Positions 1 through 64,000 are shown, numbered from the stretch's first letter. The stretch: DNA of 64,000 bases from Candidatus Cloacimonadales bacterium (GCA_963662275.1 OY759316.1:1024001-1088000); one strand, 5' to 3'. The notes: generated by a model not told the origin, from the sequence alone. Made by a program: numbers and translations.

Positions 1-432
1 AAAAGCATTTCTAAATGGAGATTTATCAAACATACTGACGATCTTAACTGTGTATAAATAGACAAGCATAATCGAGAAAGCACCCATGAAGGATGACATA
101 GAACTTGCTACAAGAGCATGGGGGATACCGTTAGCTATCACGGCAAAGGCACGACCAATAAATATGTAGAAAGGATTACCTGGTGGATGGGGGATTCCCA
201 ATATGGAAATACAGGTTGCATATTCTCCAGAATCCCAGAAGGACATTGTTTTCGCATTAGTCAGTAAATATACAATCAGCGTTGAGATAAAAATACTGAT
301 GGCGATGATCCAATTTGTTCTTGGTGCCAGGATATTTTGAGGTCTTAACTTCTCGTAAGAGATTGAATCTTTAACTGCTATTGGTTTAGGCATAGCAGCT
401 CGGGCTGTTTCTGCGGGTCTTTTTTTTATCAT
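1..432 (-). CDS. DUF2723/TMEM260-like membrane glycosyltransferase, N-terminal part (runs off window)
   Basis: Manual translation from ATG at 432: MIKKRPAE...TM helix...SFWDSGEYATCISIFGNPHPPGNPFYIFIGR, the DUF2723 signature (WDxGE...HPPG.P). Confidence 0.8.
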   Translation of the reverse strand, partial: MIKKRPAETARAAMPKPIAVKDSISYEKLRPQNILAPRTNWIIAISIFISTLIVYLLTNAKTMSFWDSGEYATCISILGIPHPPGNPFYIFIGRAFAVIANGIPHALVASSMSSFMGAFSIMLVYLYTVKIVSMFDKSPFRNAF

Positions 433-455
433 AGGTTCTCCATATATTCTGCTTG

Positions 456-577
456 GTGGAGTAAGATTCTAATCTTACTATTCATCCAGCTAATTTATTA
501 AATAATATTCTCGCATTCACACGATCGGCGTCGTGATCTACAGTCTCGTATTCAGTAAGATCGGAATCTTACTCCAC
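456..577. repeat. Inverted pair of REP-like hairpins enclosing a third REP-like hairpin
   Basis: GTGGAGTAAGATTCTAATCTTACT (456-479) and inverted AGTAAGATCGGAATCTTACTCCAC (554-577); between them, on the minus strand, GTAGATCACGACGCCGATCGTG (~520-541). Confidence 0.65.
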
Positions 578-585
578 GTTCCAAT

Positions 586-1569
586 TTAATCTTTCATACC
601 TGTGGAAGCTGCACTGGCAATGATTTGCTTCTGGGCAAACAGGAACAGGATGATTAATGGCATAATACTAAAACTGGAAGCTGCCATTAAAAGCGTAGTT
701 TGGGATGAAGCTTCCTGTGAAAAATAACTTAATCCGACTTGGAGAACTCTAAGCTCTTCGCTATTGGTCATGACAAGAGGCCACATAAAACTATTCCAGG
801 AGCCGATGACAGAAAAGATAGAGGCGGTGGCAATAACAGGTTTTGACAGTGGCAATACTATACGCCAGAGCATACCGAAACGAGTGCAGCCATCGATTGC
901 TGCTGCATCAAATAACTCATTCGGAATGGATTTGAAATGCTGACGGAATAGGAATATTGTAAAGATATTCGCCAACCAGGGGATAATAAGGGCATTAAAT
1001 GTATCGATCCACCCCAACTTATCCAATAGAATATATGACGGTATCATAAAAACAGGTTCAGGAACCATCATCATACTGATAAAGAGGAAAAAGAACCATT
1101 CCCGACCCCAGAATTGCATGCGGGCAAAGGCATAAGCAGCTAAAGCGGATGTAATCAGGACGCCAATTAAAGTAACCAATGCTACATAGATAGTATTGGC
1201 GAAATACCTGGCAAATGGCACTTTCTTGAAAGCAACCCCGAAGTTTTCCCAGTGAAGTTTGAATTTCTTGATTTGGTGAATACTTGCTTTTGGGATACGT
1301 TGGTATTCCTTTGCTAATGTACCTTGCTCATCATATAGGTTGACGATACTGTCAGAGCCTTTATCCAGGACGATTTGAACCCTGTATGTTTTCCCATCCA
1401 GGGTATACGTTTGATATTTATCGATTGGGATGAAACCGACATTTCCTTCATTCACATCATTTTGAGATTTCAACGAAGTAGTAATCATCCAAAGAAATGG
1501 AACTATCATGGATAGACCACAAATGATCAGAATAATGTAAATAACGCTGTTTTTTAACCAGTTGATCAT
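586..1569 (-). CDS. Carbohydrate ABC transporter permease (MalG/UgpE-like)
   Basis: EAA-type loop (ELFDAAAIDGC), WNSFMWPL motif, multiple TM helices. Confidence 0.92.
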   Translation of the reverse strand: MINWLKNSVIYIILIICGLSMIVPFLWMITTSLKSQNDVNEGNVGFIPIDKYQTYTLDGKTYRVQIVLDKGSDSIVNLYDEQGTLAKEYQRIPKASIHQIKKFKLHWENFGVAFKKVPFARYFANTIYVALVTLIGVLITSALAAYAFARMQFWGREWFFFLFISMMMVPEPVFMIPSYILLDKLGWIDTFNALIIPWLANIFTIFLFRQHFKSIPNELFDAAAIDGCTRFGMLWRIVLPLSKPVIATASIFSVIGSWNSFMWPLVMTNSEELRVLQVGLSYFSQEASSQTTLLMAASSFSIMPLIILFLFAQKQIIASAASTGMKD

Positions 1570-1578
1570 GCCCCCTCC

Positions 1579-2514
1579 TTAGTAGTTCACCGATTTTTCC
1601 AGTTTCTTCTGCCAAAGCGTCAGACCCAGGATGATCATAAAAAGGATGAGCGCAACAGCGCTGGCATAACTCAGGTTCTGATTATCAAAACCAGTTTCAT
1701 AAATATAATAGACAATCACTTTAGTCGTTTTCAGCGGACCGCCAATAGGAGGACCTGTCATAAGATAGATCTGTGCAAAAGCTTGGAATGTGACGATAGT
1801 GGTCATAATCAAAACATAGAATGATGTGGGAGAGACAAGGGGAATCGTGATACCAAAGAATTGCCTGGTTTTTGTAGCACCGTCTATCTCTGCAGCTTCA
1901 TACATTTCCTTTGGTATATTCTGAAGACCGGCAAGATAGATAATCGTATTATAACCCAGGCTTTTCCAAACGGTTAAAATGATGATACAGAATAACGCCA
2001 TTGATGGACCACCCAGCCAGGCAGGAAGGTGGATACCAAACTGTGAAAAGAATAAGGTGAAAATACCGGTACTATCTGCAAGCCACCCTTGCGGTCCTAA
2101 GCCAACCTTTTGCAGGAAGAAATTTGCCAAACCGCTTTGTTGGTTGAAGATGATCTTCCAAACAATGGATACGGCAACCAGTGATGTGACAAAAGGAAGG
2201 AAATAAATCGTTCGGAAGAAGCCTTTCAAATGTTTCACCTGGTTGAGTAACGCTGCAAAAAAGAGGGAAAGCACTATACTGAGTGGAACAACAAAAATAA
2301 CGAGATAGAAGGTATTAAGAAGGGAAGTCCAAAAATCAGGATCATTCAATAAATGAGTATAATTTTCCAACCCAATAAATTTACCTGCACCATTGATTGT
2401 CCATTCAAAAAAGCTGACAAAGAAAGTCAGGACAATCGGTACGAAACGGAAGGCAAATGTCAAGGCAAATGCCGGTAAAATATAGAGAAAGGGCGTATAA
2501 CGATTCTCTTTCAT
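1579..2514 (-). CDS. Carbohydrate ABC transporter permease (MalF/UgpA-like)
   Basis: LAGLQNIPKEMYEAAEIDGA EAA motif, FRTIYFLP, TM helices; adjacent to the second permease. Confidence 0.93.
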   Translation of the reverse strand: MKENRYTPFLYILPAFALTFAFRFVPIVLTFFVSFFEWTINGAGKFIGLENYTHLLNDPDFWTSLLNTFYLVIFVVPLSIVLSLFFAALLNQVKHLKGFFRTIYFLPFVTSLVAVSIVWKIIFNQQSGLANFFLQKVGLGPQGWLADSTGIFTLFFSQFGIHLPAWLGGPSMALFCIIILTVWKSLGYNTIIYLAGLQNIPKEMYEAAEIDGATKTRQFFGITIPLVSPTSFYVLIMTTIVTFQAFAQIYLMTGPPIGGPLKTTKVIVYYIYETGFDNQNLSYASAVALILFMIILGLTLWQKKLEKSVNY

Positions 2515-2640
2515 ATTCCTCTCACCAAGGGATTTCTACAAATTAAAATATCACTAAATATTACGCACAATCAAAGGATCATGGAGAAAATGTCAAATGT
2601 TATTTGATTTCGACACAAGTATGATATGAAAAACCGGTTT

Positions 2641-3834
2641 CTAGAGCTTAAATTTTGTAGCAAAAACACGAGATCCCATCCCTGATTTATGACTTTCTGA
2701 ATTACCTATTGCCAGTAAATCACCATCAGGACAAAACAACAGTTGATTCAGTGTTTCTGAGTATTTACCTCGGATCTGAAGTTCTCCGATTTTGCTATTA
2801 TTTGGTCGATACTTTTGGATATAGACATCAATTCCAAAATCTGGCTGAGAAGTATTTATTTCATCAATCCCAATATAGAAAGTACTATCCTTAACCAAAA
2901 AAAAGCGTGGCGTGTAATCAGCCGTAGGGATATCACATGATAATATCTTATCAGGTTCCCTATCTGGATGAATCATTCCAACAACAAGGGAACTGTCCTT
3001 TGTTGCGACTACATACAATTTCGCATCAATCGAAGTGACTAGTTTTAATGCCTGATATTTATTCGTATCACTCATAATTCTAAATCCATCCAGTTCATGG
3101 TAAGTGAGAAGCGTCGAACCTTTATAGGGATCATATGTTGTCGCAAAAACAGTATTGCTTTTTGGATTGCATGTTATGGAAGTTATCCTGAGACTATCCT
3201 GGATGAGGTAAACGAATTTCTTATCACTAATTTTCTGGTTTTGTAATAATAGCTTATCCAGGTTCACTGTTTTCTCAACATCATCATACCATAAAAAAAA
3301 GGCGTAATCATTCATTAAGATGCCCTTAGGAGGTGTATGTGAAGAGACTTGATATGCAACGGATTGATATCCGAGTAAATTACCCTGCAAATCCGTGGAG
3401 ATGATAACCGGATTATATATCCCTTCTTGTTCCCTGATTGCATAAACATAGCATTTATCATTGAGTATCTGGAAATCTGAGATCGTGATCGTACTTTTAT
3501 GTTGAAAGTGCTTTTTCCAATAATTGAGAGAATGATTTGTGAGTTTTTTTTCCCATGAGAGTTTCATATCAGGAAGAAGCTTTATCAATGAGACTGTACC
3601 AGGTTCTGTCAATATTGATGAGGCAATCAGAACAGAACCATCATGTAAGAGACAAGCTTTACTGGAGGAATAACTGCCTTTATTCAAACCAACGAAACCG
3701 AGATTTTGATTATATTGTTCCACTTTTTTCCTGGATATATAATCAAGTATATGAGGAAGTAATCGCACAATGCATATACCCAGGATAAAAATGAATAATG
3801 CAATGCTTAGCCCCTTGCGTAATTTAATCTTCAT
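2641..3834 (-). CDS. Hypothetical membrane-anchored protein, beta-rich
   Basis: Long ORF with N-terminal TM/signal segment; start chosen at MKIKLRK (ORF track starts at 3864). Confidence 0.6.
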   Translation of the reverse strand: MKIKLRKGLSIALFIFILGICIVRLLPHILDYISRKKVEQYNQNLGFVGLNKGSYSSSKACLLHDGSVLIASSILTEPGTVSLIKLLPDMKLSWEKKLTNHSLNYWKKHFQHKSTITISDFQILNDKCYVYAIREQEGIYNPVIISTDLQGNLLGYQSVAYQVSSHTPPKGILMNDYAFFLWYDDVEKTVNLDKLLLQNQKISDKKFVYLIQDSLRITSITCNPKSNTVFATTYDPYKGSTLLTYHELDGFRIMSDTNKYQALKLVTSIDAKLYVVATKDSSLVVGMIHPDREPDKILSCDIPTADYTPRFFLVKDSTFYIGIDEINTSQPDFGIDVYIQKYRPNNSKIGELQIRGKYSETLNQLLFCPDGDLLAIGNSESHKSGMGSRVFATKFKL

Positions 3835-3847
3835 TACTTCATCATTA

Positions 3848-4630
3848 TTATTCAGCAACAACAATGATCCCTGTACCTTTAGGATTCTTACCCAGCATGT
3901 CCAGGTGCATAAAAAGATAGCATATCGGGTAGTAAATTAAATAATAAGGAACCAGGAGGGGAAATAGCAGAATCGACTTTTTCAGGATATTCATTGGGAT
4001 TTTCAGAGCCATTAACCAATAGAGATGCCCCCAAAAGCCATAAGAGTATTCAAAGGAAACAACGTTAAAACCTGCAGTTTCTAATTTTGATGTAATATCT
4101 TCTTTTGAGTACCCGGGTCGAATATGTTCTTCTGTGAATTCTGCAGCTATATCTAAATTACTTGGGGAAGAAATGATTAGCTTTCCACCCGGATCAAGAA
4201 CCGATCTAAAATTCTTCAGGACTTGAACATCATCTGTAATGTGTTCTAAAATATCAATAGCTAAAATCAGATTAAAGTGACGTTTGGGAATGTAATCCTG
4301 GAGATCAGCCTGCCGACATTTGAAGTTCTTCCACCCTTGATCTTGTGCGAAACTGGCAAAAGATTCCATGTAATCTGTTTTTAAATCAACAGCCAGGACT
4401 TCTGCATTCTTCCAATTTTTTAGAATAAAATAGGAGTATTGTCCGAATCCTGCACCTGCATCATAAAACTTTACAGGAAAATCAGGAGGAAAGTACTGCC
4501 TGACTTTTCGAAAGACATACCATTCTCTTAAAAACAGGAGATGCTGCTTGAAATAAAAGATTACTCTCAAAAAGGGAAATAGGTCAATGACCGTGGCTAG
4601 TTTATCTTTGACTTTATCATATAACATCAT
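3848..4630 (-). CDS. Class I SAM-dependent methyltransferase
   Basis: YDAGAGFG motif I, IDILEHI, LDPGGKLII. Confidence 0.85.
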   Translation of the reverse strand: MMLYDKVKDKLATVIDLFPFLRVIFYFKQHLLFLREWYVFRKVRQYFPPDFPVKFYDAGAGFGQYSYFILKNWKNAEVLAVDLKTDYMESFASFAQDQGWKNFKCRQADLQDYIPKRHFNLILAIDILEHITDDVQVLKNFRSVLDPGGKLIISSPSNLDIAAEFTEEHIRPGYSKEDITSKLETAGFNVVSFEYSYGFWGHLYWLMALKIPMNILKKSILLFPLLVPYYLIYYPICYLFMHLDMLGKNPKGTGIIVVAE

Positions 4631-4666
4631 TACTCTCCATTACGCACTTTGAACTTCGCACTTCTC

Positions 4667-5581
4667 TCAAGGCATGTTCATTTGGAACTGTTCTATCCTA
4701 TATCGCTGATCATTTACTGAACTTATTCCCTCAGCTTTTCGGGAGATATCCATTTGCCGAGTTGGAGTATAATAGTTGATTACAAGCATCTGATTATTAT
4801 TGATGTAGCTGTTTTCAGTCCAGGTAGTGATAAAACTATTCGTGATCACTTTTACATCCCAAGTATCGCGAGTAACAGTCCAAGACGCATAATTTGTAGA
4901 TGCCAAGGTTCCCGATAGAAGGTTATTTCCCCAATCTGTGGATGAATGCGGACTTAAATATACTTCGTTAATGGTTTCTGAAGAATAGTTTCTAACGGTA
5001 ATAGCAGCAGCGTTTGCTATGATATTATACGTTTCGGTGGCATTTAAATTAACCGTGGCTGTATAAGGATCGTGAAAAACATAAGTACCGGTCATAGTGA
5101 AATCGGCAGTATTGCTTGCCTCTGTCATATACCAGGCTTGGGTATAATTGCCATTAGCGTTAATCGAAACTGGATCATCCAGCCCGGGAATTGTGAGAAT
5201 GACGATTCCAGCAGTTAGGTTGATGAATTGGATGCATCCCCGATTAGGATCAAGTACCCTGGTAGTTACTTCACCTTGGCTTACATGATCGGTGAGAGTT
5301 ACAGATCGAAGATATAATCCGTCACAAGTATAGGAAACAGATGTACTTTTCGGATCAGTGATGGAACTCTTCATATATAAATCGAAAGTTGTATTGCTAT
5401 TGGCGTCAATGATATCCTGTGTATTATTTGCCCAAGTTACATAAATAGGCGCATTCGTATTATTAACTATTTTAAGGCTGCCGTAGCTATTGTGATGATG
5501 TTCTGAAGAACTGCTTTCGAAGCATGAGGTTAATAAAAATGCAGTAAAAAACAACAAGATGAAGATGCCCAGATGTTTCAT
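4667..5581 (-). CDS. Putative lipoprotein
   Basis: MKHLGIFILLFFTAFLLTSC lipobox; RBS GGAG upstream; repeated beta-sandwich-like segments. Confidence 0.7.
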   Translation of the reverse strand: MKHLGIFILLFFTAFLLTSCFESSSSEHHHNSYGSLKIVNNTNAPIYVTWANNTQDIIDANSNTTFDLYMKSSITDPKSTSVSYTCDGLYLRSVTLTDHVSQGEVTTRVLDPNRGCIQFINLTAGIVILTIPGLDDPVSINANGNYTQAWYMTEASNTADFTMTGTYVFHDPYTATVNLNATETYNIIANAAAITVRNYSSETINEVYLSPHSSTDWGNNLLSGTLASTNYASWTVTRDTWDVKVITNSFITTWTENSYINNNQMLVINYYTPTRQMDISRKAEGISSVNDQRYRIEQFQMNMP

Positions 5582-5685
5582 AGTAAACTCCTTTATATGC
5601 TCCATTATTTACTAGATTTTTTCTTACAAAGATATAATATGAATTAAACATTCTTTGTCAATGTTGAATGTGGGGAGGAGGGAAT

Positions 5686-5804
5686 AGCGGACAGGGTACA
5701 GCGGACAGGGTACAGCGGACAGCGAACAGGATACAGCGGACAGGGTACAGCGGACAGCGAACAGGATACAGCGGACAGCGAACAGGATACAGCGGACAGG
5801 ATAC
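5686..5804. repeat. Heptamer tandem repeat, 17 units (AGCGGAC/AGGGTAC/AGCGAAC/AGGATAC)
   Basis: Counted directly: 17 x 7 nt = 119 bp. Confidence 0.9.
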
Positions 5805-6141
5805 ATAGTACTGTACACCGTGAGGACAGAGAGGTGACACACGTGTCAGTCAGATGAAGACTGATCTGATCTCCCTCCCTTTGGATAAAGGGAGGGATTA
5901 AGGAGTTTGATGCTCTTCTTCAGGTGTCAGTTACTAGGTGCTAGGTACTATTCCTCCCTTCAGATGAAGGGAGGTGAATAATATTATGAATTTGAGCCAT
6001 GAGTATTCCCAAGTTGAGCCAGTGCTCCACTATAATTGAGCCAGGGAATATTCTACTTTGAGCCACCTTGCATAAATCAGAGTGTGATTAACCATGTGGC
6101 AATGCGCTGAAGAGCGCAAATAACACAATGGAGGTCACAAA

Positions 6142-7686
6142 ATGACCAATTATCGAGAAATCTTGCGTTTACAGGCGCAAGGAATTAGTGAAAGGAATAT
6201 TGCTCAAAGCCTGCCGTGCTCCCGCAATACCGTATCCAAGGTGCTGAGGGCAGCAGCCCAACAAGCTGTTTTCTGGCCAATTTCTGATACAATTAGTGAC
6301 AGGGAATTGGGGAAGATGCTATTTCCCATTGTAAATATCGAAGGGTGTCGCAAGATGCCGGATTTTGAGCATATACACAAGGAGTTAGGTAAAAGCGGTG
6401 TAACCTTGTCGTTATTATGGCACGAGTATTCAGAGCTATGCCGGCAGAATCAGACGATACCCTATCAATACAGTCGATTCTGCGAGCTTTACACGGAATA
6501 TGCTCATCAAACCAAGGCAACCATGCGCATTCATCACAAGCCGGGTGAGAAGCTTGAGGTTGATTGGGCAGGTCAATCTGCGTATTTGACAAACAATCTT
6601 ACCGGGGCACAGCTTAAAGTTCCAGTCTTTGTCGCTGTTTTGCCCTATAGTGGCTATGCTTATGTTGAAGCACTTCCCAATATGAGTCTGAGTAACTGGA
6701 TTCAGGCTCATGTAAACTGCTTTCAATATATGAACGGCGTGGCAAAAATACTGGTTCCTGACAACCTCAAGACAGGTGTGGAGCGGGTATCCGGTGGAAG
6801 CAGTGTAATCAACAGGACATATAATGAGCTGGCTAATTACTACAATACAGTGGTCATCCCTGCCAGGGTCAGGCATCCCAAGGATAAGGCAAGTGCTGAA
6901 GGGACAGTAGGTATTATCTCGACCTGGATTCTGGCTGCTCTTCGCAACAGGAGTTTCTTCTCGCTTAGAGAACTCAATAAGGCAATCAGGGAAAAGTTGG
7001 CTGAATTTAACAGTAAGCCTTTCCAGGTCAAAGATGGCTCCCGTGAAAGCGTATTTTGGCAAGAAGAACGAGAGCAGCTGCTTCCCTTGCCGGAGGAGGC
7101 TTATGAACTGGCTACATGGGCTACAGCAACGGTTGGTTACAACTATCACATTATGGTTGATAAGAAGTACTATTCAGTGCCTTATGAATATATCCACCAC
7201 AAAGTAGATATTCGCCTAACCGCCAGGGTGGTGGAGGTCTTTTACAATTCAGTCAGAATAGCCTCCCCCAGGGGCTTGGAGGGAAACTCTGAGCGATATC
7301 AGACCAATGCCGAACATATGCCCAAGGATCATCAGGAATACCGGAAATGGGATGCAGATAGTTTTGTTGACTGGGCTTGTACTCTTGGAACAAGCACTGA
7401 GTTGGTAATCAAGTCAATCCTGGGATCATGCAGGGTTGAACAGCAAGGTTATCGCACCTGCATGGCTGTGCTAAGCGCTTCAAAAAAGTACGGCTGTCAA
7501 AATTTGGAAAATGCCTGTCAGAGAGCATTAAGCTACACACCAAATCCGAGTTACAGAATCATCAAGACTATTCTAAACTCAAATGAACAGAAGAGAAGCA
7601 CCGATAATGATGCTGAAGCGGTGCAAAGCTCAGAGTATGCCATCAGCCGGGAATCAGGTTACTACGGGAGAAACGAAAATGACTAA
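6142..7686 (+). CDS. istA: IS21 transposase IstA
   Basis: N-terminal HTH, EVDWAG, VPDNLKT, PKDKASAEG DDE motifs, YSVPY. Confidence 0.95.
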   Translation: MTNYREILRLQAQGISERNIAQSLPCSRNTVSKVLRAAAQQAVFWPISDTISDRELGKMLFPIVNIEGCRKMPDFEHIHKELGKSGVTLSLLWHEYSELCRQNQTIPYQYSRFCELYTEYAHQTKATMRIHHKPGEKLEVDWAGQSAYLTNNLTGAQLKVPVFVAVLPYSGYAYVEALPNMSLSNWIQAHVNCFQYMNGVAKILVPDNLKTGVERVSGGSSVINRTYNELANYYNTVVIPARVRHPKDKASAEGTVGIISTWILAALRNRSFFSLRELNKAIREKLAEFNSKPFQVKDGSRESVFWQEEREQLLPLPEEAYELATWATATVGYNYHIMVDKKYYSVPYEYIHHKVDIRLTARVVEVFYNSVRIASPRGLEGNSERYQTNAEHMPKDHQEYRKWDADSFVDWACTLGTSTELVIKSILGSCRVEQQGYRTCMAVLSASKKYGCQNLENACQRALSYTPNPSYRIIKTILNSNEQKRSTDNDAEAVQSSEYAISRESGYYGRNEND

Positions 7687-8434
7687 TAATACTACTATCA
7701 TTAAACTTCGAGAGATGCTGTTAAATGGCATGGCAGATGCCTACCGAAATCAGGTTAACGATAAATCACTGGAAAACTACAGCTTTGATGAGCGCTTTGG
7801 CATGCTGGTTGATATAGAATGGGATAAGCGCAAGAATAATAGGCTTAAACGTCTGATTCACGGTGCCGGCTTCAAGTTCAGTAACGCGAGCATAGCAGAT
7901 ATTGACTACCATGAAGACAGGAAACTTGATCGTAGTGCAATCGTTGAATTGGCATCATGTTCATTTATTGGAGAGAATGAGAATATCATCATCACGGGAG
8001 CATCAGGAAGCGGTAAAACATGGCTGGCTTGTGCATTTGGCATAGCTGCCTGCAAGAAGTACTTCACTGTAAAATACGTCCGCCTGCCTGAACTGTTGGA
8101 TGACCTCGCTGTTAGCCGTTGTGAAGGCGGGCATCAAAGAGTCATAGACAGATATGTAAATGCGAAACTGCTGATACTTGATGAATGGCTGTTAACCAGG
8201 ATAAACGAACAGGAGGCTAAAGATCTCTTTGAAATAGTCGAGATGAGGTATTCCAAAGCATCTACGGTCTTGTGCTCTCAGTTCAAAACCGGAGGATGGC
8301 ACGAGAAGATTGGACAACCCACTCTCGCTGATGCCATCCTTGACCGGCTTGTTCATAACTCTCACCATATATTTATCGATGGGAAGATGTCAATGAGAGA
8401 ACGCAAGGGAATAATACAAATCAATAAGAAATAG
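7679..8434 (+). CDS. istB: IS21 helper ATPase IstB
   Basis: Walker A GASGSGKT, Walker B LLILDEW, ADAILDRLVH; ATG overlaps the istA end. Confidence 0.95.
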   Translation: MTNNTTIIKLREMLLNGMADAYRNQVNDKSLENYSFDERFGMLVDIEWDKRKNNRLKRLIHGAGFKFSNASIADIDYHEDRKLDRSAIVELASCSFIGENENIIITGASGSGKTWLACAFGIAACKKYFTVKYVRLPELLDDLAVSRCEGGHQRVIDRYVNAKLLILDEWLLTRINEQEAKDLFEIVEMRYSKASTVLCSQFKTGGWHEKIGQPTLADAILDRLVHNSHHIFIDGKMSMRERKGIIQINKK

Positions 8435-8456
8435 CCGGTTCCCTCTTAGATGCATC

Positions 8457-8509
8457 GTTCCGGCTGCTGCTTCGCTCGGACTACGTCCTCACTCCGCAGC
8501 AGCCGGAAC
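8457..8509 (+). other. GC-rich hairpin in IS21 3' region
   Basis: 14-bp perfect stem GTTCCGGCTGCTGC / GCAGCAGCCGGAAC. Confidence 0.7.
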
Positions 8510-8830
8510 TTCATCCTCCCTAATAAAGTTGATAATATGTAATAAGGCAATAAGATACGTCGTGTGGCTCAAAAAGATAATATAGTATGGCTCAATTATA
8601 GTGGAGCACTGGATCAACTTAATCGGACAAGGTGGCTTTTCTGAGCGGAATATGCAGGGAGGTGACTTTTTAGGTCGGAGAGTTTGATTATGTTAATTGT
8701 AGTAGCTCCGGGTTTAACCGGTTGCCATCCCATCTCCCTTTTTGCAAAAAGAACTCACAATTCTAAAGTAAATGAACAAGATAATAGCAAACATCTTTGC
8801 ATTGAAACGTACTAGGGTTGGAATACGATA

Positions 8831-8899
8831 CTATTACGGTAGCATTACGGTTTTTTACCGTAATGCTACCGTATTGCTACCGTATTGGTACCGTAATGC
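8831..8899. repeat. 11-mer tandem repeats (TACCGTAATGC) in inverted arrangement
   Basis: Four copies on one arm plus inverted copies giving a perfect 17-bp stem (8835-8851/8857-8873) with a T5 loop. Confidence 0.8.
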
Positions 8900-9117
8900 T
8901 TTTTAATAAGATTTGCATGAAGTATAGATATAATATATACTTTCATTCATTGACAGTATTTATCAATATGCTTAATATTGTATATATTTCAGAAGTGTTG
9001 ATTGAATGGTTGAATTTAGAGAAATGCATTTAAAGATCGTTGAAATGCTTATAATGAAGTTTATCACATGCTTTTTTAAGTAAGGATTCACTATAATGTA
9101 TTAAGTAAGGAGATAAA

Positions 9118-11991
9118 ATGAAAGGAACATTATCAATCACAATTCTATTGGTTCTCTTATCTGGGAGTTTATATGCTTCAGCAAAGTCTTTGACTTCTCC
9201 GAAGAACCAATCAATTAATTCTGGGATTAATTCAAATATGATGAGTTCAGGGACTGTTCATAAATTGTATCAACCATACCCAAGTTCAGGTAACAACAAT
9301 AAACTCAATAGAGATGAAATAATCACTTACCAGGAGATTTTTGAGAATGGTAATGATGGCTGGAGCTTTGCTGATGGTACTATACCTCCGAATTTGTTTC
9401 ATAACTACAATTCACCTACAGATGGCTGGGTGTGGTGGATGGGTGATCCGGCTCTTGCAACTGGTAGTAATATTGGCAGATATCATGAAAAACAGTACCT
9501 AGTATTGGATACTCCTGCGATCCAAGTATCTTCTTCCAATGCTTTACTGACCTTTACCTTGAATTATAATGTTGAGTCACCAGTTGGAGCCACAACTCCT
9601 TATGATGGCTGGGATGCGTGCAATATTCGCATCTCTACGGATGGTGGCAGCATTTGGTCTATCCTGGTTGGAACACCCGCTTATAATGTGTTATCAGCTT
9701 ATTCTTTCGGATATGAGCATAGAGAAGGAACAAATATTCCCGGGTGGGGTGGAACTTCCAATGGTTGGTTGAATGCCTCCTTCGATCTGGGTGCTTATGT
9801 AGGGCAGGATGTCATCATTCGTTTTGCATTTGCCTCCGATGATTTCCCGGAAACAAGCGATGTATCATCTATGTTTGGAATGATGGTCGATGATATACAT
9901 CTGGGGAGTTTTACCAATGATAGCTCTTCCAGTATAGGTTTCACCGCAAGCAGTTTGGTACCGGTAGGTGGTCAGTTATGGCATATTGCAGAAGTTGCAG
10001 ATGCTCCTTCACCTACACATGCTATGATCTGTCAAAACGATGCTGGTTCCTATAATCCCAGTATGCTAAATTATTTGGTGAGTCCTTCCATACAATTACC
10101 TGAATTCGGAGATATCAAGGCAGATTTTCAAATTAAAGGGAGTTTTTCTAATTTTGGAACAATCCCTGATATTAATAATTGGAGTTGGGAGATATCACCC
10201 GATAATGGAACAAACTGGTATTCGATGATGAATCCATACCATGATCCTGTTAATATCGATTGGATTACGGATGCTCCCTCAACCTGGAGATCAGTAACAG
10301 AAGCCTACATAAGTTACTTCGATGGGTTGATCTCAGATTATTCAGGTCTAATGGTCAAATTCAGGATATTTTTTGAAACAAATACAAATGTACATGGCAC
10401 AGGCATTATGATCGATAATTTTACGATTACCAATATATTGCGAATACCACCTCCAGTGAACCTGAGTGCAACGTTATCAAATTCGAATGTTCATTTGAAT
10501 TGGATGGCACCAAATCCCGCAATACTTCTTCATTTCTTGACTTCTACAAATGAGAATTGGTCAGACTATGTTTCAAGCGCAGATGCATATGCCATGAAAA
10601 TTGACAATCCTGGTTCTACACCTACTCAGTTGCATGGAATTAATTTCATGCTCTATCGCCAAAATAGTATGCCGATCGTTTGTACTCCCTCCATTCATGT
10701 CTGGGCTAACGAAGCAGGATTTCCTGGTACTGAACTGATAGTTATTCATGGAATCACAGAAATTGATAACTATGCTTGGAAGAACGTAGATGTTACAAAT
10801 TCCAATATCATGATTCCTTCAGATGGTTCAATCTTTGTCGGTATCAGTGATATTAATCCGGGTGATGTTAATGCACAAGGTTTGTTGTGTGATGCTACCA
10901 GTCCAATATCAAATTCATTTGTAAACATTGGTGGTGAGTGGGGATCACTTGGTATTATTTACTCAGGTCTTGTTAACTGCGGATTGTCTGCTACAATATA
11001 TGATGCAGATCCAACAGCTCCCGTTCTTACGGGCTACAAAGTGTTCCATTCACTTGATCCTGTAGGTACATTCACTGAAATTGCTGATATTATAGATACA
11101 ACAACACATACATATACTGATCAGTTCCCGGCAGTTGGTATAATGAATTATTACAAGGTAACCGGTGTTTATGGTATTAATCAATCTTATCCATCTAGTA
11201 TTGCATCTATCTTTGTATTTGGTGCTGACTACTCAGAAATTCTATATGATGATAATGAAGCTGACCAAGGTTACAATGCTGGTTCAACCCACTCAATGGT
11301 TGTCAAGTTTGATCCCGATATTCCATATGGTGTCAGTTGTGAAATTGCCTATGCTAAAGTATTTGTGAACACTGTTGGTATAGGGTCATTGATCATACGT
11401 GTTTATAATGCAAATGGTATTAATAGCACACCTGGTGCAGAGTTACTTTTATTCAGTTATCCCCATACAAGCCTCGTGCAAGGTTGGAACATAATTCCAA
11501 TGCTTCTTTATGCTCCAGAGACAACTGGTAGTTTCTACATTGGAATACTTGATTATGCAGGTTCTTCTGCAGTTGGTTTAGACACTGACTCTCATAATAG
11601 AAGTTGGAAGAACTTATCTAGTACTGGTCCCTGGCAGCAAATTACGGAAGGTAATTTAATGATACGTGCTATTATCCGTAGTCCTGTCGGAAATGATGAT
11701 CTAGTTGAAATTGCACCTGAGGCGAGTCTTTACAATTATCCCAACCCTTTCAATCTGGAGACGACAATTAAATACAATCAACATAATACAGGTACTGTAA
11801 AAATTGCGATTTATAACATCAAAGGTCAGATGATTAAGGAACTAAAAAATGGATATGAGAATACCGGCGTTTATTCTCTCACATGGGATGGTACAGATAG
11901 TCAGAACAATGCTGGTCCGTCTGGTATCTACTTTATCAGGATGGTCTTCGATGGAAAAACCATGACCAGGAAAATCATGCTGGTTAAATAA
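9118..11991 (+). CDS. Large secreted protein with C-terminal FlgD-Ig/T9SS-like sorting domain
   Basis: Signal peptide; jelly-roll/adhesin-like repeats (IRFAFASD, GxMxDxx); tail YPNPFN...IYNIKGQ...WDG...SGIYF...KIMLVK. Confidence 0.8.
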   Translation: MKGTLSITILLVLLSGSLYASAKSLTSPKNQSINSGINSNMMSSGTVHKLYQPYPSSGNNNKLNRDEIITYQEIFENGNDGWSFADGTIPPNLFHNYNSPTDGWVWWMGDPALATGSNIGRYHEKQYLVLDTPAIQVSSSNALLTFTLNYNVESPVGATTPYDGWDACNIRISTDGGSIWSILVGTPAYNVLSAYSFGYEHREGTNIPGWGGTSNGWLNASFDLGAYVGQDVIIRFAFASDDFPETSDVSSMFGMMVDDIHLGSFTNDSSSSIGFTASSLVPVGGQLWHIAEVADAPSPTHAMICQNDAGSYNPSMLNYLVSPSIQLPEFGDIKADFQIKGSFSNFGTIPDINNWSWEISPDNGTNWYSMMNPYHDPVNIDWITDAPSTWRSVTEAYISYFDGLISDYSGLMVKFRIFFETNTNVHGTGIMIDNFTITNILRIPPPVNLSATLSNSNVHLNWMAPNPAILLHFLTSTNENWSDYVSSADAYAMKIDNPGSTPTQLHGINFMLYRQNSMPIVCTPSIHVWANEAGFPGTELIVIHGITEIDNYAWKNVDVTNSNIMIPSDGSIFVGISDINPGDVNAQGLLCDATSPISNSFVNIGGEWGSLGIIYSGLVNCGLSATIYDADPTAPVLTGYKVFHSLDPVGTFTEIADIIDTTTHTYTDQFPAVGIMNYYKVTGVYGINQSYPSSIASIFVFGADYSEILYDDNEADQGYNAGSTHSMVVKFDPDIPYGVSCEIAYAKVFVNTVGIGSLIIRVYNANGINSTPGAELLLFSYPHTSLVQGWNIIPMLLYAPETTGSFYIGILDYAGSSAVGLDTDSHNRSWKNLSSTGPWQQITEGNLMIRAIIRSPVGNDDLVEIAPEASLYNYPNPFNLETTIKYNQHNTGTVKIAIYNIKGQMIKELKNGYENTGVYSLTWDGTDSQNNAGPSGIYFIRMVFDGKTMTRKIMLVK

Positions 11992-12006
11992 CAGATAACT
12001 GAATTG

Positions 12007-12040
12007 AAAAAGCCAATAGCGATATGCTATTGGCTTTTTT
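12007..12040 (+). terminator. Intrinsic terminator
   Basis: AAAAAGCCAATAGC-GATAT-GCTATTGGCTTTTTT. Confidence 0.85.
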
Positions 12041-12152
12041 ATTAATAATTTGTTGACTCATGCACTTTAAATTTAAAGTTTAGCCAAGTTGAGTACTCCT
12101 ATCAGTTAGAAACACCACATATTCAATAATGATAATAATATAGAGGTAATGA

Positions 12153-12971
12153 ATGAAGAAGATAGATCTCCATCTGCATACGACAGATTCAGATGGACTC
12201 TATACCGCAAAACAACTCCTCCAAGCTGCTAGAAAGCTTGGATATCATACTATTTCAATTACAGATCATGATACAATTGAAGGTTATTTGAAATCAGTTG
12301 AGTTGGCTAAAGAATATAAAATAAACCTTATTCCCGGTGTCGAGATAAGCAGTCATCATCAAGGTCATGATGTGCATATTCTTGCCTATTGCTTCGATAT
12401 TCAACACCAGGAATTACAGGATTTACTGGATTATATTCACAGGGGAAGAATCGCTCGTGCTGAAAAGATGCTGGCTAATCTTGATAAATTAGGTATTCAT
12501 ATCAATATGGCTGATTTATTTAGATTGTCAGGTGATGATGATCTTCTTGGTCGTCCACACATGGCAAGAGCAATGATGGAAAAAGGTTATTGCCGTTCCA
12601 TCCGGGAAGCATTCGATAAGTATATAGGCGATCATTGTCCCGGTTATGTGCCCAAGCCTTCCCTCGAACCAATAGATATTATTCGGATAATCAAGGAAGC
12701 AGGTGGTATTTCATCAATCGCTCATCCATATAAATTATTCAGTAATCTCTATATTGATGATTTCAAAGATATGGGAGTTTCGGGTTTAGAGGTCTATTAC
12801 ATGGACCATAGTCCTCAGCAAGTGGCATTCTATGAGATGATTACTCGTAAGTACGGAATGATACGTACCGGGGGGAGTGATTTTCATGGTGAAGATAATC
12901 GTGGAACAGTCTTTGGCAGTTTTTCAACTCCCGAAGCTGTCCTGGAAGATATAGAAAAATACTATCGATAG
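12153..12971 (+). CDS. PHP-domain metal-dependent phosphoesterase (YciV/TrpH-like)
   Basis: DLHLHTTDSDG, ITDHD, GVEIS, AHP, GGSDFHG. Confidence 0.92.
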   Translation: MKKIDLHLHTTDSDGLYTAKQLLQAARKLGYHTISITDHDTIEGYLKSVELAKEYKINLIPGVEISSHHQGHDVHILAYCFDIQHQELQDLLDYIHRGRIARAEKMLANLDKLGIHINMADLFRLSGDDDLLGRPHMARAMMEKGYCRSIREAFDKYIGDHCPGYVPKPSLEPIDIIRIIKEAGGISSIAHPYKLFSNLYIDDFKDMGVSGLEVYYMDHSPQQVAFYEMITRKYGMIRTGGSDFHGEDNRGTVFGSFSTPEAVLEDIEKYYR

Positions 12972-12978
12972 AGTCATA

Positions 12979-13503
12979 ATGAATCAACACGAAGAATTCA
13001 ATAATCTACTCCAATCGCAATCAAGAAGAGAATTCCCCAGGATCTATCGCTTCAGTCCGATTGTTCGCACGATGACTATGATCATTGCCTCTTTTGCCCT
13101 TATCTATTCGATATGGTTTATCTTTTCCATTGTCAACGTCGAATCCCATCTTATTTTAAAGATATTACCGGTGATTATTGCGTTTTTGTCAGGGCAAACG
13201 CTTCTACGTCATACAATGTCATTACAGAAAGTAGTCCTCGAAAGTGATCGAATTGTATTTAATTATGTGATTAGGAAGCCTTTCATCATATATTATATAC
13301 AAATTAAGCGCATGGAAATGACCGAAGTCAAGCCAAGGTCTGTCAAAATCATTTTTGAAAGCGCACCGGAGCATTATAAAGCTTTTTTAATGCGTGTTGG
13401 ATTTCCTAATATGTTGGAAATACTGAATGGTGTTGTAGAAATGACAAGAAATTTAGAACTGGACGAATTTTTAAGTGCTACGTTAATTGATCCCAAGAAA
13501 TAG
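12979..13503 (+). CDS. Hypothetical membrane protein (2 TM)
   Basis: Two hydrophobic helices followed by a soluble domain; 7 bp after the PHP gene. Confidence 0.65.
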   Translation: MNQHEEFNNLLQSQSRREFPRIYRFSPIVRTMTMIIASFALIYSIWFIFSIVNVESHLILKILPVIIAFLSGQTLLRHTMSLQKVVLESDRIVFNYVIRKPFIIYYIQIKRMEMTEVKPRSVKIIFESAPEHYKAFLMRVGFPNMLEILNGVVEMTRNLELDEFLSATLIDPKK

Positions 13504-13523
13504 TTAAATAAGTTTAGTAACCT

Positions 13524-13610
13524 GCGATGAGGGATACGTTCTGTCATCAAGGGAAGATGTTCAAGGATAAATTTATCCTCATCCTCTCATCGCGGATGAG
13601 GATTTTTTTT
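13524..13610 (+). promoter_or_regulatory. Candidate attenuator/riboswitch leader (terminator plus alternative pairings)
   Basis: Terminator stem ATCCTCATCC/GGATGAGGAT plus T-run directly before the ATG; upstream GCGATGAG is complementary to the terminator loop; palindrome AGGATAAATTTATCCT overlaps the terminator 5' arm. Confidence 0.55.
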
Positions 13611-13859
13611 ATGGAAAAGCTTACTCATATCATTTCAATCGTGATCACAGATCGCGATAATGCCATTGCCCAAGTAAACGAATTATTGCATAAGTATGCT
13701 GATAGTATTTCCTTGAGAGTCGGGTATCCTATCCCTCACAAATCAGCTTCAATCATTTTCATTATTCTGGAACTGACCCTGGATGAAATAGGTGCCTTTT
13801 CCGGTAAATTAGGTCAGATTCCTTCCGTCAAAGTTAAAGTAACAACATTAAAAATATAA
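13611..13859 (+). CDS. TM1266-family iron-only hydrogenase system putative regulator
   Basis: ~82 aa: VNELLH...RVGYP...GKLGQIPSVKVK; directly upstream of hydG. Confidence 0.85.
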   Translation: MEKLTHIISIVITDRDNAIAQVNELLHKYADSISLRVGYPIPHKSASIIFIILELTLDEIGAFSGKLGQIPSVKVKVTTLKI

Positions 13860-13871
13860 ATAGAGGTAGCA

Positions 13872-15281
13872 ATGAATATGAATACTGATGGCATCAAATC
13901 CTTCATCCCTGATGATGAAATATGGATGTTTCTCGAGAAAACAAAGAATCCTGAAAAAAAACGCATCCAGGAAATAATAGCAAAGTCCCTGGCGAAGAAT
14001 CGTCTTGATCCTGAAGAAGTTGCCTGTCTTATCAATACGAATGATCCTGAACTATTGGAAGAGATTTTCGAAGGTGCACGTACTTTGAAAAGAACGATCT
14101 ACGGCAACCGCATTGTTCTTTTCGCTCCTTTATATATCGGAAATGAATGTATCAATGACTGTGTCTATTGTGGATTTCGCATTTCCAATCCCGATTGCTA
14201 TAGGAAGACACTCACAATGGATGAACTGGAGGCAGAAACCCGGGAATTGGAAAAAAAAGGACACAAGCGTTTGATCCTGGTTTATGGTGAACATCCCAAG
14301 TATGATGCAAATTATATTGCGGAAACAGTGAAAAAAGTGTATGATACTAAGGAAGGCAACGGCGAGATCAGGCGTGTAAATATCAATGCTGCTCCCCTGG
14401 ATGTGGAAGGTTTTCGAATAGTTAAATCTTCAGGTATAGGCACTTACCAGATATTCCAGGAAACCTATCACCAGGATACGTATGAGAAATATCATCCACG
14501 TGGACCAAAGAGCAGCTTTCTCTGGCGTCTTGATGGTTTAGACAGAGCAATGCTCGGGGGGATTGATGACCTCGGTATAGGTGCACTTATCGGGCTATTT
14601 GACTGGCGTTTTGAAGTGATGGGCCTTCTCTATCATACGATCCATCTCGAAGAACGTTTTGGAGTGGGACCTCATACAATATCCTTCCCTCGTATTGAAC
14701 CTGCTAACGGTACTGAATTTACTGACAAGCCACCTTATGCTGTGAGTGATGCTGATTTCAAGAAACTGGTTGCTATTCTTCGTCTTGCGGTACCTTACAC
14801 AGGTATGATACTAACAGCTCGGGAATCTGTTGCCGTGAGAAATGAAGTGATCGATTTCGGGGTATCACAAATCGATGCTGGTTCCAGTATTGGAGTGGGT
14901 GAATACTCTGCTCATGACCAGGAAGCCTATAAAAGAAGTCAGTTTGTTTTAGGTGATCAGCGTTCCCTGGATGAAGTCATTGGTGAATTGACACGAGATG
15001 GTTTTCTACCTTCCTTTTGCACAGGGTGCTATCGCTTAGGAAGAACTGGTGAACATTTCATGGAATTTGCCATTCCAGGATTTGTGAAACGTTATTGTAC
15101 TCCAAATGCAGTTCTTACTTTTTTAGAATATCTAGAGGATTATGCCTCGCCTGATACTTTAAAATACGGTCTGCAACGAATCCAGGCTGAACTGGATACA
15201 ATGGAAGATTCACCGATGAAAACAACACTGCTCCAGAGAATGGATAAGATTAAAGCGGGGGAGAGGGATCTGTATTTTTGA
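13872..15281 (+). CDS. hydG: [FeFe]-hydrogenase H-cluster radical SAM maturase HydG
   Basis: CINDCVYC radical-SAM motif, FQETYH, HTISFPR, C-terminal PSFCTGCY...C cluster motif (distinguishes it from ThiH). Confidence 0.92.
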   Translation: MNMNTDGIKSFIPDDEIWMFLEKTKNPEKKRIQEIIAKSLAKNRLDPEEVACLINTNDPELLEEIFEGARTLKRTIYGNRIVLFAPLYIGNECINDCVYCGFRISNPDCYRKTLTMDELEAETRELEKKGHKRLILVYGEHPKYDANYIAETVKKVYDTKEGNGEIRRVNINAAPLDVEGFRIVKSSGIGTYQIFQETYHQDTYEKYHPRGPKSSFLWRLDGLDRAMLGGIDDLGIGALIGLFDWRFEVMGLLYHTIHLEERFGVGPHTISFPRIEPANGTEFTDKPPYAVSDADFKKLVAILRLAVPYTGMILTARESVAVRNEVIDFGVSQIDAGSSIGVGEYSAHDQEAYKRSQFVLGDQRSLDEVIGELTRDGFLPSFCTGCYRLGRTGEHFMEFAIPGFVKRYCTPNAVLTFLEYLEDYASPDTLKYGLQRIQAELDTMEDSPMKTTLLQRMDKIKAGERDLYF

Positions 15282-15287
15282 AGTTAC

Positions 15288-15391
15288 GTAAAGCAAGACG
15301 CCGTTCTTGCTATCTTCGTAAAGTAACACGCCGTTGTTACTATCTGAAGACCAAAGAGCAGAAATCCAGCAAGAACGGCGTCTTGCTTTAC
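15288..15391. repeat. 104-bp REP cluster (GTAA-type REP-A, REP-B, inverted REP-A) upstream of RAYT
   Basis: GTAAAGCAAGACGCCGTTCTTGCT, GTAAAGTAACACGCCGTTGTTACT and inverted REP-A; near-identical copy at 16089-16192. Confidence 0.9.
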
Positions 15392-15411
15392 AAATAAAAA
15401 GGGGGTAACAA

Positions 15412-16092
15412 ATGAAGGGAGTTAATAACATAGGTCAGGAGAATTTAAAGTACTTTTATCGTTCTCGGAATCTACCACATAAGTATGATATCGACAAACC
15501 TATCTTTATCACGTATAGACTGAAATTCACATTACCAAAATCAATAATAGAAGCATTGGAGGTAATGAAACAAGAATGGAACTCTGAATTACAATCTCTT
15601 ACAGACATCGAAAAGAAGAAGAAAATACAAACCAGAGATCACTTATTCTTCTCATGGTTCGATGAGTTTCTTACTAAGTCATCCGAAGTTCCACAACTTC
15701 TTCATCGAGCTGATTTAACCAATATCATCAAAGAATCTTTTCATTTTTTTGATAATCAGCATTACCAACTTTTAGCATACTGCATAATGCCAAATCATGT
15801 ACATGTTTTAATTATACCTGTTACACAACAGGACGGTGATATTTATTCACCATCTCATATAACATATACATGGAAAAAATATACAGCATACAGAATCAAT
15901 AGTAACCTGAACAGAGAAGGAAGTCTGTGGCATCATGAATCATACGATCATCTTATTAACAGTGATTATGATCTCTACCATGCACTTGAATATATTATAG
16001 AGAACCCAGTAAAAGCAGGCTTAGTTAGTAAGTGGACTGACTGGAATGGAACTTGGATAAGAGATGATTTGAAACCTGTACAAATCCCGTAA
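15412..16092 (+). CDS. REP-associated tyrosine transposase (RAYT/TnpA-REP; IS200-like HUH Y1)
   Basis: LPH, FITYRL, IMPNHVHVL (HUH), W-x-x-ESYDH, YIIENPVKAGL; flanked by REP hairpins. Confidence 0.9.
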   Translation: MKGVNNIGQENLKYFYRSRNLPHKYDIDKPIFITYRLKFTLPKSIIEALEVMKQEWNSELQSLTDIEKKKKIQTRDHLFFSWFDEFLTKSSEVPQLLHRADLTNIIKESFHFFDNQHYQLLAYCIMPNHVHVLIIPVTQQDGDIYSPSHITYTWKKYTAYRINSNLNREGSLWHHESYDHLINSDYDLYHALEYIIENPVKAGLVSKWTDWNGTWIRDDLKPVQIP

Positions 16093-17652
16093 AGCAAGAC
16101 GCCGTTCTTGCTATCTTCGTAAAGTAACACGCCGATGTTACTATCTGAAGACCAAAGAGCAGAAATCCAGCAAGAACGGCGTCTTGCTTTACATTGAACA
16201 GACAGCTATCTTCGTAAAGTAACACGCCGTTGTTACTATCTGAAGACCAAAGAGCAGAAATCCAGCAAGAACGGCGTCTTGCTTTACATTGAACAGACAG
16301 CTATCTTCGTAAAGTAACACGCCGATGTTACTATCTGAAGACCAAAGAGCAGAAATCCAGCAAGAACAGCGTCTTGCTTTACGCGGAACAGACAGCTATC
16401 TTCGTAAAGTAACACGCCGTTGTTACTATCTGAAAACCAAAGAGCAGAAATCCAGCAAGAACGGCGTCTTGCTTTACGCGGAACAGACAGCTATCTTCGT
16501 AAAGTAACACGCCGATGTTACTATCTGAAGACCATAGAGCAGAAATCCAGCAAGAACGGCGTCTTGCTTTACGCGGAACAGACAGCTATCTTCGTAAAGT
16601 AACACGCCGATGTTACTATCTGAAGACCAAAGAGCAGAAATCCAGCAAGAACAGCGTCTTGCTTTACATTGAACAGACAGCTATCTTCGTAAAGTAACAC
16701 GCCGTTGTTACTATCTGAAGACCAAAGAGCAGAAATCCAGCAAGAACGGCGTCTTGCTTTACATTGAACAGACAGCTATCTTCGTAAAGTAACACGCCGT
16801 TGTTACTATCTGAAGATCAAAGAGCAGAAATCCAGCAAGAACGGCGTCTTGCTTTACGCGGAACAGACAGCTATCTTCGTAAAGTAACACGCCGATGTTA
16901 CTATCTGAAGACCAAAGAGCAGAAATCCAGCAAGAACAGCGTCTTGCTTTACATTGAACAGACAGCTATCTTCGTAAAGTAACACGCCGTTGTTACTATC
17001 TGAAGACCAAAGAGCAGAAATCCAGCAAGAACGGCGTCTTGCTTTACATTGAACAGACAGCTATCTTCGTAAAGTAACACGCCGATGTTACTATCTGAAG
17101 ACCAAAGAGCAGAAATCCAGCAAGAACAGCGTCTTGCTTTACATTGAACAGACAGCTATCTTCGTAAAGTAACACGCCGTTGTTACTATCTGAAGACCAA
17201 AGAGCAGAAATCCAGCAAGAACGGCGTCTTGCTTTACATTGAACAGACAGCTATCTTCGTAAAGTAACACGCCGTTGTTACTATCTGAAGATCAAAGAGC
17301 AGAAATCCAGCAAGAACGGCGTCTTGCTTTACGCGGAACAGACAGCTATCTTCGTAAAGTAACACGCCGTTGTTACTATCTGAAGACCAAAGAGCAGAAA
17401 TCCAGCAAGAACGGCGTCTTGCTTTACGCGGAACAGACAGCTATCTTCGTAAAGTAACACGCCGTTGTTACTATCTGAAGACCAAAGAGCAGAAATCCAG
17501 CAAGAACGGCGTCTTGCTTTACGCGGAACAGAAAGCTATCTTCGTAAAGTAACACGCCGTTGTTACTATCTGAAGACCAAAGAGCAGAAATCCAGCAAGA
17601 ACGGCGTCTTGCTTTACGCGGAACAGACAGCAAGAACAGCGTCTTGCTTTAC
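16089..17652. repeat. Tandem array of 16 x 95-bp REP-doublet units (BIME-like)
   Basis: GTAAAGTAACAC recurs every 95 bp from 16119 to 17544; bounded by a forward REP-A at 16089 and an extra inverted REP-A ending at 17652. Confidence 0.95.
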
Positions 17653-19133
17653 TATGCTTTCCTAAAATCAATAAAACCGTGCTGGATATCTGTGCTTATA
17701 AGTTGTACACGTACTTTGTTACCGACATCCATACCTTCAAAACCACTGACTAGTCTTCCTTCAACGTGGGGGTGAAGAAGACGAACATACGTCCCTTTAT
17801 TTGATGCACCTGTGATAATACCATCAAATTGTTCACCTATTTTTGAAGCCAGTAATAAGGCTGCTGCTGACTTGCTGACTTGCCGTTCCACTTTTTTTGC
17901 AGCGTCTTCAGCTTCCGTACAATGTTTGGCAAGAGCTTCCAGTTCTTGGGTTTGATATGGGGTAGGACGACCTGCCATCGCTGCTTTTAATAATCGTTGT
18001 GTGATGATATCAGGATAACGGCGATTAGGTGCAGTTGAGTGTGCGTAATCTTTAACGGCAAGACCGAAGTGTCCAATGGAATTGCTGCTGGGCTGTTCGA
18101 CTACATATTCTCCTCCGCCAAGTAGTTTAACAACACTGAGTGATAGATCAGAAAAGTGGACAGGATCTGTTTGTTTCTCTGATAAAAGAAATTGGTTAAG
18201 TGCCTTTGGATCAGGGTTTATTGGTAACTTAAATCCTTTTTCAGCAGCAAGCTCAATGATTCGATCCCAACGCTTGGGAATTCTGACAACACGCCTCAAA
18301 GAAGGCATTCCTTTTGCTGAAAGATAACAGGCAACAACTCCGTTTGCAGCGATCATGAAATCTTCAATAATATCTTTTGCCCGATTCGTATTATCTGTAA
18401 TCAAATCAGTAAGTTCATCTTTTTCAAAGACAGGCGTAGCTTCCATACTTACCAGTTCAAGAGCACCATGTTCATGTCGCAGAGCTTTCATTTTTTGGGC
18501 AATCTCATCCTGGAGACGCAGGTTCTCTTCCAATCTATTCACAAGGCTGACAGCATATGGTATAGGTTCAAATCCTTCCAGCCATTGTCCAACACTGTGA
18601 TAGCTAAGTTTAGCATAATTCCTGACTAATGCGGAATACACATCCGCTTGTTTCACACTTCCGTCATTTGCCATGATCATATCAACCACAATTGCCATAC
18701 GATCTGATTCAAAACCTAATGAAGTGAAATCATTCGAGAGTTTCTCAGGCAGCATCGGGAATATTTCAGCAGTTGTATAGATTGATGTAGTATTATGTCG
18801 TGCATGTTTATCCAATTCAGACTGCTGATTCACAAGAGCATCAACATCAGCAATGGCAACCAGTATCCTGGCATCTCCACCGGGTAGCTTCTCTGCATAA
18901 GTAAGCTGGTCAAGATCTTGAGAATCATGATTATCTATCGAGCACCAGATAATCTCTCTCAAGTCATGAGATGTTTTTTCCATGTGAGTAGCAGGTCCGT
19001 GAATCCTGTCCAATTCCGCAAGTTCTGATAACATGAAATCTGGAAGTAATCCTCTTTCAATCATAACACGATGAGCAATATTGCGTAAGATAGAGCGATG
19101 CTGCTTGTTTTCTATTTCTGACATATTATTCAC
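17652..19133 (-). CDS. RNB-domain exoribonuclease (short RNase II/R family) with C-terminal S1 domain
   Basis: SIDNHDSQDLDQ, VAIADV, IEDFMIAAN, HFGLA..YAHSTAPNRRYPD. Confidence 0.9.
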   Translation of the reverse strand: MNNMSEIENKQHRSILRNIAHRVMIERGLLPDFMLSELAELDRIHGPATHMEKTSHDLREIIWCSIDNHDSQDLDQLTYAEKLPGGDARILVAIADVDALVNQQSELDKHARHNTTSIYTTAEIFPMLPEKLSNDFTSLGFESDRMAIVVDMIMANDGSVKQADVYSALVRNYAKLSYHSVGQWLEGFEPIPYAVSLVNRLEENLRLQDEIAQKMKALRHEHGALELVSMEATPVFEKDELTDLITDNTNRAKDIIEDFMIAANGVVACYLSAKGMPSLRRVVRIPKRWDRIIELAAEKGFKLPINPDPKALNQFLLSEKQTDPVHFSDLSLSVVKLLGGGEYVVEQPSSNSIGHFGLAVKDYAHSTAPNRRYPDIITQRLLKAAMAGRPTPYQTQELEALAKHCTEAEDAAKKVERQVSKSAAALLLASKIGEQFDGIITGASNKGTYVRLLHPHVEGRLVSGFEGMDVGNKVRVQLISTDIQHGFIDFRKA

Positions 19134-19371
19134 CTTCCTAAATTAAATCATTGAGTTCCATTGTAAATACATACTAAATTATTGGATACAAAAATTTACA
19201 TCGATAAGCATATAATATATTCTCTTTACTGATAGTTCAATTGTGGTGCAGGATAAATTCCCATTGACAAGAATACTCTGAGAATCAATTCAATCAATGT
19301 GTTTCAGATACTGATTGGAACGCTATTTGCTAAATGAATGTCATTCAATAGATTTAGAAAAGGATATGATT

Positions 19372-20904
19372 ATGCAGCTTCACCAGGAATTTATTAAAAC
19401 CGCTAAACTGAACATGGATAGACTAGCTATTATTGATGTTATGATGGGCAAAGAATTGAAATATGATAAACTTCTGATTGCCTCATTGATTTTAGCGCAT
19501 CGTTTCAAGAAATATCCTGAAACTCGAATTGGCGTTATGATACCTACTTCTATTGGTTGTATGGTAACGGTAATGGGAATCCTGATGAGTGGGAAAACAC
19601 CGGCAATGATCAATTTCTCTACAGGTGCGATCGATAATTCCAAATATGCGCAGAGAAAATGCGGATTTAAAACAATCATCACTAGCAAGGCTCTCCTGGA
19701 AAAACTTAATCTTACACCAATACCTGGAATGGTCTTTTTAGAAGATATTATGGCTTCACTGAATGTCATCGAGAAATTACAAGCTGCCCTTCAATCTAAA
19801 CTACCCACGATAATTCTTCAGAATCTGGTTCACAAAGGCTCTCGCGAAGAAGCAGCTGTGATTCTCTTTACCAGCGGAAGTGAAAAAGACCCGAAGGCTG
19901 TACAGCTTTCCCATAAGAATCTTCTTCAGAATATCAATGCTTTTCCGGAAATGTTTGCTCTTTCGAAGGATGACATTATCTTGGCGAATTTGCCATTATT
20001 TCATGTATTTGGTTTTACCGTTACTTTTTTTCTGCCTCTGATCCTAGGTGGAACTTCTGTGGCTATCGCCAATCCATTGGATTATCAAATGATCGTGGAT
20101 TCCATCAAAAAATACAAAGCTACCTTAGTTGTGGCAACACCTACTTTTCTGCATGGTTATCTCAAGAAATCAAGTCCAGATGATTTTGCTTCTGTGAAAT
20201 ATCTCATGGCTGGAGCGGATAAACTTACTTCCCAAATTCGTGATGAGTACCTTCGGAAGCATCGTATTGAAATTATGGAAGGATATGGAGCTACTGAAAC
20301 CAGTCCGGTAGTAGCTGTAAATACTCCTCACGCAACTCGTTTTGGGAGTGTGGGTAAACCTATTCCCGGAGTCCAAGTACGAATCGTCGATCGTGAAACA
20401 GACGAAATACTTGGACCTGGTAAAGTGGGGAAAGTACTAGTCAAGGGTGATAATGTCATGCTTGGTTATTACGCTGATTTAGAAGAGACCTCAGTCCGTA
20501 TCCGTAATGGATGGTATGATACCGGCGATATGGGTATGATAGATGATGATGGTTATCTTTGGCATAAGGGAAGGCTAAAAAGATTTGTCAAGATAGGCGG
20601 AGAAATGATATCCTTGGTTTATGTTGAATCAGAGATGGAGAAGCTTTTACCGGAAGGAACTCTTTGCTGCGTTGTTGAGGTTCCTAATCCTTCGAAAGGA
20701 GCAGAGATTGTGGTTGCTTTGACTACCCAGGAAGTCGTTGCAAAGGATATTCAAAAGCAATTGAAAAAGATACTCCCTTCCATTGCCATGCCCAAAGAGT
20801 TCTATGTCATGGATAATCTACCGATGATGGGAAGTGGAAAAGTGAATTTCCGTGAAGTGGAAACTATCTGCAGGGAATTGCATGACCAGGCGAAGAAGAA
20901 GTAG
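19372..20904 (+). CDS. Aas-like acyl-ACP synthetase / AMP-binding enzyme
   Basis: LFTSGSEKDPKAV, EGYGATETSP, WYDTGD, GRLKRFVKIGGEM. Confidence 0.88.
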   Translation: MQLHQEFIKTAKLNMDRLAIIDVMMGKELKYDKLLIASLILAHRFKKYPETRIGVMIPTSIGCMVTVMGILMSGKTPAMINFSTGAIDNSKYAQRKCGFKTIITSKALLEKLNLTPIPGMVFLEDIMASLNVIEKLQAALQSKLPTIILQNLVHKGSREEAAVILFTSGSEKDPKAVQLSHKNLLQNINAFPEMFALSKDDIILANLPLFHVFGFTVTFFLPLILGGTSVAIANPLDYQMIVDSIKKYKATLVVATPTFLHGYLKKSSPDDFASVKYLMAGADKLTSQIRDEYLRKHRIEIMEGYGATETSPVVAVNTPHATRFGSVGKPIPGVQVRIVDRETDEILGPGKVGKVLVKGDNVMLGYYADLEETSVRIRNGWYDTGDMGMIDDDGYLWHKGRLKRFVKIGGEMISLVYVESEMEKLLPEGTLCCVVEVPNPSKGAEIVVALTTQEVVAKDIQKQLKKILPSIAMPKEFYVMDNLPMMGSGKVNFREVETICRELHDQAKKK

Positions 20905-20912
20905 TAGCAGAA

Positions 20913-21146
20913 GGTGTTAGGTGCTAGGTTCTAGGTGCTAGAGCAGAGAAGAGATGCAGAAGGTGTTAGGTTCCAGGTGCTGATAGCAGAAGGCACAAAG
21001 GCATGAAAGAGAGAAGAGAAAGCATTAAGAATTGTACGTGAGTTCTATAGTGATTAAATTCAACGAATTGTATCAAGGGATAAAAGACATTTTAAAAAGA
21101 TAGGTGTCAGGTACTTACTAGCACCTAACACCTAGAACCTAACACC
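20913..21146. repeat. Inverted clusters of heptamers (GGTGTTA/GGTGCTA/GGTTCTA) between convergent genes
   Basis: GGTGTTAGGTGCTAGGTTCTAGGTGCTAG after the aas-like stop; CTAGCACCTAACACCTAGAACCTAACACC after the argF stop. Confidence 0.7.
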
Positions 21147-21152
21147 TTTCCG

Positions 21153-22154
21153 CTAGTCTCCCAGTGTCGCCACCATCACAGCTTTGATCGTATGCATACG
21201 ATTCTCAGCTTCATCAAAGACAACGGAATTGGGACTTTCAAATACATCATTTGTTACTTCCATAGCAGGAAGTCCGAACTTGTTATTGATATCTCTACCA
21301 ATCACAGTATTCTGATCATGGAAAGCTGGCAGGCAATGCATGAAAAGAGTGGTTGATTTACCTGTCATTGCCATCATTTCCATATTAACCTGGAAAGGTT
21401 TGAGTAATTTGATACGGCTTTCCCATACGGAATCAGCTTCCCCCATGGAAACCCAAACATCGGTATAGATCACATCCGCATCTTTCACACCTTTAGCGAT
21501 GTTATCAGTGATGGTGATCTTAGCACCTGTATCAATAGCAATATCCTTACATTTATCAACTAGCTTTTTGTCTGGGTTCAATGATTTGGGAGTAATGATC
21601 CGGAAATCCATCCCCATCTTAGCTGCACCTATCATGAGGGCATTTGCCATATTGTTTCTGCCATCGCCTGAATAGACAAATACCATTTCATTATATGGTT
21701 TATTCAAATGTTCAGAAGCAGTGAGGAAATCTGCTAATATCTGTGTGGGATGATCTTCAGTGGTTAATCCGTTCCATACAGGGACGCCTGCATACTTTGC
21801 CAGGTCATTGACAATTTCCTGTCCATAACCACGATATTCGATACCATCATACATACGACCCAAGACACGGGCTGTATCAGCGATGGATTCTTTCTTGCCG
21901 ATCTGGCTGCCGCTTGGTCCAAGATACGTTACATGTGCTCCCTGGTCGTAAGCTGCCACTTCAAAGGCACAACGGGTACGTGTGGAGTCTTTTTCAAAGA
22001 TAAGGGCGATATTCTTCCCTTTCAATCGTTGTTGTTCTGTACCTGCATATTTTGCCTTCTTCAGGTCAGCAGATAAATCAAGTAGAAATAGAATTTCTTT
22101 TGGTGTAAAATCGAGTAATGTCAGAAAGTGCCGGTTTCTTAAGTTAAAAGCCAT
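21153..22154 (-). CDS. argF: Ornithine carbamoyltransferase
   Basis: [33 protein letters not shown]; may be the catabolic (ArcB) type. Confidence 0.96.
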
Positions 22155-22229
22155 GTCGCTCTCCTTTAAGGATTGAATTTGAGCTAAATTTAATGAATTG
22201 GTTCAGTAGGCAAGAAAAATCTGTTTACA

Positions 22230-23939
22230 CTAGTTCACAAAATCCCATTTAATACTCAACAAGTAAGTTAATGGCATCAATGAAGTATTAAAAGCATTTT
22301 CCTGGTTCATGATATTCTTTACCGTGAAACGTATGTCAAATTGCTTCGTGATTTGCAATCCCACATAAGCATCGAGAAGATCATCCAGGCTTTCATAACG
22401 AGCTGAAAGTATGGAAGTTGGTGACATACCAAAATCCAGGAATGATTTATCGCAATATGTTTGGGAGAATCCGAACATAAAACGATTATAATATGCCATA
22501 TCCATAAATGCATTAATATCTAAAGTAGATTGAAAATAAGGTGCTTCCAGTTTGTAATTGATTATTGTGTATAGCTTATGATACGTAAAGGGCATATTAG
22601 CGACCAATGAAATACAGGGCATCTGATCTTCCGCTTTATAGGTAAGCATATTAAACCCGTTATCCTGATTCTCTTGTTTGGTGACAAAGCCGAAATTAAA
22701 CTGGTACAACTGATTATACTGATTGTTAAACTGAAAACCAATTGTTGATTTAGAATATTGTAAGATCTTCTCATAGGGGATGCTTACGTTTTGAATATCA
22801 CCGGTTCTTTTAAAACCAGATACATTCAATACCATCGCGGTGCTACCTATAATTCTATACAGCCATTCATTATCATACCCAAAAGATAGTGGATTTGAAA
22901 TGTATATCTTACTTATTAAAAGTGATTTTGAGCTTTCATACTTGATCATCATTGTACCCAGGTCTTTCAAATCAGTAGGTGTTACAAACTGATTGTATTG
23001 TGAATACAATTCTGCTCCACCAAAATGTTCATATCTGACCTGCATGATGAATGGTTTGAAATTTACTTCTTTATCCACCAGTACCTGCCAGAAATTATGA
23101 CCACCGCTGAAAGATAGAGAATCACCGGTCCAATTGGCATGACTCATCTGGAATCCTGCATTCAGCCATTGATTCTGCCAGTATAGAGAGACCAATGCGC
23201 TTTTCTCTCTGATCGTCTGATATCCTGGAGCAGCATAGATCGTTTCATACTGAAAACGGGGAACATCCCAATCGAGTGAGTTGGCATGAAGCTGGAGGTT
23301 CCCACCTTTGGCAGCGAATTTTAAAAAGATGTCTTCAATGGTTGAATTATCATTCTGCCCACCCCAGATACCGCGTTGGAACAGTGCTCCAAATCTGCCA
23401 TACAAGCTATCTACAGAGACAAGTTCTTTTTTCCTGATTTGCATTTTAGCAAAATTCATATCCTGTCCACCGATGCCATATTCTGTTGAAGCAAGAGAAG
23501 CTGGATAGGGATACAGGTTCTCTTCAAATGAGATGGATCTGCCGAAGCTGATACAATCTGTGAAAGCCATACGTTTTTGAAGCTCATAACCGATTCCGAA
23601 AGGTGTTTGCCGAACGGTAAAGCCATGATCGTATAAATAGATGTCTTGTGCTGGTAATGCAGCGACATGATACTCTGAATTGTACATGAATACCTGTTTA
23701 TTAACACGTTCAAAAGGCTGGAATGTACGATTTACCAAAACGAGTGAATCTATAGTAGCTTTCATTGTAACTGGATTGAATGTGCTTTCCTGCTTTACCT
23801 GGGTTGTGTCTGCCTTAATTGATTGCTCAATATTCAATGAGTCTGAGTTCTCTATTTGCCTAACGTTTAAGGAATCAGCATCCTGAGCAAACAGAAATGC
23901 GCATCCAATCAGTAACAGGAACACATACAAATATCTCAT
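22230..23939 (-). CDS. Hypothetical outer-membrane beta-barrel protein
   Basis: Signal peptide MRYLYVFLLLIGCAFLFA; alternating beta-strand pattern, C-terminal W-D-F. Confidence 0.6.
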   Translation of the reverse strand: MRYLYVFLLLIGCAFLFAQDADSLNVRQIENSDSLNIEQSIKADTTQVKQESTFNPVTMKATIDSLVLVNRTFQPFERVNKQVFMYNSEYHVAALPAQDIYLYDHGFTVRQTPFGIGYELQKRMAFTDCISFGRSISFEENLYPYPASLASTEYGIGGQDMNFAKMQIRKKELVSVDSLYGRFGALFQRGIWGGQNDNSTIEDIFLKFAAKGGNLQLHANSLDWDVPRFQYETIYAAPGYQTIREKSALVSLYWQNQWLNAGFQMSHANWTGDSLSFSGGHNFWQVLVDKEVNFKPFIMQVRYEHFGGAELYSQYNQFVTPTDLKDLGTMMIKYESSKSLLISKIYISNPLSFGYDNEWLYRIIGSTAMVLNVSGFKRTGDIQNVSIPYEKILQYSKSTIGFQFNNQYNQLYQFNFGFVTKQENQDNGFNMLTYKAEDQMPCISLVANMPFTYHKLYTIINYKLEAPYFQSTLDINAFMDMAYYNRFMFGFSQTYCDKSFLDFGMSPTSILSARYESLDDLLDAYVGLQITKQFDIRFTVKNIMNQENAFNTSLMPLTYLLSIKWDFVN

Positions 23940-24907
23940 AACCACCCTTTGTCTTGATACCATTCGTAGGTTTCTTTTAAATTATTGACCATATTTGGCT
24001 TGGGCTTGAAACCTAGCAAGCTTTTTGCTTTCTCATTACTGACGACCCAGTTTTTACCTGTTATTTCATCTTTCTTCTGCCAGTTCAAGACAGGTGCTTT
24101 TTTCGTCAGGAAACCACCCATTTCGGATAAAGCTGCTATCGGTATCAGGAGAGAATCAGGTAATTGAAGTTGCAGTGTCCAAGTAGGAATCACTTTATGT
24201 AAAGCATCAACGAAATCAGACTGATTATATGTTTTCCCATCAGATGCGAAAAATATTTGGTAGTGGGATGCTTTAGCTTCCAGAACTTTCGATATCAAAT
24301 CAGCCAGTTCCCTGACATATACGAAACTGATTCTTTTGTCTGGTTTTCCCAAATTTACTGACAAATGCTTTTGAATTGCCTGGAAAAAAGATAGAAAATC
24401 TTTATCTCCAGGACCATACACGGATGCCGGGCGGATAATTGTCCACGGTTTCAGGCAACCATCGATTAGCAGATGCTCAGCAATACGCTTGCTGCGTCCA
24501 TAATCGGTAATAGGATTACAGGGATCAGTTTCCTTCTTTGCTTGACACGGTGCAGCCATACCGGCAGCTGCCTGGCTGCTCAACATGACCAATTGACTAT
24601 TTGTTTCATTTAATTGATAGGCATACATGACTTTCTTTGTTAGTTCAACATTTGCCTGATAATATTCATTCCAATTTCGGGCACGAACTAAGGCAGCACA
24701 GTGAATGATAATGTCTTGTCCTGAAAATGCTGTATTCAAATCCTCTTGTGAATAATCTGTCTTAATTTGCTGAATATGGGGGAAAAGAAGCTTACAATTT
24801 GCAGAATTGCGAACCATAGCTGTAACGCTATATCCCTGTTCTTGTAAATATTGGGTAAGATAAGAACCTACAAATCCATTAGCACCTGTGATAAGTATTC
24901 TTTTCAA
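23936..24907 (-). CDS. NAD-dependent epimerase/dehydratase family protein
   Basis: ITGANGFVG, YGRSK (YxxxK), IIRPASVYGP. Confidence 0.9.
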   Translation of the reverse strand: MKRILITGANGFVGSYLTQYLQEQGYSVTAMVRNSANCKLLFPHIQQIKTDYSQEDLNTAFSGQDIIIHCAALVRARNWNEYYQANVELTKKVMYAYQLNETNSQLVMLSSQAAAGMAAPCQAKKETDPCNPITDYGRSKRIAEHLLIDGCLKPWTIIRPASVYGPGDKDFLSFFQAIQKHLSVNLGKPDKRISFVYVRELADLISKVLEAKASHYQIFFASDGKTYNQSDFVDALHKVIPTWTLQLQLPDSLLIPIAALSEMGGFLTKKAPVLNWQKKDEITGKNWVVSNEKAKSLLGFKPKPNMVNNLKETYEWYQDKGWL

Positions 24908-24921
24908 TTCGCAATCCTTAT

Positions 24922-25040
24922 GTAGTACCGACTTCAGGCGGTAAGTTTCTGAATTATTAGTGTAGCACCCACGGTTGCTGAGCTTGTCGAAAGTATCAGC
25001 GGGTAATTCTATTCATGTAGCAACCACTTCAGCGGGTAAC
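24922..25040 (+). repeat. Three tandem GTAG REP-like hairpins
   Basis: GTAGTACCGACTTCAGGCGGTA (24922), GTAGCACCCAC...TCAGCGGGTA (24962), GTAGCAACCACTTCAGCGGGTA (25017). Confidence 0.6.
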
Positions 25041-25160
25041 GACTCATTCAATCTTATAATATCATCAATTTCTGGATAAATACTATATGGCAAGAAAAAA
25101 GAAAACAACTAATAACTCAAAACTAAAAGCTAAAAACTATAAGGTAAAGATATAAGCGTC

Positions 25161-25223
25161 TGGAGTTCAAATGCCCAAGCTCATTATCATTTAAAATCAT
25201 ACTTCAAGGGCATGCGGACTTTA
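25161..25223 (+). repeat. 63-nt hairpin module (unrecognised dispersed family)
   Basis: TGGAGTTCAAATGCCC...GGGCATGCGGACTTTA; homologous modules at 28062, 46691, 58026, 60197, 63645. Confidence 0.75.
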
Positions 25224-25276
25224 TAATCGATCTTACATCCCCAGTAGCGAAAACCTGCTTTTATTGATGCGCAATT

Positions 25277-25747
25277 TTATTGTACAAAAAATATACGATT
25301 CAGGTTACCGATGTCAGGCAATGTACCTTTCTTGAATTTGAAAAGTGGATTAACAACGAATTCATATTTCCCAGGTTTTTTGATAAAAACTGTATTTGTT
25401 ACAAACACTTGATCGTTTGGTTGGAGAACAGATATCGTATCCAATTTGGTTGCACTTGCTGTTGAGCTTGATTTCAAAGTATCACTGTAGGAAACAACAT
25501 CAATGACGGCTAGGGCAGTATTTGTAGAACTGGTACGATATTTAATTGCATAGATACCTAAATTGACAATTGTCAGCGAATAAGTGATAGGTTCACCAGC
25601 AAAATATGTTTCCTTCATGGTTTGAGTTGAATCCATAATGTTGCATTTGATTCTTACCAATCCGTTACTGATATCATTTGTAATTGCCGGGAGAATGCTG
25701 GATATCATGCAGGTTAAGGCTATTATAAGTAGATACAGAATACGCAT
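25277..25747 (-). CDS. Hypothetical secreted protein
   Basis: Signal peptide, Ig-like beta pattern, RBS GAGGTG. Confidence 0.6.
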   Translation of the reverse strand: MRILYLLIIALTCMISSILPAITNDISNGLVRIKCNIMDSTQTMKETYFAGEPITYSLTIVNLGIYAIKYRTSSTNTALAVIDVVSYSDTLKSSSTASATKLDTISVLQPNDQVFVTNTVFIKKPGKYEFVVNPLFKFKKGTLPDIGNLNRIFFVQ

Positions 25748-25905
25748 ATCACCACCTCTTTAAAGAAAAAGTAACCCGAATCGTACAGATGTCAATCTTT
25801 CACATGAATGAACGACTATCTAAGTTGTACACTGTACGCTGTACGCTGTTCCCTTCTGCAATTTCTATTGACATGAAAAAGATTATTTCAATATCTAATC
25901 ATTAA

Positions 25906-27909
25906 ATGAAATTTAAAAAACATATATTCTTGGAGGTAACTCTGAAATATCCGATATTACTTCTTTTCATTCTGTTATCCCTAAACTGCTTTGCCCTTGG
26001 TACATTGAAAGTTGAGAGTGTAAAGGCTCTTCCCGAGAACGAACTGCAATTAGACAAATATGATGCTGACGGTAAGCTAGCACCGCTGCTGATGATAAAA
26101 ACAAACCTGGAAAGCATCCAGTTTCAGAATGTGAGCCGTCCCACGAAGCATGCCCCGATCTATGACAAAATGCATGGATACTGGAAATGCTATCTGAATG
26201 TATCACAGCGATCATTGGAAATAGGGGCTCCAGGCTATGAAACTGTCCAAGTCAATCTGCTTAACGACTATCGTATCGATGCGAAGGAAAAGCGATGCTA
26301 TGAACTTGTTCTGTCGAATTTCCCCGAGCATGAAAAGATACCTTTTGCCATCATTAGCGACCCGGCAGATGCAGAGAAATGGGTGGATGGAGAGAAACTG
26401 GGAAGCAGCCAGAATCAACAGATTGCCATTGGAGAGCACCAGTTGGAATTGAGGAAAGATGGATACAAGACCTTGAAAGCCGTTTTGCAAGTGAGTAAGG
26501 ATAATGTGGCAGCGCAATACAAATTAGAACAAGCCGAACCGGTGAAAATCACCATCAAGAGTATTCCGTCAGAAGCACAGATATTCATCGATAATATCCC
26601 TGAAGGAACTACGAATAAGCAGCCTTATAAATATCCGGGAGTCTATCATCTGCGTCTGATCAAAGGCGGTTATGACACAGTGGAAGATACGATTACAGTC
26701 ACTGAAACAGGTCTGAATACATTTAGCTATAACCTTGTCAAAGTTTCAGTGACATTGAACCTAACAGTAATACCTTCCGATGCTATCGTGAATATAGATA
26801 ATCAGCCTTATAATAACACTTCCCTCGATCTTGCACCAGGTACGCATAAACTGGAAGTTGGTAAACCAGGTTACGACACGGAAACGAGACAGATAACTTT
26901 GGAAAAGGGAAAAGACATAAGTTTGAATATCAGCCTAATTCAGCAAATGGGCAAGCTCATGTTTACCGTGGAACCGATGGAGGCTTCTGTCAGCTTGAAT
27001 ACAGGGCAGAAATGGGACGGCTCCAACCACATAGACCTGCCTGTAGGCACTTACACTGTTACTGCCATTCTCAATGGATACATGAAGAAAGAGACGAGTT
27101 TTACAGTTGAAAAAGGGAAAGATACAAAGATTGATCTGAGAATGGTTAGAGGGTCTTCTAGCAATGTAAAAAGCAATGCAAATGCTGATAGAGAGATGGT
27201 TTATGTAGTAGGTGGAACTTTCACAATGGGTGACACAGCCGGTGGTGAAGAGGATGATGAAATACCTATACACCAGGTTACGCTTTCTTCCTTTTCTATT
27301 GGTAAATACGAAGTAACGCAGAAACAGTGGAAAGAAGTAATGGGCGATAACCCATCCAATTTCAAAAGTGATAATTTGCCAGTGGAACAAGTATCCTGGA
27401 ATGACTGTGTGGAATTCTGTAACAAGCTGAGTCAAAAAGAAGGCTTAACACCCAGTTACAATGGAAACGGAGCAGATATTTCCTGCGAATGGAATGCTAA
27501 CGGCTACAGATTACCCACGGAAGCAGAATGGGAATATGCAGCCAAGGGTGGTAACCAGAGCGGTAGTTATAACTATTCTGGAAGTGACGATCTTGGAAGT
27601 GTTGCTTGGTTTGCTGATAATGCCTCAAGCACAACCCACCAGGTTGGTCAGAAACAGGCAAACGAACTTGGCTTATACGACATGAGCGGAAATGTGTGGG
27701 AATGGTGTTGGGATTGGTATGATGAAAGCTACTACAACAAGAACCATGCATCCAACCCTCGAGGAGCAGATATGGGCTCGTACAGAGTCTTACGGGGCGG
27801 GTCTTGGGGCTTCAGTGTCAACCTCTGCCGTATTTCCTACCGCAGCGGCAGCGGTCCAGACGGTAGGTTCAGCTACAACGGCTTTCGTCTTGTTCGGAAT
27901 CCTCAATGA
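25906..27909 (+). CDS. PEGA-repeat protein with C-terminal FGE-sulfatase (SUMF1/CLec-fold) domain
   Basis: Multiple PEGA repeats; FTMG, KYEVTQ, YRLPTEAEWEYAA, GLYDMSGNVWEW, RGGSW...GFRL. Confidence 0.9.
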   Translation: MKFKKHIFLEVTLKYPILLLFILLSLNCFALGTLKVESVKALPENELQLDKYDADGKLAPLLMIKTNLESIQFQNVSRPTKHAPIYDKMHGYWKCYLNVSQRSLEIGAPGYETVQVNLLNDYRIDAKEKRCYELVLSNFPEHEKIPFAIISDPADAEKWVDGEKLGSSQNQQIAIGEHQLELRKDGYKTLKAVLQVSKDNVAAQYKLEQAEPVKITIKSIPSEAQIFIDNIPEGTTNKQPYKYPGVYHLRLIKGGYDTVEDTITVTETGLNTFSYNLVKVSVTLNLTVIPSDAIVNIDNQPYNNTSLDLAPGTHKLEVGKPGYDTETRQITLEKGKDISLNISLIQQMGKLMFTVEPMEASVSLNTGQKWDGSNHIDLPVGTYTVTAILNGYMKKETSFTVEKGKDTKIDLRMVRGSSSNVKSNANADREMVYVVGGTFTMGDTAGGEEDDEIPIHQVTLSSFSIGKYEVTQKQWKEVMGDNPSNFKSDNLPVEQVSWNDCVEFCNKLSQKEGLTPSYNGNGADISCEWNANGYRLPTEAEWEYAAKGGNQSGSYNYSGSDDLGSVAWFADNASSTTHQVGQKQANELGLYDMSGNVWEWCWDWYDESYYNKNHASNPRGADMGSYRVLRGGSWGFSVNLCRISYRSGSGPDGRFSYNGFRLVRNPQ

Positions 27910-28061
27910 TTTTCCATTTCTTTTACTCTATTCCCCTTTTTAGCCGGAACGCTGTTTTCAAACGGCTATGCAGTTTCAACTGGCAAAATGCAAGAAATAG
28001 CTTAATAGATTAAGCGTTCCAATCAAAGCAGGTTACCCCTATCGAGGATAAAAGGTCGAGA

Positions 28062-28203
28062 TGAAGTCCACATTTCCTTGTAGTTGAGTATTCGTAAAAG
28101 ATTCGAAGGAAATATGAACTCCATACTCTTGGCTTTCATGTAAAGTCCGCATGCCCTTTTGGTCAGGTATTATTGGTAATTAGGCTAGGGCATTTTGACT
28201 CCA
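28062..28203 (-). repeat. Two tandem hairpin modules (62 + 63 nt)
   Basis: TGAAGTCCACATTTCCT...AGGAAATATGAACTCCA (28062-28123); TAAAGTCCGCATGCCCT...AGGGCATTTTGACTCCA (28141-28203). Confidence 0.8.
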
Positions 28204-28364
28204 GAAGCTTAGCTGCATTTGATTCAATCCGTAGGATGCCATTCCGTTAGCCCAGTAAGTCCTTCCTGGGTTTGCGATATAATGTAGATTCCACCTGAAA
28301 TTTGTACGTAAGAGTCTGGAAGACGGCACTTACCGATAACAATGCTATTAAATGTTTTTTATTA

Positions 28365-29498
28365 TTAAGACTCACTTAAGAAATCGTGAAGGTTCTCTTT
28401 CGAGATAACCTTCTGGATTGTAACCGGATAGGCAGTAGAAAAAGTCTTTGGAATGGCAACTTTACTACGTTGCTTTAATTTAAACTTATAAGCGGCATAG
28501 ATTCCACTGTATTCTTCGATTAGATCAATCTCTTGCTGCATCGTTGTTCTCCAGAAGTAGAAATTGCGATACAACTGCATATTCCTGATGTATTTAATTC
28601 TCTCCGTGATAATAAAATTTTCCCATAGATCTCCCGCATCAGAGCGAGAATCAAGAGGATTGAAATTCCCCAGAATTGTGTTCAGGATTCCATTATCCCA
28701 AAAGTAAAATTTCTTTCCCTTTTTAATTTCGTTGCGGACGTTGCGATGTAAAGCGGGCAATTTATAGATGATGTATGCCTTTTCTAACAAATCAATGTAC
28801 TTTTCCACGGTAGATTTATCAGCACCTACCAGTTGAGCTAGTTCATTATAACTTACTTCATTGCTAACCTGATAAGCCAAAGCTTTCACCAGATTTTCCA
28901 GTAGAACTGGTCTGCTTATCTGCTCCAAAGCATAGATATCCTTGAACAGGTAACTGTTAGTTAATCCTCTAAGCAGCTTTTCTTCGCTTCCCTGCATTGT
29001 AACAATTTCCGGATAGTAACCATAAATCATCCGTTGCGGAGTCATCTGTTGTTCTTCAATAAAATTACTATGTTGCACCATTTCAGAATATGATAGAGGA
29101 AATAACGTATATTCAAACTTACGCCCGGTTAAGGGTTCATTGATTTTGTTTGCCAAATCAAACGAAGATGAGCCTGTAGCTATTACTTGTGTTGTTTTGA
29201 TCTGATCTACAATTATCTTCAAAGTCAACCCGATGTTCTCAATTCTTTGGGCTTCATCGATTACGACTATCTTGTAATCCGCAATAATGTTCTTTAACTG
29301 AGCAGTAGAAGGATTAGTTAGTTGATTGCGAACGAAAATATCATCTGCATTTAAATATAGGGTGCGCCTATGTTTGTGCTTATCAAGCAACATATTGACT
29401 AATGTGGTTTTACCTGATTGCCTGGGTCCCATGATAACAAGCGCTTTACCTTTGAAAATATCTGCTTCCAAATGCTGTAACAAAGTTCTAACTATCAT
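28365..29498 (-). CDS. AAA+ ATPase with DUF4143 domain
   Basis: GPRQSGKT, VIDEAQ, ATGSS, LTGR, KFYFWDNG, QEIDLI; start chosen at MIVRTL. Confidence 0.9.
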   Translation of the reverse strand: MIVRTLLQHLEADIFKGKALVIMGPRQSGKTTLVNMLLDKHKHRRTLYLNADDIFVRNQLTNPSTAQLKNIIADYKIVVIDEAQRIENIGLTLKIIVDQIKTTQVIATGSSSFDLANKINEPLTGRKFEYTLFPLSYSEMVQHSNFIEEQQMTPQRMIYGYYPEIVTMQGSEEKLLRGLTNSYLFKDIYALEQISRPVLLENLVKALAYQVSNEVSYNELAQLVGADKSTVEKYIDLLEKAYIIYKLPALHRNVRNEIKKGKKFYFWDNGILNTILGNFNPLDSRSDAGDLWENFIITERIKYIRNMQLYRNFYFWRTTMQQEIDLIEEYSGIYAAYKFKLKQRSKVAIPKTFSTAYPVTIQKVISKENLHDFLSES

Positions 29499-29681
29499 AC
29501 CCATAACGATTAAACTCCATAAACTACATTTTAGTGATTTCATTCACTTTTTATTATACAATTTAGTGAATGCAATCACAAAATTACAGTGTTTAGTTTA
29601 CTTTCTGCTGTCAAGCAAATTCCAAAAGCTTAGGTTTTATGAGTTCTATTTCCCGTGCGATTTCAAATGAACACATGCCAA

Positions 29682-29816
29682 GTAGAGACTTACAATCTGC
29701 GCGTTTCTACATCTTCTGAAACTTCAAAACCAGAATATGAGAGGAAGGGCGTATTGCCATACGCCCCTACTCTGCTAATTTGCACTTCGTACTTCGAACT
29801 TCGAACTTCGCACTTC
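29682..29816. repeat. REP-like hairpins plus heptamer repeats between genes
   Basis: GTAGAGACTTAC...GTTTCTAC (29682-29710); inverted GTAGGGGCGTATGGCAATACGCCCT (29746-29770); ~5 TTCGNAC heptamers. Confidence 0.65.
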
Positions 29817-29817
29817 C

Positions 29818-31026
29818 CTAGAGTTGGTATATTCCTGCGTTCTGGATGACATGATCGAATTGTTCTTCGTCTTCTTCATGTTCTTCGGAAGAAATGTCAC
29901 CTTCATTCTGGCGGAGCTTGCTTTGCAGGATACTGCAAATGTCGGGCGAAGCTTGGATTTCACCGTAGTTATCCAGGATACCTATCTTCAGGGTTATTTG
30001 CTCCAATGCTGCATCGGCTGCAAATTCCAAATCACCGAGATTCACTAGGACAGTGTTATCTTTCAAAGCAGCTAATCTGACATTTGTCATATTCTGTTCG
30101 CCGGTAATTACAACAAACATATCCTGATCATAAGGTATTCCTTTGCTGGTTGAACTGATCAGCTTTGCCATCTGCATCATCAAAGCCTTTGGAAAATAAG
30201 TAACTCCATTACTTTCGAAATGCACGTTCTTTTCCTTGAGTATCTCAGGCGTGATATCCGGTTGAATGAACAAATGTCCTGCTGCTGAGATGATCGGTTT
30301 GTCTATGGTCATCAAAGTAAAAGCATCCAGCTTTCCATCCCCATTCAGATAATGTGTATCTTTGGATATGATTTTGATCTTCGCTTCGGAGCTATCTGTC
30401 AGCTTTCCGTGGATTAAATCTTTCTGCTCTTTATCACCAATAATCACTCCCACAACACATAAGGAAAGAATCTTTCTCTCATAGAGGCTTGGATCAATGT
30501 CTTCAGCAAAGATCAATTTTCCTACGACAGATAAGGGAGTTTGATCGTTCAGTTTTTCAAGGAACTGGTTCGTCAGTTCTACTTTTCCCGTCATCGATTT
30601 TTCTCCTTTCACAGAGGACGAAATTTGCCCGATAACCTGTTTAGCAGTAGCCATCAGCACAGCATGGAGCACTTCAGTTATTTTGATATTACCAATCGCT
30701 ACAAGACCGGTGATTTTTTCTTGTATCAATTCTGGAGTAATGTCATCTGCGAAAGAGATATTTCCCACCAAACACAACTTCATGGGTGGTTTGGCTGCTT
30801 CGAGCATTCCCCTCGTGATATGAATATTACCCGTTTGCAGGGCGTAATCATCATCCAACTCCAAAGAACTTCCCACATTTTCCATACTGACTTTTTGGAA
30901 GAGATCCTTGTTGTCAGGATTGAATATCAGAGTACCAATATTGCGTATCTTTGTAATTTCCGCTACCTTCTCTCGTGTAGCTTTCCGGGCATCCAACATA
31001 CCCACGTTTTGAATCAGGGTAGACAT
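29818..31026 (-). CDS. Hypothetical soluble protein with four internal repeats, coupled to ECF sigma
   Basis: 402-aa ORF overlapping the sigma gene end; repeated L-x-x-x-G-x-x-x-F-x-x-D-I-x-P-E motif. Confidence 0.75.
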   Translation of the reverse strand: MSTLIQNVGMLDARKATREKVAEITKIRNIGTLIFNPDNKDLFQKVSMENVGSSLELDDDYALQTGNIHITRGMLEAAKPPMKLCLVGNISFADDITPELIQEKITGLVAIGNIKITEVLHAVLMATAKQVIGQISSSVKGEKSMTGKVELTNQFLEKLNDQTPLSVVGKLIFAEDIDPSLYERKILSLCVVGVIIGDKEQKDLIHGKLTDSSEAKIKIISKDTHYLNGDGKLDAFTLMTIDKPIISAAGHLFIQPDITPEILKEKNVHFESNGVTYFPKALMMQMAKLISSTSKGIPYDQDMFVVITGEQNMTNVRLAALKDNTVLVNLGDLEFAADAALEQITLKIGILDNYGEIQASPDICSILQSKLRQNEGDISSEEHEEDEEQFDHVIQNAGIYQL

Positions 31027-31505
31027 GATTCCTCCTTCTCTAGAATCGGTTTAATGATTTTTCTTAATGTGTCCAAAGCCTCTTTCAATCGCCAGCGTAT
31101 GGTACCTTGCGGCAAACCCATTTCCCGTGCGATTTCACGGCTGTTATAACCAAGCCAGTATCGTCGATAGACGATCTCTTTGTCGAGAGGTGGAAGATGA
31201 TCGAGATGTCTTTCCAGCAGGAATCCAGGTTCAGAAACCATTGTCCTACACGCAGGCTGGTGATACTTTAGCTGCTCTAACTTCTGATGTCTTCTGATAT
31301 CCAGGAATCGATTCTTCAATACGGAAAACAGCCAGCTTCGCTGTTTCTGAAACGTCATTCCCTCCAACATCATCAGGTAGGGTGTGCTTTTCAGCCAGGT
31401 TTCCTGCACCAGGTCTTCAGCCAAATCCTCTGTCCTCGCCAATGTCTTGGCATAGTTAAATAATGATTGGCTGTGATCGGTAATCAACTTCTCGAAAGTA
31501 TTCAT
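31014..31505 (-). CDS. ECF RNA polymerase sigma factor
   Basis: AEDLVQETWLK, SWLFSVLKNRFLD, REIAREMGLPQGTIRWRL. Confidence 0.92.
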   Translation of the reverse strand: MNTFEKLITDHSQSLFNYAKTLARTEDLAEDLVQETWLKSTPYLMMLEGMTFQKQRSWLFSVLKNRFLDIRRHQKLEQLKYHQPACRTMVSEPGFLLERHLDHLPPLDKEIVYRRYWLGYNSREIAREMGLPQGTIRWRLKEALDTLRKIIKPILEKEESCLP

Positions 31506-31534
31506 CCACTCTCCACACGATTTACATCATAACA

Positions 31535-31647
31535 AACGATTTAAGAGAGAAAAGTGTTGGAAGAATTTTGTGAATCATACAAATGAGTCTTAAAACCATC
31601 ATACATCTCCTGTATACAACTAACGTATAATGAATGAATATGGTTAG
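31535..31647 (-). promoter_or_regulatory. Two putative ECF-type promoters (AAC-N17-CGTT)
   Basis: CCAAC-17-CGTT (31560-31535) and CTAAC-17-CGTT (31647-31622) upstream of the sigma gene. Confidence 0.55.
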
Positions 31648-31750
31648 AAATTTCCTGATAAACTGTGAAACTTGATTTGCATTAAAGAAGAAAATGATCC
31701 AGTGTCAAGGTGGAAGTAATGCGAAGTGGTCAGTATCCCCTTAATTTATA

Positions 31751-31818
31751 CCAGTTTCAATCCTGTTTCATTCCTGTTTCATTCCTGTTTGATTCCTGTT
31801 TCGTTAAACAGGATTGAG
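31751..31818. repeat. 11-mer tandem repeats (CCTGTTTCATT x5) with inverted partner
   Basis: Five units followed by AAACAGGATTGA. Confidence 0.75.
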
Positions 31819-31921
31819 CTTAGTATGTTATTGATATGAACTTAGGATTGGATTGGATTGAGCTTGGTATAACGTAAGAGAAGATTAAGTGATTTGAGGA
31901 GATTCTAGGGGGATGATAAAG

Positions 31922-31997
31922 TGGTGGGTGCAGAGGGACTTGAACCCCCGACATCTTGCTTGTAAGGCAAGCGCTCTCCCAACTGAGCTATGCACCC
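31922..31997 (-). tRNA. tRNA-Val(TAC)
   Basis: Cloverleaf, anticodon TAC, GTTCAA T-loop, encoded CCA. Confidence 0.95.
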
Positions 31998-32016
31998 ACT
32001 TATGTGGTAAAAAAAT

Positions 32017-32096
<80 letters not shown>

Positions 32097-32147
32097 TTCC
32101 ATGAAATGCAAGACTTGAAACCTCCGCCAGACTGTCAAGTAAAACAA

Positions 32148-32222
<75 letters not shown>

Positions 32223-32248
32223 TCTTAAAAAAAGAACTTCATATGGTA

Positions 32249-32335
32249 TGGTACCAGAGACCGGACTTGAACCGGTACGGGCTTGCACCCGAGGGATTTT
32301 AAGTCCCTTGTGTCTACCAATTTCACCACTCCGGC
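32249..32335 (-). tRNA. tRNA-Leu(TAA)
   Basis: Long variable arm, anticodon TAA, CCA. Confidence 0.93.
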
Positions 32336-32351
32336 ACGCACATTAAATATT

Positions 32352-32425
32352 TGGAGGCGACACCCGGATTTGAACCGGGGATGAGGATTTTGCAGACCCT
32401 TGCCTTACCACTTGGCGATGTCGCC
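32352..32425 (-). tRNA. tRNA-Cys(GCA)
   Basis: GGCGACA acceptor, anticodon GCA, U73, CCA. Confidence 0.95.
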
Positions 32426-32426
32426 T

Positions 32427-32501
<75 letters not shown>

Positions 32502-32557
32502 ATACAAGTGAGCCTTTGTAAAATATAGAGTCTATTTGTCAATAGAATTTTATGTTA

Positions 32558-33103
32558 TCATTCTTCACTAAAGATTTCCGCTTCAAAACGGAACAATCTA
32601 GATGCGGGGTCTTTCCATAATTTGGGTGGTAATCCGGCATTCTTGCTTGTTTCTTCCAGGAAGCTATTGGCATCTAAATTCCACTGCAGTGATACCTGGG
32701 GAAGGAGCATACCAGATCCATAAGGATGCTTCAGATATAAACCATCCCTACCGATAACGATATCTTCAGGTCCTTTGATAATGATCATTTCAGAGAGAAC
32801 AGATATTTCGATTTTGATGTTTTCAAACTCATCTTTTGTAATGGGGGGGAATCTTGGGTCTCTAAAAGCTGCGGCTGGAGACATTTCGATCACGGTTTCA
32901 TAGATTGATTTATAAGGAAAAACGTAGCCAATACAACCGCGTAATTTTGCTTCATAGAGAAGAGACACAAAGCAACCCGTTTTTTGTTTGTAGAATCCAT
33001 TATTTGGACATGTCTCCTCAAAAGGAGTTTGATCTAAATGACACTGGATTACTTTTCTAGCAAGAGCGAGTAAAAACTTCTTCTGTTCTGTTGAAATATC
33101 CAA
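32558..33103 (-). CDS. amrA: AmmeMemoRadiSam system protein A (AMMECR1 domain)
   Basis: GCFVSL...LRGCIG, AAFRDPRF, IEISVLS, GMLLPQV. Confidence 0.92.
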   Translation of the reverse strand: MDISTEQKKFLLALARKVIQCHLDQTPFEETCPNNGFYKQKTGCFVSLLYEAKLRGCIGYVFPYKSIYETVIEMSPAAAFRDPRFPPITKDEFENIKIEISVLSEMIIIKGPEDIVIGRDGLYLKHPYGSGMLLPQVSLQWNLDANSFLEETSKNAGLPPKLWKDPASRLFRFEAEIFSEE

Positions 33104-33104
33104 A

Positions 33105-33935
33105 TTAAATTCCTCCCGTGAGTATTCCGGACATATATCCTACTACTTGGCTATCATCCAGATTCACCATACCTGAATGTGAATATTGTAGAATCTTGAA
33201 AATCGGGTTCGAAAGATAATTACTCCAGGCAAGTATGGTAAAAAGTCCACCAATTCCGCAGGCCTCAATTGATCGTTCGTTAAAATGCTGATTCAGAGTT
33301 TTCTCTGAAAGTGTTTCTAAGTCATGGCAGAGAGTACTGTCCATTTTTTCTGCGATTTGTTTGGAATGATAATGAGATAAATCAGTGGAAATAATAAACA
33401 TGACTTTATCGTTTTTGCGTTCTTGTATTTCGTGAAGTATGGAAGAGAGTTTAAGACTGTTTTCAAGTGTTTGACGACCCAGAAGGATAGGGACGATTTC
33501 AATGGGAGGTTTGATGAACTTGAGGAAGGGAAGTTGAACCTCCAGTGAATGTTCTTTTTCATGAGCATAAGCGCTGAATTGGAATTCCGGATAGTTATCC
33601 AATTCAATAAGCCACTCCCTATTTACAGGGATATTCCCTAAAGGAGTTTGATAATGGCTGTATTTGCCTTGAGAAAAGGCGAATTGATTGGAATGATGAC
33701 TGGGTGCTATGATGATAGCAATATCAAAGTCCTGACCTGAAATGGCATTATATCCTGATGCTGCGCAATCACCAGAGTATATGTACCCGGCATGTGGAGT
33801 TACAATAGCGGAAATGGGATCCTGTGATGAATACTTTGGCTTTTTCGAGAGAAAATGGCTGATCTCTTGAGTTAGCGTATCAGTATCTGCAGGATAAAAC
33901 ATACCTGCAACTGCCTCATTTCGGATTGCATACAT
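33105..33935 (-). CDS. amrB: AmmeMemoRadiSam system protein B (MEMO1 family)
   Basis: AVAGMFYP, PHAGYIYSG, EHSLEVQLPF, STDLSHY, VVGY. Confidence 0.93.
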   Translation of the reverse strand: MYAIRNEAVAGMFYPADTDTLTQEISHFLSKKPKYSSQDPISAIVTPHAGYIYSGDCAASGYNAISGQDFDIAIIIAPSHHSNQFAFSQGKYSHYQTPLGNIPVNREWLIELDNYPEFQFSAYAHEKEHSLEVQLPFLKFIKPPIEIVPILLGRQTLENSLKLSSILHEIQERKNDKVMFIISTDLSHYHSKQIAEKMDSTLCHDLETLSEKTLNQHFNERSIEACGIGGLFTILAWSNYLSNPIFKILQYSHSGMVNLDDSQVVGYMSGILTGGI

Positions 33936-34419
33936 AGTTACTCCAAATTAGAAGCTTGATTACTTCATAAATCTCATAATATTTTCAATAAATATCTATG
34001 AATTTAATTCATCAAATTTCACAGAATGAAATGTAGAAAAAATAGTCAACTAGATTATTGTATGTGGAATAAAAAAATTGTTTGTTGTTTCATCGAGCTA
34101 CAGTTTTGAAATTCTCCATAAAAGAAATATTGTCATTATTTGTTTTGAATACGAGAAATTCAAATAAATGACCAGTATCTAAGACACTGATTGTTCGAAA
34201 TTATTTTAATTAGGAAACACTCTTTATCTAGAAATAAAGGCATCTTTCAGGAGAAATCGGTAGATTTATAAAAAAAAATAAAAAAAAGGTTTGCTTTGAT
34301 TAGCAAAATATTTATTTTGTCAACTGTCATTGAAATCGAAACAGTATGATATATCCCAATGGGAAATAAATCAAAAATAAAACAAGGGTAGTAAAACCCA
34401 AAAAGAAAAGGAGAGCGAT

Positions 34420-34884
34420 ATGAAACACAAAGCTGAAAAATTCCTGGAAATCACAAACAGATTGGCAATGATGCTGAATGAACGTGATTTTTCCCAAAAA
34501 GCCTGTATCCAGGCTGGTAAGATGGAATGTGCCTTACTTCAATACCTGCATGCGGTAAAAAAACCTGTGAGTATGAATGAATTATCAAAAGAGTTAAACG
34601 TATCACACAGCCGTATTACCAGGATCATGGATAACTTGGTACAGAAAAGCTTGGTATCACGCCAGCATTCAGAAATTGATCGTCGTCGCTGGTTTGCCAC
34701 CATCACAGATGAAGGCAGAAAACTTGCAGAATTCAGCGAACAAAGTATTCTAAAGCAGCAGGAAAAAGTCCTTACGAAGTTATCTGCTGATAAAGCGGAA
34801 GGTTTGTACGAATTCTTAGAGCTTTATGTGAAAATCTATGATGAAGTATTGAAGGAAGAGGGTGCTCCAAGGAGTGACTTCTAA
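34420..34884 (+). CDS. MarR family transcriptional regulator
   Basis: SRITRIMDNLVQKSLV, DRR, TDEG winged-helix motifs. Confidence 0.9.
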   Translation: MKHKAEKFLEITNRLAMMLNERDFSQKACIQAGKMECALLQYLHAVKKPVSMNELSKELNVSHSRITRIMDNLVQKSLVSRQHSEIDRRRWFATITDEGRKLAEFSEQSILKQQEKVLTKLSADKAEGLYEFLELYVKIYDEVLKEEGAPRSDF

Positions 34885-35302
34885 AGCTACTATCCAATGG
34901 AAGGGTGGTATGCAATTTGATACTGATATCAATGGACATCAGATCACTTTGGATGCCACTCCTGAATTTGGTGGGAACGGTGAAGGTTCCACACCAAAGC
35001 CTTTACTCCTGGTTTCTTTAGCAGGATGTACAGGTATGGATGTTGTCTCTTTACTGAAAAAGATGCATGTGGATAATTTTCAAATGTGGATTGAAGTTGA
35101 AGGTGAGCTGACGGAAGAACATCCGGTCATCTATCATACGATTCATCTTCATTATCATTTCACAATGGAACATATCGCACATAAATTTATCACGCGTGCC
35201 ATTGAATTATCGCAGACAAGATATTGCGGTGTGTACGCTATGCTTAGTAAATCATCACATATTCTGACAAAAATATTTGTCAACGATAAGGAGATAGCAT
35301 GA
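34862..35302 (+). CDS. OsmC family protein
   Basis: PKPLLLVSLAGCTGMDV, second Cys in RYCGV. Confidence 0.9.
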   Translation: MLQGVTSKATIQWKGGMQFDTDINGHQITLDATPEFGGNGEGSTPKPLLLVSLAGCTGMDVVSLLKKMHVDNFQMWIEVEGELTEEHPVIYHTIHLHYHFTMEHIAHKFITRAIELSQTRYCGVYAMLSKSSHILTKIFVNDKEIA

Positions 35303-35778
35303 AGCAATTAACCATTATCTTACTAATTTTCATGACGATTATGCCAATCATGTTGTTTTCCAAGCAGGCAGCAGATAAGGCTACTACAGAAAAAAACATT
35401 TGGTTTACAGATTTTGATCAAGCTATGAAGGTTGCTCAAGCTCGGAATGTGCCAATATTAATCGATTTCACTGGTTCAGATTGGTGTATCTGGTGTAAAA
35501 AATTAACGTCAGAAGTTTTCGACAAAAAAGTCTTCACTGATTATGCAAAGAAGAATCTGGTTCTCTTGAAAATTGACTTTCCTCGCGCCATACCACAAAC
35601 AGTGGCTGAAAAAAAGAAGAATCAGGAGCTGCAACAGAAGTACAAAGTTGAAGGTTATCCATCAATCATCCTGGTTAATGCTTCCGGTACGGAGATAAAC
35701 AGAACAGGATATCAAACTGGTGGACCAGTTAAGTATGTTAATCATATCAAAGATTTATTAAGCAAACAATCTGAATAA
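35299..35778 (+). CDS. Exported thioredoxin-family protein
   Basis: Signal peptide; FTGSDWCIWC, GYP cis-Pro. Confidence 0.9.
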   Translation: MKQLTIILLIFMTIMPIMLFSKQAADKATTEKNIWFTDFDQAMKVAQARNVPILIDFTGSDWCIWCKKLTSEVFDKKVFTDYAKKNLVLLKIDFPRAIPQTVAEKKKNQELQQKYKVEGYPSIILVNASGTEINRTGYQTGGPVKYVNHIKDLLSKQSE

Positions 35779-35797
35779 AAAAAGATTAGCAAGTTAT

Positions 35798-35822
35798 GCC
35801 CGGTGATGACCGGGCTTTTTTT
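35798..35822 (+). terminator. Intrinsic terminator
   Basis: GCCCGGT-GATG-ACCGGGC followed by T-run. Confidence 0.85.
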
Positions 35823-35925
35823 ATAATCAGATCGGAGGTAATGATGATATCCGTTTCAATTAAAATATTCCTTGACCGTACTGTTTTGTTTTCAATATCT
35901 AAGACAATCATAAATTCAAGCAGTA

Positions 35926-36234
35926 GTGAATTCAGTGGAGAGTATAATGAATATACGTTTTAGAGATGTTTCTTCCGGAATCGTAGAAGCCCGGGCGGTC
36001 ATAGAATTTGGTAACGGTGTTTTTATCAATGAGGTTACAATTCTTAACAGAGAAAATCAATTTGAAGTGGAATTACCTCAGAAAGGTTTTAAAGGAAAAG
36101 ATGCTAAAATGCACTATATTGACATTATCACTTTTGAAAATGAGGATAAGAAAGTTCTGTTTGAGTTGGAGGTAAAGGAAGCATTTTTGGAATGGCGAAG
36201 GGAAAATAAAAAAGTATTGGTGTATGAAGCCTGA
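35926..36234 (+). CDS. SpoVG-like small protein
   Basis: A-x-A-V-I-E-F...I-N-E-V...V-E-L-P...Y-I-D-I pattern resembles SpoVG; upstream of hflX. Confidence 0.5.
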   Translation: MNSVESIMNIRFRDVSSGIVEARAVIEFGNGVFINEVTILNRENQFEVELPQKGFKGKDAKMHYIDIITFENEDKKVLFELEVKEAFLEWRRENKKVLVYEA

Positions 36235-37525
36235 TAGTAAAGTACGTGCCTTCCTCGTTAGTGTTTGTGAAAAAAATGAACAGAAACGCGATCATTTTCA
36301 AGAGAGTCTCGATGAATTAGAACTTCTTGCGGGTACCGTGAATGTTGATGTTGTTAACAAGTTTGTTCAGTCTCTAGATAAACCAAATAATAAGACATAT
36401 GTCGGATCAGGTAAGTTAAAGGAAATTAAGCAGCATTTGAGTGAAGCAAGTGTAGATACATTAATCTTTAATGATAATCTCACCCCAGCACAAGCAAAGA
36501 ACATCACATCTGTGACTCATTGCAATGTTGTTGATCGAACTGAATTGATCCTGGATATTTTTGCTATGCATGCCCGGACAAACTCTTCCAAACTACAAGT
36601 TGAACTAGCACAACTGGAATATAATTACTCCAAGCTACGTAATCTTTGGCAGCATTTGTCTCGTATTGAGGGTGGAATTGGTATGCGTGGACCTGGTGAA
36701 AAACAGATCGAAATTGATAGAAGGACAATCAAAAAGCGTATTTCCATCTTAAAGGGCAGGTTGAAGGAAATTCAGCAGAATGAATTGACAAAAAGGAAAA
36801 CAAGGGATACTCAGTTTACTGTTGCAATTGCCGGATATACAAATGCCGGTAAATCAACTTTATTCAATAGATTGACACGTTCAGATGTGTTTGTTGCAGA
36901 TCAGCTCTTTGCGACTTTGGATGCAACGACTAGACGCTTGAGACTCCCCAATGGAAATGAAGTTGTACTGACAGATACGATAGGTTTTATCAAAAACTTA
37001 CCTCATACATTAATATCATCGTTCTATGCTACTTTACTTGAAGTTGTTGAAGCTGATCTGATATTGCATGTCATTGACTTCAGTAATTTTCAAATGCAAG
37101 ATAATATCCGGTCAGTTGCTGAAGTGCTGAAGGAAATTAAAGCTGATCAGACAGATACAATTTATGTGTTTAATAAATGGGATGCTGTGGATGGAGTGGG
37201 GAAGATGTTTCTCAGGAAACAAATGCAGATGCAATATCATAACGCTGTGTTTATTTCTGCAAAAACAGGTGAAAATATACAGGATTTGATCCAGATGATT
37301 AACCAGAACCTGGAACGAAGAGTCAATTCAAGCCAAGTTAGAATTCCGGAGGAAATGGATAAACTACTCGCTTTTATCATGAAACAAACGGAAGTAATAG
37401 ATGCTGATTTTGATGAAGAATCAAAAGAATATGTTGTGCATCTTATTACCTCATCAAGTTTGTTAAAAAATATCAAAGAACAAGTTGACAATTTTAAAGA
37501 ACAAAAATATATAATGTCTCATTAA
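36224..37525 (+). CDS. hflX: GTPase HflX
   Basis: LILDIFA, RGPGEKQIE, GYTNAGKS, DQLFATLD, DTIGF, NKWD, SAK. Confidence 0.96.
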   Translation: MKPDSKVRAFLVSVCEKNEQKRDHFQESLDELELLAGTVNVDVVNKFVQSLDKPNNKTYVGSGKLKEIKQHLSEASVDTLIFNDNLTPAQAKNITSVTHCNVVDRTELILDIFAMHARTNSSKLQVELAQLEYNYSKLRNLWQHLSRIEGGIGMRGPGEKQIEIDRRTIKKRISILKGRLKEIQQNELTKRKTRDTQFTVAIAGYTNAGKSTLFNRLTRSDVFVADQLFATLDATTRRLRLPNGNEVVLTDTIGFIKNLPHTLISSFYATLLEVVEADLILHVIDFSNFQMQDNIRSVAEVLKEIKADQTDTIYVFNKWDAVDGVGKMFLRKQMQMQYHNAVFISAKTGENIQDLIQMINQNLERRVNSSQVRIPEEMDKLLAFIMKQTEVIDADFDEESKEYVVHLITSSSLLKNIKEQVDNFKEQKYIMSH

Positions 37526-37568
37526 TTCAGATAACCAATATGATGTAAATATAAAAAATGGAGGAATT

Positions 37569-38789
37569 ATGATTCGTGATCTTGATGAAATCTTATCAGT
37601 AAACATCAAAAGTATGAAACGCTCAGCAATTCGTGAATTGCTCAAACTGATCAGTCGACCAGAGATCATCTCATTTGCCGGAGGATTACCTTCTCCTGAT
37701 TCTTTTGCCGTGGAAGAACTCAAGGAAGTTATTGCCGGTGTCATGGAAAAAGAAGCAGCTTTTGCGCTTCAGTATGGTGCCACAGAAGGCGATACACTCT
37801 TACGAGAATTATTAGTTACCCGTTATCGTTCTCTCGGTATGGATATCACCATTGATAACTTGGTGATTGTAACAGCATCTCAGCAAGCGTTAGACTTGAT
37901 ATGCAAAATGTTCCTCAATCGTGGAGATAAAGTCATCGTTGAATTACCATCTTATCTTGGCGGTTTAAGTGCAATCAATTCCTATGGGGGAGAACCGATT
38001 GGGATACCTGTAGATGACAACGGAATGAGAGCAGACCTTTTAGAAAAGAAATTGGCAGAAATGAAGAAACATGGTGAAAAGCCAAAATTTATTTATATCA
38101 TCCCGGATTTCCAGAATCCAGCCGGTGTAACAATGGGTGAAGCACGTCGTACTGAAATTCTTGCCATTGCACATAAATATGATGTGCTTATCCTGGAAGA
38201 TAGTCCCTATCGTGAGCTTCGTTATGAAGGCAAACATCAGCGTACCCTTTATGAGATGGATGGTACAGGACAAGTGATTATGATCTGCACTTTCTCAAAA
38301 ACATTTGTACCTGGCTTCCGTATTGGTTGGGTCATTGCTGATCCAGCCATCAATGACAAGATAGTTCTTGGCAAGCAGGCAGCAGACTTATGCACACCTG
38401 CTTTTACGCAAAGAATTGCTGCTCGTTATATGGAAAAAGGATACCTCGATTCAAAGATCAAGGATATCATAGACCAATATCGTATCAAGAAGAACGTGAT
38501 GCTTGAGTCTTTAGAGAAGTATATGCCGGAAGGTGTAACCTGGACAAAACCGGAAGGTGGATTGTTCCTTCAGTTATCATGTCCTGAATATATGGATACA
38601 AGTGATCTGCTTATCAAAGCAATTGACCAGGAGAAAGTGGCTTTTGTTGCTGGAACATCATTCTATTGTGATGGTTCCGGTTTGAACACCATGCGTTTGA
38701 ATTTCTCTTATACATCGATCGATAAAACAAGAGAAGGTATCAAGCGTTTAGCAAATGTAATAAAACAGGAAATGAAAGCTAGTAAATAG
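37569..38789 (+). CDS. PLP-dependent class I/II aminotransferase (LysN/ARO8-like)
   Basis: ISFAGGLP, PDFQNPAG, EDSPY, TFSKTFVPGFRIGW. Confidence 0.92.
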   Translation: MIRDLDEILSVNIKSMKRSAIRELLKLISRPEIISFAGGLPSPDSFAVEELKEVIAGVMEKEAAFALQYGATEGDTLLRELLVTRYRSLGMDITIDNLVIVTASQQALDLICKMFLNRGDKVIVELPSYLGGLSAINSYGGEPIGIPVDDNGMRADLLEKKLAEMKKHGEKPKFIYIIPDFQNPAGVTMGEARRTEILAIAHKYDVLILEDSPYRELRYEGKHQRTLYEMDGTGQVIMICTFSKTFVPGFRIGWVIADPAINDKIVLGKQAADLCTPAFTQRIAARYMEKGYLDSKIKDIIDQYRIKKNVMLESLEKYMPEGVTWTKPEGGLFLQLSCPEYMDTSDLLIKAIDQEKVAFVAGTSFYCDGSGLNTMRLNFSYTSIDKTREGIKRLANVIKQEMKASK

Positions 38790-38804
38790 ATAAATCAATG
38801 AATG

Positions 38805-38838
38805 AAAAAAGGCGAATGAATTACTCATTCGCCTTTTT
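38805..38838. terminator. Bidirectional intrinsic terminator
   Basis: AAAAAAGGCGAATGA-ATTAC-TCATTCGCCTTTTT between convergent genes. Confidence 0.85.
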
Positions 38839-38843
38839 ATTAT

Positions 38844-38873
38844 GTAGGGATAGACCCACGTGTCTATCCCTAC
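38844..38873. repeat. GTAG REP, family GGATAGACCCACGTGTCTATCC
   Basis: GTAGGGATAGACCCACGTGTCTATCCCTAC; further copies at 39776, 39829-39854 and 46621. Confidence 0.85.
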
Positions 38874-38877
38874 AATA

Positions 38878-39750
38878 TTACAATAATTGGAATGCGATAC
38901 CTAATCCTAATGTTTCTTTAAACTGGACTGCTTTTTCCTGTTCTTTGTTATAGAGCATTTCCAAGTATAAGTTCAAAGTAATTACTTTGTAGATTTTCAT
39001 GCCAAAGGTATTTTCCCAAGTGAAGTCAGTAGTTTTCCAGTCATTATTCAAATCCTTTGATTTTGAATTGTAGAGAGCCTGGAATATTTGTAATCGGCTA
39101 TTAAAAGTGAGTTCTTTGGGTTTATAGATTTGATTATAAACTGCTACAAATTCGATACCTGCATCACTTTCAGTAGTGGTTTTTCTTTCCATGGTGACCG
39201 TATTCAATTTATCACGATCAACTCTCTGACGAACCGCAGCGCCAAGCCTGGTATTGAGTGTATGATCTTCATTGGTGATGATCGTACGTGCCATACCTGC
39301 TGCTTCAGTAAACTGGGAGGGATTTAGCATCCTTGTTTTGGCTGGATCTGAAAAATCAACGAACTGGCTCTCCATTCTCCCACTGATAAAGGGGTCAACA
39401 TAAGCATGTAAGGTGAAACGGAAAATGGTTTCAAAGTCAATTTTATCAGTTGTTTTTTCAGGTTTATCCCAATAACGTTTTCCCATGGCATCTAATTTTT
39501 GAGAATGAGTTTGTCCGAACGCAAGCTTCAAGGTGTTTTTACTGAGGATTAAATCTGAGATTTGTTTATCAGCAGTTGTATTTGAAGTGGAAGCCCAGGA
39601 AATGCTTCCGAGTTCTGTACCTGCCCAATTATTGCTATAGGCATTCTGGGTAAGTGATAAATTAAAATTGGATTGATACTTCCAGTTTTCTGCACTCAAA
39701 GCAGCAGAGAGCAACACAAATATACAAATAATCGTAACATGCATTTTCAT
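38878..39750 (-). CDS. Outer-membrane protein, DUF3078-like
   Basis: Signal peptide; TQNAYSNNWAG, DKIDF, QFKETLGLG. Confidence 0.7.
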   Translation of the reverse strand: MKMHVTIICIFVLLSAALSAENWKYQSNFNLSLTQNAYSNNWAGTELGSISWASTSNTTADKQISDLILSKNTLKLAFGQTHSQKLDAMGKRYWDKPEKTTDKIDFETIFRFTLHAYVDPFISGRMESQFVDFSDPAKTRMLNPSQFTEAAGMARTIITNEDHTLNTRLGAAVRQRVDRDKLNTVTMERKTTTESDAGIEFVAVYNQIYKPKELTFNSRLQIFQALYNSKSKDLNNDWKTTDFTWENTFGMKIYKVITLNLYLEMLYNKEQEKAVQFKETLGLGIAFQLL

Positions 39751-39775
39751 AAATCCTCCTTTTGGATATTTTCTT

Positions 39776-39854
39776 GTAGGGATAGACCCACGTGTCTATC
39801 CTCTTAGAGAAAAATCATTTTGCATATTGGATAGACACATGGGTCTATCCCTAC
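39776..39854. repeat. REP doublet (REPIN-like), GGATAGAC family
   Basis: Forward copy 39776-39801 and inverted copy 39829-39854. Confidence 0.85.
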
Positions 39855-40622
39855 CTATACATTAAGCTCGCGATCTAAAGCCAGTTTGACATTTTCTATT
39901 GTTTCATACATGACTTTTGTATGATCAGCGGTTCTAACGTATAAGTGTACTGCAAGATTCACATTATCTCCGGCGAGTTCCAACACAAAAATATTTGCAG
40001 GTGGACTCTTAAGAATTCGTTCATCCTGATCAAGAACAGCTTTGATAATATTCTTGGCTTTTTGAAGATCATCTTTTTTTGCAATACTGAAAACCAGATC
40101 AACACGCCTTACTGGCATTGCAGATAAATTGATGATGATATCTGATGTGATCTTTGCATTTGGAATTATAATCTTCTTGTTATCGGGAGACAACAAGATG
40201 GATGTGAAAATCTGTATTTCGTCAACTTTACCAGTAATACTGCCCACTTGTATCGTATCACCAACATTGAATGGACGAAAAATCAGGATCATTACACCTG
40301 CTGCAAAATTTGATAGTGAACCTTGTAATGCCAAGCCAATGGCTAAGCCTGCCGCTCCAATCATAGCAACGAAGGAAGTGGTCTGTATTCCAATTTTTCC
40401 GATAGCAGCAATCACCACAAAGATCATAATCGTTGTGAAAGTAAGGTTTGTGGTAAAAGTAGCAAGGGTAAGACTCATTTTAGATTTATGAGCTATTTTA
40501 CGTACGGTTTTCGATAATAGATGGGCAATAATCCAACCAATTACCAGGATCAGTATAGCTGCGAAAAGCTTTGGTACAAAAAGCAACAACTTTGATATAA
40601 TTGTGTTATAATCTATATTCAT
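39855..40622 (-). CDS. mscS: Small-conductance mechanosensitive channel
   Basis: GAAGLAIGLALQGSLSNFAAG, FRPFNVGD, IPN, RRVD. Confidence 0.93.
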   Translation of the reverse strand: MNIDYNTIISKLLLFVPKLFAAILILVIGWIIAHLLSKTVRKIAHKSKMSLTLATFTTNLTFTTIMIFVVIAAIGKIGIQTTSFVAMIGAAGLAIGLALQGSLSNFAAGVMILIFRPFNVGDTIQVGSITGKVDEIQIFTSILLSPDNKKIIIPNAKITSDIIINLSAMPVRRVDLVFSIAKKDDLQKAKNIIKAVLDQDERILKSPPANIFVLELAGDNVNLAVHLYVRTADHTKVMYETIENVKLALDRELNV

Positions 40623-40721
40623 AAATCCTCCATATTAGTTCATTATTATCTGATGATCGGGATATTTATGTGCTTTTACAATCTAAATATATCCATACTT
40701 CGTCAGATGTACAGTTAGCAT

Positions 40722-42515
40722 TTACTTCAGAAGTATCATTTTTTTAGTTATAGATTCCTTTCCTGCTGATAAACTATACAAATATACACCTGAAGCTAAC
40801 TTTCTTCCTTTCTTATCCGTTCCGTCCCATTGGTATGCATGGTTTCCCTTCGCTTGAAATTCATTCTTCAATTGGTTCACTAACTCTCCTTTAATATTGT
40901 AAATACTCAAAGTAACCCGGGTTTGTTTCTGAAGTTCATAGCTGATACTAGTTATTGTTGAGAAGGGATTAGGGTAATTGCTGGATTTCAGGATTGAACT
41001 GATGGATGTCTGATGTTCGTCATCATTAATAACAGCACTTTGATATTGAATAGGTACGTCAATAGCCGTATTATCCAGGATGATCCTGAGATTAGTCTGA
41101 TACAGATTACCTGTATTTATGCTCTGTGTTTGCGGTATCAATACGATATGAGTACTATCTCCGAGTGTTAGTATCGTGGGAAATGGATCATGTTCAACTA
41201 CCCAGGTTATGCCTGCAAACGATGAATCAAACAAACAGTCTTCAATCATCACTTCCGCTTCATTGAAGACATCCTGAATGGCGATACTAAATGGTTGATT
41301 CATTTGTAATGATGTTGGGATTATCAAAGTATCTGGTGAAACCCTGATATATTGGACAGGTCTGATATCAACAATGGCTCCTTCAATCATAGTAAATCCA
41401 AACGGCAGGTCATCAGGCAGTAGATACCAACCATCGTAAGCAGAAGCATAACCGAAATTCAAATGATAAAATTCATTCGTATTATATCCATCAACCACTA
41501 CATTATGTCCCGATCTTTGATCTGTTGATTCAATAGCAAGATGCACCGGCATTGCATTCATGATATTTTCCGAAATGCTTGTGTACATCTCAGCGTTCTC
41601 TTCAGTCAGTAGTTGCGCCGTACTAAAGTGAAACCTCAGGTAAGCCTGATGAGCTTGATTGACACTAAATGTTCCCGAACCTTCAGAAGTAAATACCTGG
41701 TTAGCAGCCGCCCCACAAGCAAATGCTAATGCAGCTTCATCAGAATCAGTTATTTCTTCCTGGTAGCGATAATGATGCATCATTATTTGAAGATACTGAT
41801 TCAATTCTGGAAAAGAAGGGAATGAATATGTTGCGAAGTCATCATCTATCCAGTAATTATTACCTGCGTAAATATGATGATAATCATCTACATCAGTGAA
41901 GCTCATTCCATTGATGGAAGCGTAATAACTGACGATTTGCCCCATAGCAATAGCAGGACATCCAGCAAGACTGCGGATTCCAGTAACCAAATCCATGGGG
42001 CAGAACATATTATAAGGAGCGCTTTGTGTCCATTGCGTTTTTATCCATCCACCAGATGCTGTTGTTCCTTCAGGAGGCCATTGCTGGAAGCGCTGCTGTT
42101 GTCGATTTTCAAAAAGATTTACCCATGCCTCATGGTGTCTGGATATTACATTCCGTGGTACCGAATTCAGATTGTTTATCCTTAGTTCCAGATCATGAAT
42201 GATAATATCTTCCAGTATGTTATCCTGATTCGAAGAGTCGTTGAACGTCGAAGTTGTGGAATAGGCTAAGACGGGTGGAAGCTCATCATCTCCTGAAATT
42301 ACTATATAGCCAATAGGTGCCAGATGATACACATACGCTAGCAATCTATCACACTTCTGAATACTGGAAGTTCTTGAAATTGTGAGATGAGTTGCCTGAT
42401 CTATTCTCGACAGATGTCTTACGGCAGCTATCCGTGCTTTTGAACTGTCAATCGGAATTGCGTAGAGATGACTTAGTATGAATATGCACAAGATAATAGA
42501 GTAAATTTTAAACAT
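40722..42515 (-). CDS. C10-family cysteine peptidase (streptopain-like) with prodomain and FlgD-Ig/T9SS-like tail
   Basis: QW-x-Q-x-x-PYN, catalytic AGCPAIAMGQ, GHNVVVDGY, HLNFG; YPNPF...WDG...KMILLK tail. Confidence 0.88.
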   Translation of the reverse strand: MFKIYSIILCIFILSHLYAIPIDSSKARIAAVRHLSRIDQATHLTISRTSSIQKCDRLLAYVYHLAPIGYIVISGDDELPPVLAYSTTSTFNDSSNQDNILEDIIIHDLELRINNLNSVPRNVISRHHEAWVNLFENRQQQRFQQWPPEGTTASGGWIKTQWTQSAPYNMFCPMDLVTGIRSLAGCPAIAMGQIVSYYASINGMSFTDVDDYHHIYAGNNYWIDDDFATYSFPSFPELNQYLQIMMHHYRYQEEITDSDEAALAFACGAAANQVFTSEGSGTFSVNQAHQAYLRFHFSTAQLLTEENAEMYTSISENIMNAMPVHLAIESTDQRSGHNVVVDGYNTNEFYHLNFGYASAYDGWYLLPDDLPFGFTMIEGAIVDIRPVQYIRVSPDTLIIPTSLQMNQPFSIAIQDVFNEAEVMIEDCLFDSSFAGITWVVEHDPFPTILTLGDSTHIVLIPQTQSINTGNLYQTNLRIILDNTAIDVPIQYQSAVINDDEHQTSISSILKSSNYPNPFSTITSISYELQKQTRVTLSIYNIKGELVNQLKNEFQAKGNHAYQWDGTDKKGRKLASGVYLYSLSAGKESITKKMILLK

Positions 42516-42541
42516 ACAATTCTGTATTCCTTACATGCCTC

Positions 42542-42630
42542 GTAGAGACGTTCAACTTGCGCGTCTCTTTTTTTCCTGTGAATTTCATGAGACACCCAGG
42601 TTACGAGACGCCCAAGTTGGGCGTCTCTAC
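42542..42630. repeat. REP doublet, GAGACGCCCAAGTTGGGCGTCTC family
   Basis: GTAGAGACGTTCAACTTGCGCGTCTC (42542-42567) and inverted GAGACGCCCAAGTTGGGCGTCTCTAC (42605-42630). Confidence 0.85.
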
Positions 42631-42632
42631 GG

Positions 42633-45600
42633 TTATTTTGGTATTGTGAAATAAAAGGTTGAGCCTTTTCCAACTACGCTTTCAGCCCAAACTTCTCCTT
42701 TATGTCGTTGAATGATTTTTTTTACGATAGCTAATCCAATCCCATTTCCTTCGAAATCGTTCTGTGAATGTAAGCGCTGAAACGAACCAAAAATCTTGCT
42801 AACATAATTCATATCAAAACCTACACCACTATCGTTGATAAAGAATACAATCTCATGTTCTCGATCGATACTTCCTATCTCAATTCTTTTTTCAACTTGT
42901 GGAAGGGTAAACTTAACTGCATTCGTGATTAGATTTTGCCAGACTTGTCTCATCAGTATAGCATCAGCTTGAACAACAGGCAATGTATTGATCCGGAAGT
43001 CGAAGAGGACCCTAGTGTCTTCGGGGATAATGGAATTCAGTAGATCTGATACTAATTCATACATGTTTAATTCTTTATAGTTCATGGAATATGGATTAAG
43101 ATTTGCTAATTCCAAGAGTTCCATAATCAGGCTATCCATTCTTAAGGCATTACTTTTAATAACATGAAGCAACTTCTTTCCTTCTACATCTAAAATCGAA
43201 TCATAATCTTCTAGTAAAATCGTAGAAAAACCGTCAATTGACCGGAGTGGCGAACGCAAATCATGAGCGACTGTATAAGAAAATGATTCCAGTTCCTTAT
43301 TTACTGATTGAAGCTGAAGAGTGCGTTCTTCTACTTTCGCTTCCAAATCTATTGCATGTTGTTTAATTGCTTCTATCAAGCGCAACTGCTGCATCACGAT
43401 GGACAATTGATTAGCAAACTCTAACGCACTTGCTTGATACTTTTCTATAAAGAAATTTGGAATATCAGATGTAAAGCCTAAGAATCCCAAGAGTTCATCT
43501 TTCACAATCAAGGCGATATACATATATGAGGATTGTCCATTTTCAACCAGTTTTGTCCATACTAGGTTGCTATCAGGATTTAATGCAATATTAACATCAT
43601 TAATTATAACTAATTTCCGGTTTTGAAGAATGTCAGTATAAGCTTTGCTTATAGGGTAAGATTTTCCAACAGCAATAAAGGAGAGGATTTCGGAATTAAG
43701 TGATACAGCTCTGACAGTGTTTATTGATGACTCAATCTCATTAACAGTAATTAATGAACAAGGTATTAATTCTAAAAGTTTAGCCAAGACAGTTTTACAT
43801 ACGGTATCAAAAGACAAGGTTTCGAGGACAATGCTGTCAATTTCATGCAGGATTTCCATTCGCTTGGCATAATTGTTTCGTTCTTCTTCTGCCAGTTTAC
43901 GATCTGTGATATCCAGGGATATTCCACCAAGAAGTTCATCGGCTTTATCTCTTTGAATTGCAAACTTGATTGTCTCATAAATATGGATTTTCCCATCAGG
44001 GTGATGTACACTTACTTCCCTGTCCTGGTAACCCTTATCCCAAACACGAAAATCTGCATCTGCCATGAACTCACTTAATTCAGGATGGAATATCTCTTCA
44101 GCAGTCTTATTTATCCAACTGGCAGCATTGAGGTTTTCAATTAAATAACGATTTACGTAGATGATTTTACCATTCTTATCTTTGATGAATATACCACCAG
44201 GCAGCAAATCCATAAATAGCTCGAAGCGGGATTGACTTTCTTTCAACGCGATTTCAGCTTTTTTACGAGCTGTGACGTCCAGCGATAATCCCCCGATCAT
44301 AACAGTTCCGTCTTCACTTAGTATCTTAAATTTGGTGGTATCAAAGTAATAAATATCTCCGCTAGGATTAATGATGGAGTCACTCATCTGATAAAATCCT
44401 GCTTCAAGAGCCTGTTTATCACTGCTTTTAACTTCAGCTATTTCATCCTGTGGAAGTATTTCTTCTGTTGTTTTACCAATCCAACTTGCAGCTCCATGAA
44501 CTTCCCTCATCACTTTATTCACATAAATGATCCGACTATCCTTATCCTTAATAAACACATTTCCTGGAATATTATCCATAAATAGCACGAAGCGTGATTG
44601 ACTTTCTTTCAAGGCGATTTCAGCTTTCTTTCTGGCAGTAATATCCGTTGAAATATGTATCACTTTATCTAGTTGACCTTGATTGTCGTAAATCGGTTTA
44701 CAGGATACAACGTAGTATCCTCCCAAGGCTTCAACTTCCATTTCTTCCACATAAGTTTCTTCTGTTGGGACAATGTTCCTGAATGGACATTCGAGTGGAG
44801 GTTCAGTAGCATTTTCTCCGTGGAAGATTAGCCAGCATTTCTGACCTTCCATTTGCTCTTGTGTTTTGTCTAAGTCTATTTCAGCTAATCTGTTGGCTCT
44901 AATAATATTCTGTTGGCTATCAAGAATGACCGTTGGGTGAGGAATTGCGTCGAAAATGTCTTCCCATTCTTGTTTCGCATTTTTCAGGTTGATTTCTACC
45001 ATCTTCCGTTCCACAATCTCACCAACGATCTTAGCAACAGTTTGCAGTTTTCGCTTTGCTTGTTCTATGATATAGGGAGGTCTAGTTTCATATAGAAGTG
45101 CCTTTTTTCGGAGTTCATCCACATCTGCCTGGAATCTTTCTGCCACTTCACTTAATTCAGGGTCACTAGTTGGCGGATTACCATAACTGAGATTAATACA
45201 GCCAATCACACCGGTGGAAGTTAGTATGGGAACAGTATAAACATGCAGACCATCGGGGCTTTCCACATCACTTTCCTGTCCGGAGTTCATTACATTCTGA
45301 GCAATCTCTTTCCACTGTCTAATATGACAATGGCGGGTATTTTCATACTTCACTGGAATTGATTCATCCTCGTTTTGTTTGGATACTTTATCCAGGTACT
45401 GGCACCAAGCTGAAGATAAAAGGACTGTAGCATAATCACCATTATTTTCATAAACTGCAGCGGATGTATCCAATAAAGAAATATAATCGCTCATCAATTC
45501 CTTTAAAACATCCAACCCCACTGAATCCACAATGAGCCTGTTAGCATTCAGGTCGTTTAAATCCCAGTAAACTGAAACGATATCCGATTCCACATGTTGT

Positions 45601-46604
45601 TTAGTGAGCATCCATTCGATACTGCGAAGAGCCGATTCCTGTTTCCTGCGTTCTGTGATATCAGTGAAAACACATTGAGTGGCAAGGAAACTGCTATCTT
45701 CATGCTTCACGATTTTTCCATCAAAGCTAACAAGTATTTGTGAACCATCTTTTTTCACCAGCTTGAATTCAATACCTTCCATATGACCATGAGCTTTAAA
45801 TTCTGGGAAACAGCAACCAACATGTTCCAAATCATCAGGGCTGAGAAACTCGGTAAAATTCTTGCCGATGACATCTTGTGCTGCATATCCGAGTGCATGT
45901 AACCAGGATTCATTAACGGTCATAATATTCCCGTTTATATCTAGTGACTGGTAGGGAATGGGAGCTTGTTCGTACAAATTTCGTAATTGCTTCTCACTGA
46001 TTTCCAACTCATTTTTTTCCTGTCTGCGTTGGATTCTGCGAGCTATTATCTTTCCCAAAACTACGGTTACAATTGGATAAATAATGATAACAGGAAGCGA
46101 TATCCCCCTATAGACATCAAACCTGATTTTTGTAGGGAGTAAGATGGTTAATGATAGCATCGTGATATGGGTGACAATTCCCAAAGTGTATAGGAGAAAG
46201 AAACTATATGGTATATTCCATCTGTTCCTGAGTGCTTTCCATAGGAAACCCCAGAGAACTGATGCAATAATAACTGAGCAACCCATATAAATACCAGCTC
46301 CTCCCTTCCATATTCGATAAAGTAGGGCAAGGATGGCTGCGATACAGGTAGGCAAAATGCCAAAGAATAAGGCAGATAAGCTTAATAAGATTGAACGTGT
46401 ATCAAATACTACTCCTGGTTTTAATACCCAAGGATTCAGCATAATGGCAAGAACAATGATTCCCAGGCTGATTCCGGTCAGAATTTTTGATATTAGCGTG
46501 TTACGATAACCTTGCAGGGTAACGGAATCGAAAATAATACCTAGAGCTAACAATAAGGCTGCATTATAAATCAGACCGATAAAAATACCTTGAATCATTG
46601 TCAC
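42633..46604 (-). CDS. Multi-sensor histidine kinase (5TM-LYT, PAS x4, PocR-like, GAF, HisKA, HATPase)
   Basis: GVVFDTRS LytS-type TM region, several PAS/PAC units, VAHDLRSPL, NAVKF, DSGVGF, GIGLA. Confidence 0.92.
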   Translation of the reverse strand: MTMIQGIFIGLIYNAALLLALGIIFDSVTLQGYRNTLISKILTGISLGIIVLAIMLNPWVLKPGVVFDTRSILLSLSALFFGILPTCIAAILALLYRIWKGGAGIYMGCSVIIASVLWGFLWKALRNRWNIPYSFFLLYTLGIVTHITMLSLTILLPTKIRFDVYRGISLPVIIIYPIVTVVLGKIIARRIQRRQEKNELEISEKQLRNLYEQAPIPYQSLDINGNIMTVNESWLHALGYAAQDVIGKNFTEFLSPDDLEHVGCCFPEFKAHGHMEGIEFKLVKKDGSQILVSFDGKIVKHEDSSFLATQCVFTDITERRKQESALRSIEWMLTKQHVESDIVSVYWDLNDLNANRLIVDSVGLDVLKELMSDYISLLDTSAAVYENNGDYATVLLSSAWCQYLDKVSKQNEDESIPVKYENTRHCHIRQWKEIAQNVMNSGQESDVESPDGLHVYTVPILTSTGVIGCINLSYGNPPTSDPELSEVAERFQADVDELRKKALLYETRPPYIIEQAKRKLQTVAKIVGEIVERKMVEINLKNAKQEWEDIFDAIPHPTVILDSQQNIIRANRLAEIDLDKTQEQMEGQKCWLIFHGENATEPPLECPFRNIVPTEETYVEEMEVEALGGYYVVSCKPIYDNQGQLDKVIHISTDITARKKAEIALKESQSRFVLFMDNIPGNVFIKDKDSRIIYVNKVMREVHGAASWIGKTTEEILPQDEIAEVKSSDKQALEAGFYQMSDSIINPSGDIYYFDTTKFKILSEDGTVMIGGLSLDVTARKKAEIALKESQSRFELFMDLLPGGIFIKDKNGKIIYVNRYLIENLNAASWINKTAEEIFHPELSEFMADADFRVWDKGYQDREVSVHHPDGKIHIYETIKFAIQRDKADELLGGISLDITDRKLAEEERNNYAKRMEILHEIDSIVLETLSFDTVCKTVLAKLLELIPCSLITVNEIESSINTVRAVSLNSEILSFIAVGKSYPISKAYTDILQNRKLVIINDVNIALNPDSNLVWTKLVENGQSSYMYIALIVKDELLGFLGFTSDIPNFFIEKYQASALEFANQLSIVMQQLRLIEAIKQHAIDLEAKVEERTLQLQSVNKELESFSYTVAHDLRSPLRSIDGFSTILLEDYDSILDVEGKKLLHVIKSNALRMDSLIMELLELANLNPYSMNYKELNMYELVSDLLNSIIPEDTRVLFDFRINTLPVVQADAILMRQVWQNLITNAVKFTLPQVEKRIEIGSIDREHEIVFFINDSGVGFDMNYVSKIFGSFQRLHSQNDFEGNGIGLAIVKKIIQRHKGEVWAESVVGKGSTFYFTIPK

Positions 46605-46620
46605 CTCTGATATTAATGAA

Positions 46621-46646
46621 GTAGGGATAGACCCACGTGTCTATCC
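46621..46646 (+). repeat. GTAG REP, GGATAGAC family
   Basis: GTAGGGATAGACCCACGTGTCTATCC. Confidence 0.85.
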
Positions 46647-46690
46647 AAAATGAATTCCAGTTTCTGGAGTTCATATGAAAGTTGAGATTT

Positions 46691-46855
46691 TGGAATTCAT
46701 ATGCCCAATTTCTTTATCATTGAATATCTTGCTAAAGGGGCATGTGGACTTCATAATCGAATTTTTGCTACCGGTGATGAAATTCCGTATCATGAAGTCC
46801 ACTTGTCCTTTTAATCATATGTTCATTTGAATATAGCTAGGACAAATGAACTCCA
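46691..46855. repeat. Two hairpin modules in opposite orientation (63 + 63 nt)
   Basis: 46691-46753 (TGGAATTC...GGACTTCA) and 46793-46855 (TGAAGTCC...GAACTCCA); extra half-sites nearby. Confidence 0.75.
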
Positions 46856-46901
46856 GATACTTAGAATGTTATCTTGGCATGTTGAACTCCAAGTTTTTCA
46901 A

Positions 46902-47342
46902 TTAATTAACAGGCGGTGGTTCGTTTATCACGAGCCAATACAATCCTAAATGATTGATCGCTTCGGCAAATTGATTGAAATCTACCGGCTTACGGATATA
47001 ACTGTTAGCACCGTTATCATAACTTGATGCTACATCGATATCTTCTTTGGAAGAAGTAAGAACCACAACTGGTAAGCGTTTGGTTTTTGGATGCGACCGA
47101 ATGTTTTTCAGGATTGTCAACCCGTCAATTTTTGGCAGTTTCAGATCAAGTAGTACGACCGTTGGTAGATCATTGATATCCCTAGCAGAATATTTACCTG
47201 TGCAGAACAGATAATTCATCGCTTCTTCTCCATCTTCCACAACAATCAAGTTGTTGCAAATATGACTTTTATTTAAAGCGCGTTTTGTCAATTCTACATC
47301 ACTGGGGTTGTCTTCCACTAAAAGGATGGTTTTTGTATTCAT
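46902..47342 (-). CDS. Single-domain response regulator (Rcp1-like)
   Basis: LLVEDNPSD, LLDLKLP, VLTSS, ANSYIRKP, YW. Confidence 0.94.
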   Translation of the reverse strand: MNTKTILLVEDNPSDVELTKRALNKSHICNNLIVVEDGEEAMNYLFCTGKYSARDINDLPTVVLLDLKLPKIDGLTILKNIRSHPKTKRLPVVVLTSSKEDIDVASSYDNGANSYIRKPVDFNQFAEAINHLGLYWLVINEPPPVN

Positions 47343-50300
47343 GAATCCTCCTTAAGAGTAAAGTAAAAAATCGCATATTTATTGATTTCAGCATTTGCCC
47401 AAATTTTTCCACCATGCCTGTTAATTATTCTTTTAACGGTAGCTAGACCAATACCAGTACCAGCAAAATCGGAAGCTTTATGCAGACGCTGGAAAGTTCC
47501 AAACAGCTTATCTACATAAAGCATATCAAATCCAACTCCGTTATCTTTAATATAATATACTAATTTTCCATCTATTTGAGAGCGTCCAAATTCAATTCTT
47601 GCTTGATTTCTTGTCTGCGTATATTTGAAGGCATTATCAAATAGGTCGATTAAGACAATTTCCATGAGCTGAAAGTCGCCTTGATCGAGCATATCGGGTT
47701 GAATGTTTACGACAATGAATCTATTCTTGTTTATAGATTTTAGACGTTGACTTACTATCTCAGCCATCTTGCTCAGATTGAGTTCCTCAAACTCCATTTC
47801 TTCCCTGGATACATGTGCTAGCCTCAAAAGAGCATCTATCACTTGTCCCATATTTTGAGCTTCAGCGCGAATTGTTTCTAAATGTCTTTTCCCCTGAGCA
47901 TCTAATACGTTGCTGTAATCTTCTAACAATACCATACTCCAGCCATCTATACCCCGCAAAAAGGTGCGTAAATCATGTGATACAGAATAGGAGAAGGCTT
48001 CCAATTCTTTATATGCAGCAGATAATTGCTTTGTGCGATCGATGACTTTTTGCTCAAGACTTTCATTTAACAATCTAATGACTTCTTCGGTTTTTTTTCT
48101 ATCCGTGATATCTTGGATGACACCAACGACTTTCATCGGATTGTTGTTTTCGTCCCTGATCAGGACTGCTTTTGATGTGATGATCTTGGTAGCGCTATGA
48201 TTGGCAGGATGTATTTCAAAATCAAGATCATATGTTTTATCCTCTTCAATCAAATCCACTAAAGCCTGGTGAATTCTTTCTTTTTCAGGGATACATGCTT
48301 CTATTTGTTCGATTGGCATCTGACTGGTTTCCTGGGGTAATCCATAAATCCTGAGACTTTCTTCAGATCCCCAGATAGTATCACTTTTCAGATCATATTC
48401 CCAACTGCCAATGTGACCAATAGCTTGAGACATCTTGAGTCTTTCCTGGTTAATTCTAATCTCCCCTTCTGCTTTTGTACGTTCAGTAACATCCATAAAG
48501 AAAGCGGTAACACGTCTTTCACCAGTTTGAATTGCCCTGATATCATAAGCGCCTGAGATTGTCATATCATGATAGACGTAGTCAATGCTGGCAAATGGTT
48601 CACCAGTCAAAGCTACTCTGCGGTAGATCTCAGGAATTTCACTTGTTGCATGCATGGGAAATACTTCCTCAATTTTTCTACCGATAAAAGGCTTATGATC
48701 AAAACCAAGAATCTCATTGGCAGATAAATTGAAGTTAGAAAAGATTAATTCATTATTTTCATCCACAACATAAGTATGAGCACCGAAAGGAACTTTGTCA
48801 ATTACTGATTGTAGCCTTTCTAATGCAACTTGAAGTTTGACTTCTACCTGCTTGCGTTCCGTGATATCCTGAGCAGCTCCAAGAAGTCCAACAATTTTGC
48901 CATTCGCATCGCATTCGACTTTTCCATGCACCCACATCCATCCATTACTACCATCTTTTCGAACAGTCTCTAATTCTAAATCATAAGGATTTCCTGTTTT
49001 AGTTGTATTAGCCAAAGCTGTTGACAACCTCTCCCAACTTTCACGTGTAAATAATTTTTGGTGTTCAGTATAAGGAGGTGGCGGAAGCTCTGGATCAAAG
49101 TCATACATTCTGTAGAGCTCATTCGTCCATTTTACCTGATTGCTTGCAAGATCCAATCGCCAACTACCAATCTTAGCAATTCGCTGTGTTTCATTTAAAT
49201 CCTTCTCGCTTAATCGAAGAGCAATTTCAGCATTATATCTGTCAGTAATATCCTGCCACTGGGCGATGGTTGTTAATAAGTATGAGCCATCCTTAGAGTA
49301 GATGTTTGCAGAATTCCACAAGGCTATTCGCACCATATCATCTTTTGTTTGAATCGGAATTTCCACTACATCCCAGTTTTCTCCGGCTGATGTTTCCATA
49401 ATCTTATGGAATGATACATCTCTGCTTACTTCAGGAAACAAAATCTTGAGATACATACCAATCACTTCATTGCTTTCATAACCGGTCATTCTCTCGAAAG
49501 CATGGTTAAATCTCGTTATTTTGTATTCATTATCCCAGACAATGATCGGTGCATTGGCACAGTTAAACAGGGATTCAAGATACTCTGTAGTTTCCTTCAG
49601 TTGATCAGTAATTTGCTTTTTCAAAGTAATATCGCTGACTGAAGATAAAAAGAAAAGTGGTTGATTACTCGCATCTTTTTGTATTGTAGTTTGCAATTCC
49701 ACCCAGACAATACTGCCGTTCTTATGGAGATAACGCTTTTCAAATCTAACACTCTTTGCTTCGCCTGCTAAAAGCATATCGATATGATGTTGACTTACAT
49801 CAATATCATCGGGATATGTAATCTCAGTCCAATTCGCTGCATGGAATTCCTCTTCTGTGTATCCTAGAATATCACAAAAAGCTTTATTGACCTTCAAATC
49901 GCCATTCATATAAGTGAGAGAGATGCCAACCGGTGAGTTGGTGAAGATGTTACGGAAATTCTCTTCACTGATCTGCAAAGCTTCTTCTGCTCTTTTATGC
50001 TCAGTGATATCCCTGATAATAGCTTGCTGTAAGATTTCATCGTCGATCGATATAGAACGGATACTTGCTTCCACCTCGATATGTCTGCCATCCTTTGCCA
50101 GGTGAGTAATCTCCATGCGGATCCCTTCTTTAGCAAGTGAGTCCCAATCGAAATCACTTTGCAGATGGCGCATAGAAGTTAAACGTAAATCATCAAGATT
50201 CAATTTTACCAGTTCGTCTTCTGTATAGCCATAAGTATCGATTGCCTTTTGATTTACATCAATGATATTGCGGTTTTTATCCAAGGTCAAGATGATATCA

Positions 50301-52051
50301 TTGGAGTATTTTGTGAGATTGGCAACTCGCTCCGCATATACCTGACGTTCCCTCGTAAGTGTATATTGTCTTTGCAGCCAGAGTTGGTCTCTATTTTTTT
50401 CCCTGTATCTGATCATAAATGCAACAAGGAAGTTTAAAAGAATAACAAAACTGAGGATGAACCATATTCTTGATCTCAATGGTCCATAGATTTCCGATCG
50501 ATCTATTTTTGATACGGAATACCAAGGGGTTCCGGGAATCGTGCCGATCATAGCAAGAACAGGTTTGCCACGATAGTCCATGCCTTCCACAATCCCTTTT
50601 TTCCCTTTGACTGCCATTACTGCCGGAAGAAGATTGTATTTGTCGATTGAATATCGCAAACGGAAAGCTGTATTTTTCTTATGTCTCAATTCATTCATAT
50701 AGACAACATCATTTCCTTCCCTGCGTACTAGAAGTGTCTCACCGCTTTTGCTGTAAGTAGGCCAGTTCTGAATCAAAGGATAGAGGTAAAGTGCTGGATC
50801 GTATTGAATGAGCCATATTGCCTGGGGTTTACCAGAACTGATTGAGACTGGTATCCAGATATTTAAACGGGTATTATAATGATTATCTGTACTATGATCA
50901 ACATCAATCTGAAAATCAGATTCGCATATTTTATTTTCAGCTAATGCACAATAATATGATGAATCATGAAGCAAATCAAATTTGTATGACCCGTTTGGTA
51001 TGCTGATTAGTTTTGTACCTTGTTTATCATATAAAACAAATCTGGCATATTTGTAATTTTGCTGACGATTTAGCATCCACTGTTCAATTTCATTTCTTTT
51101 TATTTCATTTGATTTGTCCTTAAGATAACTGATAACCGCATTTTTTACGATGACATTATTTAGAATAACGTCAGCATCAGCTAATTTATCCTGATACCAC
51201 TTGCTTATTTGATCTGTTTTTAGATCACCAATGATTTTTAATTCCTGGAAAGCTGAATTCCGAGCTGCATTATAAGAAAACCTCAGAACAACAATACCAC
51301 AGATTAAAATCAGAAAGGATATTAGGATATAATTACTTGCTGCACTGCTGCTTATGAGATGACTTGTCAGTTTTGAACTTCCAACTTCTTCATGAGAAAT
51401 ACCGGGGATTAATTCTCTGAAGCCATAAATACTCAGTATCGCAAAGTTGAGCAGAAAAAAGGCAAGTGCTGAATATAATGCCATTGTCAAAACGGATGAG
51501 TCAAAAAATATGGGCATACCTGCAGCAAAGCTGAGAATGATTGTTAGGCAAAAAAGAATATTTAAGATAGTTACAGATAATCCGACATATTGAAGGATTT
51601 TCCATTTACCATGCATTTTATGATTAAACAGCAGAGATATTACTGTTAAAATAGCCACAAAAGCTGTAGTAGGAGATATTACTCCAAGCTGTATGCCATT
51701 GATGTAACGATCTCCACTTATCATTTTATCGATTATCGGGGTACCCAAGTTTCCAAGTCGTATTACGATAACATACATGCAATATGAAATGATCGTTCCT
51801 AACAGTGTATAAAATATCAACTTATAATATTTGGTTGTATCATAGGATAACGAAAAGAGAGTACAAAAACAAAGAAACAGAATTGTGAAAGCCGAAGTAG
51901 GAGCCAAAGGCAATAAATCTGAGCGGAATGCTGATAATTCCCAACTGTGATGCAACCAGTTCAACAATCCAAGTATTGTGGAGATTATCACCAGAATTAT
52001 TAGTATCTCAACTGGCTTCCATAAGCGTTTCAGCGTAAACTTCATATTCAT
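47339..52051 (-). CDS. Membrane-bound multi-PAS histidine kinase with extracytoplasmic Cache-like domain
   Basis: N-terminal TMs, Cache-like segment (DYRG), about six PAS/PAC units, VSHDLR, DNGVGF, GIGLA. Confidence 0.92.
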   Translation of the reverse strand: MNMKFTLKRLWKPVEILIILVIISTILGLLNWLHHSWELSAFRSDLLPLAPTSAFTILFLCFCTLFSLSYDTTKYYKLIFYTLLGTIISYCMYVIVIRLGNLGTPIIDKMISGDRYINGIQLGVISPTTAFVAILTVISLLFNHKMHGKWKILQYVGLSVTILNILFCLTIILSFAAGMPIFFDSSVLTMALYSALAFFLLNFAILSIYGFRELIPGISHEEVGSSKLTSHLISSSAASNYILISFLILICGIVVLRFSYNAARNSAFQELKIIGDLKTDQISKWYQDKLADADVILNNVIVKNAVISYLKDKSNEIKRNEIEQWMLNRQQNYKYARFVLYDKQGTKLISIPNGSYKFDLLHDSSYYCALAENKICESDFQIDVDHSTDNHYNTRLNIWIPVSISSGKPQAIWLIQYDPALYLYPLIQNWPTYSKSGETLLVRREGNDVVYMNELRHKKNTAFRLRYSIDKYNLLPAVMAVKGKKGIVEGMDYRGKPVLAMIGTIPGTPWYSVSKIDRSEIYGPLRSRIWFILSFVILLNFLVAFMIRYREKNRDQLWLQRQYTLTRERQVYAERVANLTKYSNDIILTLDKNRNIIDVNQKAIDTYGYTEDELVKLNLDDLRLTSMRHLQSDFDWDSLAKEGIRMEITHLAKDGRHIEVEASIRSISIDDEILQQAIIRDITEHKRAEEALQISEENFRNIFTNSPVGISLTYMNGDLKVNKAFCDILGYTEEEFHAANWTEITYPDDIDVSQHHIDMLLAGEAKSVRFEKRYLHKNGSIVWVELQTTIQKDASNQPLFFLSSVSDITLKKQITDQLKETTEYLESLFNCANAPIIVWDNEYKITRFNHAFERMTGYESNEVIGMYLKILFPEVSRDVSFHKIMETSAGENWDVVEIPIQTKDDMVRIALWNSANIYSKDGSYLLTTIAQWQDITDRYNAEIALRLSEKDLNETQRIAKIGSWRLDLASNQVKWTNELYRMYDFDPELPPPPYTEHQKLFTRESWERLSTALANTTKTGNPYDLELETVRKDGSNGWMWVHGKVECDANGKIVGLLGAAQDITERKQVEVKLQVALERLQSVIDKVPFGAHTYVVDENNELIFSNFNLSANEILGFDHKPFIGRKIEEVFPMHATSEIPEIYRRVALTGEPFASIDYVYHDMTISGAYDIRAIQTGERRVTAFFMDVTERTKAEGEIRINQERLKMSQAIGHIGSWEYDLKSDTIWGSEESLRIYGLPQETSQMPIEQIEACIPEKERIHQALVDLIEEDKTYDLDFEIHPANHSATKIITSKAVLIRDENNNPMKVVGVIQDITDRKKTEEVIRLLNESLEQKVIDRTKQLSAAYKELEAFSYSVSHDLRTFLRGIDGWSMVLLEDYSNVLDAQGKRHLETIRAEAQNMGQVIDALLRLAHVSREEMEFEELNLSKMAEIVSQRLKSINKNRFIVVNIQPDMLDQGDFQLMEIVLIDLFDNAFKYTQTRNQARIEFGRSQIDGKLVYYIKDNGVGFDMLYVDKLFGTFQRLHKASDFAGTGIGLATVKRIINRHGGKIWANAEINKYAIFYFTLKEDS

Positions 52052-52183
52052 CTCCTAGAATGAATATCAATCCATTATCCCGGTAGCATGATAAAGAATG
52101 GTTAACATTCCTAATGAAGTATTTTTACATCTTAGTCTTCTTTACTATATTAACTTTTATGCAATATGATGTCAAATTAAAAA

Positions 52184-52263
52184 GTAGAGACGCCCAAGGT
52201 GGGCGTCTCATTTCCCTGATTGACAGATGAATGGGATGAGACGCCCTTGTAGGTCGTCTCTAC
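52184..52263. repeat. REP doublet at the 3' end of the second RAYT
   Basis: GTAGAGACGCCCAAGGTGGGCGTCTC ... GAGACGCCCTTGTAGGTCGTCTCTAC; the GTAG supplies the RAYT stop codon. Confidence 0.9.
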
Positions 52264-52793
52264 GGTTCAAAATACAAATCATCATTTTTCCATGTTTTGG
52301 GATTGTTGATAATATATTGCCGTATTATATCTAGTTCACCTTCTCGAATGATATGATCATAGAATCTCGATTGCCATGCGAAATTGATACCTTCTTTCTT
52401 CATCGTTATTGTACAAATACGTTTGTATTGATTGATAATAACACCTAATGTAGAGACGCTCAACTTGGGCGTCTCAATTGTAGTGTGACCGGATGAGACG
52501 CCCTTGTAGGTCGTCTCTACGATGTTAATAATGCCATGAATATGATTCGGCATAATTACGTAGTTATCTAATTGAACATTTGGAAAATGCGAAGGTATTT
52601 CATTCCAATATTTCAGAGCAATTTGTCCTGCTACAGATAATACTATTGTCTCATCCATAACATCACCAAAATAATACGCATGATTATTTGTGCAAATTGT
52701 TACGAAATACAAACCAGGTTGGGAATAGTCGAAGTCATTTAGTCGAATGGAATCGATACGGTATAGTCCTTTAAATTTTTGAGAATCTAACAT
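52260..52793 (-). CDS. REP-associated tyrosine transposase (RAYT/TnpA-REP; IS200-like HUH Y1)
   Basis: SIRL..FDYS, YFVTICT, VIMPNHIHGII, WQSRFYDHIIR, YIINNP. Confidence 0.92.
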   Translation of the reverse strand: MLDSQKFKGLYRIDSIRLNDFDYSQPGLYFVTICTNNHAYYFGDVMDETIVLSVAGQIALKYWNEIPSHFPNVQLDNYVIMPNHIHGIINIVETTYKGVSSGHTTIETPKLSVSTLGVIINQYKRICTITMKKEGINFAWQSRFYDHIIREGELDIIRQYIINNPKTWKNDDLYFEP

Positions 52794-52853
52794 AATTACC
52801 CTCCTTATTATGAAATATATTTATTCTGCAAATACAATTTTGTCAATATTAAA

Positions 52854-52975
52854 GTAGAGACGCCCAACTTGGGCGTCTCAATTGTAGTGTGACCGGATGA
52901 GACGCCCTTGTAGGTCGTCTCTACGGCACAATTGACGGATGGATGGGATGAGACGCCCAAGTTGGGCGTCTCTAC
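52854..52975. repeat. REP doublet plus third REP upstream of the second RAYT
   Basis: 52854-52924 matches the intragenic 52450-52520 copy (1 mismatch); extra inverted REP 52950-52975. Confidence 0.9.
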
Positions 52976-53413
52976 ATGGCATTACTAATTAATCTTGACA
53001 TGGATATAAAGTTAGGTAAATTTTAAATAAAAAATCAAAGAAATGAAAATTCCTTCTGTTGGAAGGAAAGGACGCAAGAATGAAGAAAGATGCCATCGGT
53101 TCAAAGCAAAAACCAACTGCTGCCATTGTTAAATTGCCTGATACTGAAGATTCTCTATCAAAGAGAAGATTTCCCATCATAGCCATAGGTGCTTCTGCCG
53201 GAGGATTGGCTGCGTATGAAACTTTCTTTTCCGCCATGCCATCCACAACTGTCAGCGGTATGTCCTTTATTATTGTGCAACATCTTTCACCCGACTACAA
53301 AAGCATTCTTTCAGAATTGATTGGAAGATATACAAAGATGTCGGTGTATGAAGTAACAGATGGTTTAATTGTAAAGCCAAACAGTGCCTACATCATTCCT
53401 CCCAATAAAGATA

Positions 53414-55274
53414 GAGACTGTTCATGAAGTTATTCATAATATTCAATAAGTTAGAAAGTAGCAAGTTGAAAAAAGTGGTCGAAACGGTCATAATTTAACA
53501 TACCTTCCAGAATTGACAGATAAGCTCTGCTAAGGACACCAAATCACAAGTTAAGCTTTTTGACTAAAATTGAAAAACACGCGATTATAAGTAATGTTTC
53601 GAAGCCGTTTCTGACTAAATGTGTAGTTAAAATCATATAAAATAGTTCTTTACAAGTTTTTTGCTATAGCTTCAATGGCATTTGTTACCTGGTAACAAAA
53701 GGGAGGATATTATGACAAAAAAACACTCCAATTCAAGAAGCGGTAAGTGTTAGTCATGAAAGTAACCAATACCATGTAAGTATTAACGTACCATTTTCAT
53801 TCACTTTGCCTGAGACAACATCAAACCACAAGTTCTTAATAGCGTTTCTACGCTTATTAGTAGGAATAGGCGGAGACAACCTCCTTACACTTCAGCAAAT
53901 AGCTGATCTGTTTAACTACGCAGACCGCAGGAATGTACATAATTTCTGGCAAGAGTTTGAGCAGCATGGTCATGATATCCTGGCATATTTAAGCCGGAAA
54001 GTTGACCTGCTGGAGTGTATTCCTCAGATCGAGAATTTTGTTATCAATAACCTGCTTTTACCTTTAAATGTCATGTATCAGGAGTTCATCAGCCATCATG
54101 ATTTTAAAATGTCCTATACCACTTTCTGCAAATATGCTTCTCAGGTCAATTCTCTGTCTGTAGTTAAGCAAGCTCAGAAGCTTCTTCTGAAAAAGACAGT
54201 AGGCGGTGATGCTGTACATCTGCTGAAACTGCTTGCCGGTCAGCAGAATACACCTGTTATCTGTGACAGACTCCTGGAACAAATGAAGACTGCTAAAGGC
54301 AATACATCCCATAGAACCGCCGATGCAAAGCCGTTCCATAGTCTGGAACGCAAGAACCTGTGTCTGCTGGTACATTACCTGGTTGGAAGCGGTATGAACT
54401 TCGAGACGATAGCTTTGCTGCTCAACACCTGTAAAGCTACAGTCTCAAATCTCTGGCATGAAATCGCTGACCTGCAGAGCCTGATTCTGAACTCAATCGG
54501 TAAGTGGAGCGGAAAGATCAGCATTGATGAGAAATATGTGAAGATCAAAGGTATTCCGTACTATGTCATCAGTATTGTTGATTTTGTGACTCACATCCCT
54601 CTGTTTTGTGAGTTGTATCCTGACACAAAGAAAGAATCATTCGAAGCATGTTTCAGAACCTTCAGACAGCTCTACAGGAAAGATCCAACCCTGATTGTCA
54701 GTGATGGCAGTAAATCGTTAGCAGTTGCAAGAAAAACAGTGTTTCCAAAAGTCCATTACCAACTCTGTAAGTTCCATAAGATACGAAATCTCTTCAAAAG
54801 AATCAGTCAATGTCATCTCCCTGAAGACAGGGACAAGTTCTTTAAGAAGAGGATTATGAAAGCTTTCCGAAGAGAAACGGCGGGCGGAAGGAAAAAGGGT
54901 ATCGCAAGCCTGACAGCTATTACTCCCCCAACCGCCGCCGAATACATCAAAAGCAATATCATTAGTGATTGGAGACACCTCAGCAAAGGTTTGACTTCCA
55001 ATGTCTCTGAACGCTGGAACCGCAAAATCAAGAAGGTGACATCCGGTAGATTTGGACTAAAATCTGAAGAAACCACCCGCAACCTTGTGTTTTCGCTTTG
55101 GTTCAAAGAACTGGTCGATAAAGGTCAACCAATCATGCGTCAGGAATCACTTTTAGCAAGTTTAAATATCTCCCGCATATGTCAAGAAAATGTGGATTGG
55201 TCGCACTTAGACCACTTTTTCTCTGTCACTACCAATAAGGCTGCGTAAAATGGAGGTTAATTTTGAACAGTCTC
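53414..55274 (+). mobile_element. Insertion sequence, IS256/Mutator-like (1861 bp)
   Basis: 11-bp terminal IR GAGACTGTTCA/TGAACAGTCTC; 8-bp target duplication TAAAGATA at 53406-53413 and 55275-55282. Confidence 0.92.
53806..55248 (+). CDS. DDE transposase (IS256/Mutator-like motifs)
   Basis: SIDEKY, VSDG, QLCKFH, TSNVSERWN; likely true start is ATG 53712, out of frame by one base. Confidence 0.85.
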   Translation: MPETTSNHKFLIAFLRLLVGIGGDNLLTLQQIADLFNYADRRNVHNFWQEFEQHGHDILAYLSRKVDLLECIPQIENFVINNLLLPLNVMYQEFISHHDFKMSYTTFCKYASQVNSLSVVKQAQKLLLKKTVGGDAVHLLKLLAGQQNTPVICDRLLEQMKTAKGNTSHRTADAKPFHSLERKNLCLLVHYLVGSGMNFETIALLLNTCKATVSNLWHEIADLQSLILNSIGKWSGKISIDEKYVKIKGIPYYVISIVDFVTHIPLFCELYPDTKKESFEACFRTFRQLYRKDPTLIVSDGSKSLAVARKTVFPKVHYQLCKFHKIRNLFKRISQCHLPEDRDKFFKKRIMKAFRRETAGGRKKGIASLTAITPPTAAEYIKSNIISDWRHLSKGLTSNVSERWNRKIKKVTSGRFGLKSEETTRNLVFSLWFKELVDKGQPIMRQESLLASLNISRICQENVDWSHLDHFFSVTTNKAA

Positions 55275-55281
55275 TAAAGAT

Positions 55282-57960
55282 ATGGCATTTGTAGAAGGGA
55301 AACTTTTTTTGACACCACCGATAGCCCAGCGTGGCTATAGGCTGCCTATCGACTTCTTTTTCCGTTCCCTGGCAGAAGATCAGCAGCATCTTGCCATCTG
55401 CATCATATTTTCAGGTACGGGAAGCGACGGCACACTTGGAGCCAGAGCCATCAAGGGTGAGGGGGGATTGGTCATAGCTCAGAGACCGGACACAACAGAG
55501 TATGATGGTATGCCTCAAAGCATCATTTCCAATGGGTTGGCAGATTATGTATTAGCTCCGGGAGAAATGCCTGCTGCTTTGATCTCCTATACTTCACATA
55601 CGCTAGTTTTTAAGCCTGATATAGAATCGTCTTCTGCAAAACAGCAGAATTATTTGGATAAAATATTTAACTTAGTTCGTACTCGTACAGGGCATGATTT
55701 TACGCAGTATAAACCAAAAACAATTATGAGAAGACTCGAAAGGCGAATGTCTATCAATCAAATCGAAAAGATAGAAGATTATCTCGCGTATCTCCAGACT
55801 AACATTTTGGAAGTTAATCTTTTATTTCATGATTTTTTGATAGGAGTCACCAGCTTCTTTAGAGATCCATCTTCATTTGAAGCACTGCAGGAAAAGGGGT
55901 TACCAGTTATCTTTGCTGATAAATCGGACGGATCAGTGATTCGAGTCTGGGTTCCCGGATGTTCCACAGGAGAAGAAGCTTATTCTCTTGCCATGATTTT
56001 ACAGGAGTATATTGAAAAACTTGATAAGGATTATACGATTCAGATTTTTGCCACTGATCTTGATGCGGTTGCCATTGCTCATGCGAGGGCAGGTATTTAT
56101 TCTATGAATATAGCAGCAGATATCACATCCGAAAGGATGTCCCGCTATTTTGTATTAAGCGCGGATAAACATACTTTTCAAATCCGAAAGACAATCAGGG
56201 AATTGATTGTGTTTTCAGAACACGACATCATCAAAGACCCTCCCTTTTCAAGGATGGATATAATTTCCTGCCGTAATCTCCTGATTTATCTGGATACAGA
56301 CCTGCAGAAGAAGATAATTCCTATGATGCATAATTCTCTGAATGAGAAAGGTATACTATTCTTAGGTTCCTCAGAATCCATAGGAGAACACCATGACTTA
56401 TTTAATTCCATAATTAAGAATCATAAGATATACCAGCGCTTGGGTTTGCCAACCAATCGCAATTACAGCGAAAGAAATCTGGCCAATCCGGAGTTGTTTG
56501 GTTTTAGTCCGATCCTAAAACCCATAGGTGGTGAAATAAAGAAAATATCATTTAAGGAAATTGCTGATTCTGCGCTATTGAAAAAATACGCCCCGGCAGC
56601 AGTAATTATCAATTCCAAAGGCGAAGCTTTATATTTTCACGGTAGAACTGGAAAGTACCTGGAACCTGCACCCGGAAATGCAGAAATCATGCTGGTTAAG
56701 ATGGCACGCGAAGGTTTGCATACGAACCTGGTAAATGCAATCCATAAAGCCACGGTTACAAAAACTTCTGTAATTTACCCGAATGTGAGAGTAAAAACCA
56801 ATGGTGATCATACAACCATCAATCTGTCTGTAGAACCGATAGCACTATTAGCGAACCAGAAGGCAAATTTTGATAGTGATTTGTATATCGTGATCTTTGA
56901 GGTAGCACCCTTTCCCGATTTTGAAGAAAAGAAGCCAATTCGAGGCAAAAAATCTATTACTCAGAATGATGAATTACTGAAGAGAATCACTGCTCTTGAA
57001 TTGGATAATCGCACTAAAGAAGAATATATTCAAACCTATAATGAGGAAATGGAAGGCTCTAACGAAGAATTGAAATCCATCAATGAAGAGCTGCAATCTG
57101 TGAATGAGGAAATGCAGTCGACCAATGAGGAACTGGAAACATCGCGGGAGGAATTGCAATCCGTTAATGAAGAACTTGCCACCGTAAATGCTGAATTACA
57201 GAGCAAAATCCAAAATCTTTCCAAGACTGAAAACGATTTAAGCAATCTTCTATCCAGTACCGGAATTGGTACGATCTTTGTCGATTTACAGCAGATAATC
57301 CAACGTTATACTCCTTCTGCTTGTAAAATAATCAAGCTGATTGATCGGGATATCGGACGTCCGTTGAGCGATATTATCACCAACCTGATCAATTATGACA
57401 ATTTATCTAATGACATTCGATCTGTTTTAGATACTTTGATTCCCTTCGAAAAGGAAGTCCAGGCTAATAACAAAGATTGGTATTTACTGCGTATTATTCC
57501 TTATCGGACTTTGGAAAATCTAATCATGGGTGCTGTAATTACTTTTACTGATTTCACGACAATCAGGAGAGCAACGGAAATTATTCTGCACGAACATGAA
57601 ACGCTCAAGAGGTTGACTGCTGTTGTATTGGATGCCTCAGATGCGATTACTGTACTTGATTTATCCGGTAAAATCCTAGCTTGGAATCCCGCTGCTGTAA
57701 AGATGTACGGCTACACTGAAACGGAAGCCCTGGGGATGAAAATATATGATATCATACCGGAATCAAAGAAAAGTTCAGCTAAAATCGCTTTTACGACTAT
57801 CCTTCATACAAAAGTTAAACCTTTTCCTGCGCAACGAATCTGTAAAGATGGTAGTATCATACAGGTTTTGGTAACGGGAACTGCGTTAATTAATGCGGAT
57901 GGTGCCGTTTATGCCATATCAACAACTGAAAAGGAAGAAAGCAACCTGATAAATCTGTAG
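55282..57960 (+). CDS. C-terminal remainder of CheB/CheR-PAS protein (open frame)
   Basis: 892-aa ORF: partial CheB, complete CheR methyltransferase, coiled coil, PAS domains. Confidence 0.8.
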   Translation: MAFVEGKLFLTPPIAQRGYRLPIDFFFRSLAEDQQHLAICIIFSGTGSDGTLGARAIKGEGGLVIAQRPDTTEYDGMPQSIISNGLADYVLAPGEMPAALISYTSHTLVFKPDIESSSAKQQNYLDKIFNLVRTRTGHDFTQYKPKTIMRRLERRMSINQIEKIEDYLAYLQTNILEVNLLFHDFLIGVTSFFRDPSSFEALQEKGLPVIFADKSDGSVIRVWVPGCSTGEEAYSLAMILQEYIEKLDKDYTIQIFATDLDAVAIAHARAGIYSMNIAADITSERMSRYFVLSADKHTFQIRKTIRELIVFSEHDIIKDPPFSRMDIISCRNLLIYLDTDLQKKIIPMMHNSLNEKGILFLGSSESIGEHHDLFNSIIKNHKIYQRLGLPTNRNYSERNLANPELFGFSPILKPIGGEIKKISFKEIADSALLKKYAPAAVIINSKGEALYFHGRTGKYLEPAPGNAEIMLVKMAREGLHTNLVNAIHKATVTKTSVIYPNVRVKTNGDHTTINLSVEPIALLANQKANFDSDLYIVIFEVAPFPDFEEKKPIRGKKSITQNDELLKRITALELDNRTKEEYIQTYNEEMEGSNEELKSINEELQSVNEEMQSTNEELETSREELQSVNEELATVNAELQSKIQNLSKTENDLSNLLSSTGIGTIFVDLQQIIQRYTPSACKIIKLIDRDIGRPLSDIITNLINYDNLSNDIRSVLDTLIPFEKEVQANNKDWYLLRIIPYRTLENLIMGAVITFTDFTTIRRATEIILHEHETLKRLTAVVLDASDAITVLDLSGKILAWNPAAVKMYGYTETEALGMKIYDIIPESKKSSAKIAFTTILHTKVKPFPAQRICKDGSIIQVLVTGTALINADGAVYAISTTEKEESNLINL

Positions 57961-58025
57961 TACGTTGTAACATAGATTGGTAATCTGTTGTAACTGACAA
58001 TGGTATTGTCAGATTCTAAAGCTCT

Positions 58026-58182
58026 TGGAGTTCAACTTGCCAAGATGACTTTGAAATGATCTGAATGTAATAGTCAAGTTGGATTTCAAGCCTGAATTGA
58101 GTAATAAGTTACGTTGGGTTTGAAGTCCAAATTTCCTACTAGCTGGGTAGTCACAAAAGATACGAAGGAAATTTGAACTCCA
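58026..58182. repeat. Two hairpin modules in opposite orientation (63 + 62 nt)
   Basis: 58026-58088 (TGGAGTTCAACTTG...CAAGTTGGATTTCA) and 58121-58182 (TGAAGTCC...GAACTCCA). Confidence 0.75.
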
Positions 58183-58213
58183 AATGATGCAAAGGACGAA
58201 CAAAGGAGTTACC

Positions 58214-59902
58214 ATGAACTCTTGCGAATCTGATCTGGAAAAGGTAAAAGAACTTCGAGAGCAAGCTGAGCAATTAGCTAATTCAAAGCTGGATACTTTA
58301 GATTTTAACTCTTTATCCAAAGAGGAAATTCAGAAACAACTTCATGAATTGAATGTTCATCAGATAGAGCTAAAACTCCAAAATGAGGAATTGCAAACTA
58401 CCCAGGAAGAATTGGAACTTTCGCGTGCAAAGTACTTTGAATTGTATAATAATGCTCCAGTTGGTTACATCACTCTAAATGATAAAGAAATGATCGTGGA
58501 AGCTAATCTACTATTCTGCAATTTATTGGCATATCCGAGAAAAGATATCATCAACAGGCTTTTTTCGAATCATATCATTCCAGATGACCAGGATATATAT
58601 TATAAATTCACAAAGCAATTCAAGAAATCAGATTCAAAGGAGTCGTGTGAACTGAGGTTAGTAACAAAAAATCTTAAGCAGTTTTATGCCAGTATTGCTG
58701 CTACCAGGGAATATATAGAAGGAACAGATGAATTTATCTATTATTTTGTAGTCACCGATATTTCTGAAAGAAAGTTGCAGGAATTAATGAAAAATGCTCA
58801 GTATCGTCTTCTTCAAACCCTTATCGATAGTCCAGAGGACATTATATTCTCTCTCGATACAAATTACCGTTATACTGCTTTCAACAACAATCATAAAGAA
58901 GAAATGAGGAAGATTTGGAAAGCAGATATTTCTGTTGGTGATAGGATTTTAGAATACATGTCTATACCTGAATTCGTTGATCAAGCTAAACAAAGCATGG
59001 ATAGGACTCTCCAAGGTGAACGGTTTACGGAAGTGATTCATCAGTCTGATCAGAATAAATACTACGAAATGGATTGGAATCCGGTTTATGGCGATGATTC
59101 GAAAATAGTCGGTTTGACAGCTTTTGTTAGAGATATTACGACAAGAAAAATGGCTGAGGAGATCATCAAAAACAACAATGTATTCTTAGAACAGAAAGTG
59201 AAGGAAAGAACCTCTGAACTGGAGTTATCGAAAAATGAGCTTGAAGCATTCTCTGCCTCGGTTGCTCACGATCTTACAAGTCCTTTGCGTTCAATAGATG
59301 GTTTTTCACAAATCTTGTTAGAAGATTACGATATGGTATTAGATGATGCAGCAAAACTTCTGTTAAAGAGAATCAGGAAAAGCGCTATCAAAATGGATGA
59401 GATTATTACATCTCTACTTCATTTAGCCCATATAACGCAAAGTGAATTATATCAAGCTCCAATAGAAATGAAGAGATTAGTTTCGAATGTATGGGAAGAA
59501 ATTCAACGCGAAACCAAAGGTGCAACATCTTTGAATCTTACTGAACTTCCGGATGCAATAGGAGACATCAACCTAGTCAAAATTGTATGGGAAAATCTTC
59601 TTTCGAATGCACTCAAATTTACACTAAAAATGCCACTTCGAATGATCACGATAACCGGAGTTGTAAAAGAACAATTTGCGGAGTATTGTGTCGCTGATAC
59701 AGGTGCCGGATTTGATATGGAGTATTACAGTCAATTGTTCGAAACATTTCATCGGTTGCATAGTGACCAGGAATTTGCAGGTAACGGTATAGGCTTATCC
59801 ATTGTTCAAAGAATCGTGAATAAACATGGCGGGAAGATTTGGGCAACCAGCGAAGTGAATAAAGGTGCGAAGTTTTATTTTACACTACCCGTGATTTCGT
59901 AG
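58214..59902 (+). CDS. Cytoplasmic PAS histidine kinase (CheBR-associated type)
   Basis: HELNVHQIELKLQNEEL, two PAS, VAHDLTSPL, NALKF, GIGLS; RBS AGGAG before ATG 58214. Confidence 0.92.
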   Translation: MNSCESDLEKVKELREQAEQLANSKLDTLDFNSLSKEEIQKQLHELNVHQIELKLQNEELQTTQEELELSRAKYFELYNNAPVGYITLNDKEMIVEANLLFCNLLAYPRKDIINRLFSNHIIPDDQDIYYKFTKQFKKSDSKESCELRLVTKNLKQFYASIAATREYIEGTDEFIYYFVVTDISERKLQELMKNAQYRLLQTLIDSPEDIIFSLDTNYRYTAFNNNHKEEMRKIWKADISVGDRILEYMSIPEFVDQAKQSMDRTLQGERFTEVIHQSDQNKYYEMDWNPVYGDDSKIVGLTAFVRDITTRKMAEEIIKNNNVFLEQKVKERTSELELSKNELEAFSASVAHDLTSPLRSIDGFSQILLEDYDMVLDDAAKLLLKRIRKSAIKMDEIITSLLHLAHITQSELYQAPIEMKRLVSNVWEEIQRETKGATSLNLTELPDAIGDINLVKIVWENLLSNALKFTLKMPLRMITITGVVKEQFAEYCVADTGAGFDMEYYSQLFETFHRLHSDQEFAGNGIGLSIVQRIVNKHGGKIWATSEVNKGAKFYFTLPVIS

Positions 59903-60011
59903 AGACACCCTACATGGGTGTCTCATCCGGTTGGGGTAGATATGAGACGCCCAGGTTGGTCGTCTCTACGCTGGCGGGTGGAAATGAGACGCCCAGGTTG
60001 GTCGTCTCTAC
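59899..60011. repeat. REP triplet, GAGACGCCC family
   Basis: GTAGAGACACCCTACATGGGTGTCTC plus two inverted GAGACGCCCAGGTTGGTCGTCTCTAC. Confidence 0.85.
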
Positions 60012-60196
60012 GCTGGTGGAGGGAAACAAGACAGGATGCTTGTATTGACCCATTCCTCTCTTTGGATAAAGAGGTGGGTGTAGGGGCTTGCGGTAGTATG
60101 CCCTTCTTCGGAGAGTTTGAAAGCTGATTGTGAACTAATCGGGTTTGAACTTCCCTGAAAACAGGTTTTCGCTACCGAGAATGAAAATGTCGATTT

Positions 60197-60338
60197 TGAA
60201 GTCCGAATTTCCTACTACTTGAGAAGTCGTAATAGATTCGATGGAAATTTGAACTCCAAACTCTTAGCTTTCATGTAAAGTCCATTTGCCCTTTTAGTCA
60301 GGTATACAATGATAGTTTTTTAGGGCAATTGAACTCCA
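60197..60338 (-). repeat. Two tandem hairpin modules (62 + 63 nt)
   Basis: 60197-60258 and 60276-60338; same layout as 28062-28203. Confidence 0.8.
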
Positions 60339-60386
60339 AAGATCACCAGAACCCAAGAATGCAATCCTATGTAACAGGAGGAAGAA

Positions 60387-61607
60387 ATGAATTTTAAGAA
60401 AGCTGATTTAACAAAGGCAAGAAATCTGCTCAATCGTGCGGAGAAATTGGCAAAGAATAACGTAGCTATGGACGATATCGATATTGATTCTTTGTCTCAA
60501 GAGGATATCAATAAGGTTGTTCACGATTTGCAGGTGCACCAGATAGAGCTGGAACTGCAGAATGAGGAATTGCGGAATATTCAGTCAGAACTTGAAACAT
60601 CCCGCGCGATGTTTTTTGAACTATATAATATGGCTCCAGTGGGTTATATGACTTTAGATGATAATGGCTTTATCATGGAAGTTAACCTGACTTTCTGTAA
60701 TCTACTAGGCTACCAGCGCCAGGATATTATTCGAAAGCCCATTACTAATTATATCTTTTCCGATGACCAGGACATCTTTTATAAACACAAAAAGCAATTT
60801 CAGGATTTAGGCAAAATAGCTACATGTAAATTGAGAATGCTAGCCCACAATGGCAAAAAGTTTTATGTATGTATGGAAGCTACAAGAATCTATGACAAAG
60901 AAATAGATGAATTCGTCTACAATTGCGTTATCCGTGATATTTCAGAGGAAAAACATCATGAACAAATGCTGAATAAACAGTTTATTCTCATGCAGGCATT
61001 AATCAACAGTCCTAACGATATGATTTACTCTCTTGATAATGAATATCGTTATACTGCTTTTAACAAAAATCACAAAGAAGAAATGAGAAAAGACTGGCAA
61101 GCAGAGATTGAAATCGGTGAGAGTATTTTAGACTATATAAACATACCGGAATATGCAGAAAAAACAAAGCAAAGTATAGACAAGGTTCTGAAAGGAGTGA
61201 GATTCATCGAAGTTGTGCACCTGGTTAATCAGAACGTCTATTATGAGATGGACTGGAAACCTATTATTGATGGTACTTTAAAGATCGTCGGCGTAACCAG
61301 TATTGTTCGTGATATCACAGCACATAAAATTGCTGAAGAAATTATCCAAAATAATAATGTGGAAATTGAACGAAAAGTCAAAGACAGAACAATCGCATTA
61401 GAGCTTTCGACCAATGAGCTAAATACTTTCTCTTCCAATGTTGCTCACAATTTTACGAAGCCATTGCAACGAATTGACGAAATTTCTCTTATCTTACTTG
61501 AGGATGATAACGGTGTCTTAGATGCAGAAGACAAACTTTTAGTAGATGAAATCAGGGAAAATACCAATATCATGAAAAAACTTCTCATGACTCTTCCACA
61601 TTCGTAA
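60387..61607 (+). CDS. PAS-PAS-HisKA protein lacking the HATPase domain (paralog of 58214-59902)
   Basis: HDLQVHQIELELQNEEL, YRYTAFNKNHKEEMRK, VAHNFTKPL; no N/G boxes. Confidence 0.8.
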   Translation: MNFKKADLTKARNLLNRAEKLAKNNVAMDDIDIDSLSQEDINKVVHDLQVHQIELELQNEELRNIQSELETSRAMFFELYNMAPVGYMTLDDNGFIMEVNLTFCNLLGYQRQDIIRKPITNYIFSDDQDIFYKHKKQFQDLGKIATCKLRMLAHNGKKFYVCMEATRIYDKEIDEFVYNCVIRDISEEKHHEQMLNKQFILMQALINSPNDMIYSLDNEYRYTAFNKNHKEEMRKDWQAEIEIGESILDYINIPEYAEKTKQSIDKVLKGVRFIEVVHLVNQNVYYEMDWKPIIDGTLKIVGVTSIVRDITAHKIAEEIIQNNNVEIERKVKDRTIALELSTNELNTFSSNVAHNFTKPLQRIDEISLILLEDDNGVLDAEDKLLVDEIRENTNIMKKLLMTLPHS

Positions 61608-61675
61608 GACATCCACGTTGGGGTTCTCTACGATTTGTTTTTTTTGAATGAGACGCCTATGTTGGGCATCTTTAC
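61604..61675. repeat. Degenerate REP pair, GAGACGCCC family
   Basis: GTAAGACATCCACGTTGGGGTTCTCTAC and GAGACGCCTATGTTGGGCATCTTTAC. Confidence 0.6.
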
Positions 61676-61742
61676 ATGAAATAAAAATAATTAATCCAAT
61701 CCTTGACATCCAGATTATCATATTGATAAATATAACCTAGCC

Positions 61743-62264
61743 ATGGAGGATTTCATGATTGAAATTGTAAAAGGTGATATTACGAAGATGGTAATGGATG
61801 TTATCGTCAATGCTGCAAATTCATCTTTGCGTGGTGGAGGTGGTGTGGACGGAGCTATTCACAGGGTTGCAGGTCCATTATTGCTGGAAGAATGCCTGAA
61901 AATTGGACATTGCCCGGTCGGTGAAGCATGTTTAACACCCGGATTCAAATTACCTGCTCCACACGTGATTCACACTGTTGGTCCTGTTTGGCGTGATGGC
62001 TCTCATGGAGAAGATGACTTGCTTGCATCCTGCTATCGGAACAGTCTGAAAATCGCAAGTGAGCATGGTTTTGAGACAATTGCCTACCCGGCAATATCCA
62101 CAGGTGCTTTCGGTTTTCCGAAAACCCGTGCTGCCCAGATTGCTATTCGTGAGATAAAAAATCATACTTTACAGAGCAATTTCCCCAAATTCGTATATGT
62201 TGTCTGTTTTGATGAAGAAACATACAAGATTTATGATGAATTACTTTTGGATATCGAGCTATAG
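61743..62264 (+). CDS. Macro-domain protein (O-acetyl-ADP-ribose deacetylase, YmdB-like)
   Basis: GDIT, IVNAANSSLRGGGGVDGAIH, IHTVGP, PAISTGAFGFP. Confidence 0.93.
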   Translation: MEDFMIEIVKGDITKMVMDVIVNAANSSLRGGGGVDGAIHRVAGPLLLEECLKIGHCPVGEACLTPGFKLPAPHVIHTVGPVWRDGSHGEDDLLASCYRNSLKIASEHGFETIAYPAISTGAFGFPKTRAAQIAIREIKNHTLQSNFPKFVYVVCFDEETYKIYDELLLDIEL

Positions 62265-62338
62265 AATTTTTTACAGTTTCTATCTGATGAGAACAGTTAC
62301 ATATTTTCTCTTGATTTATTCGATTCGAAGGAGTTATT

Positions 62339-62974
62339 TTGCATAATATTAATCCTGATTTGCTTGAGTTCTTCTCCAAAAATTACAAACCTGGTATTAT
62401 AGGGATGGTCGGAACAAAAGATAAGATTGGGAATTCGATTCGTCGTGGGCAAAGTCGCATGATGAATGGAAAACCATCTCGATGGTCTCATTGTTTTATT
62501 ATGGGTAGGAAAAGGCTGGATTTGCGAAATTCCGTGGAGACACCTGTAGAAAGCATTTATATTTTTGAAAGCGATATTAAACTAAATATCGAACATATGC
62601 AGATTCGTAATGGAGCGCAGGAGAATTGGCTGGGGAAGTGGTGCGATGTAAAAGTAGAATATGCAGCGATTATCGACTTTGGGCTGAATTTATTCCAGGA
62701 GCAATTGGTTTTAGCAAGTGCTTTACAAATGATAGACGATGAAGTCATGTATCCTATCGGCGGTTTATTTCATACTTGGTTGGCAATCCAAATGCACAGG
62801 TTCGGTTTTAAAAACCCGCTTGCCGGATATCATGCCATGTTTTGCAGTGCTTATGCAAGACGCTGTTATCAGTCTGCCGGCGCAGATTTTCTCAGTTCAG
62901 AAGTCGATCTATTTAATACATCTCCTGAACATATTGCTCAGGCTGGCAAGAGTAAGATGATTCTTTGGAAGTAA
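62339..62974 (+). CDS. Permuted papain-like (YiiX/YebB-like) amidase-fold protein
   Basis: PG-I-I start motif, SRWSHC (His), late FCSAY (Cys), SPEHI; His-before-Cys order of permuted NlpC/P60. Confidence 0.6.
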   Translation: MHNINPDLLEFFSKNYKPGIIGMVGTKDKIGNSIRRGQSRMMNGKPSRWSHCFIMGRKRLDLRNSVETPVESIYIFESDIKLNIEHMQIRNGAQENWLGKWCDVKVEYAAIIDFGLNLFQEQLVLASALQMIDDEVMYPIGGLFHTWLAIQMHRFGFKNPLAGYHAMFCSAYARRCYQSAGADFLSSEVDLFNTSPEHIAQAGKSKMILWK

Positions 62975-62995
62975 CAATCATACCCGGAGGGCTTA

Positions 62996-63307
62996 ATGCT
63001 AGTCTTTCTAAGTGATCTGCATTTTGAAGATGCCACTGCTGGAAAACACAATATTAATTCAAAAGCCTTTGAAGGTTTTACTGATGATTTGAAAAAACTC
63101 AGCAAGAATGCAAAACATATCCATATCGTACTGCTTGGAGATATCTTCGATCTGAATCGTACAACAGCCTGGTTTGAAAAAGGTGCTGCTAAGCCTTGGA
63201 CATCCGATGATTTGTCCAATCCTGAAGTAGGAGTTGTTGCTGAAAAGATACTGGAGAATATCATTGATAAGAACAAAGACTCATTATCAATCTTAAATTT
63301 TACATAA
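62996..63307 (+). pseudogene. Truncated calcineurin-like metallophosphoesterase
   Basis: FLSDLH and LLGDIFD motifs present, ORF stops before the GNHD motif. Confidence 0.65.
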
Positions 63308-63447
63308 TTTCGAATTATTTTGAAATTCTCCCTCTATTTAGTCCTTAAATAAATTCCCTACAATCACTCTCTCTCCTAAAAACGCACTTTAAACCCACCT
63401 TTAGAATTAACATAAAACAATCGAAACACAAAAGAAACATAACCCAA

Positions 63448-63520
63448 ACAGCACCGCACATAGGAGCGGTTGTCCTGCGGTTGTGCTGCGGTGGTTCTGC
63501 GGTTCTGCTGCAGTTCTTTT
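63448..63520. repeat. 11-mer tandem repeats (GCGGTTGTGCT x5) with inverted partner
   Basis: Five units 63466-63520 preceded by ACAGCACCGCA. Confidence 0.7.
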
Positions 63521-63644
63521 TCAAGAGGATTACAAGATTCCGATTGCCTAACAAATTGTATATTATCAAGTGAGGTTAGTCTATTGTCGCTAATGCTGAA
63601 CTTCCCTGAAAAGTATTTTCGCTACTGATGATGAAAGCTCGAGA

Positions 63645-63787
63645 TGAAGTCCACATTTCCTAGTATTTGGGTATTCGTAAAAGATTCGAAGGAAATATGA
63701 ACTCCATGCTCTTGGTTTTCATGTAAAGTCCGCGATTCCTACAAATGATTAGGAGAATAGTTATACTAGAAGGAATTTTGAACTCCA
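63645..63787 (-). repeat. Two tandem hairpin modules (62 + 64 nt)
   Basis: 63645-63706 and 63724-63787; first module nearly identical to 28062-28123. Confidence 0.8.
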
Positions 63788-63867
63788 GTATGCTTATCTG
63801 GACTTTTTTTCCTCAGAGTCTTATTTATCAATTCTGATTCTATTCAACTAAATTGATACGGTTAAAT

Positions 63868-64000
63868 TTAAAACAAATAACCTTCTTCCTCTTCTTTTGC
63901 TTTTAAGGAAGGTTTTTTATAAGGCTCTATGACGTTTGGAGGTAATACGACTCTAATTTGCTCTGCGAATAAATCTTGTACCGTTAATAATTGTATTTTA
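63868..64000 (-). CDS. C-terminal end of a gene entering from the right, possibly a DNA methyltransferase/restriction-endonuclease fusion
   Basis: Manual translation KIQLLTVQDLFAEQIRVVLPP...EEEEGYLF*; KIQ-x-L-T-V-x-D-L resembles the C-terminus of such fusions. Confidence 0.45.
   Translation of the reverse strand, partial: KIQLLTVQDLFAEQIRVVLPPNVIEPYKKPSLKAKEEEEGYLF

What the first reader, a model, noticed from the sequence alone, without database searches (positions are those of the whole stretch)
25161..63787. Unrecognised dispersed family of 11 fixed-length (62-64 nt) hairpin modules with strand-specific G-T pairing
Seen: modules TGGAGTTC-N-stem...stem-GGACTTYA occur at 25161, 28062, 28141, 46691, 46793, 58026, 58121, 60197, 60276, 63645 and 63724. 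All are intergenic and 62-64 nt long. They appear singly, as tandem pairs with a 17-nt linker, or as opposed pairs. The ~16-bp arms covary (TTTCCT/AGGAAA, TGCCCT/AGGGCA, TGTCCT/AGGACA, AACTTG/CAAGTT) while the ~28-30 nt interior varies. The conserved arm mismatches are G-T on one strand (GGAGTTC pairing with GGACTTC) and A-C on the other, so only one strand folds well. There is no GTAG foot and no attC core. Inference: a structured RNA or ssDNA element under selection for fold and length, e.g. a processed small-RNA repeat, nuclease/recombinase substrate or new MITE, whose protein partner is not obvious in this window.
Basis: partly seen in the sequence, partly recalled or inferred. Interest (0 to 1): 0.8.

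Follow-up and report, generated by a model that had tools for sequence, protein, structure and literature searches.

The report
Long-looped REP hairpins, transposase missing here
The 11 hairpins belong to a genome-wide family of about 150 unusually long repeated palindromes of the REP type, whose partner transposase sits among identical hairpins in related bacteria but is missing from this genome.

Summary
All 11 modules are at the stated coordinates, are 62-64 nt long and lie between genes.

They belong to a family of about 150 copies in this closed 4.38-Mb Candidatus Cloacimonadota genome.

Each unit has four parts:
- a constant 8-bp outer stem, TGGAGTTC/GGACTTCA, with two G·T pairs
- a small mid-stem bubble
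- a 6-7 bp inner stem that covaries through about 19 variants
- a loop of about 30 nt

No Rfam family matches.

In five related genomes, a REP-associated tyrosine transposase (RAYT, a Y1 HUH enzyme) is bordered by arrays of the same hairpins. Its closest solved relative is E. coli TnpA-REP. So this is a REP/BIME-type single-strand DNA element, not a small RNA.

It departs from described REPs in three ways: no GTAG foot, a very large loop, and a G·T-marked foot. This genome has no cognate RAYT, so its copies are orphans.

Cloacimonadota-type phage contigs also carry copies, all in sense orientation.

Verdict: a new variant of a known kind, of moderate interest.

The parts
25161..25223 (+). Single hairpin unit (ATGCCC/GGGCAT inner stem). 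A diverged tail follows at about 25224-25262.
   Evidence: 69.7 bits
28062..28123 (-). Hairpin unit (ATTTCC/GGAAAT type), the proximal member of a same-strand pair. A diverged tail lies at about 28013-28061.
   Evidence: 76.9 bits
28124..28140 (-). 17-nt linker module (consensus CATGAAAGCYAAGAGT on the unit strand).
28141..28203 (-). Hairpin unit (ATGCCC/GGGCAT type). Its outer stem is slightly degenerate (TGGAGTCA).
   Evidence: 62.8 bits
46691..46753 (+). Hairpin unit, left member of a convergent (tail-to-tail) pair. A truncated remnant lies at 46665-46690.
   Evidence: 71.7 bits
46754..46792 (.). 39-nt spacer of the convergent pair. It resembles the proximal part of the tail of the right-hand unit.
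46793..46855 (-). Hairpin unit (TTGTCC/GGACAA inner stem), right member of the convergent pair. A remnant lies at about 46856-46892.
   Evidence: 75.6 bits
58026..58088 (+). Hairpin unit (ACTTGCC.../...CAAGTT inner stem), left member of a convergent pair.
   Evidence: 60.4 bits
58121..58182 (-). Hairpin unit (ATTTCC/GGAAAT), right member of a convergent pair. It ends 1 nt before the start of ORF 58184-59902.
   Evidence: 72.9 bits
60140..60196 (-). Tail module. On the unit strand it reads AAATCGACATTTTCATTCTCGGTAGCGAAAACCTGTTTTCAGGGAAGTTC.
60197..60258 (-). Hairpin unit (ATTTCC/GGAAAT).
   Evidence: 70.7 bits
60259..60275 (-). 17-nt linker module.
60276..60338 (-). Hairpin unit (TTGCCC/GGGCAA).
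   Evidence: 75.9 bits
63590..63644 (-). Tail module (diverged copy).
63645..63706 (-). Hairpin unit (ATTTCC/GGAAAT). With its linker it is 91% identical to the 28062 copy over 112 nt.
   Evidence: 76.2 bits
63707..63723 (-). 17-nt linker module.
63724..63787 (-). Hairpin unit (AATTCC/GGAAT), the weakest fold of the 11.
   Evidence: 54.0 bits

Best explanation
The modules are repetitive extragenic palindromes of the REP/BIME kind. They are non-coding hairpin elements handled as single-stranded DNA by a REP-associated tyrosine transposase (RAYT, a Y1 HUH enzyme).

Shown:
- Each unit is a stem-bubble-stem hairpin with a constant outer stem (TGGAGTTC/GGACTTCA, two G·T pairs), a covarying inner stem and a loop of about 30 nt.
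- Units combine with a 17-nt linker and a tail of about 52 nt into mosaics.
- In five related genomes the same hairpins border a RAYT gene of one clade.
- This closed genome has about 150 units and no RAYT of that clade.

Inferred:
- The RAYT binds the folded TGGAGTTC strand. It reads the constant foot, and the G·T pairs and the bubble make the complementary strand a poor substrate. E. coli TnpA-REP likewise needs the REP's mismatched bulge and does not bind the inverse REP.
- The RAYT cuts at or near the two feet and copies or exchanges the hairpin cassette.
- In this genome the enzyme was lost or never arrived with the elements. The copies are now orphans, kept by inertia or by a host-level use.
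For: Family size and form:
- R1 gives 148 hits in the genome.
- Iterated nhmmer gives 162 hits, of which 152 are anchored full units of 61-65 nt apart from one 50-nt copy.
- 138 of 152 units are intergenic. 9 of those 138 (6.5%) lie in divergent spacers, which make up 22.7% of intergenic length; 32 of 138 lie in convergent spacers, which make up 15.7%.

Stem statistics on 139 distinct units:
- Pair 3 is G·T in 98% and pair 7 is T·G in 93%.
- Pairs 11-16 are 92-100% Watson-Crick; pairs 11-14 show 3-4 pair types.
- Pairs 9-10 are mismatched in about 40%.

Arrangement: of 50 neighbouring pairs under 400 nt apart, 23 are convergent, 25 are same-strand and 2 are divergent.

RAYT link: 7 RAYT loci in 5 genomes carry the hairpins, 6 of them on both sides.
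- G015: L112/L116
- G001: L118
- G040: L117
- G072: L131; L132 has hairpins on one side only
- G087: L130 and L134, both with an internal stop

The protein:
- The HUH motif and the YI-x-x-NPV tyrosine are invariant.
- Pfam PF01797 scores above its cut-off.
- NCBIfam 'REP-associated tyrosine transposase' matches at E 4e-17 and 7e-15.
- The best PDB match is 4er8 TnpArep, E 6e-8.

Other members of the RAYT clade carry other hairpins, several with GAGT(T/C)C...GACT(T/C)C feet and G·T pairs at the same places (read by eye).

Precedents in print:
- Correcting the REP bulge abolishes binding, and the inverse REP is not bound (PMC3479197, passages read).
- tnpA-REP was lost in some E. coli strains (PMC3333891, abstract).
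Against: - This genome has no cognate RAYT. The best tblastn hits are 24-34% identical over about 95-140 aa and fall on the 11 other RAYT-like genes, each of which has its own different flanking hairpins. The nearest Y1 gene lies 1853 nt from a unit.
- Three further hairpin-bearing MAGs (G101, G105, G083) show no RAYT of the clade at E <= 1e-20. They are fragmented into 90-340 contigs.
- Defining features of described REPs are not met. There is no GTAG, GTGG or CGTC foot, the loop is 28-30 nt against 2-5 nt, and the NCBIfam score is below its curated cut-off (62 and 55 against 80 bits).
- Movement is not shown. The empty-site comparisons were inconclusive.
- There is no replichore bias of the kind known for IS608: 83 against 69.
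- On two phage lineages all copies are sense-oriented just after stop codons, which would also suit a role in RNA.
Confidence: 0.77

Rival explanations
1. A structured RNA element: a processed small RNA, or a 3'-UTR hairpin that stabilises or terminates transcripts. It would act only when the TGGAGTTC strand is transcribed.
For: - The G·U strand is the more stable in 133 of 151 units, mean -18.7 against -14.4 kcal/mol.
- There is compensatory change in the inner stem.
- On the phage contigs G162 and G164 all copies found (6 of 6 and 4 of 4) lie on the strand of the surrounding genes. Several start 6-16 nt after a stop codon.
Against: - In this genome single units in co-directional spacers are 22 sense and 23 antisense, and pairs are mostly convergent.
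- No Rfam match at the gathering score or at E <= 10.
- The hairpins border a DNA transposase gene in five genomes.
- No RNA data could be laid, so expression is untested.
- A secondary effect on RNA, as reported for E. coli REPs, remains compatible with the main explanation.
Confidence: 0.08
2. A miniature inverted-repeat transposable element moved as double-stranded DNA by a DDE transposase that recognises the TGGAGTTC...GAACTCCA ends as terminal inverted repeats.
For: - The two ends form an imperfect 8-9 bp inverted repeat.
- The copies are dispersed and intergenic.
- The genome holds active-looking IS elements: IS21-like at 6142-8434 and Mutator-like at 53806-55248.
Against: - The flank consensus shows no target-site duplication.
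- TGGAGTTC outside the units occurs about as often as chance predicts: 264 in all against about 150 expected plus about 150 units.
- No transposase-like family recurs among the genes lying between nearby units; this was judged by all-against-all BLAST only, with no Pfam scan.
- Covarying inner arms are not expected of protein-read terminal repeats.
- 63 bp is too short to synapse as duplex DNA (established knowledge of DNA stiffness).
- A RAYT, not a DDE enzyme, is the flanked gene in relatives.
Confidence: 0.05
3. An IS200/IS605-type arrangement. The RAYT-like gene plus its hairpins is an ordinary mobile insertion sequence, and the dispersed hairpins are its palindrome-associated derivatives rather than domesticated REPs.
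For: - G072 has two nearly identical copies of the flanked gene and G087 has two broken ones.
- The family is patchy within one bacterial family, 29 of 69 genomes in f3.
- Copies ride on phage contigs.
Against: - The gene is flanked by arrays of alternating hairpin types, not by one left and one right end.
- Copy numbers of the gene are 0-2 against tens to 150 hairpins.
- The protein's best family and structure matches are RAYT/TnpA-REP.
- The line between the two kinds is one of degree, so this is a refinement rather than a true rival.
Confidence: 0.07
4. Fragments of a decayed multi-copy coding gene. The major subfamily reads as an open frame of about 45 codons starting at the ATG in the linker.
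For: In the commonest subfamily, the frame from the linker's ATG through the hairpin and tail is open (my reading of the consensus).
Against: - The ATTTCC subfamily has stop codons in that frame, for example the units at 60197 and 63645 (my reading).
- Same-strand spacing is 79 nt for these pairs, not a multiple of three.
- The compensatory changes preserve pairing, not codons.
Confidence: 0.01

Closest known systems
REP/BIME sequences with their RAYT (TnpA-REP), the 'REPtron' of E. coli (Ton-Hoang et al. 2012, PMC3333891, abstract read; Messing et al. 2012, PMC3479197, passages read)
   Same: - High-copy intergenic hairpins.
- Imperfect stem with a mid-stem mismatch.
- Several hairpin types joined by fixed linkers into mosaics, often in inverted pairs.
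- A Y1 HUH gene bordered by arrays of the same hairpins (seen here in relatives).
- The enzyme gene can be lost while the repeats stay.
   Different: - No GTAG foot; instead a constant 8-bp G·T-bearing outer stem.
- The unit is 62-66 nt with a 28-30 nt loop, against about 32 nt with a 2-nt loop.
- AT-rich rather than GC-rich stems.
- The RAYT clade scores below NCBIfam's cut-off.
- The host is an uncultured Cloacimonadota.
- No biochemistry exists for this family.
REPINs of Pseudomonas (Bertels and Rainey 2011, PMC3116915, search listing and abstract start only)
   Same: Pairs of units in inverted orientation with a short spacer are a common form: 23 of 50 neighbouring pairs here, and the main form in the relatives' loci I looked at.
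   Different: - The two members of a pair are different hairpin types, each folding on its own, so the pair is not one long hairpin.
- Same-strand pairs and singles with a tail are equally common in this genome.
REP classes in the survey of Y1 HUH endonucleases (Quentin et al. 2018, PMC6006769, passages read)
   Same: The 'long REP' class is a stem-bulge-stem, and REP sizes up to 65 nt are quoted. Each RAYT subclass has its own REP style, and several REP families may share a genome.
   Different: That survey's search rules require GTAG or GTGG within 2 nt of the foot, a loop of 2-5 nt and GC-rich stems. This family would not have been found by them. The word 'Cloacimon' does not occur in that paper.
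BOX elements of Streptococcus pneumoniae (recalled, no call)
   Same: Modular build: a head, a variable number of a repeated middle module, and a tail.
   Different: BOX modules are not individually hairpins with a conserved foot, and no RAYT is linked to them. This is a resemblance of layout only.
Integron attC sites (recalled, no call)
   Same: A folded single strand is the substrate, structure is conserved over sequence, strand choice is set by imperfections in the stem, and lengths are similar.
   Different: - The ends do not match the attC core sites as I recall them; no pattern search was run.
- No cassette array: units sit singly or in pairs all over the genome in both orientations.
- The flanked gene is a Y1 HUH enzyme, not an integrase.

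Membership tests
REP/BIME-RAYT system | Short palindromic unit repeated many times, almost always between genes | tested here: met
   148 R1 hits. 152 anchored units, of which 138 are intergenic by crude ORF calls.
REP/BIME-RAYT system | Units of more than one type joined by short fixed linkers into mosaics or inverted pairs (BIME/REPIN) | tested here: met
   Of 50 neighbouring pairs, 23 are convergent, 25 same-strand and 2 divergent. The 17-nt linker and the tail of about 52 nt are conserved.
REP/BIME-RAYT system | A RAYT gene bordered by the same units, in this genome | tested here: not met
   None of the 15 PF01797 hits is adjacent to a unit; the nearest is 1853 nt away. tblastn with three cognate RAYTs finds only distant paralogues. 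The site orthologous to G001's cassette is 137 nt without a gene or a unit.
REP/BIME-RAYT system | A RAYT gene bordered by the same units, in relatives | tested here: met
   7 loci in 5 of the 8 hairpin-rich relatives examined (G001, G015, G040, G072, G087), 6 of them flanked on both sides. G101, G105 and G083 gave no gene at E <= 1e-20.
REP/BIME-RAYT system | Conserved GTAG/GTGG (or CGTC) tetranucleotide at the foot | tested here: not met
   The 5' flank consensus is AAG-A-n-TT followed by TGGAGTTC. No GTAG appears on either strand of the foot.
REP/BIME-RAYT system | Size 20-40 nt (up to 65 nt quoted), loop of 2-5 nt, GC-rich stem | tested here: not met
   Units are 61-65 nt, with a 16-17 bp stem and a 28-30 nt loop. 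The stems are AT-rich. The rules are as quoted in PMC6006769.
REP/BIME-RAYT system | Imperfect stem that makes one strand the substrate | tested here: inconclusive
   The structure fits: there are two conserved G·T pairs and a bubble at pairs 9-10, and the top strand is the more stable in 133 of 151 units (RNA parameters) or 112 of 151 (DNA parameters). Binding could not be tested.
REP/BIME-RAYT system | The enzyme has an HUH motif and one catalytic tyrosine and is of the RAYT family | tested here: met
   For the relatives' gene: invariant PNH-x-H and Y-I-x-x-N-P-V. PF01797 is above its cut-off. NF047646 matches at E 4e-17 but below its 80-bit cut-off. 4er8 TnpArep is the best PDB match, E 6e-8.
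REP/BIME-RAYT system | The enzyme cuts and rejoins the units in vitro | not testable with these tools
   This needs protein and oligonucleotides.
Any Rfam RNA family | Covariance-model match at the gathering score | tested here: not met
   The window gives only 6 tRNAs. At E <= 10 over 57900-64000 the only hit on a unit is a chance-level microRNA hit, 16.9 bits against 62.
TIR-type MITE | Target-site duplication and a parent IS with the same termini | tested here: not met
   No duplication appears in the flank consensus. No transposase-like family recurs among genes lying between nearby units, by all-against-all BLAST without a Pfam scan.
Integron attC | Core sites at both ends, cassette array, nearby intI | not tested
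   The ends as read do not look like the attC core sites I recall. Units are dispersed in both orientations. No pattern search for the core sites and no search for an integrase gene was run.

The most novel reading that the evidence does not exclude
This is a separate class of REP. It is recognised not through a single-stranded GTAG guide but through a double-stranded foot, GGAGTYC paired with GRACTTC, whose two G·T wobbles tell the enzyme which strand it holds. It is served by its own RAYT clade across Cloacimonadales. The hairpin alone would be the unit copied or exchanged, dropped into older linker/tail scaffolds: in the main subfamily loops are 92.5% identical, tails 69% and linkers 57%. 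The same cassette rides on Cloacimonadota phages, always in sense orientation behind stop codons. There it may serve the phage as an RNA 3' hairpin, and it may carry the family between bacterial families.
Probability: 0.3. Interest if true: 0.6.

Novelty: new variant of a known kind. Interest (0 to 1): 0.45.

Why it matters
REP/RAYT systems have been defined almost wholly on Proteobacteria, and the published search rules assume a GTAG foot, a tiny loop and GC-rich stems. This family breaks all three rules yet shows the same gene-plus-repeat arrangement. Current surveys therefore probably undercount such systems in uncultured phyla.

The constant G·T-bearing foot gives a simple, testable idea of how a Y1 enzyme picks its strand.

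A closed genome with about 150 well-kept orphan copies, plus copies on phages, offers material for two open questions: whether such repeats persist by host use or by inertia, and how they pass between lineages.

For annotation, it explains much of the repeat-filled spacers of this genome, and why short-read assemblies break at these places.

Tried and rejected
- Rfam, at the gathering score on the whole window and at E <= 10 on 57900-64000: nothing relevant.
- Replichore orientation: 83 against 69, no bias.
- Orientation relative to neighbouring genes, first pass: 43 sense against 54 antisense. A split by distance looked biased. The per-spacer tally shows that this reflects the tail lying on one side and the convergent pairs.
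- Genes lying between nearby units: no transposase-like family recurs, only FGE-sulfatase-type and other ordinary paralogues, judged by all-against-all BLAST with no Pfam scan.
- PF01797 across 61 relatives: present in 46, so presence at family level does not track the hairpins.
- Synteny with the same-genus genome G001: coding DNA is only about 69% identical, so spacers could not be compared in general. The one site that could be compared is the RAYT cassette site.
- Paralogous empty sites within the genome: the best case, 4143880 against 4139490, shares the upstream half-linker and then differs by replacement, not by a clean insertion. Inconclusive.
- Public runs: no RNA holder is listed.
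- Contigs of four DNA runs laid on 44001-64000 break at or beside the units and other repeats. Their joints are cross-repeat joins, so no insertion polymorphism could be read. One contig spans the 46691/46793 pair unchanged.
- blastn of a composite element against phage and plasmid records: no match.
- Search for the RAYT in five phage contigs: none found; the contigs are 39-54% complete.
- phmmer of a single RAYT sequence against PDB: no hit. The profile search did hit.
- Literature: 'Cloacimon' with 'repetitive extragenic' gave 2 papers and 'Cloacimon' with 'RAYT' gave 1, none on this subject by title. 'Cloacimonas', 'repeat', 'palindromic' gave nothing specific. Only the listings were seen.

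Full report
**What is in the window.**
- Read on the strand that starts TGGAGTTC, each is 62-64 nt and folds into a single hairpin.
- TGGAGTTC occurs 11 times against 2.18 expected; 0 of 100 shuffles reach 11.
- Three pairs lie on the same strand, 17 nt apart. Two pairs face each other, 39 and 32 nt apart.
- A covariance model built from the 11 (A1, R1) recovers all 11 in the window and no other unit.
- It prefers the TGGAGTTC strand by about 40 bits where both strands score.
- Rfam has nothing for them.

**Anatomy.** The genome is a single 4.38-Mb contig of 39% G+C.
- R1 finds 148 copies in it (capped at 150 scored).
- Iterated nhmmer finds 162, of which 152 could be anchored at both ends. 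Lengths are 64 nt (68 units), 62 (41), 63 (36), 61 (3), 65 (3) and 50 (1).
- On 139 distinct units:
  - Pairs 1-8 are nearly constant.
  - Pair 3 is G·T in 98% and pair 7 is T·G in 93%.
  - Pairs 9-10 are mismatched in about 40% (A·C, A·A, A·G).
  - Pairs 11-16 are 92-100% Watson-Crick, and pairs 11-14 each occur as three or four different pair types.
- About 19 main inner-stem variants are each self-complementary. One subfamily even changes pair 1 from T-A to C-G on both sides.
- On 68 distinct rows from eight genomes, 92.4% of cells pair, 10 of 17 pairs change on both sides, and no shuffle or slid register comes near. That alignment is fitted to the model and holds five wrong-strand rows.
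- The TGGAGTTC strand is the more stable in 133 of 151 units with RNA parameters and 112 of 151 with DNA parameters.

**The repeat is larger than the hairpin.**
- Upstream lies a 17-nt linker (consensus CATGAAAGCTAAGAGTT). It is often preceded by the last bases of another unit.
- Downstream lies a tail of about 52 nt that ends in GGGAAGTTCAAA.
- A GGA-S-TT-Y-A motif thus recurs four times on one strand. Each neighbouring pair of these motifs could pair with G·T wobbles (my reading of those outputs).
- In the main subfamily (33 copies) the loop is 92.5% identical between copies, the tail 69% and the linker 57%. The subfamily was picked on its 5' arm, so only the loop figure is unbiased.
- I infer that the hairpin was copied more recently than its scaffold, or is kept more strictly.

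**Where the units sit.**
- 138 of 152 are intergenic by crude ORF calls.
- Divergent spacers hold 9 of the 138 although they make up 22.7% of intergenic length. Convergent spacers hold 32 against 15.7%.
- Of 50 neighbouring pairs, 23 are convergent, 25 same-strand and 2 divergent.
- In co-directional spacers, single units are 22 sense and 23 antisense. Doublets are sense-antisense 14, antisense-antisense 6, sense-sense 1 and antisense-sense 0.
- There is no replichore bias: 83 against 69.
- This is the pattern of a tolerated DNA element, not of an RNA that must be made from one strand.

**The organism.** HflX neighbours name Candidatus Cloacimonadota, at no more than 54% identity. Window genes fit that placement: T9SS sorting domains and the [FeFe]-hydrogenase maturation genes.

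**The partner.**
- This genome has 15 Y1-transposase matches.
  - Eleven are RAYT-like genes of about 207-243 aa. Each is bordered by its own, different small palindromes. One lies in the window at 15412-16092.
  - None is next to a TGGAGTTC unit.
- Among 60 relatives, R1 hits five genomes besides this one.
- In G015 a 208-aa gene with MPNHYHFLI and YIHLNPV is bordered on both sides by arrays of the hairpins.
- Searching with that protein and then with R1 on the loci gave the same arrangement elsewhere:
  - G001 (the same genus as this genome)
  - G040
  - G072 (two loci, one with hairpins on one side only)
  - G087 (two loci, both genes with a stop inside)
- That makes seven loci in five of the eight hairpin-rich relatives examined. 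G101, G105 and G083 gave no gene at E <= 1e-20, but they are fragmented MAGs.
- Twelve loci with homologues 37-48% identical, from eleven other genomes plus a second gene in G040, carry no R1 hairpin. The one exception is a weak partial hit.
- By eye, those loci have other hairpin families. Several have GAGT(T/C)C...GACT(T/C)C feet and G·T pairs at the same positions, and some have short interiors.
- The protein:
  - It is above Pfam's cut-off for PF01797.
  - It matches NCBIfam's REP-associated tyrosine transposase below that model's cut-off.
  - As a profile, its best PDB match is E. coli TnpA-REP, 4er8, at E 6e-8, with the HUH and tyrosine motifs aligned.

**This genome lacks that gene.**
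- tblastn with the three cognate proteins finds only the eleven distant paralogues.
- In G001 the cassette lies between a carbon-nitrogen hydrolase gene and hydF. In this genome the same two genes are 137 nt apart, with other palindromes between them and neither gene nor hairpin.
- The assembly is one contig at 99.97% completeness, so the absence is real for the chromosome.
- Loss of tnpA-REP with REPs retained is on record for E. coli strains (PMC3333891, abstract).

**Mechanism.** The arrangement is that of a REPtron.
- For the E. coli enzyme, the hairpin is read together with its mismatched bulge. Correcting the bulge abolishes binding, and the complementary inverse REP is not bound even with GTAG added (PMC3479197, passages).
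- By analogy, I take three features to be what the enzyme reads and what marks the active strand: the constant foot, its two G·T pairs and the bubble at pairs 9-10.
- The covarying inner stem only has to pair. The loop is free within a length.
- These steps are inferred. Nothing here shows cleavage or movement.

**Distribution.**
- In a sample of 151 Cloacimonadota genomes, R1 hits 31: both members of this genome's family, 29 of 69 in family f3, and 0 of 80 in thirteen other families.
- An exact-pattern scan of viral contigs gave 17 loci, and R1 matches all 17, 14 of them strongly (37.7-46.5 bits) and 3 weakly (20.4-28.1 bits).
- Two phage lineages carry six and four copies. Each lineage is seen twice, at 58% G+C, and one carries terminase, portal, protease and tape-measure genes by PHROGs. 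All copies lie on the genes' strand, several just behind stop codons.
- The terminase is up to 66% identical (55-66% for the close group) to genes in 48 of 151 Cloacimonadota genomes at E <= 1e-30, so these are likely Cloacimonadota phages.
- No RAYT was found on the phage fragments.
- The uniform orientation may reflect one-way replication, selection in a tightly packed operon, or a use in RNA. I cannot tell which.

**Comparison and verdict.**
- The kind is known: REP/BIME with RAYT.
- The family fails three features by which REPs are usually recognised: a GTAG-type foot, a 2-5 nt loop and GC-rich stems (rules quoted in PMC6006769).
- Its enzyme is a divergent clade.
- I found no description of it in the held literature (listings only).
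That fits the picture of a genome unusually rich in such systems (I saw that gene and its flanks).
- I rate it a new variant of a known kind, of moderate interest.

Noticed in passing
window 15287-17739: A RAYT-like ORF (15412-16092, 226 aa, MPNHVHVLI motif; NF047646 E 7.8e-21) lies between two 99% identical 106-nt blocks of GTAAAG-footed palindromes. It is followed by 16 head-to-tail copies of a 95-nt unit built from those palindromes. This is a separate REP/RAYT system with a large local array.
   Followed up: partly
whole genome (G000), e.g. 2349936, 1724690, 2410063, 3201643, 806915: Eleven RAYT-like genes of about 207-243 aa sit in one 4.38-Mb genome, each bordered by its own family of small palindromes. 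RAYTs are usually described as one or two per genome.
   Followed up: partly
window 42586-42630, 52168-52975, 59895-60012, 61603-61675: Another hairpin family (GAGACGCCC...GGGCGTCTC with a GTAG or CTAC at one end) is present in 12 copies in the window. It fills spacers together with the units studied here. The spacer 59903-60386 consists almost wholly of repeat modules.
   Followed up: no
window 38836-38873, 39768-39854, 46613-46650: A third small palindrome family, GTAGGGATAGACCCACGTGTCTATCC, has four copies.
   Followed up: no
window 53059-57960: A Mutator/IS256-like transposase gene (53806-55248) lies between the two halves of a CheB methylesterase domain. ORF 53059-53427 matches profile positions 1-76, and ORF 55282-57960 matches positions 89-174 and continues as CheR-PAS. 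In four DNA runs this stretch has about 20-50 times the depth of its surroundings, so the IS is highly multi-copy.
   Followed up: no
window 5665-5818: A run of 7-nt-period repeats (ACAGCGG/ACAGGGT-like units), of the kind better known from filamentous cyanobacteria.
   Followed up: no
window 31925-32501: A cluster of six tRNA genes on the minus strand, two of them identical over 75 nt. An 11-nt tandem repeat lies just upstream at 31745-31799.
   Followed up: no
L154 (G162) 3555-14863; L156 (G164): Tailed-phage contigs of 58% G+C carry 4-6 units of this hairpin family, all in sense orientation behind stop codons. In some copies the interior is replaced by longer unrelated sequence of 78-96 nt.
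   Followed up: partly
G000 3028561-3028697 against L118 1200-2411: The same gene pair (CN-hydrolase, HydF) holds a 1.2-kb RAYT-plus-hairpin cassette in the sister species and only 137 nt of other palindromes here. This is a clean presence/absence difference for a whole REPtron.
   Followed up: yes
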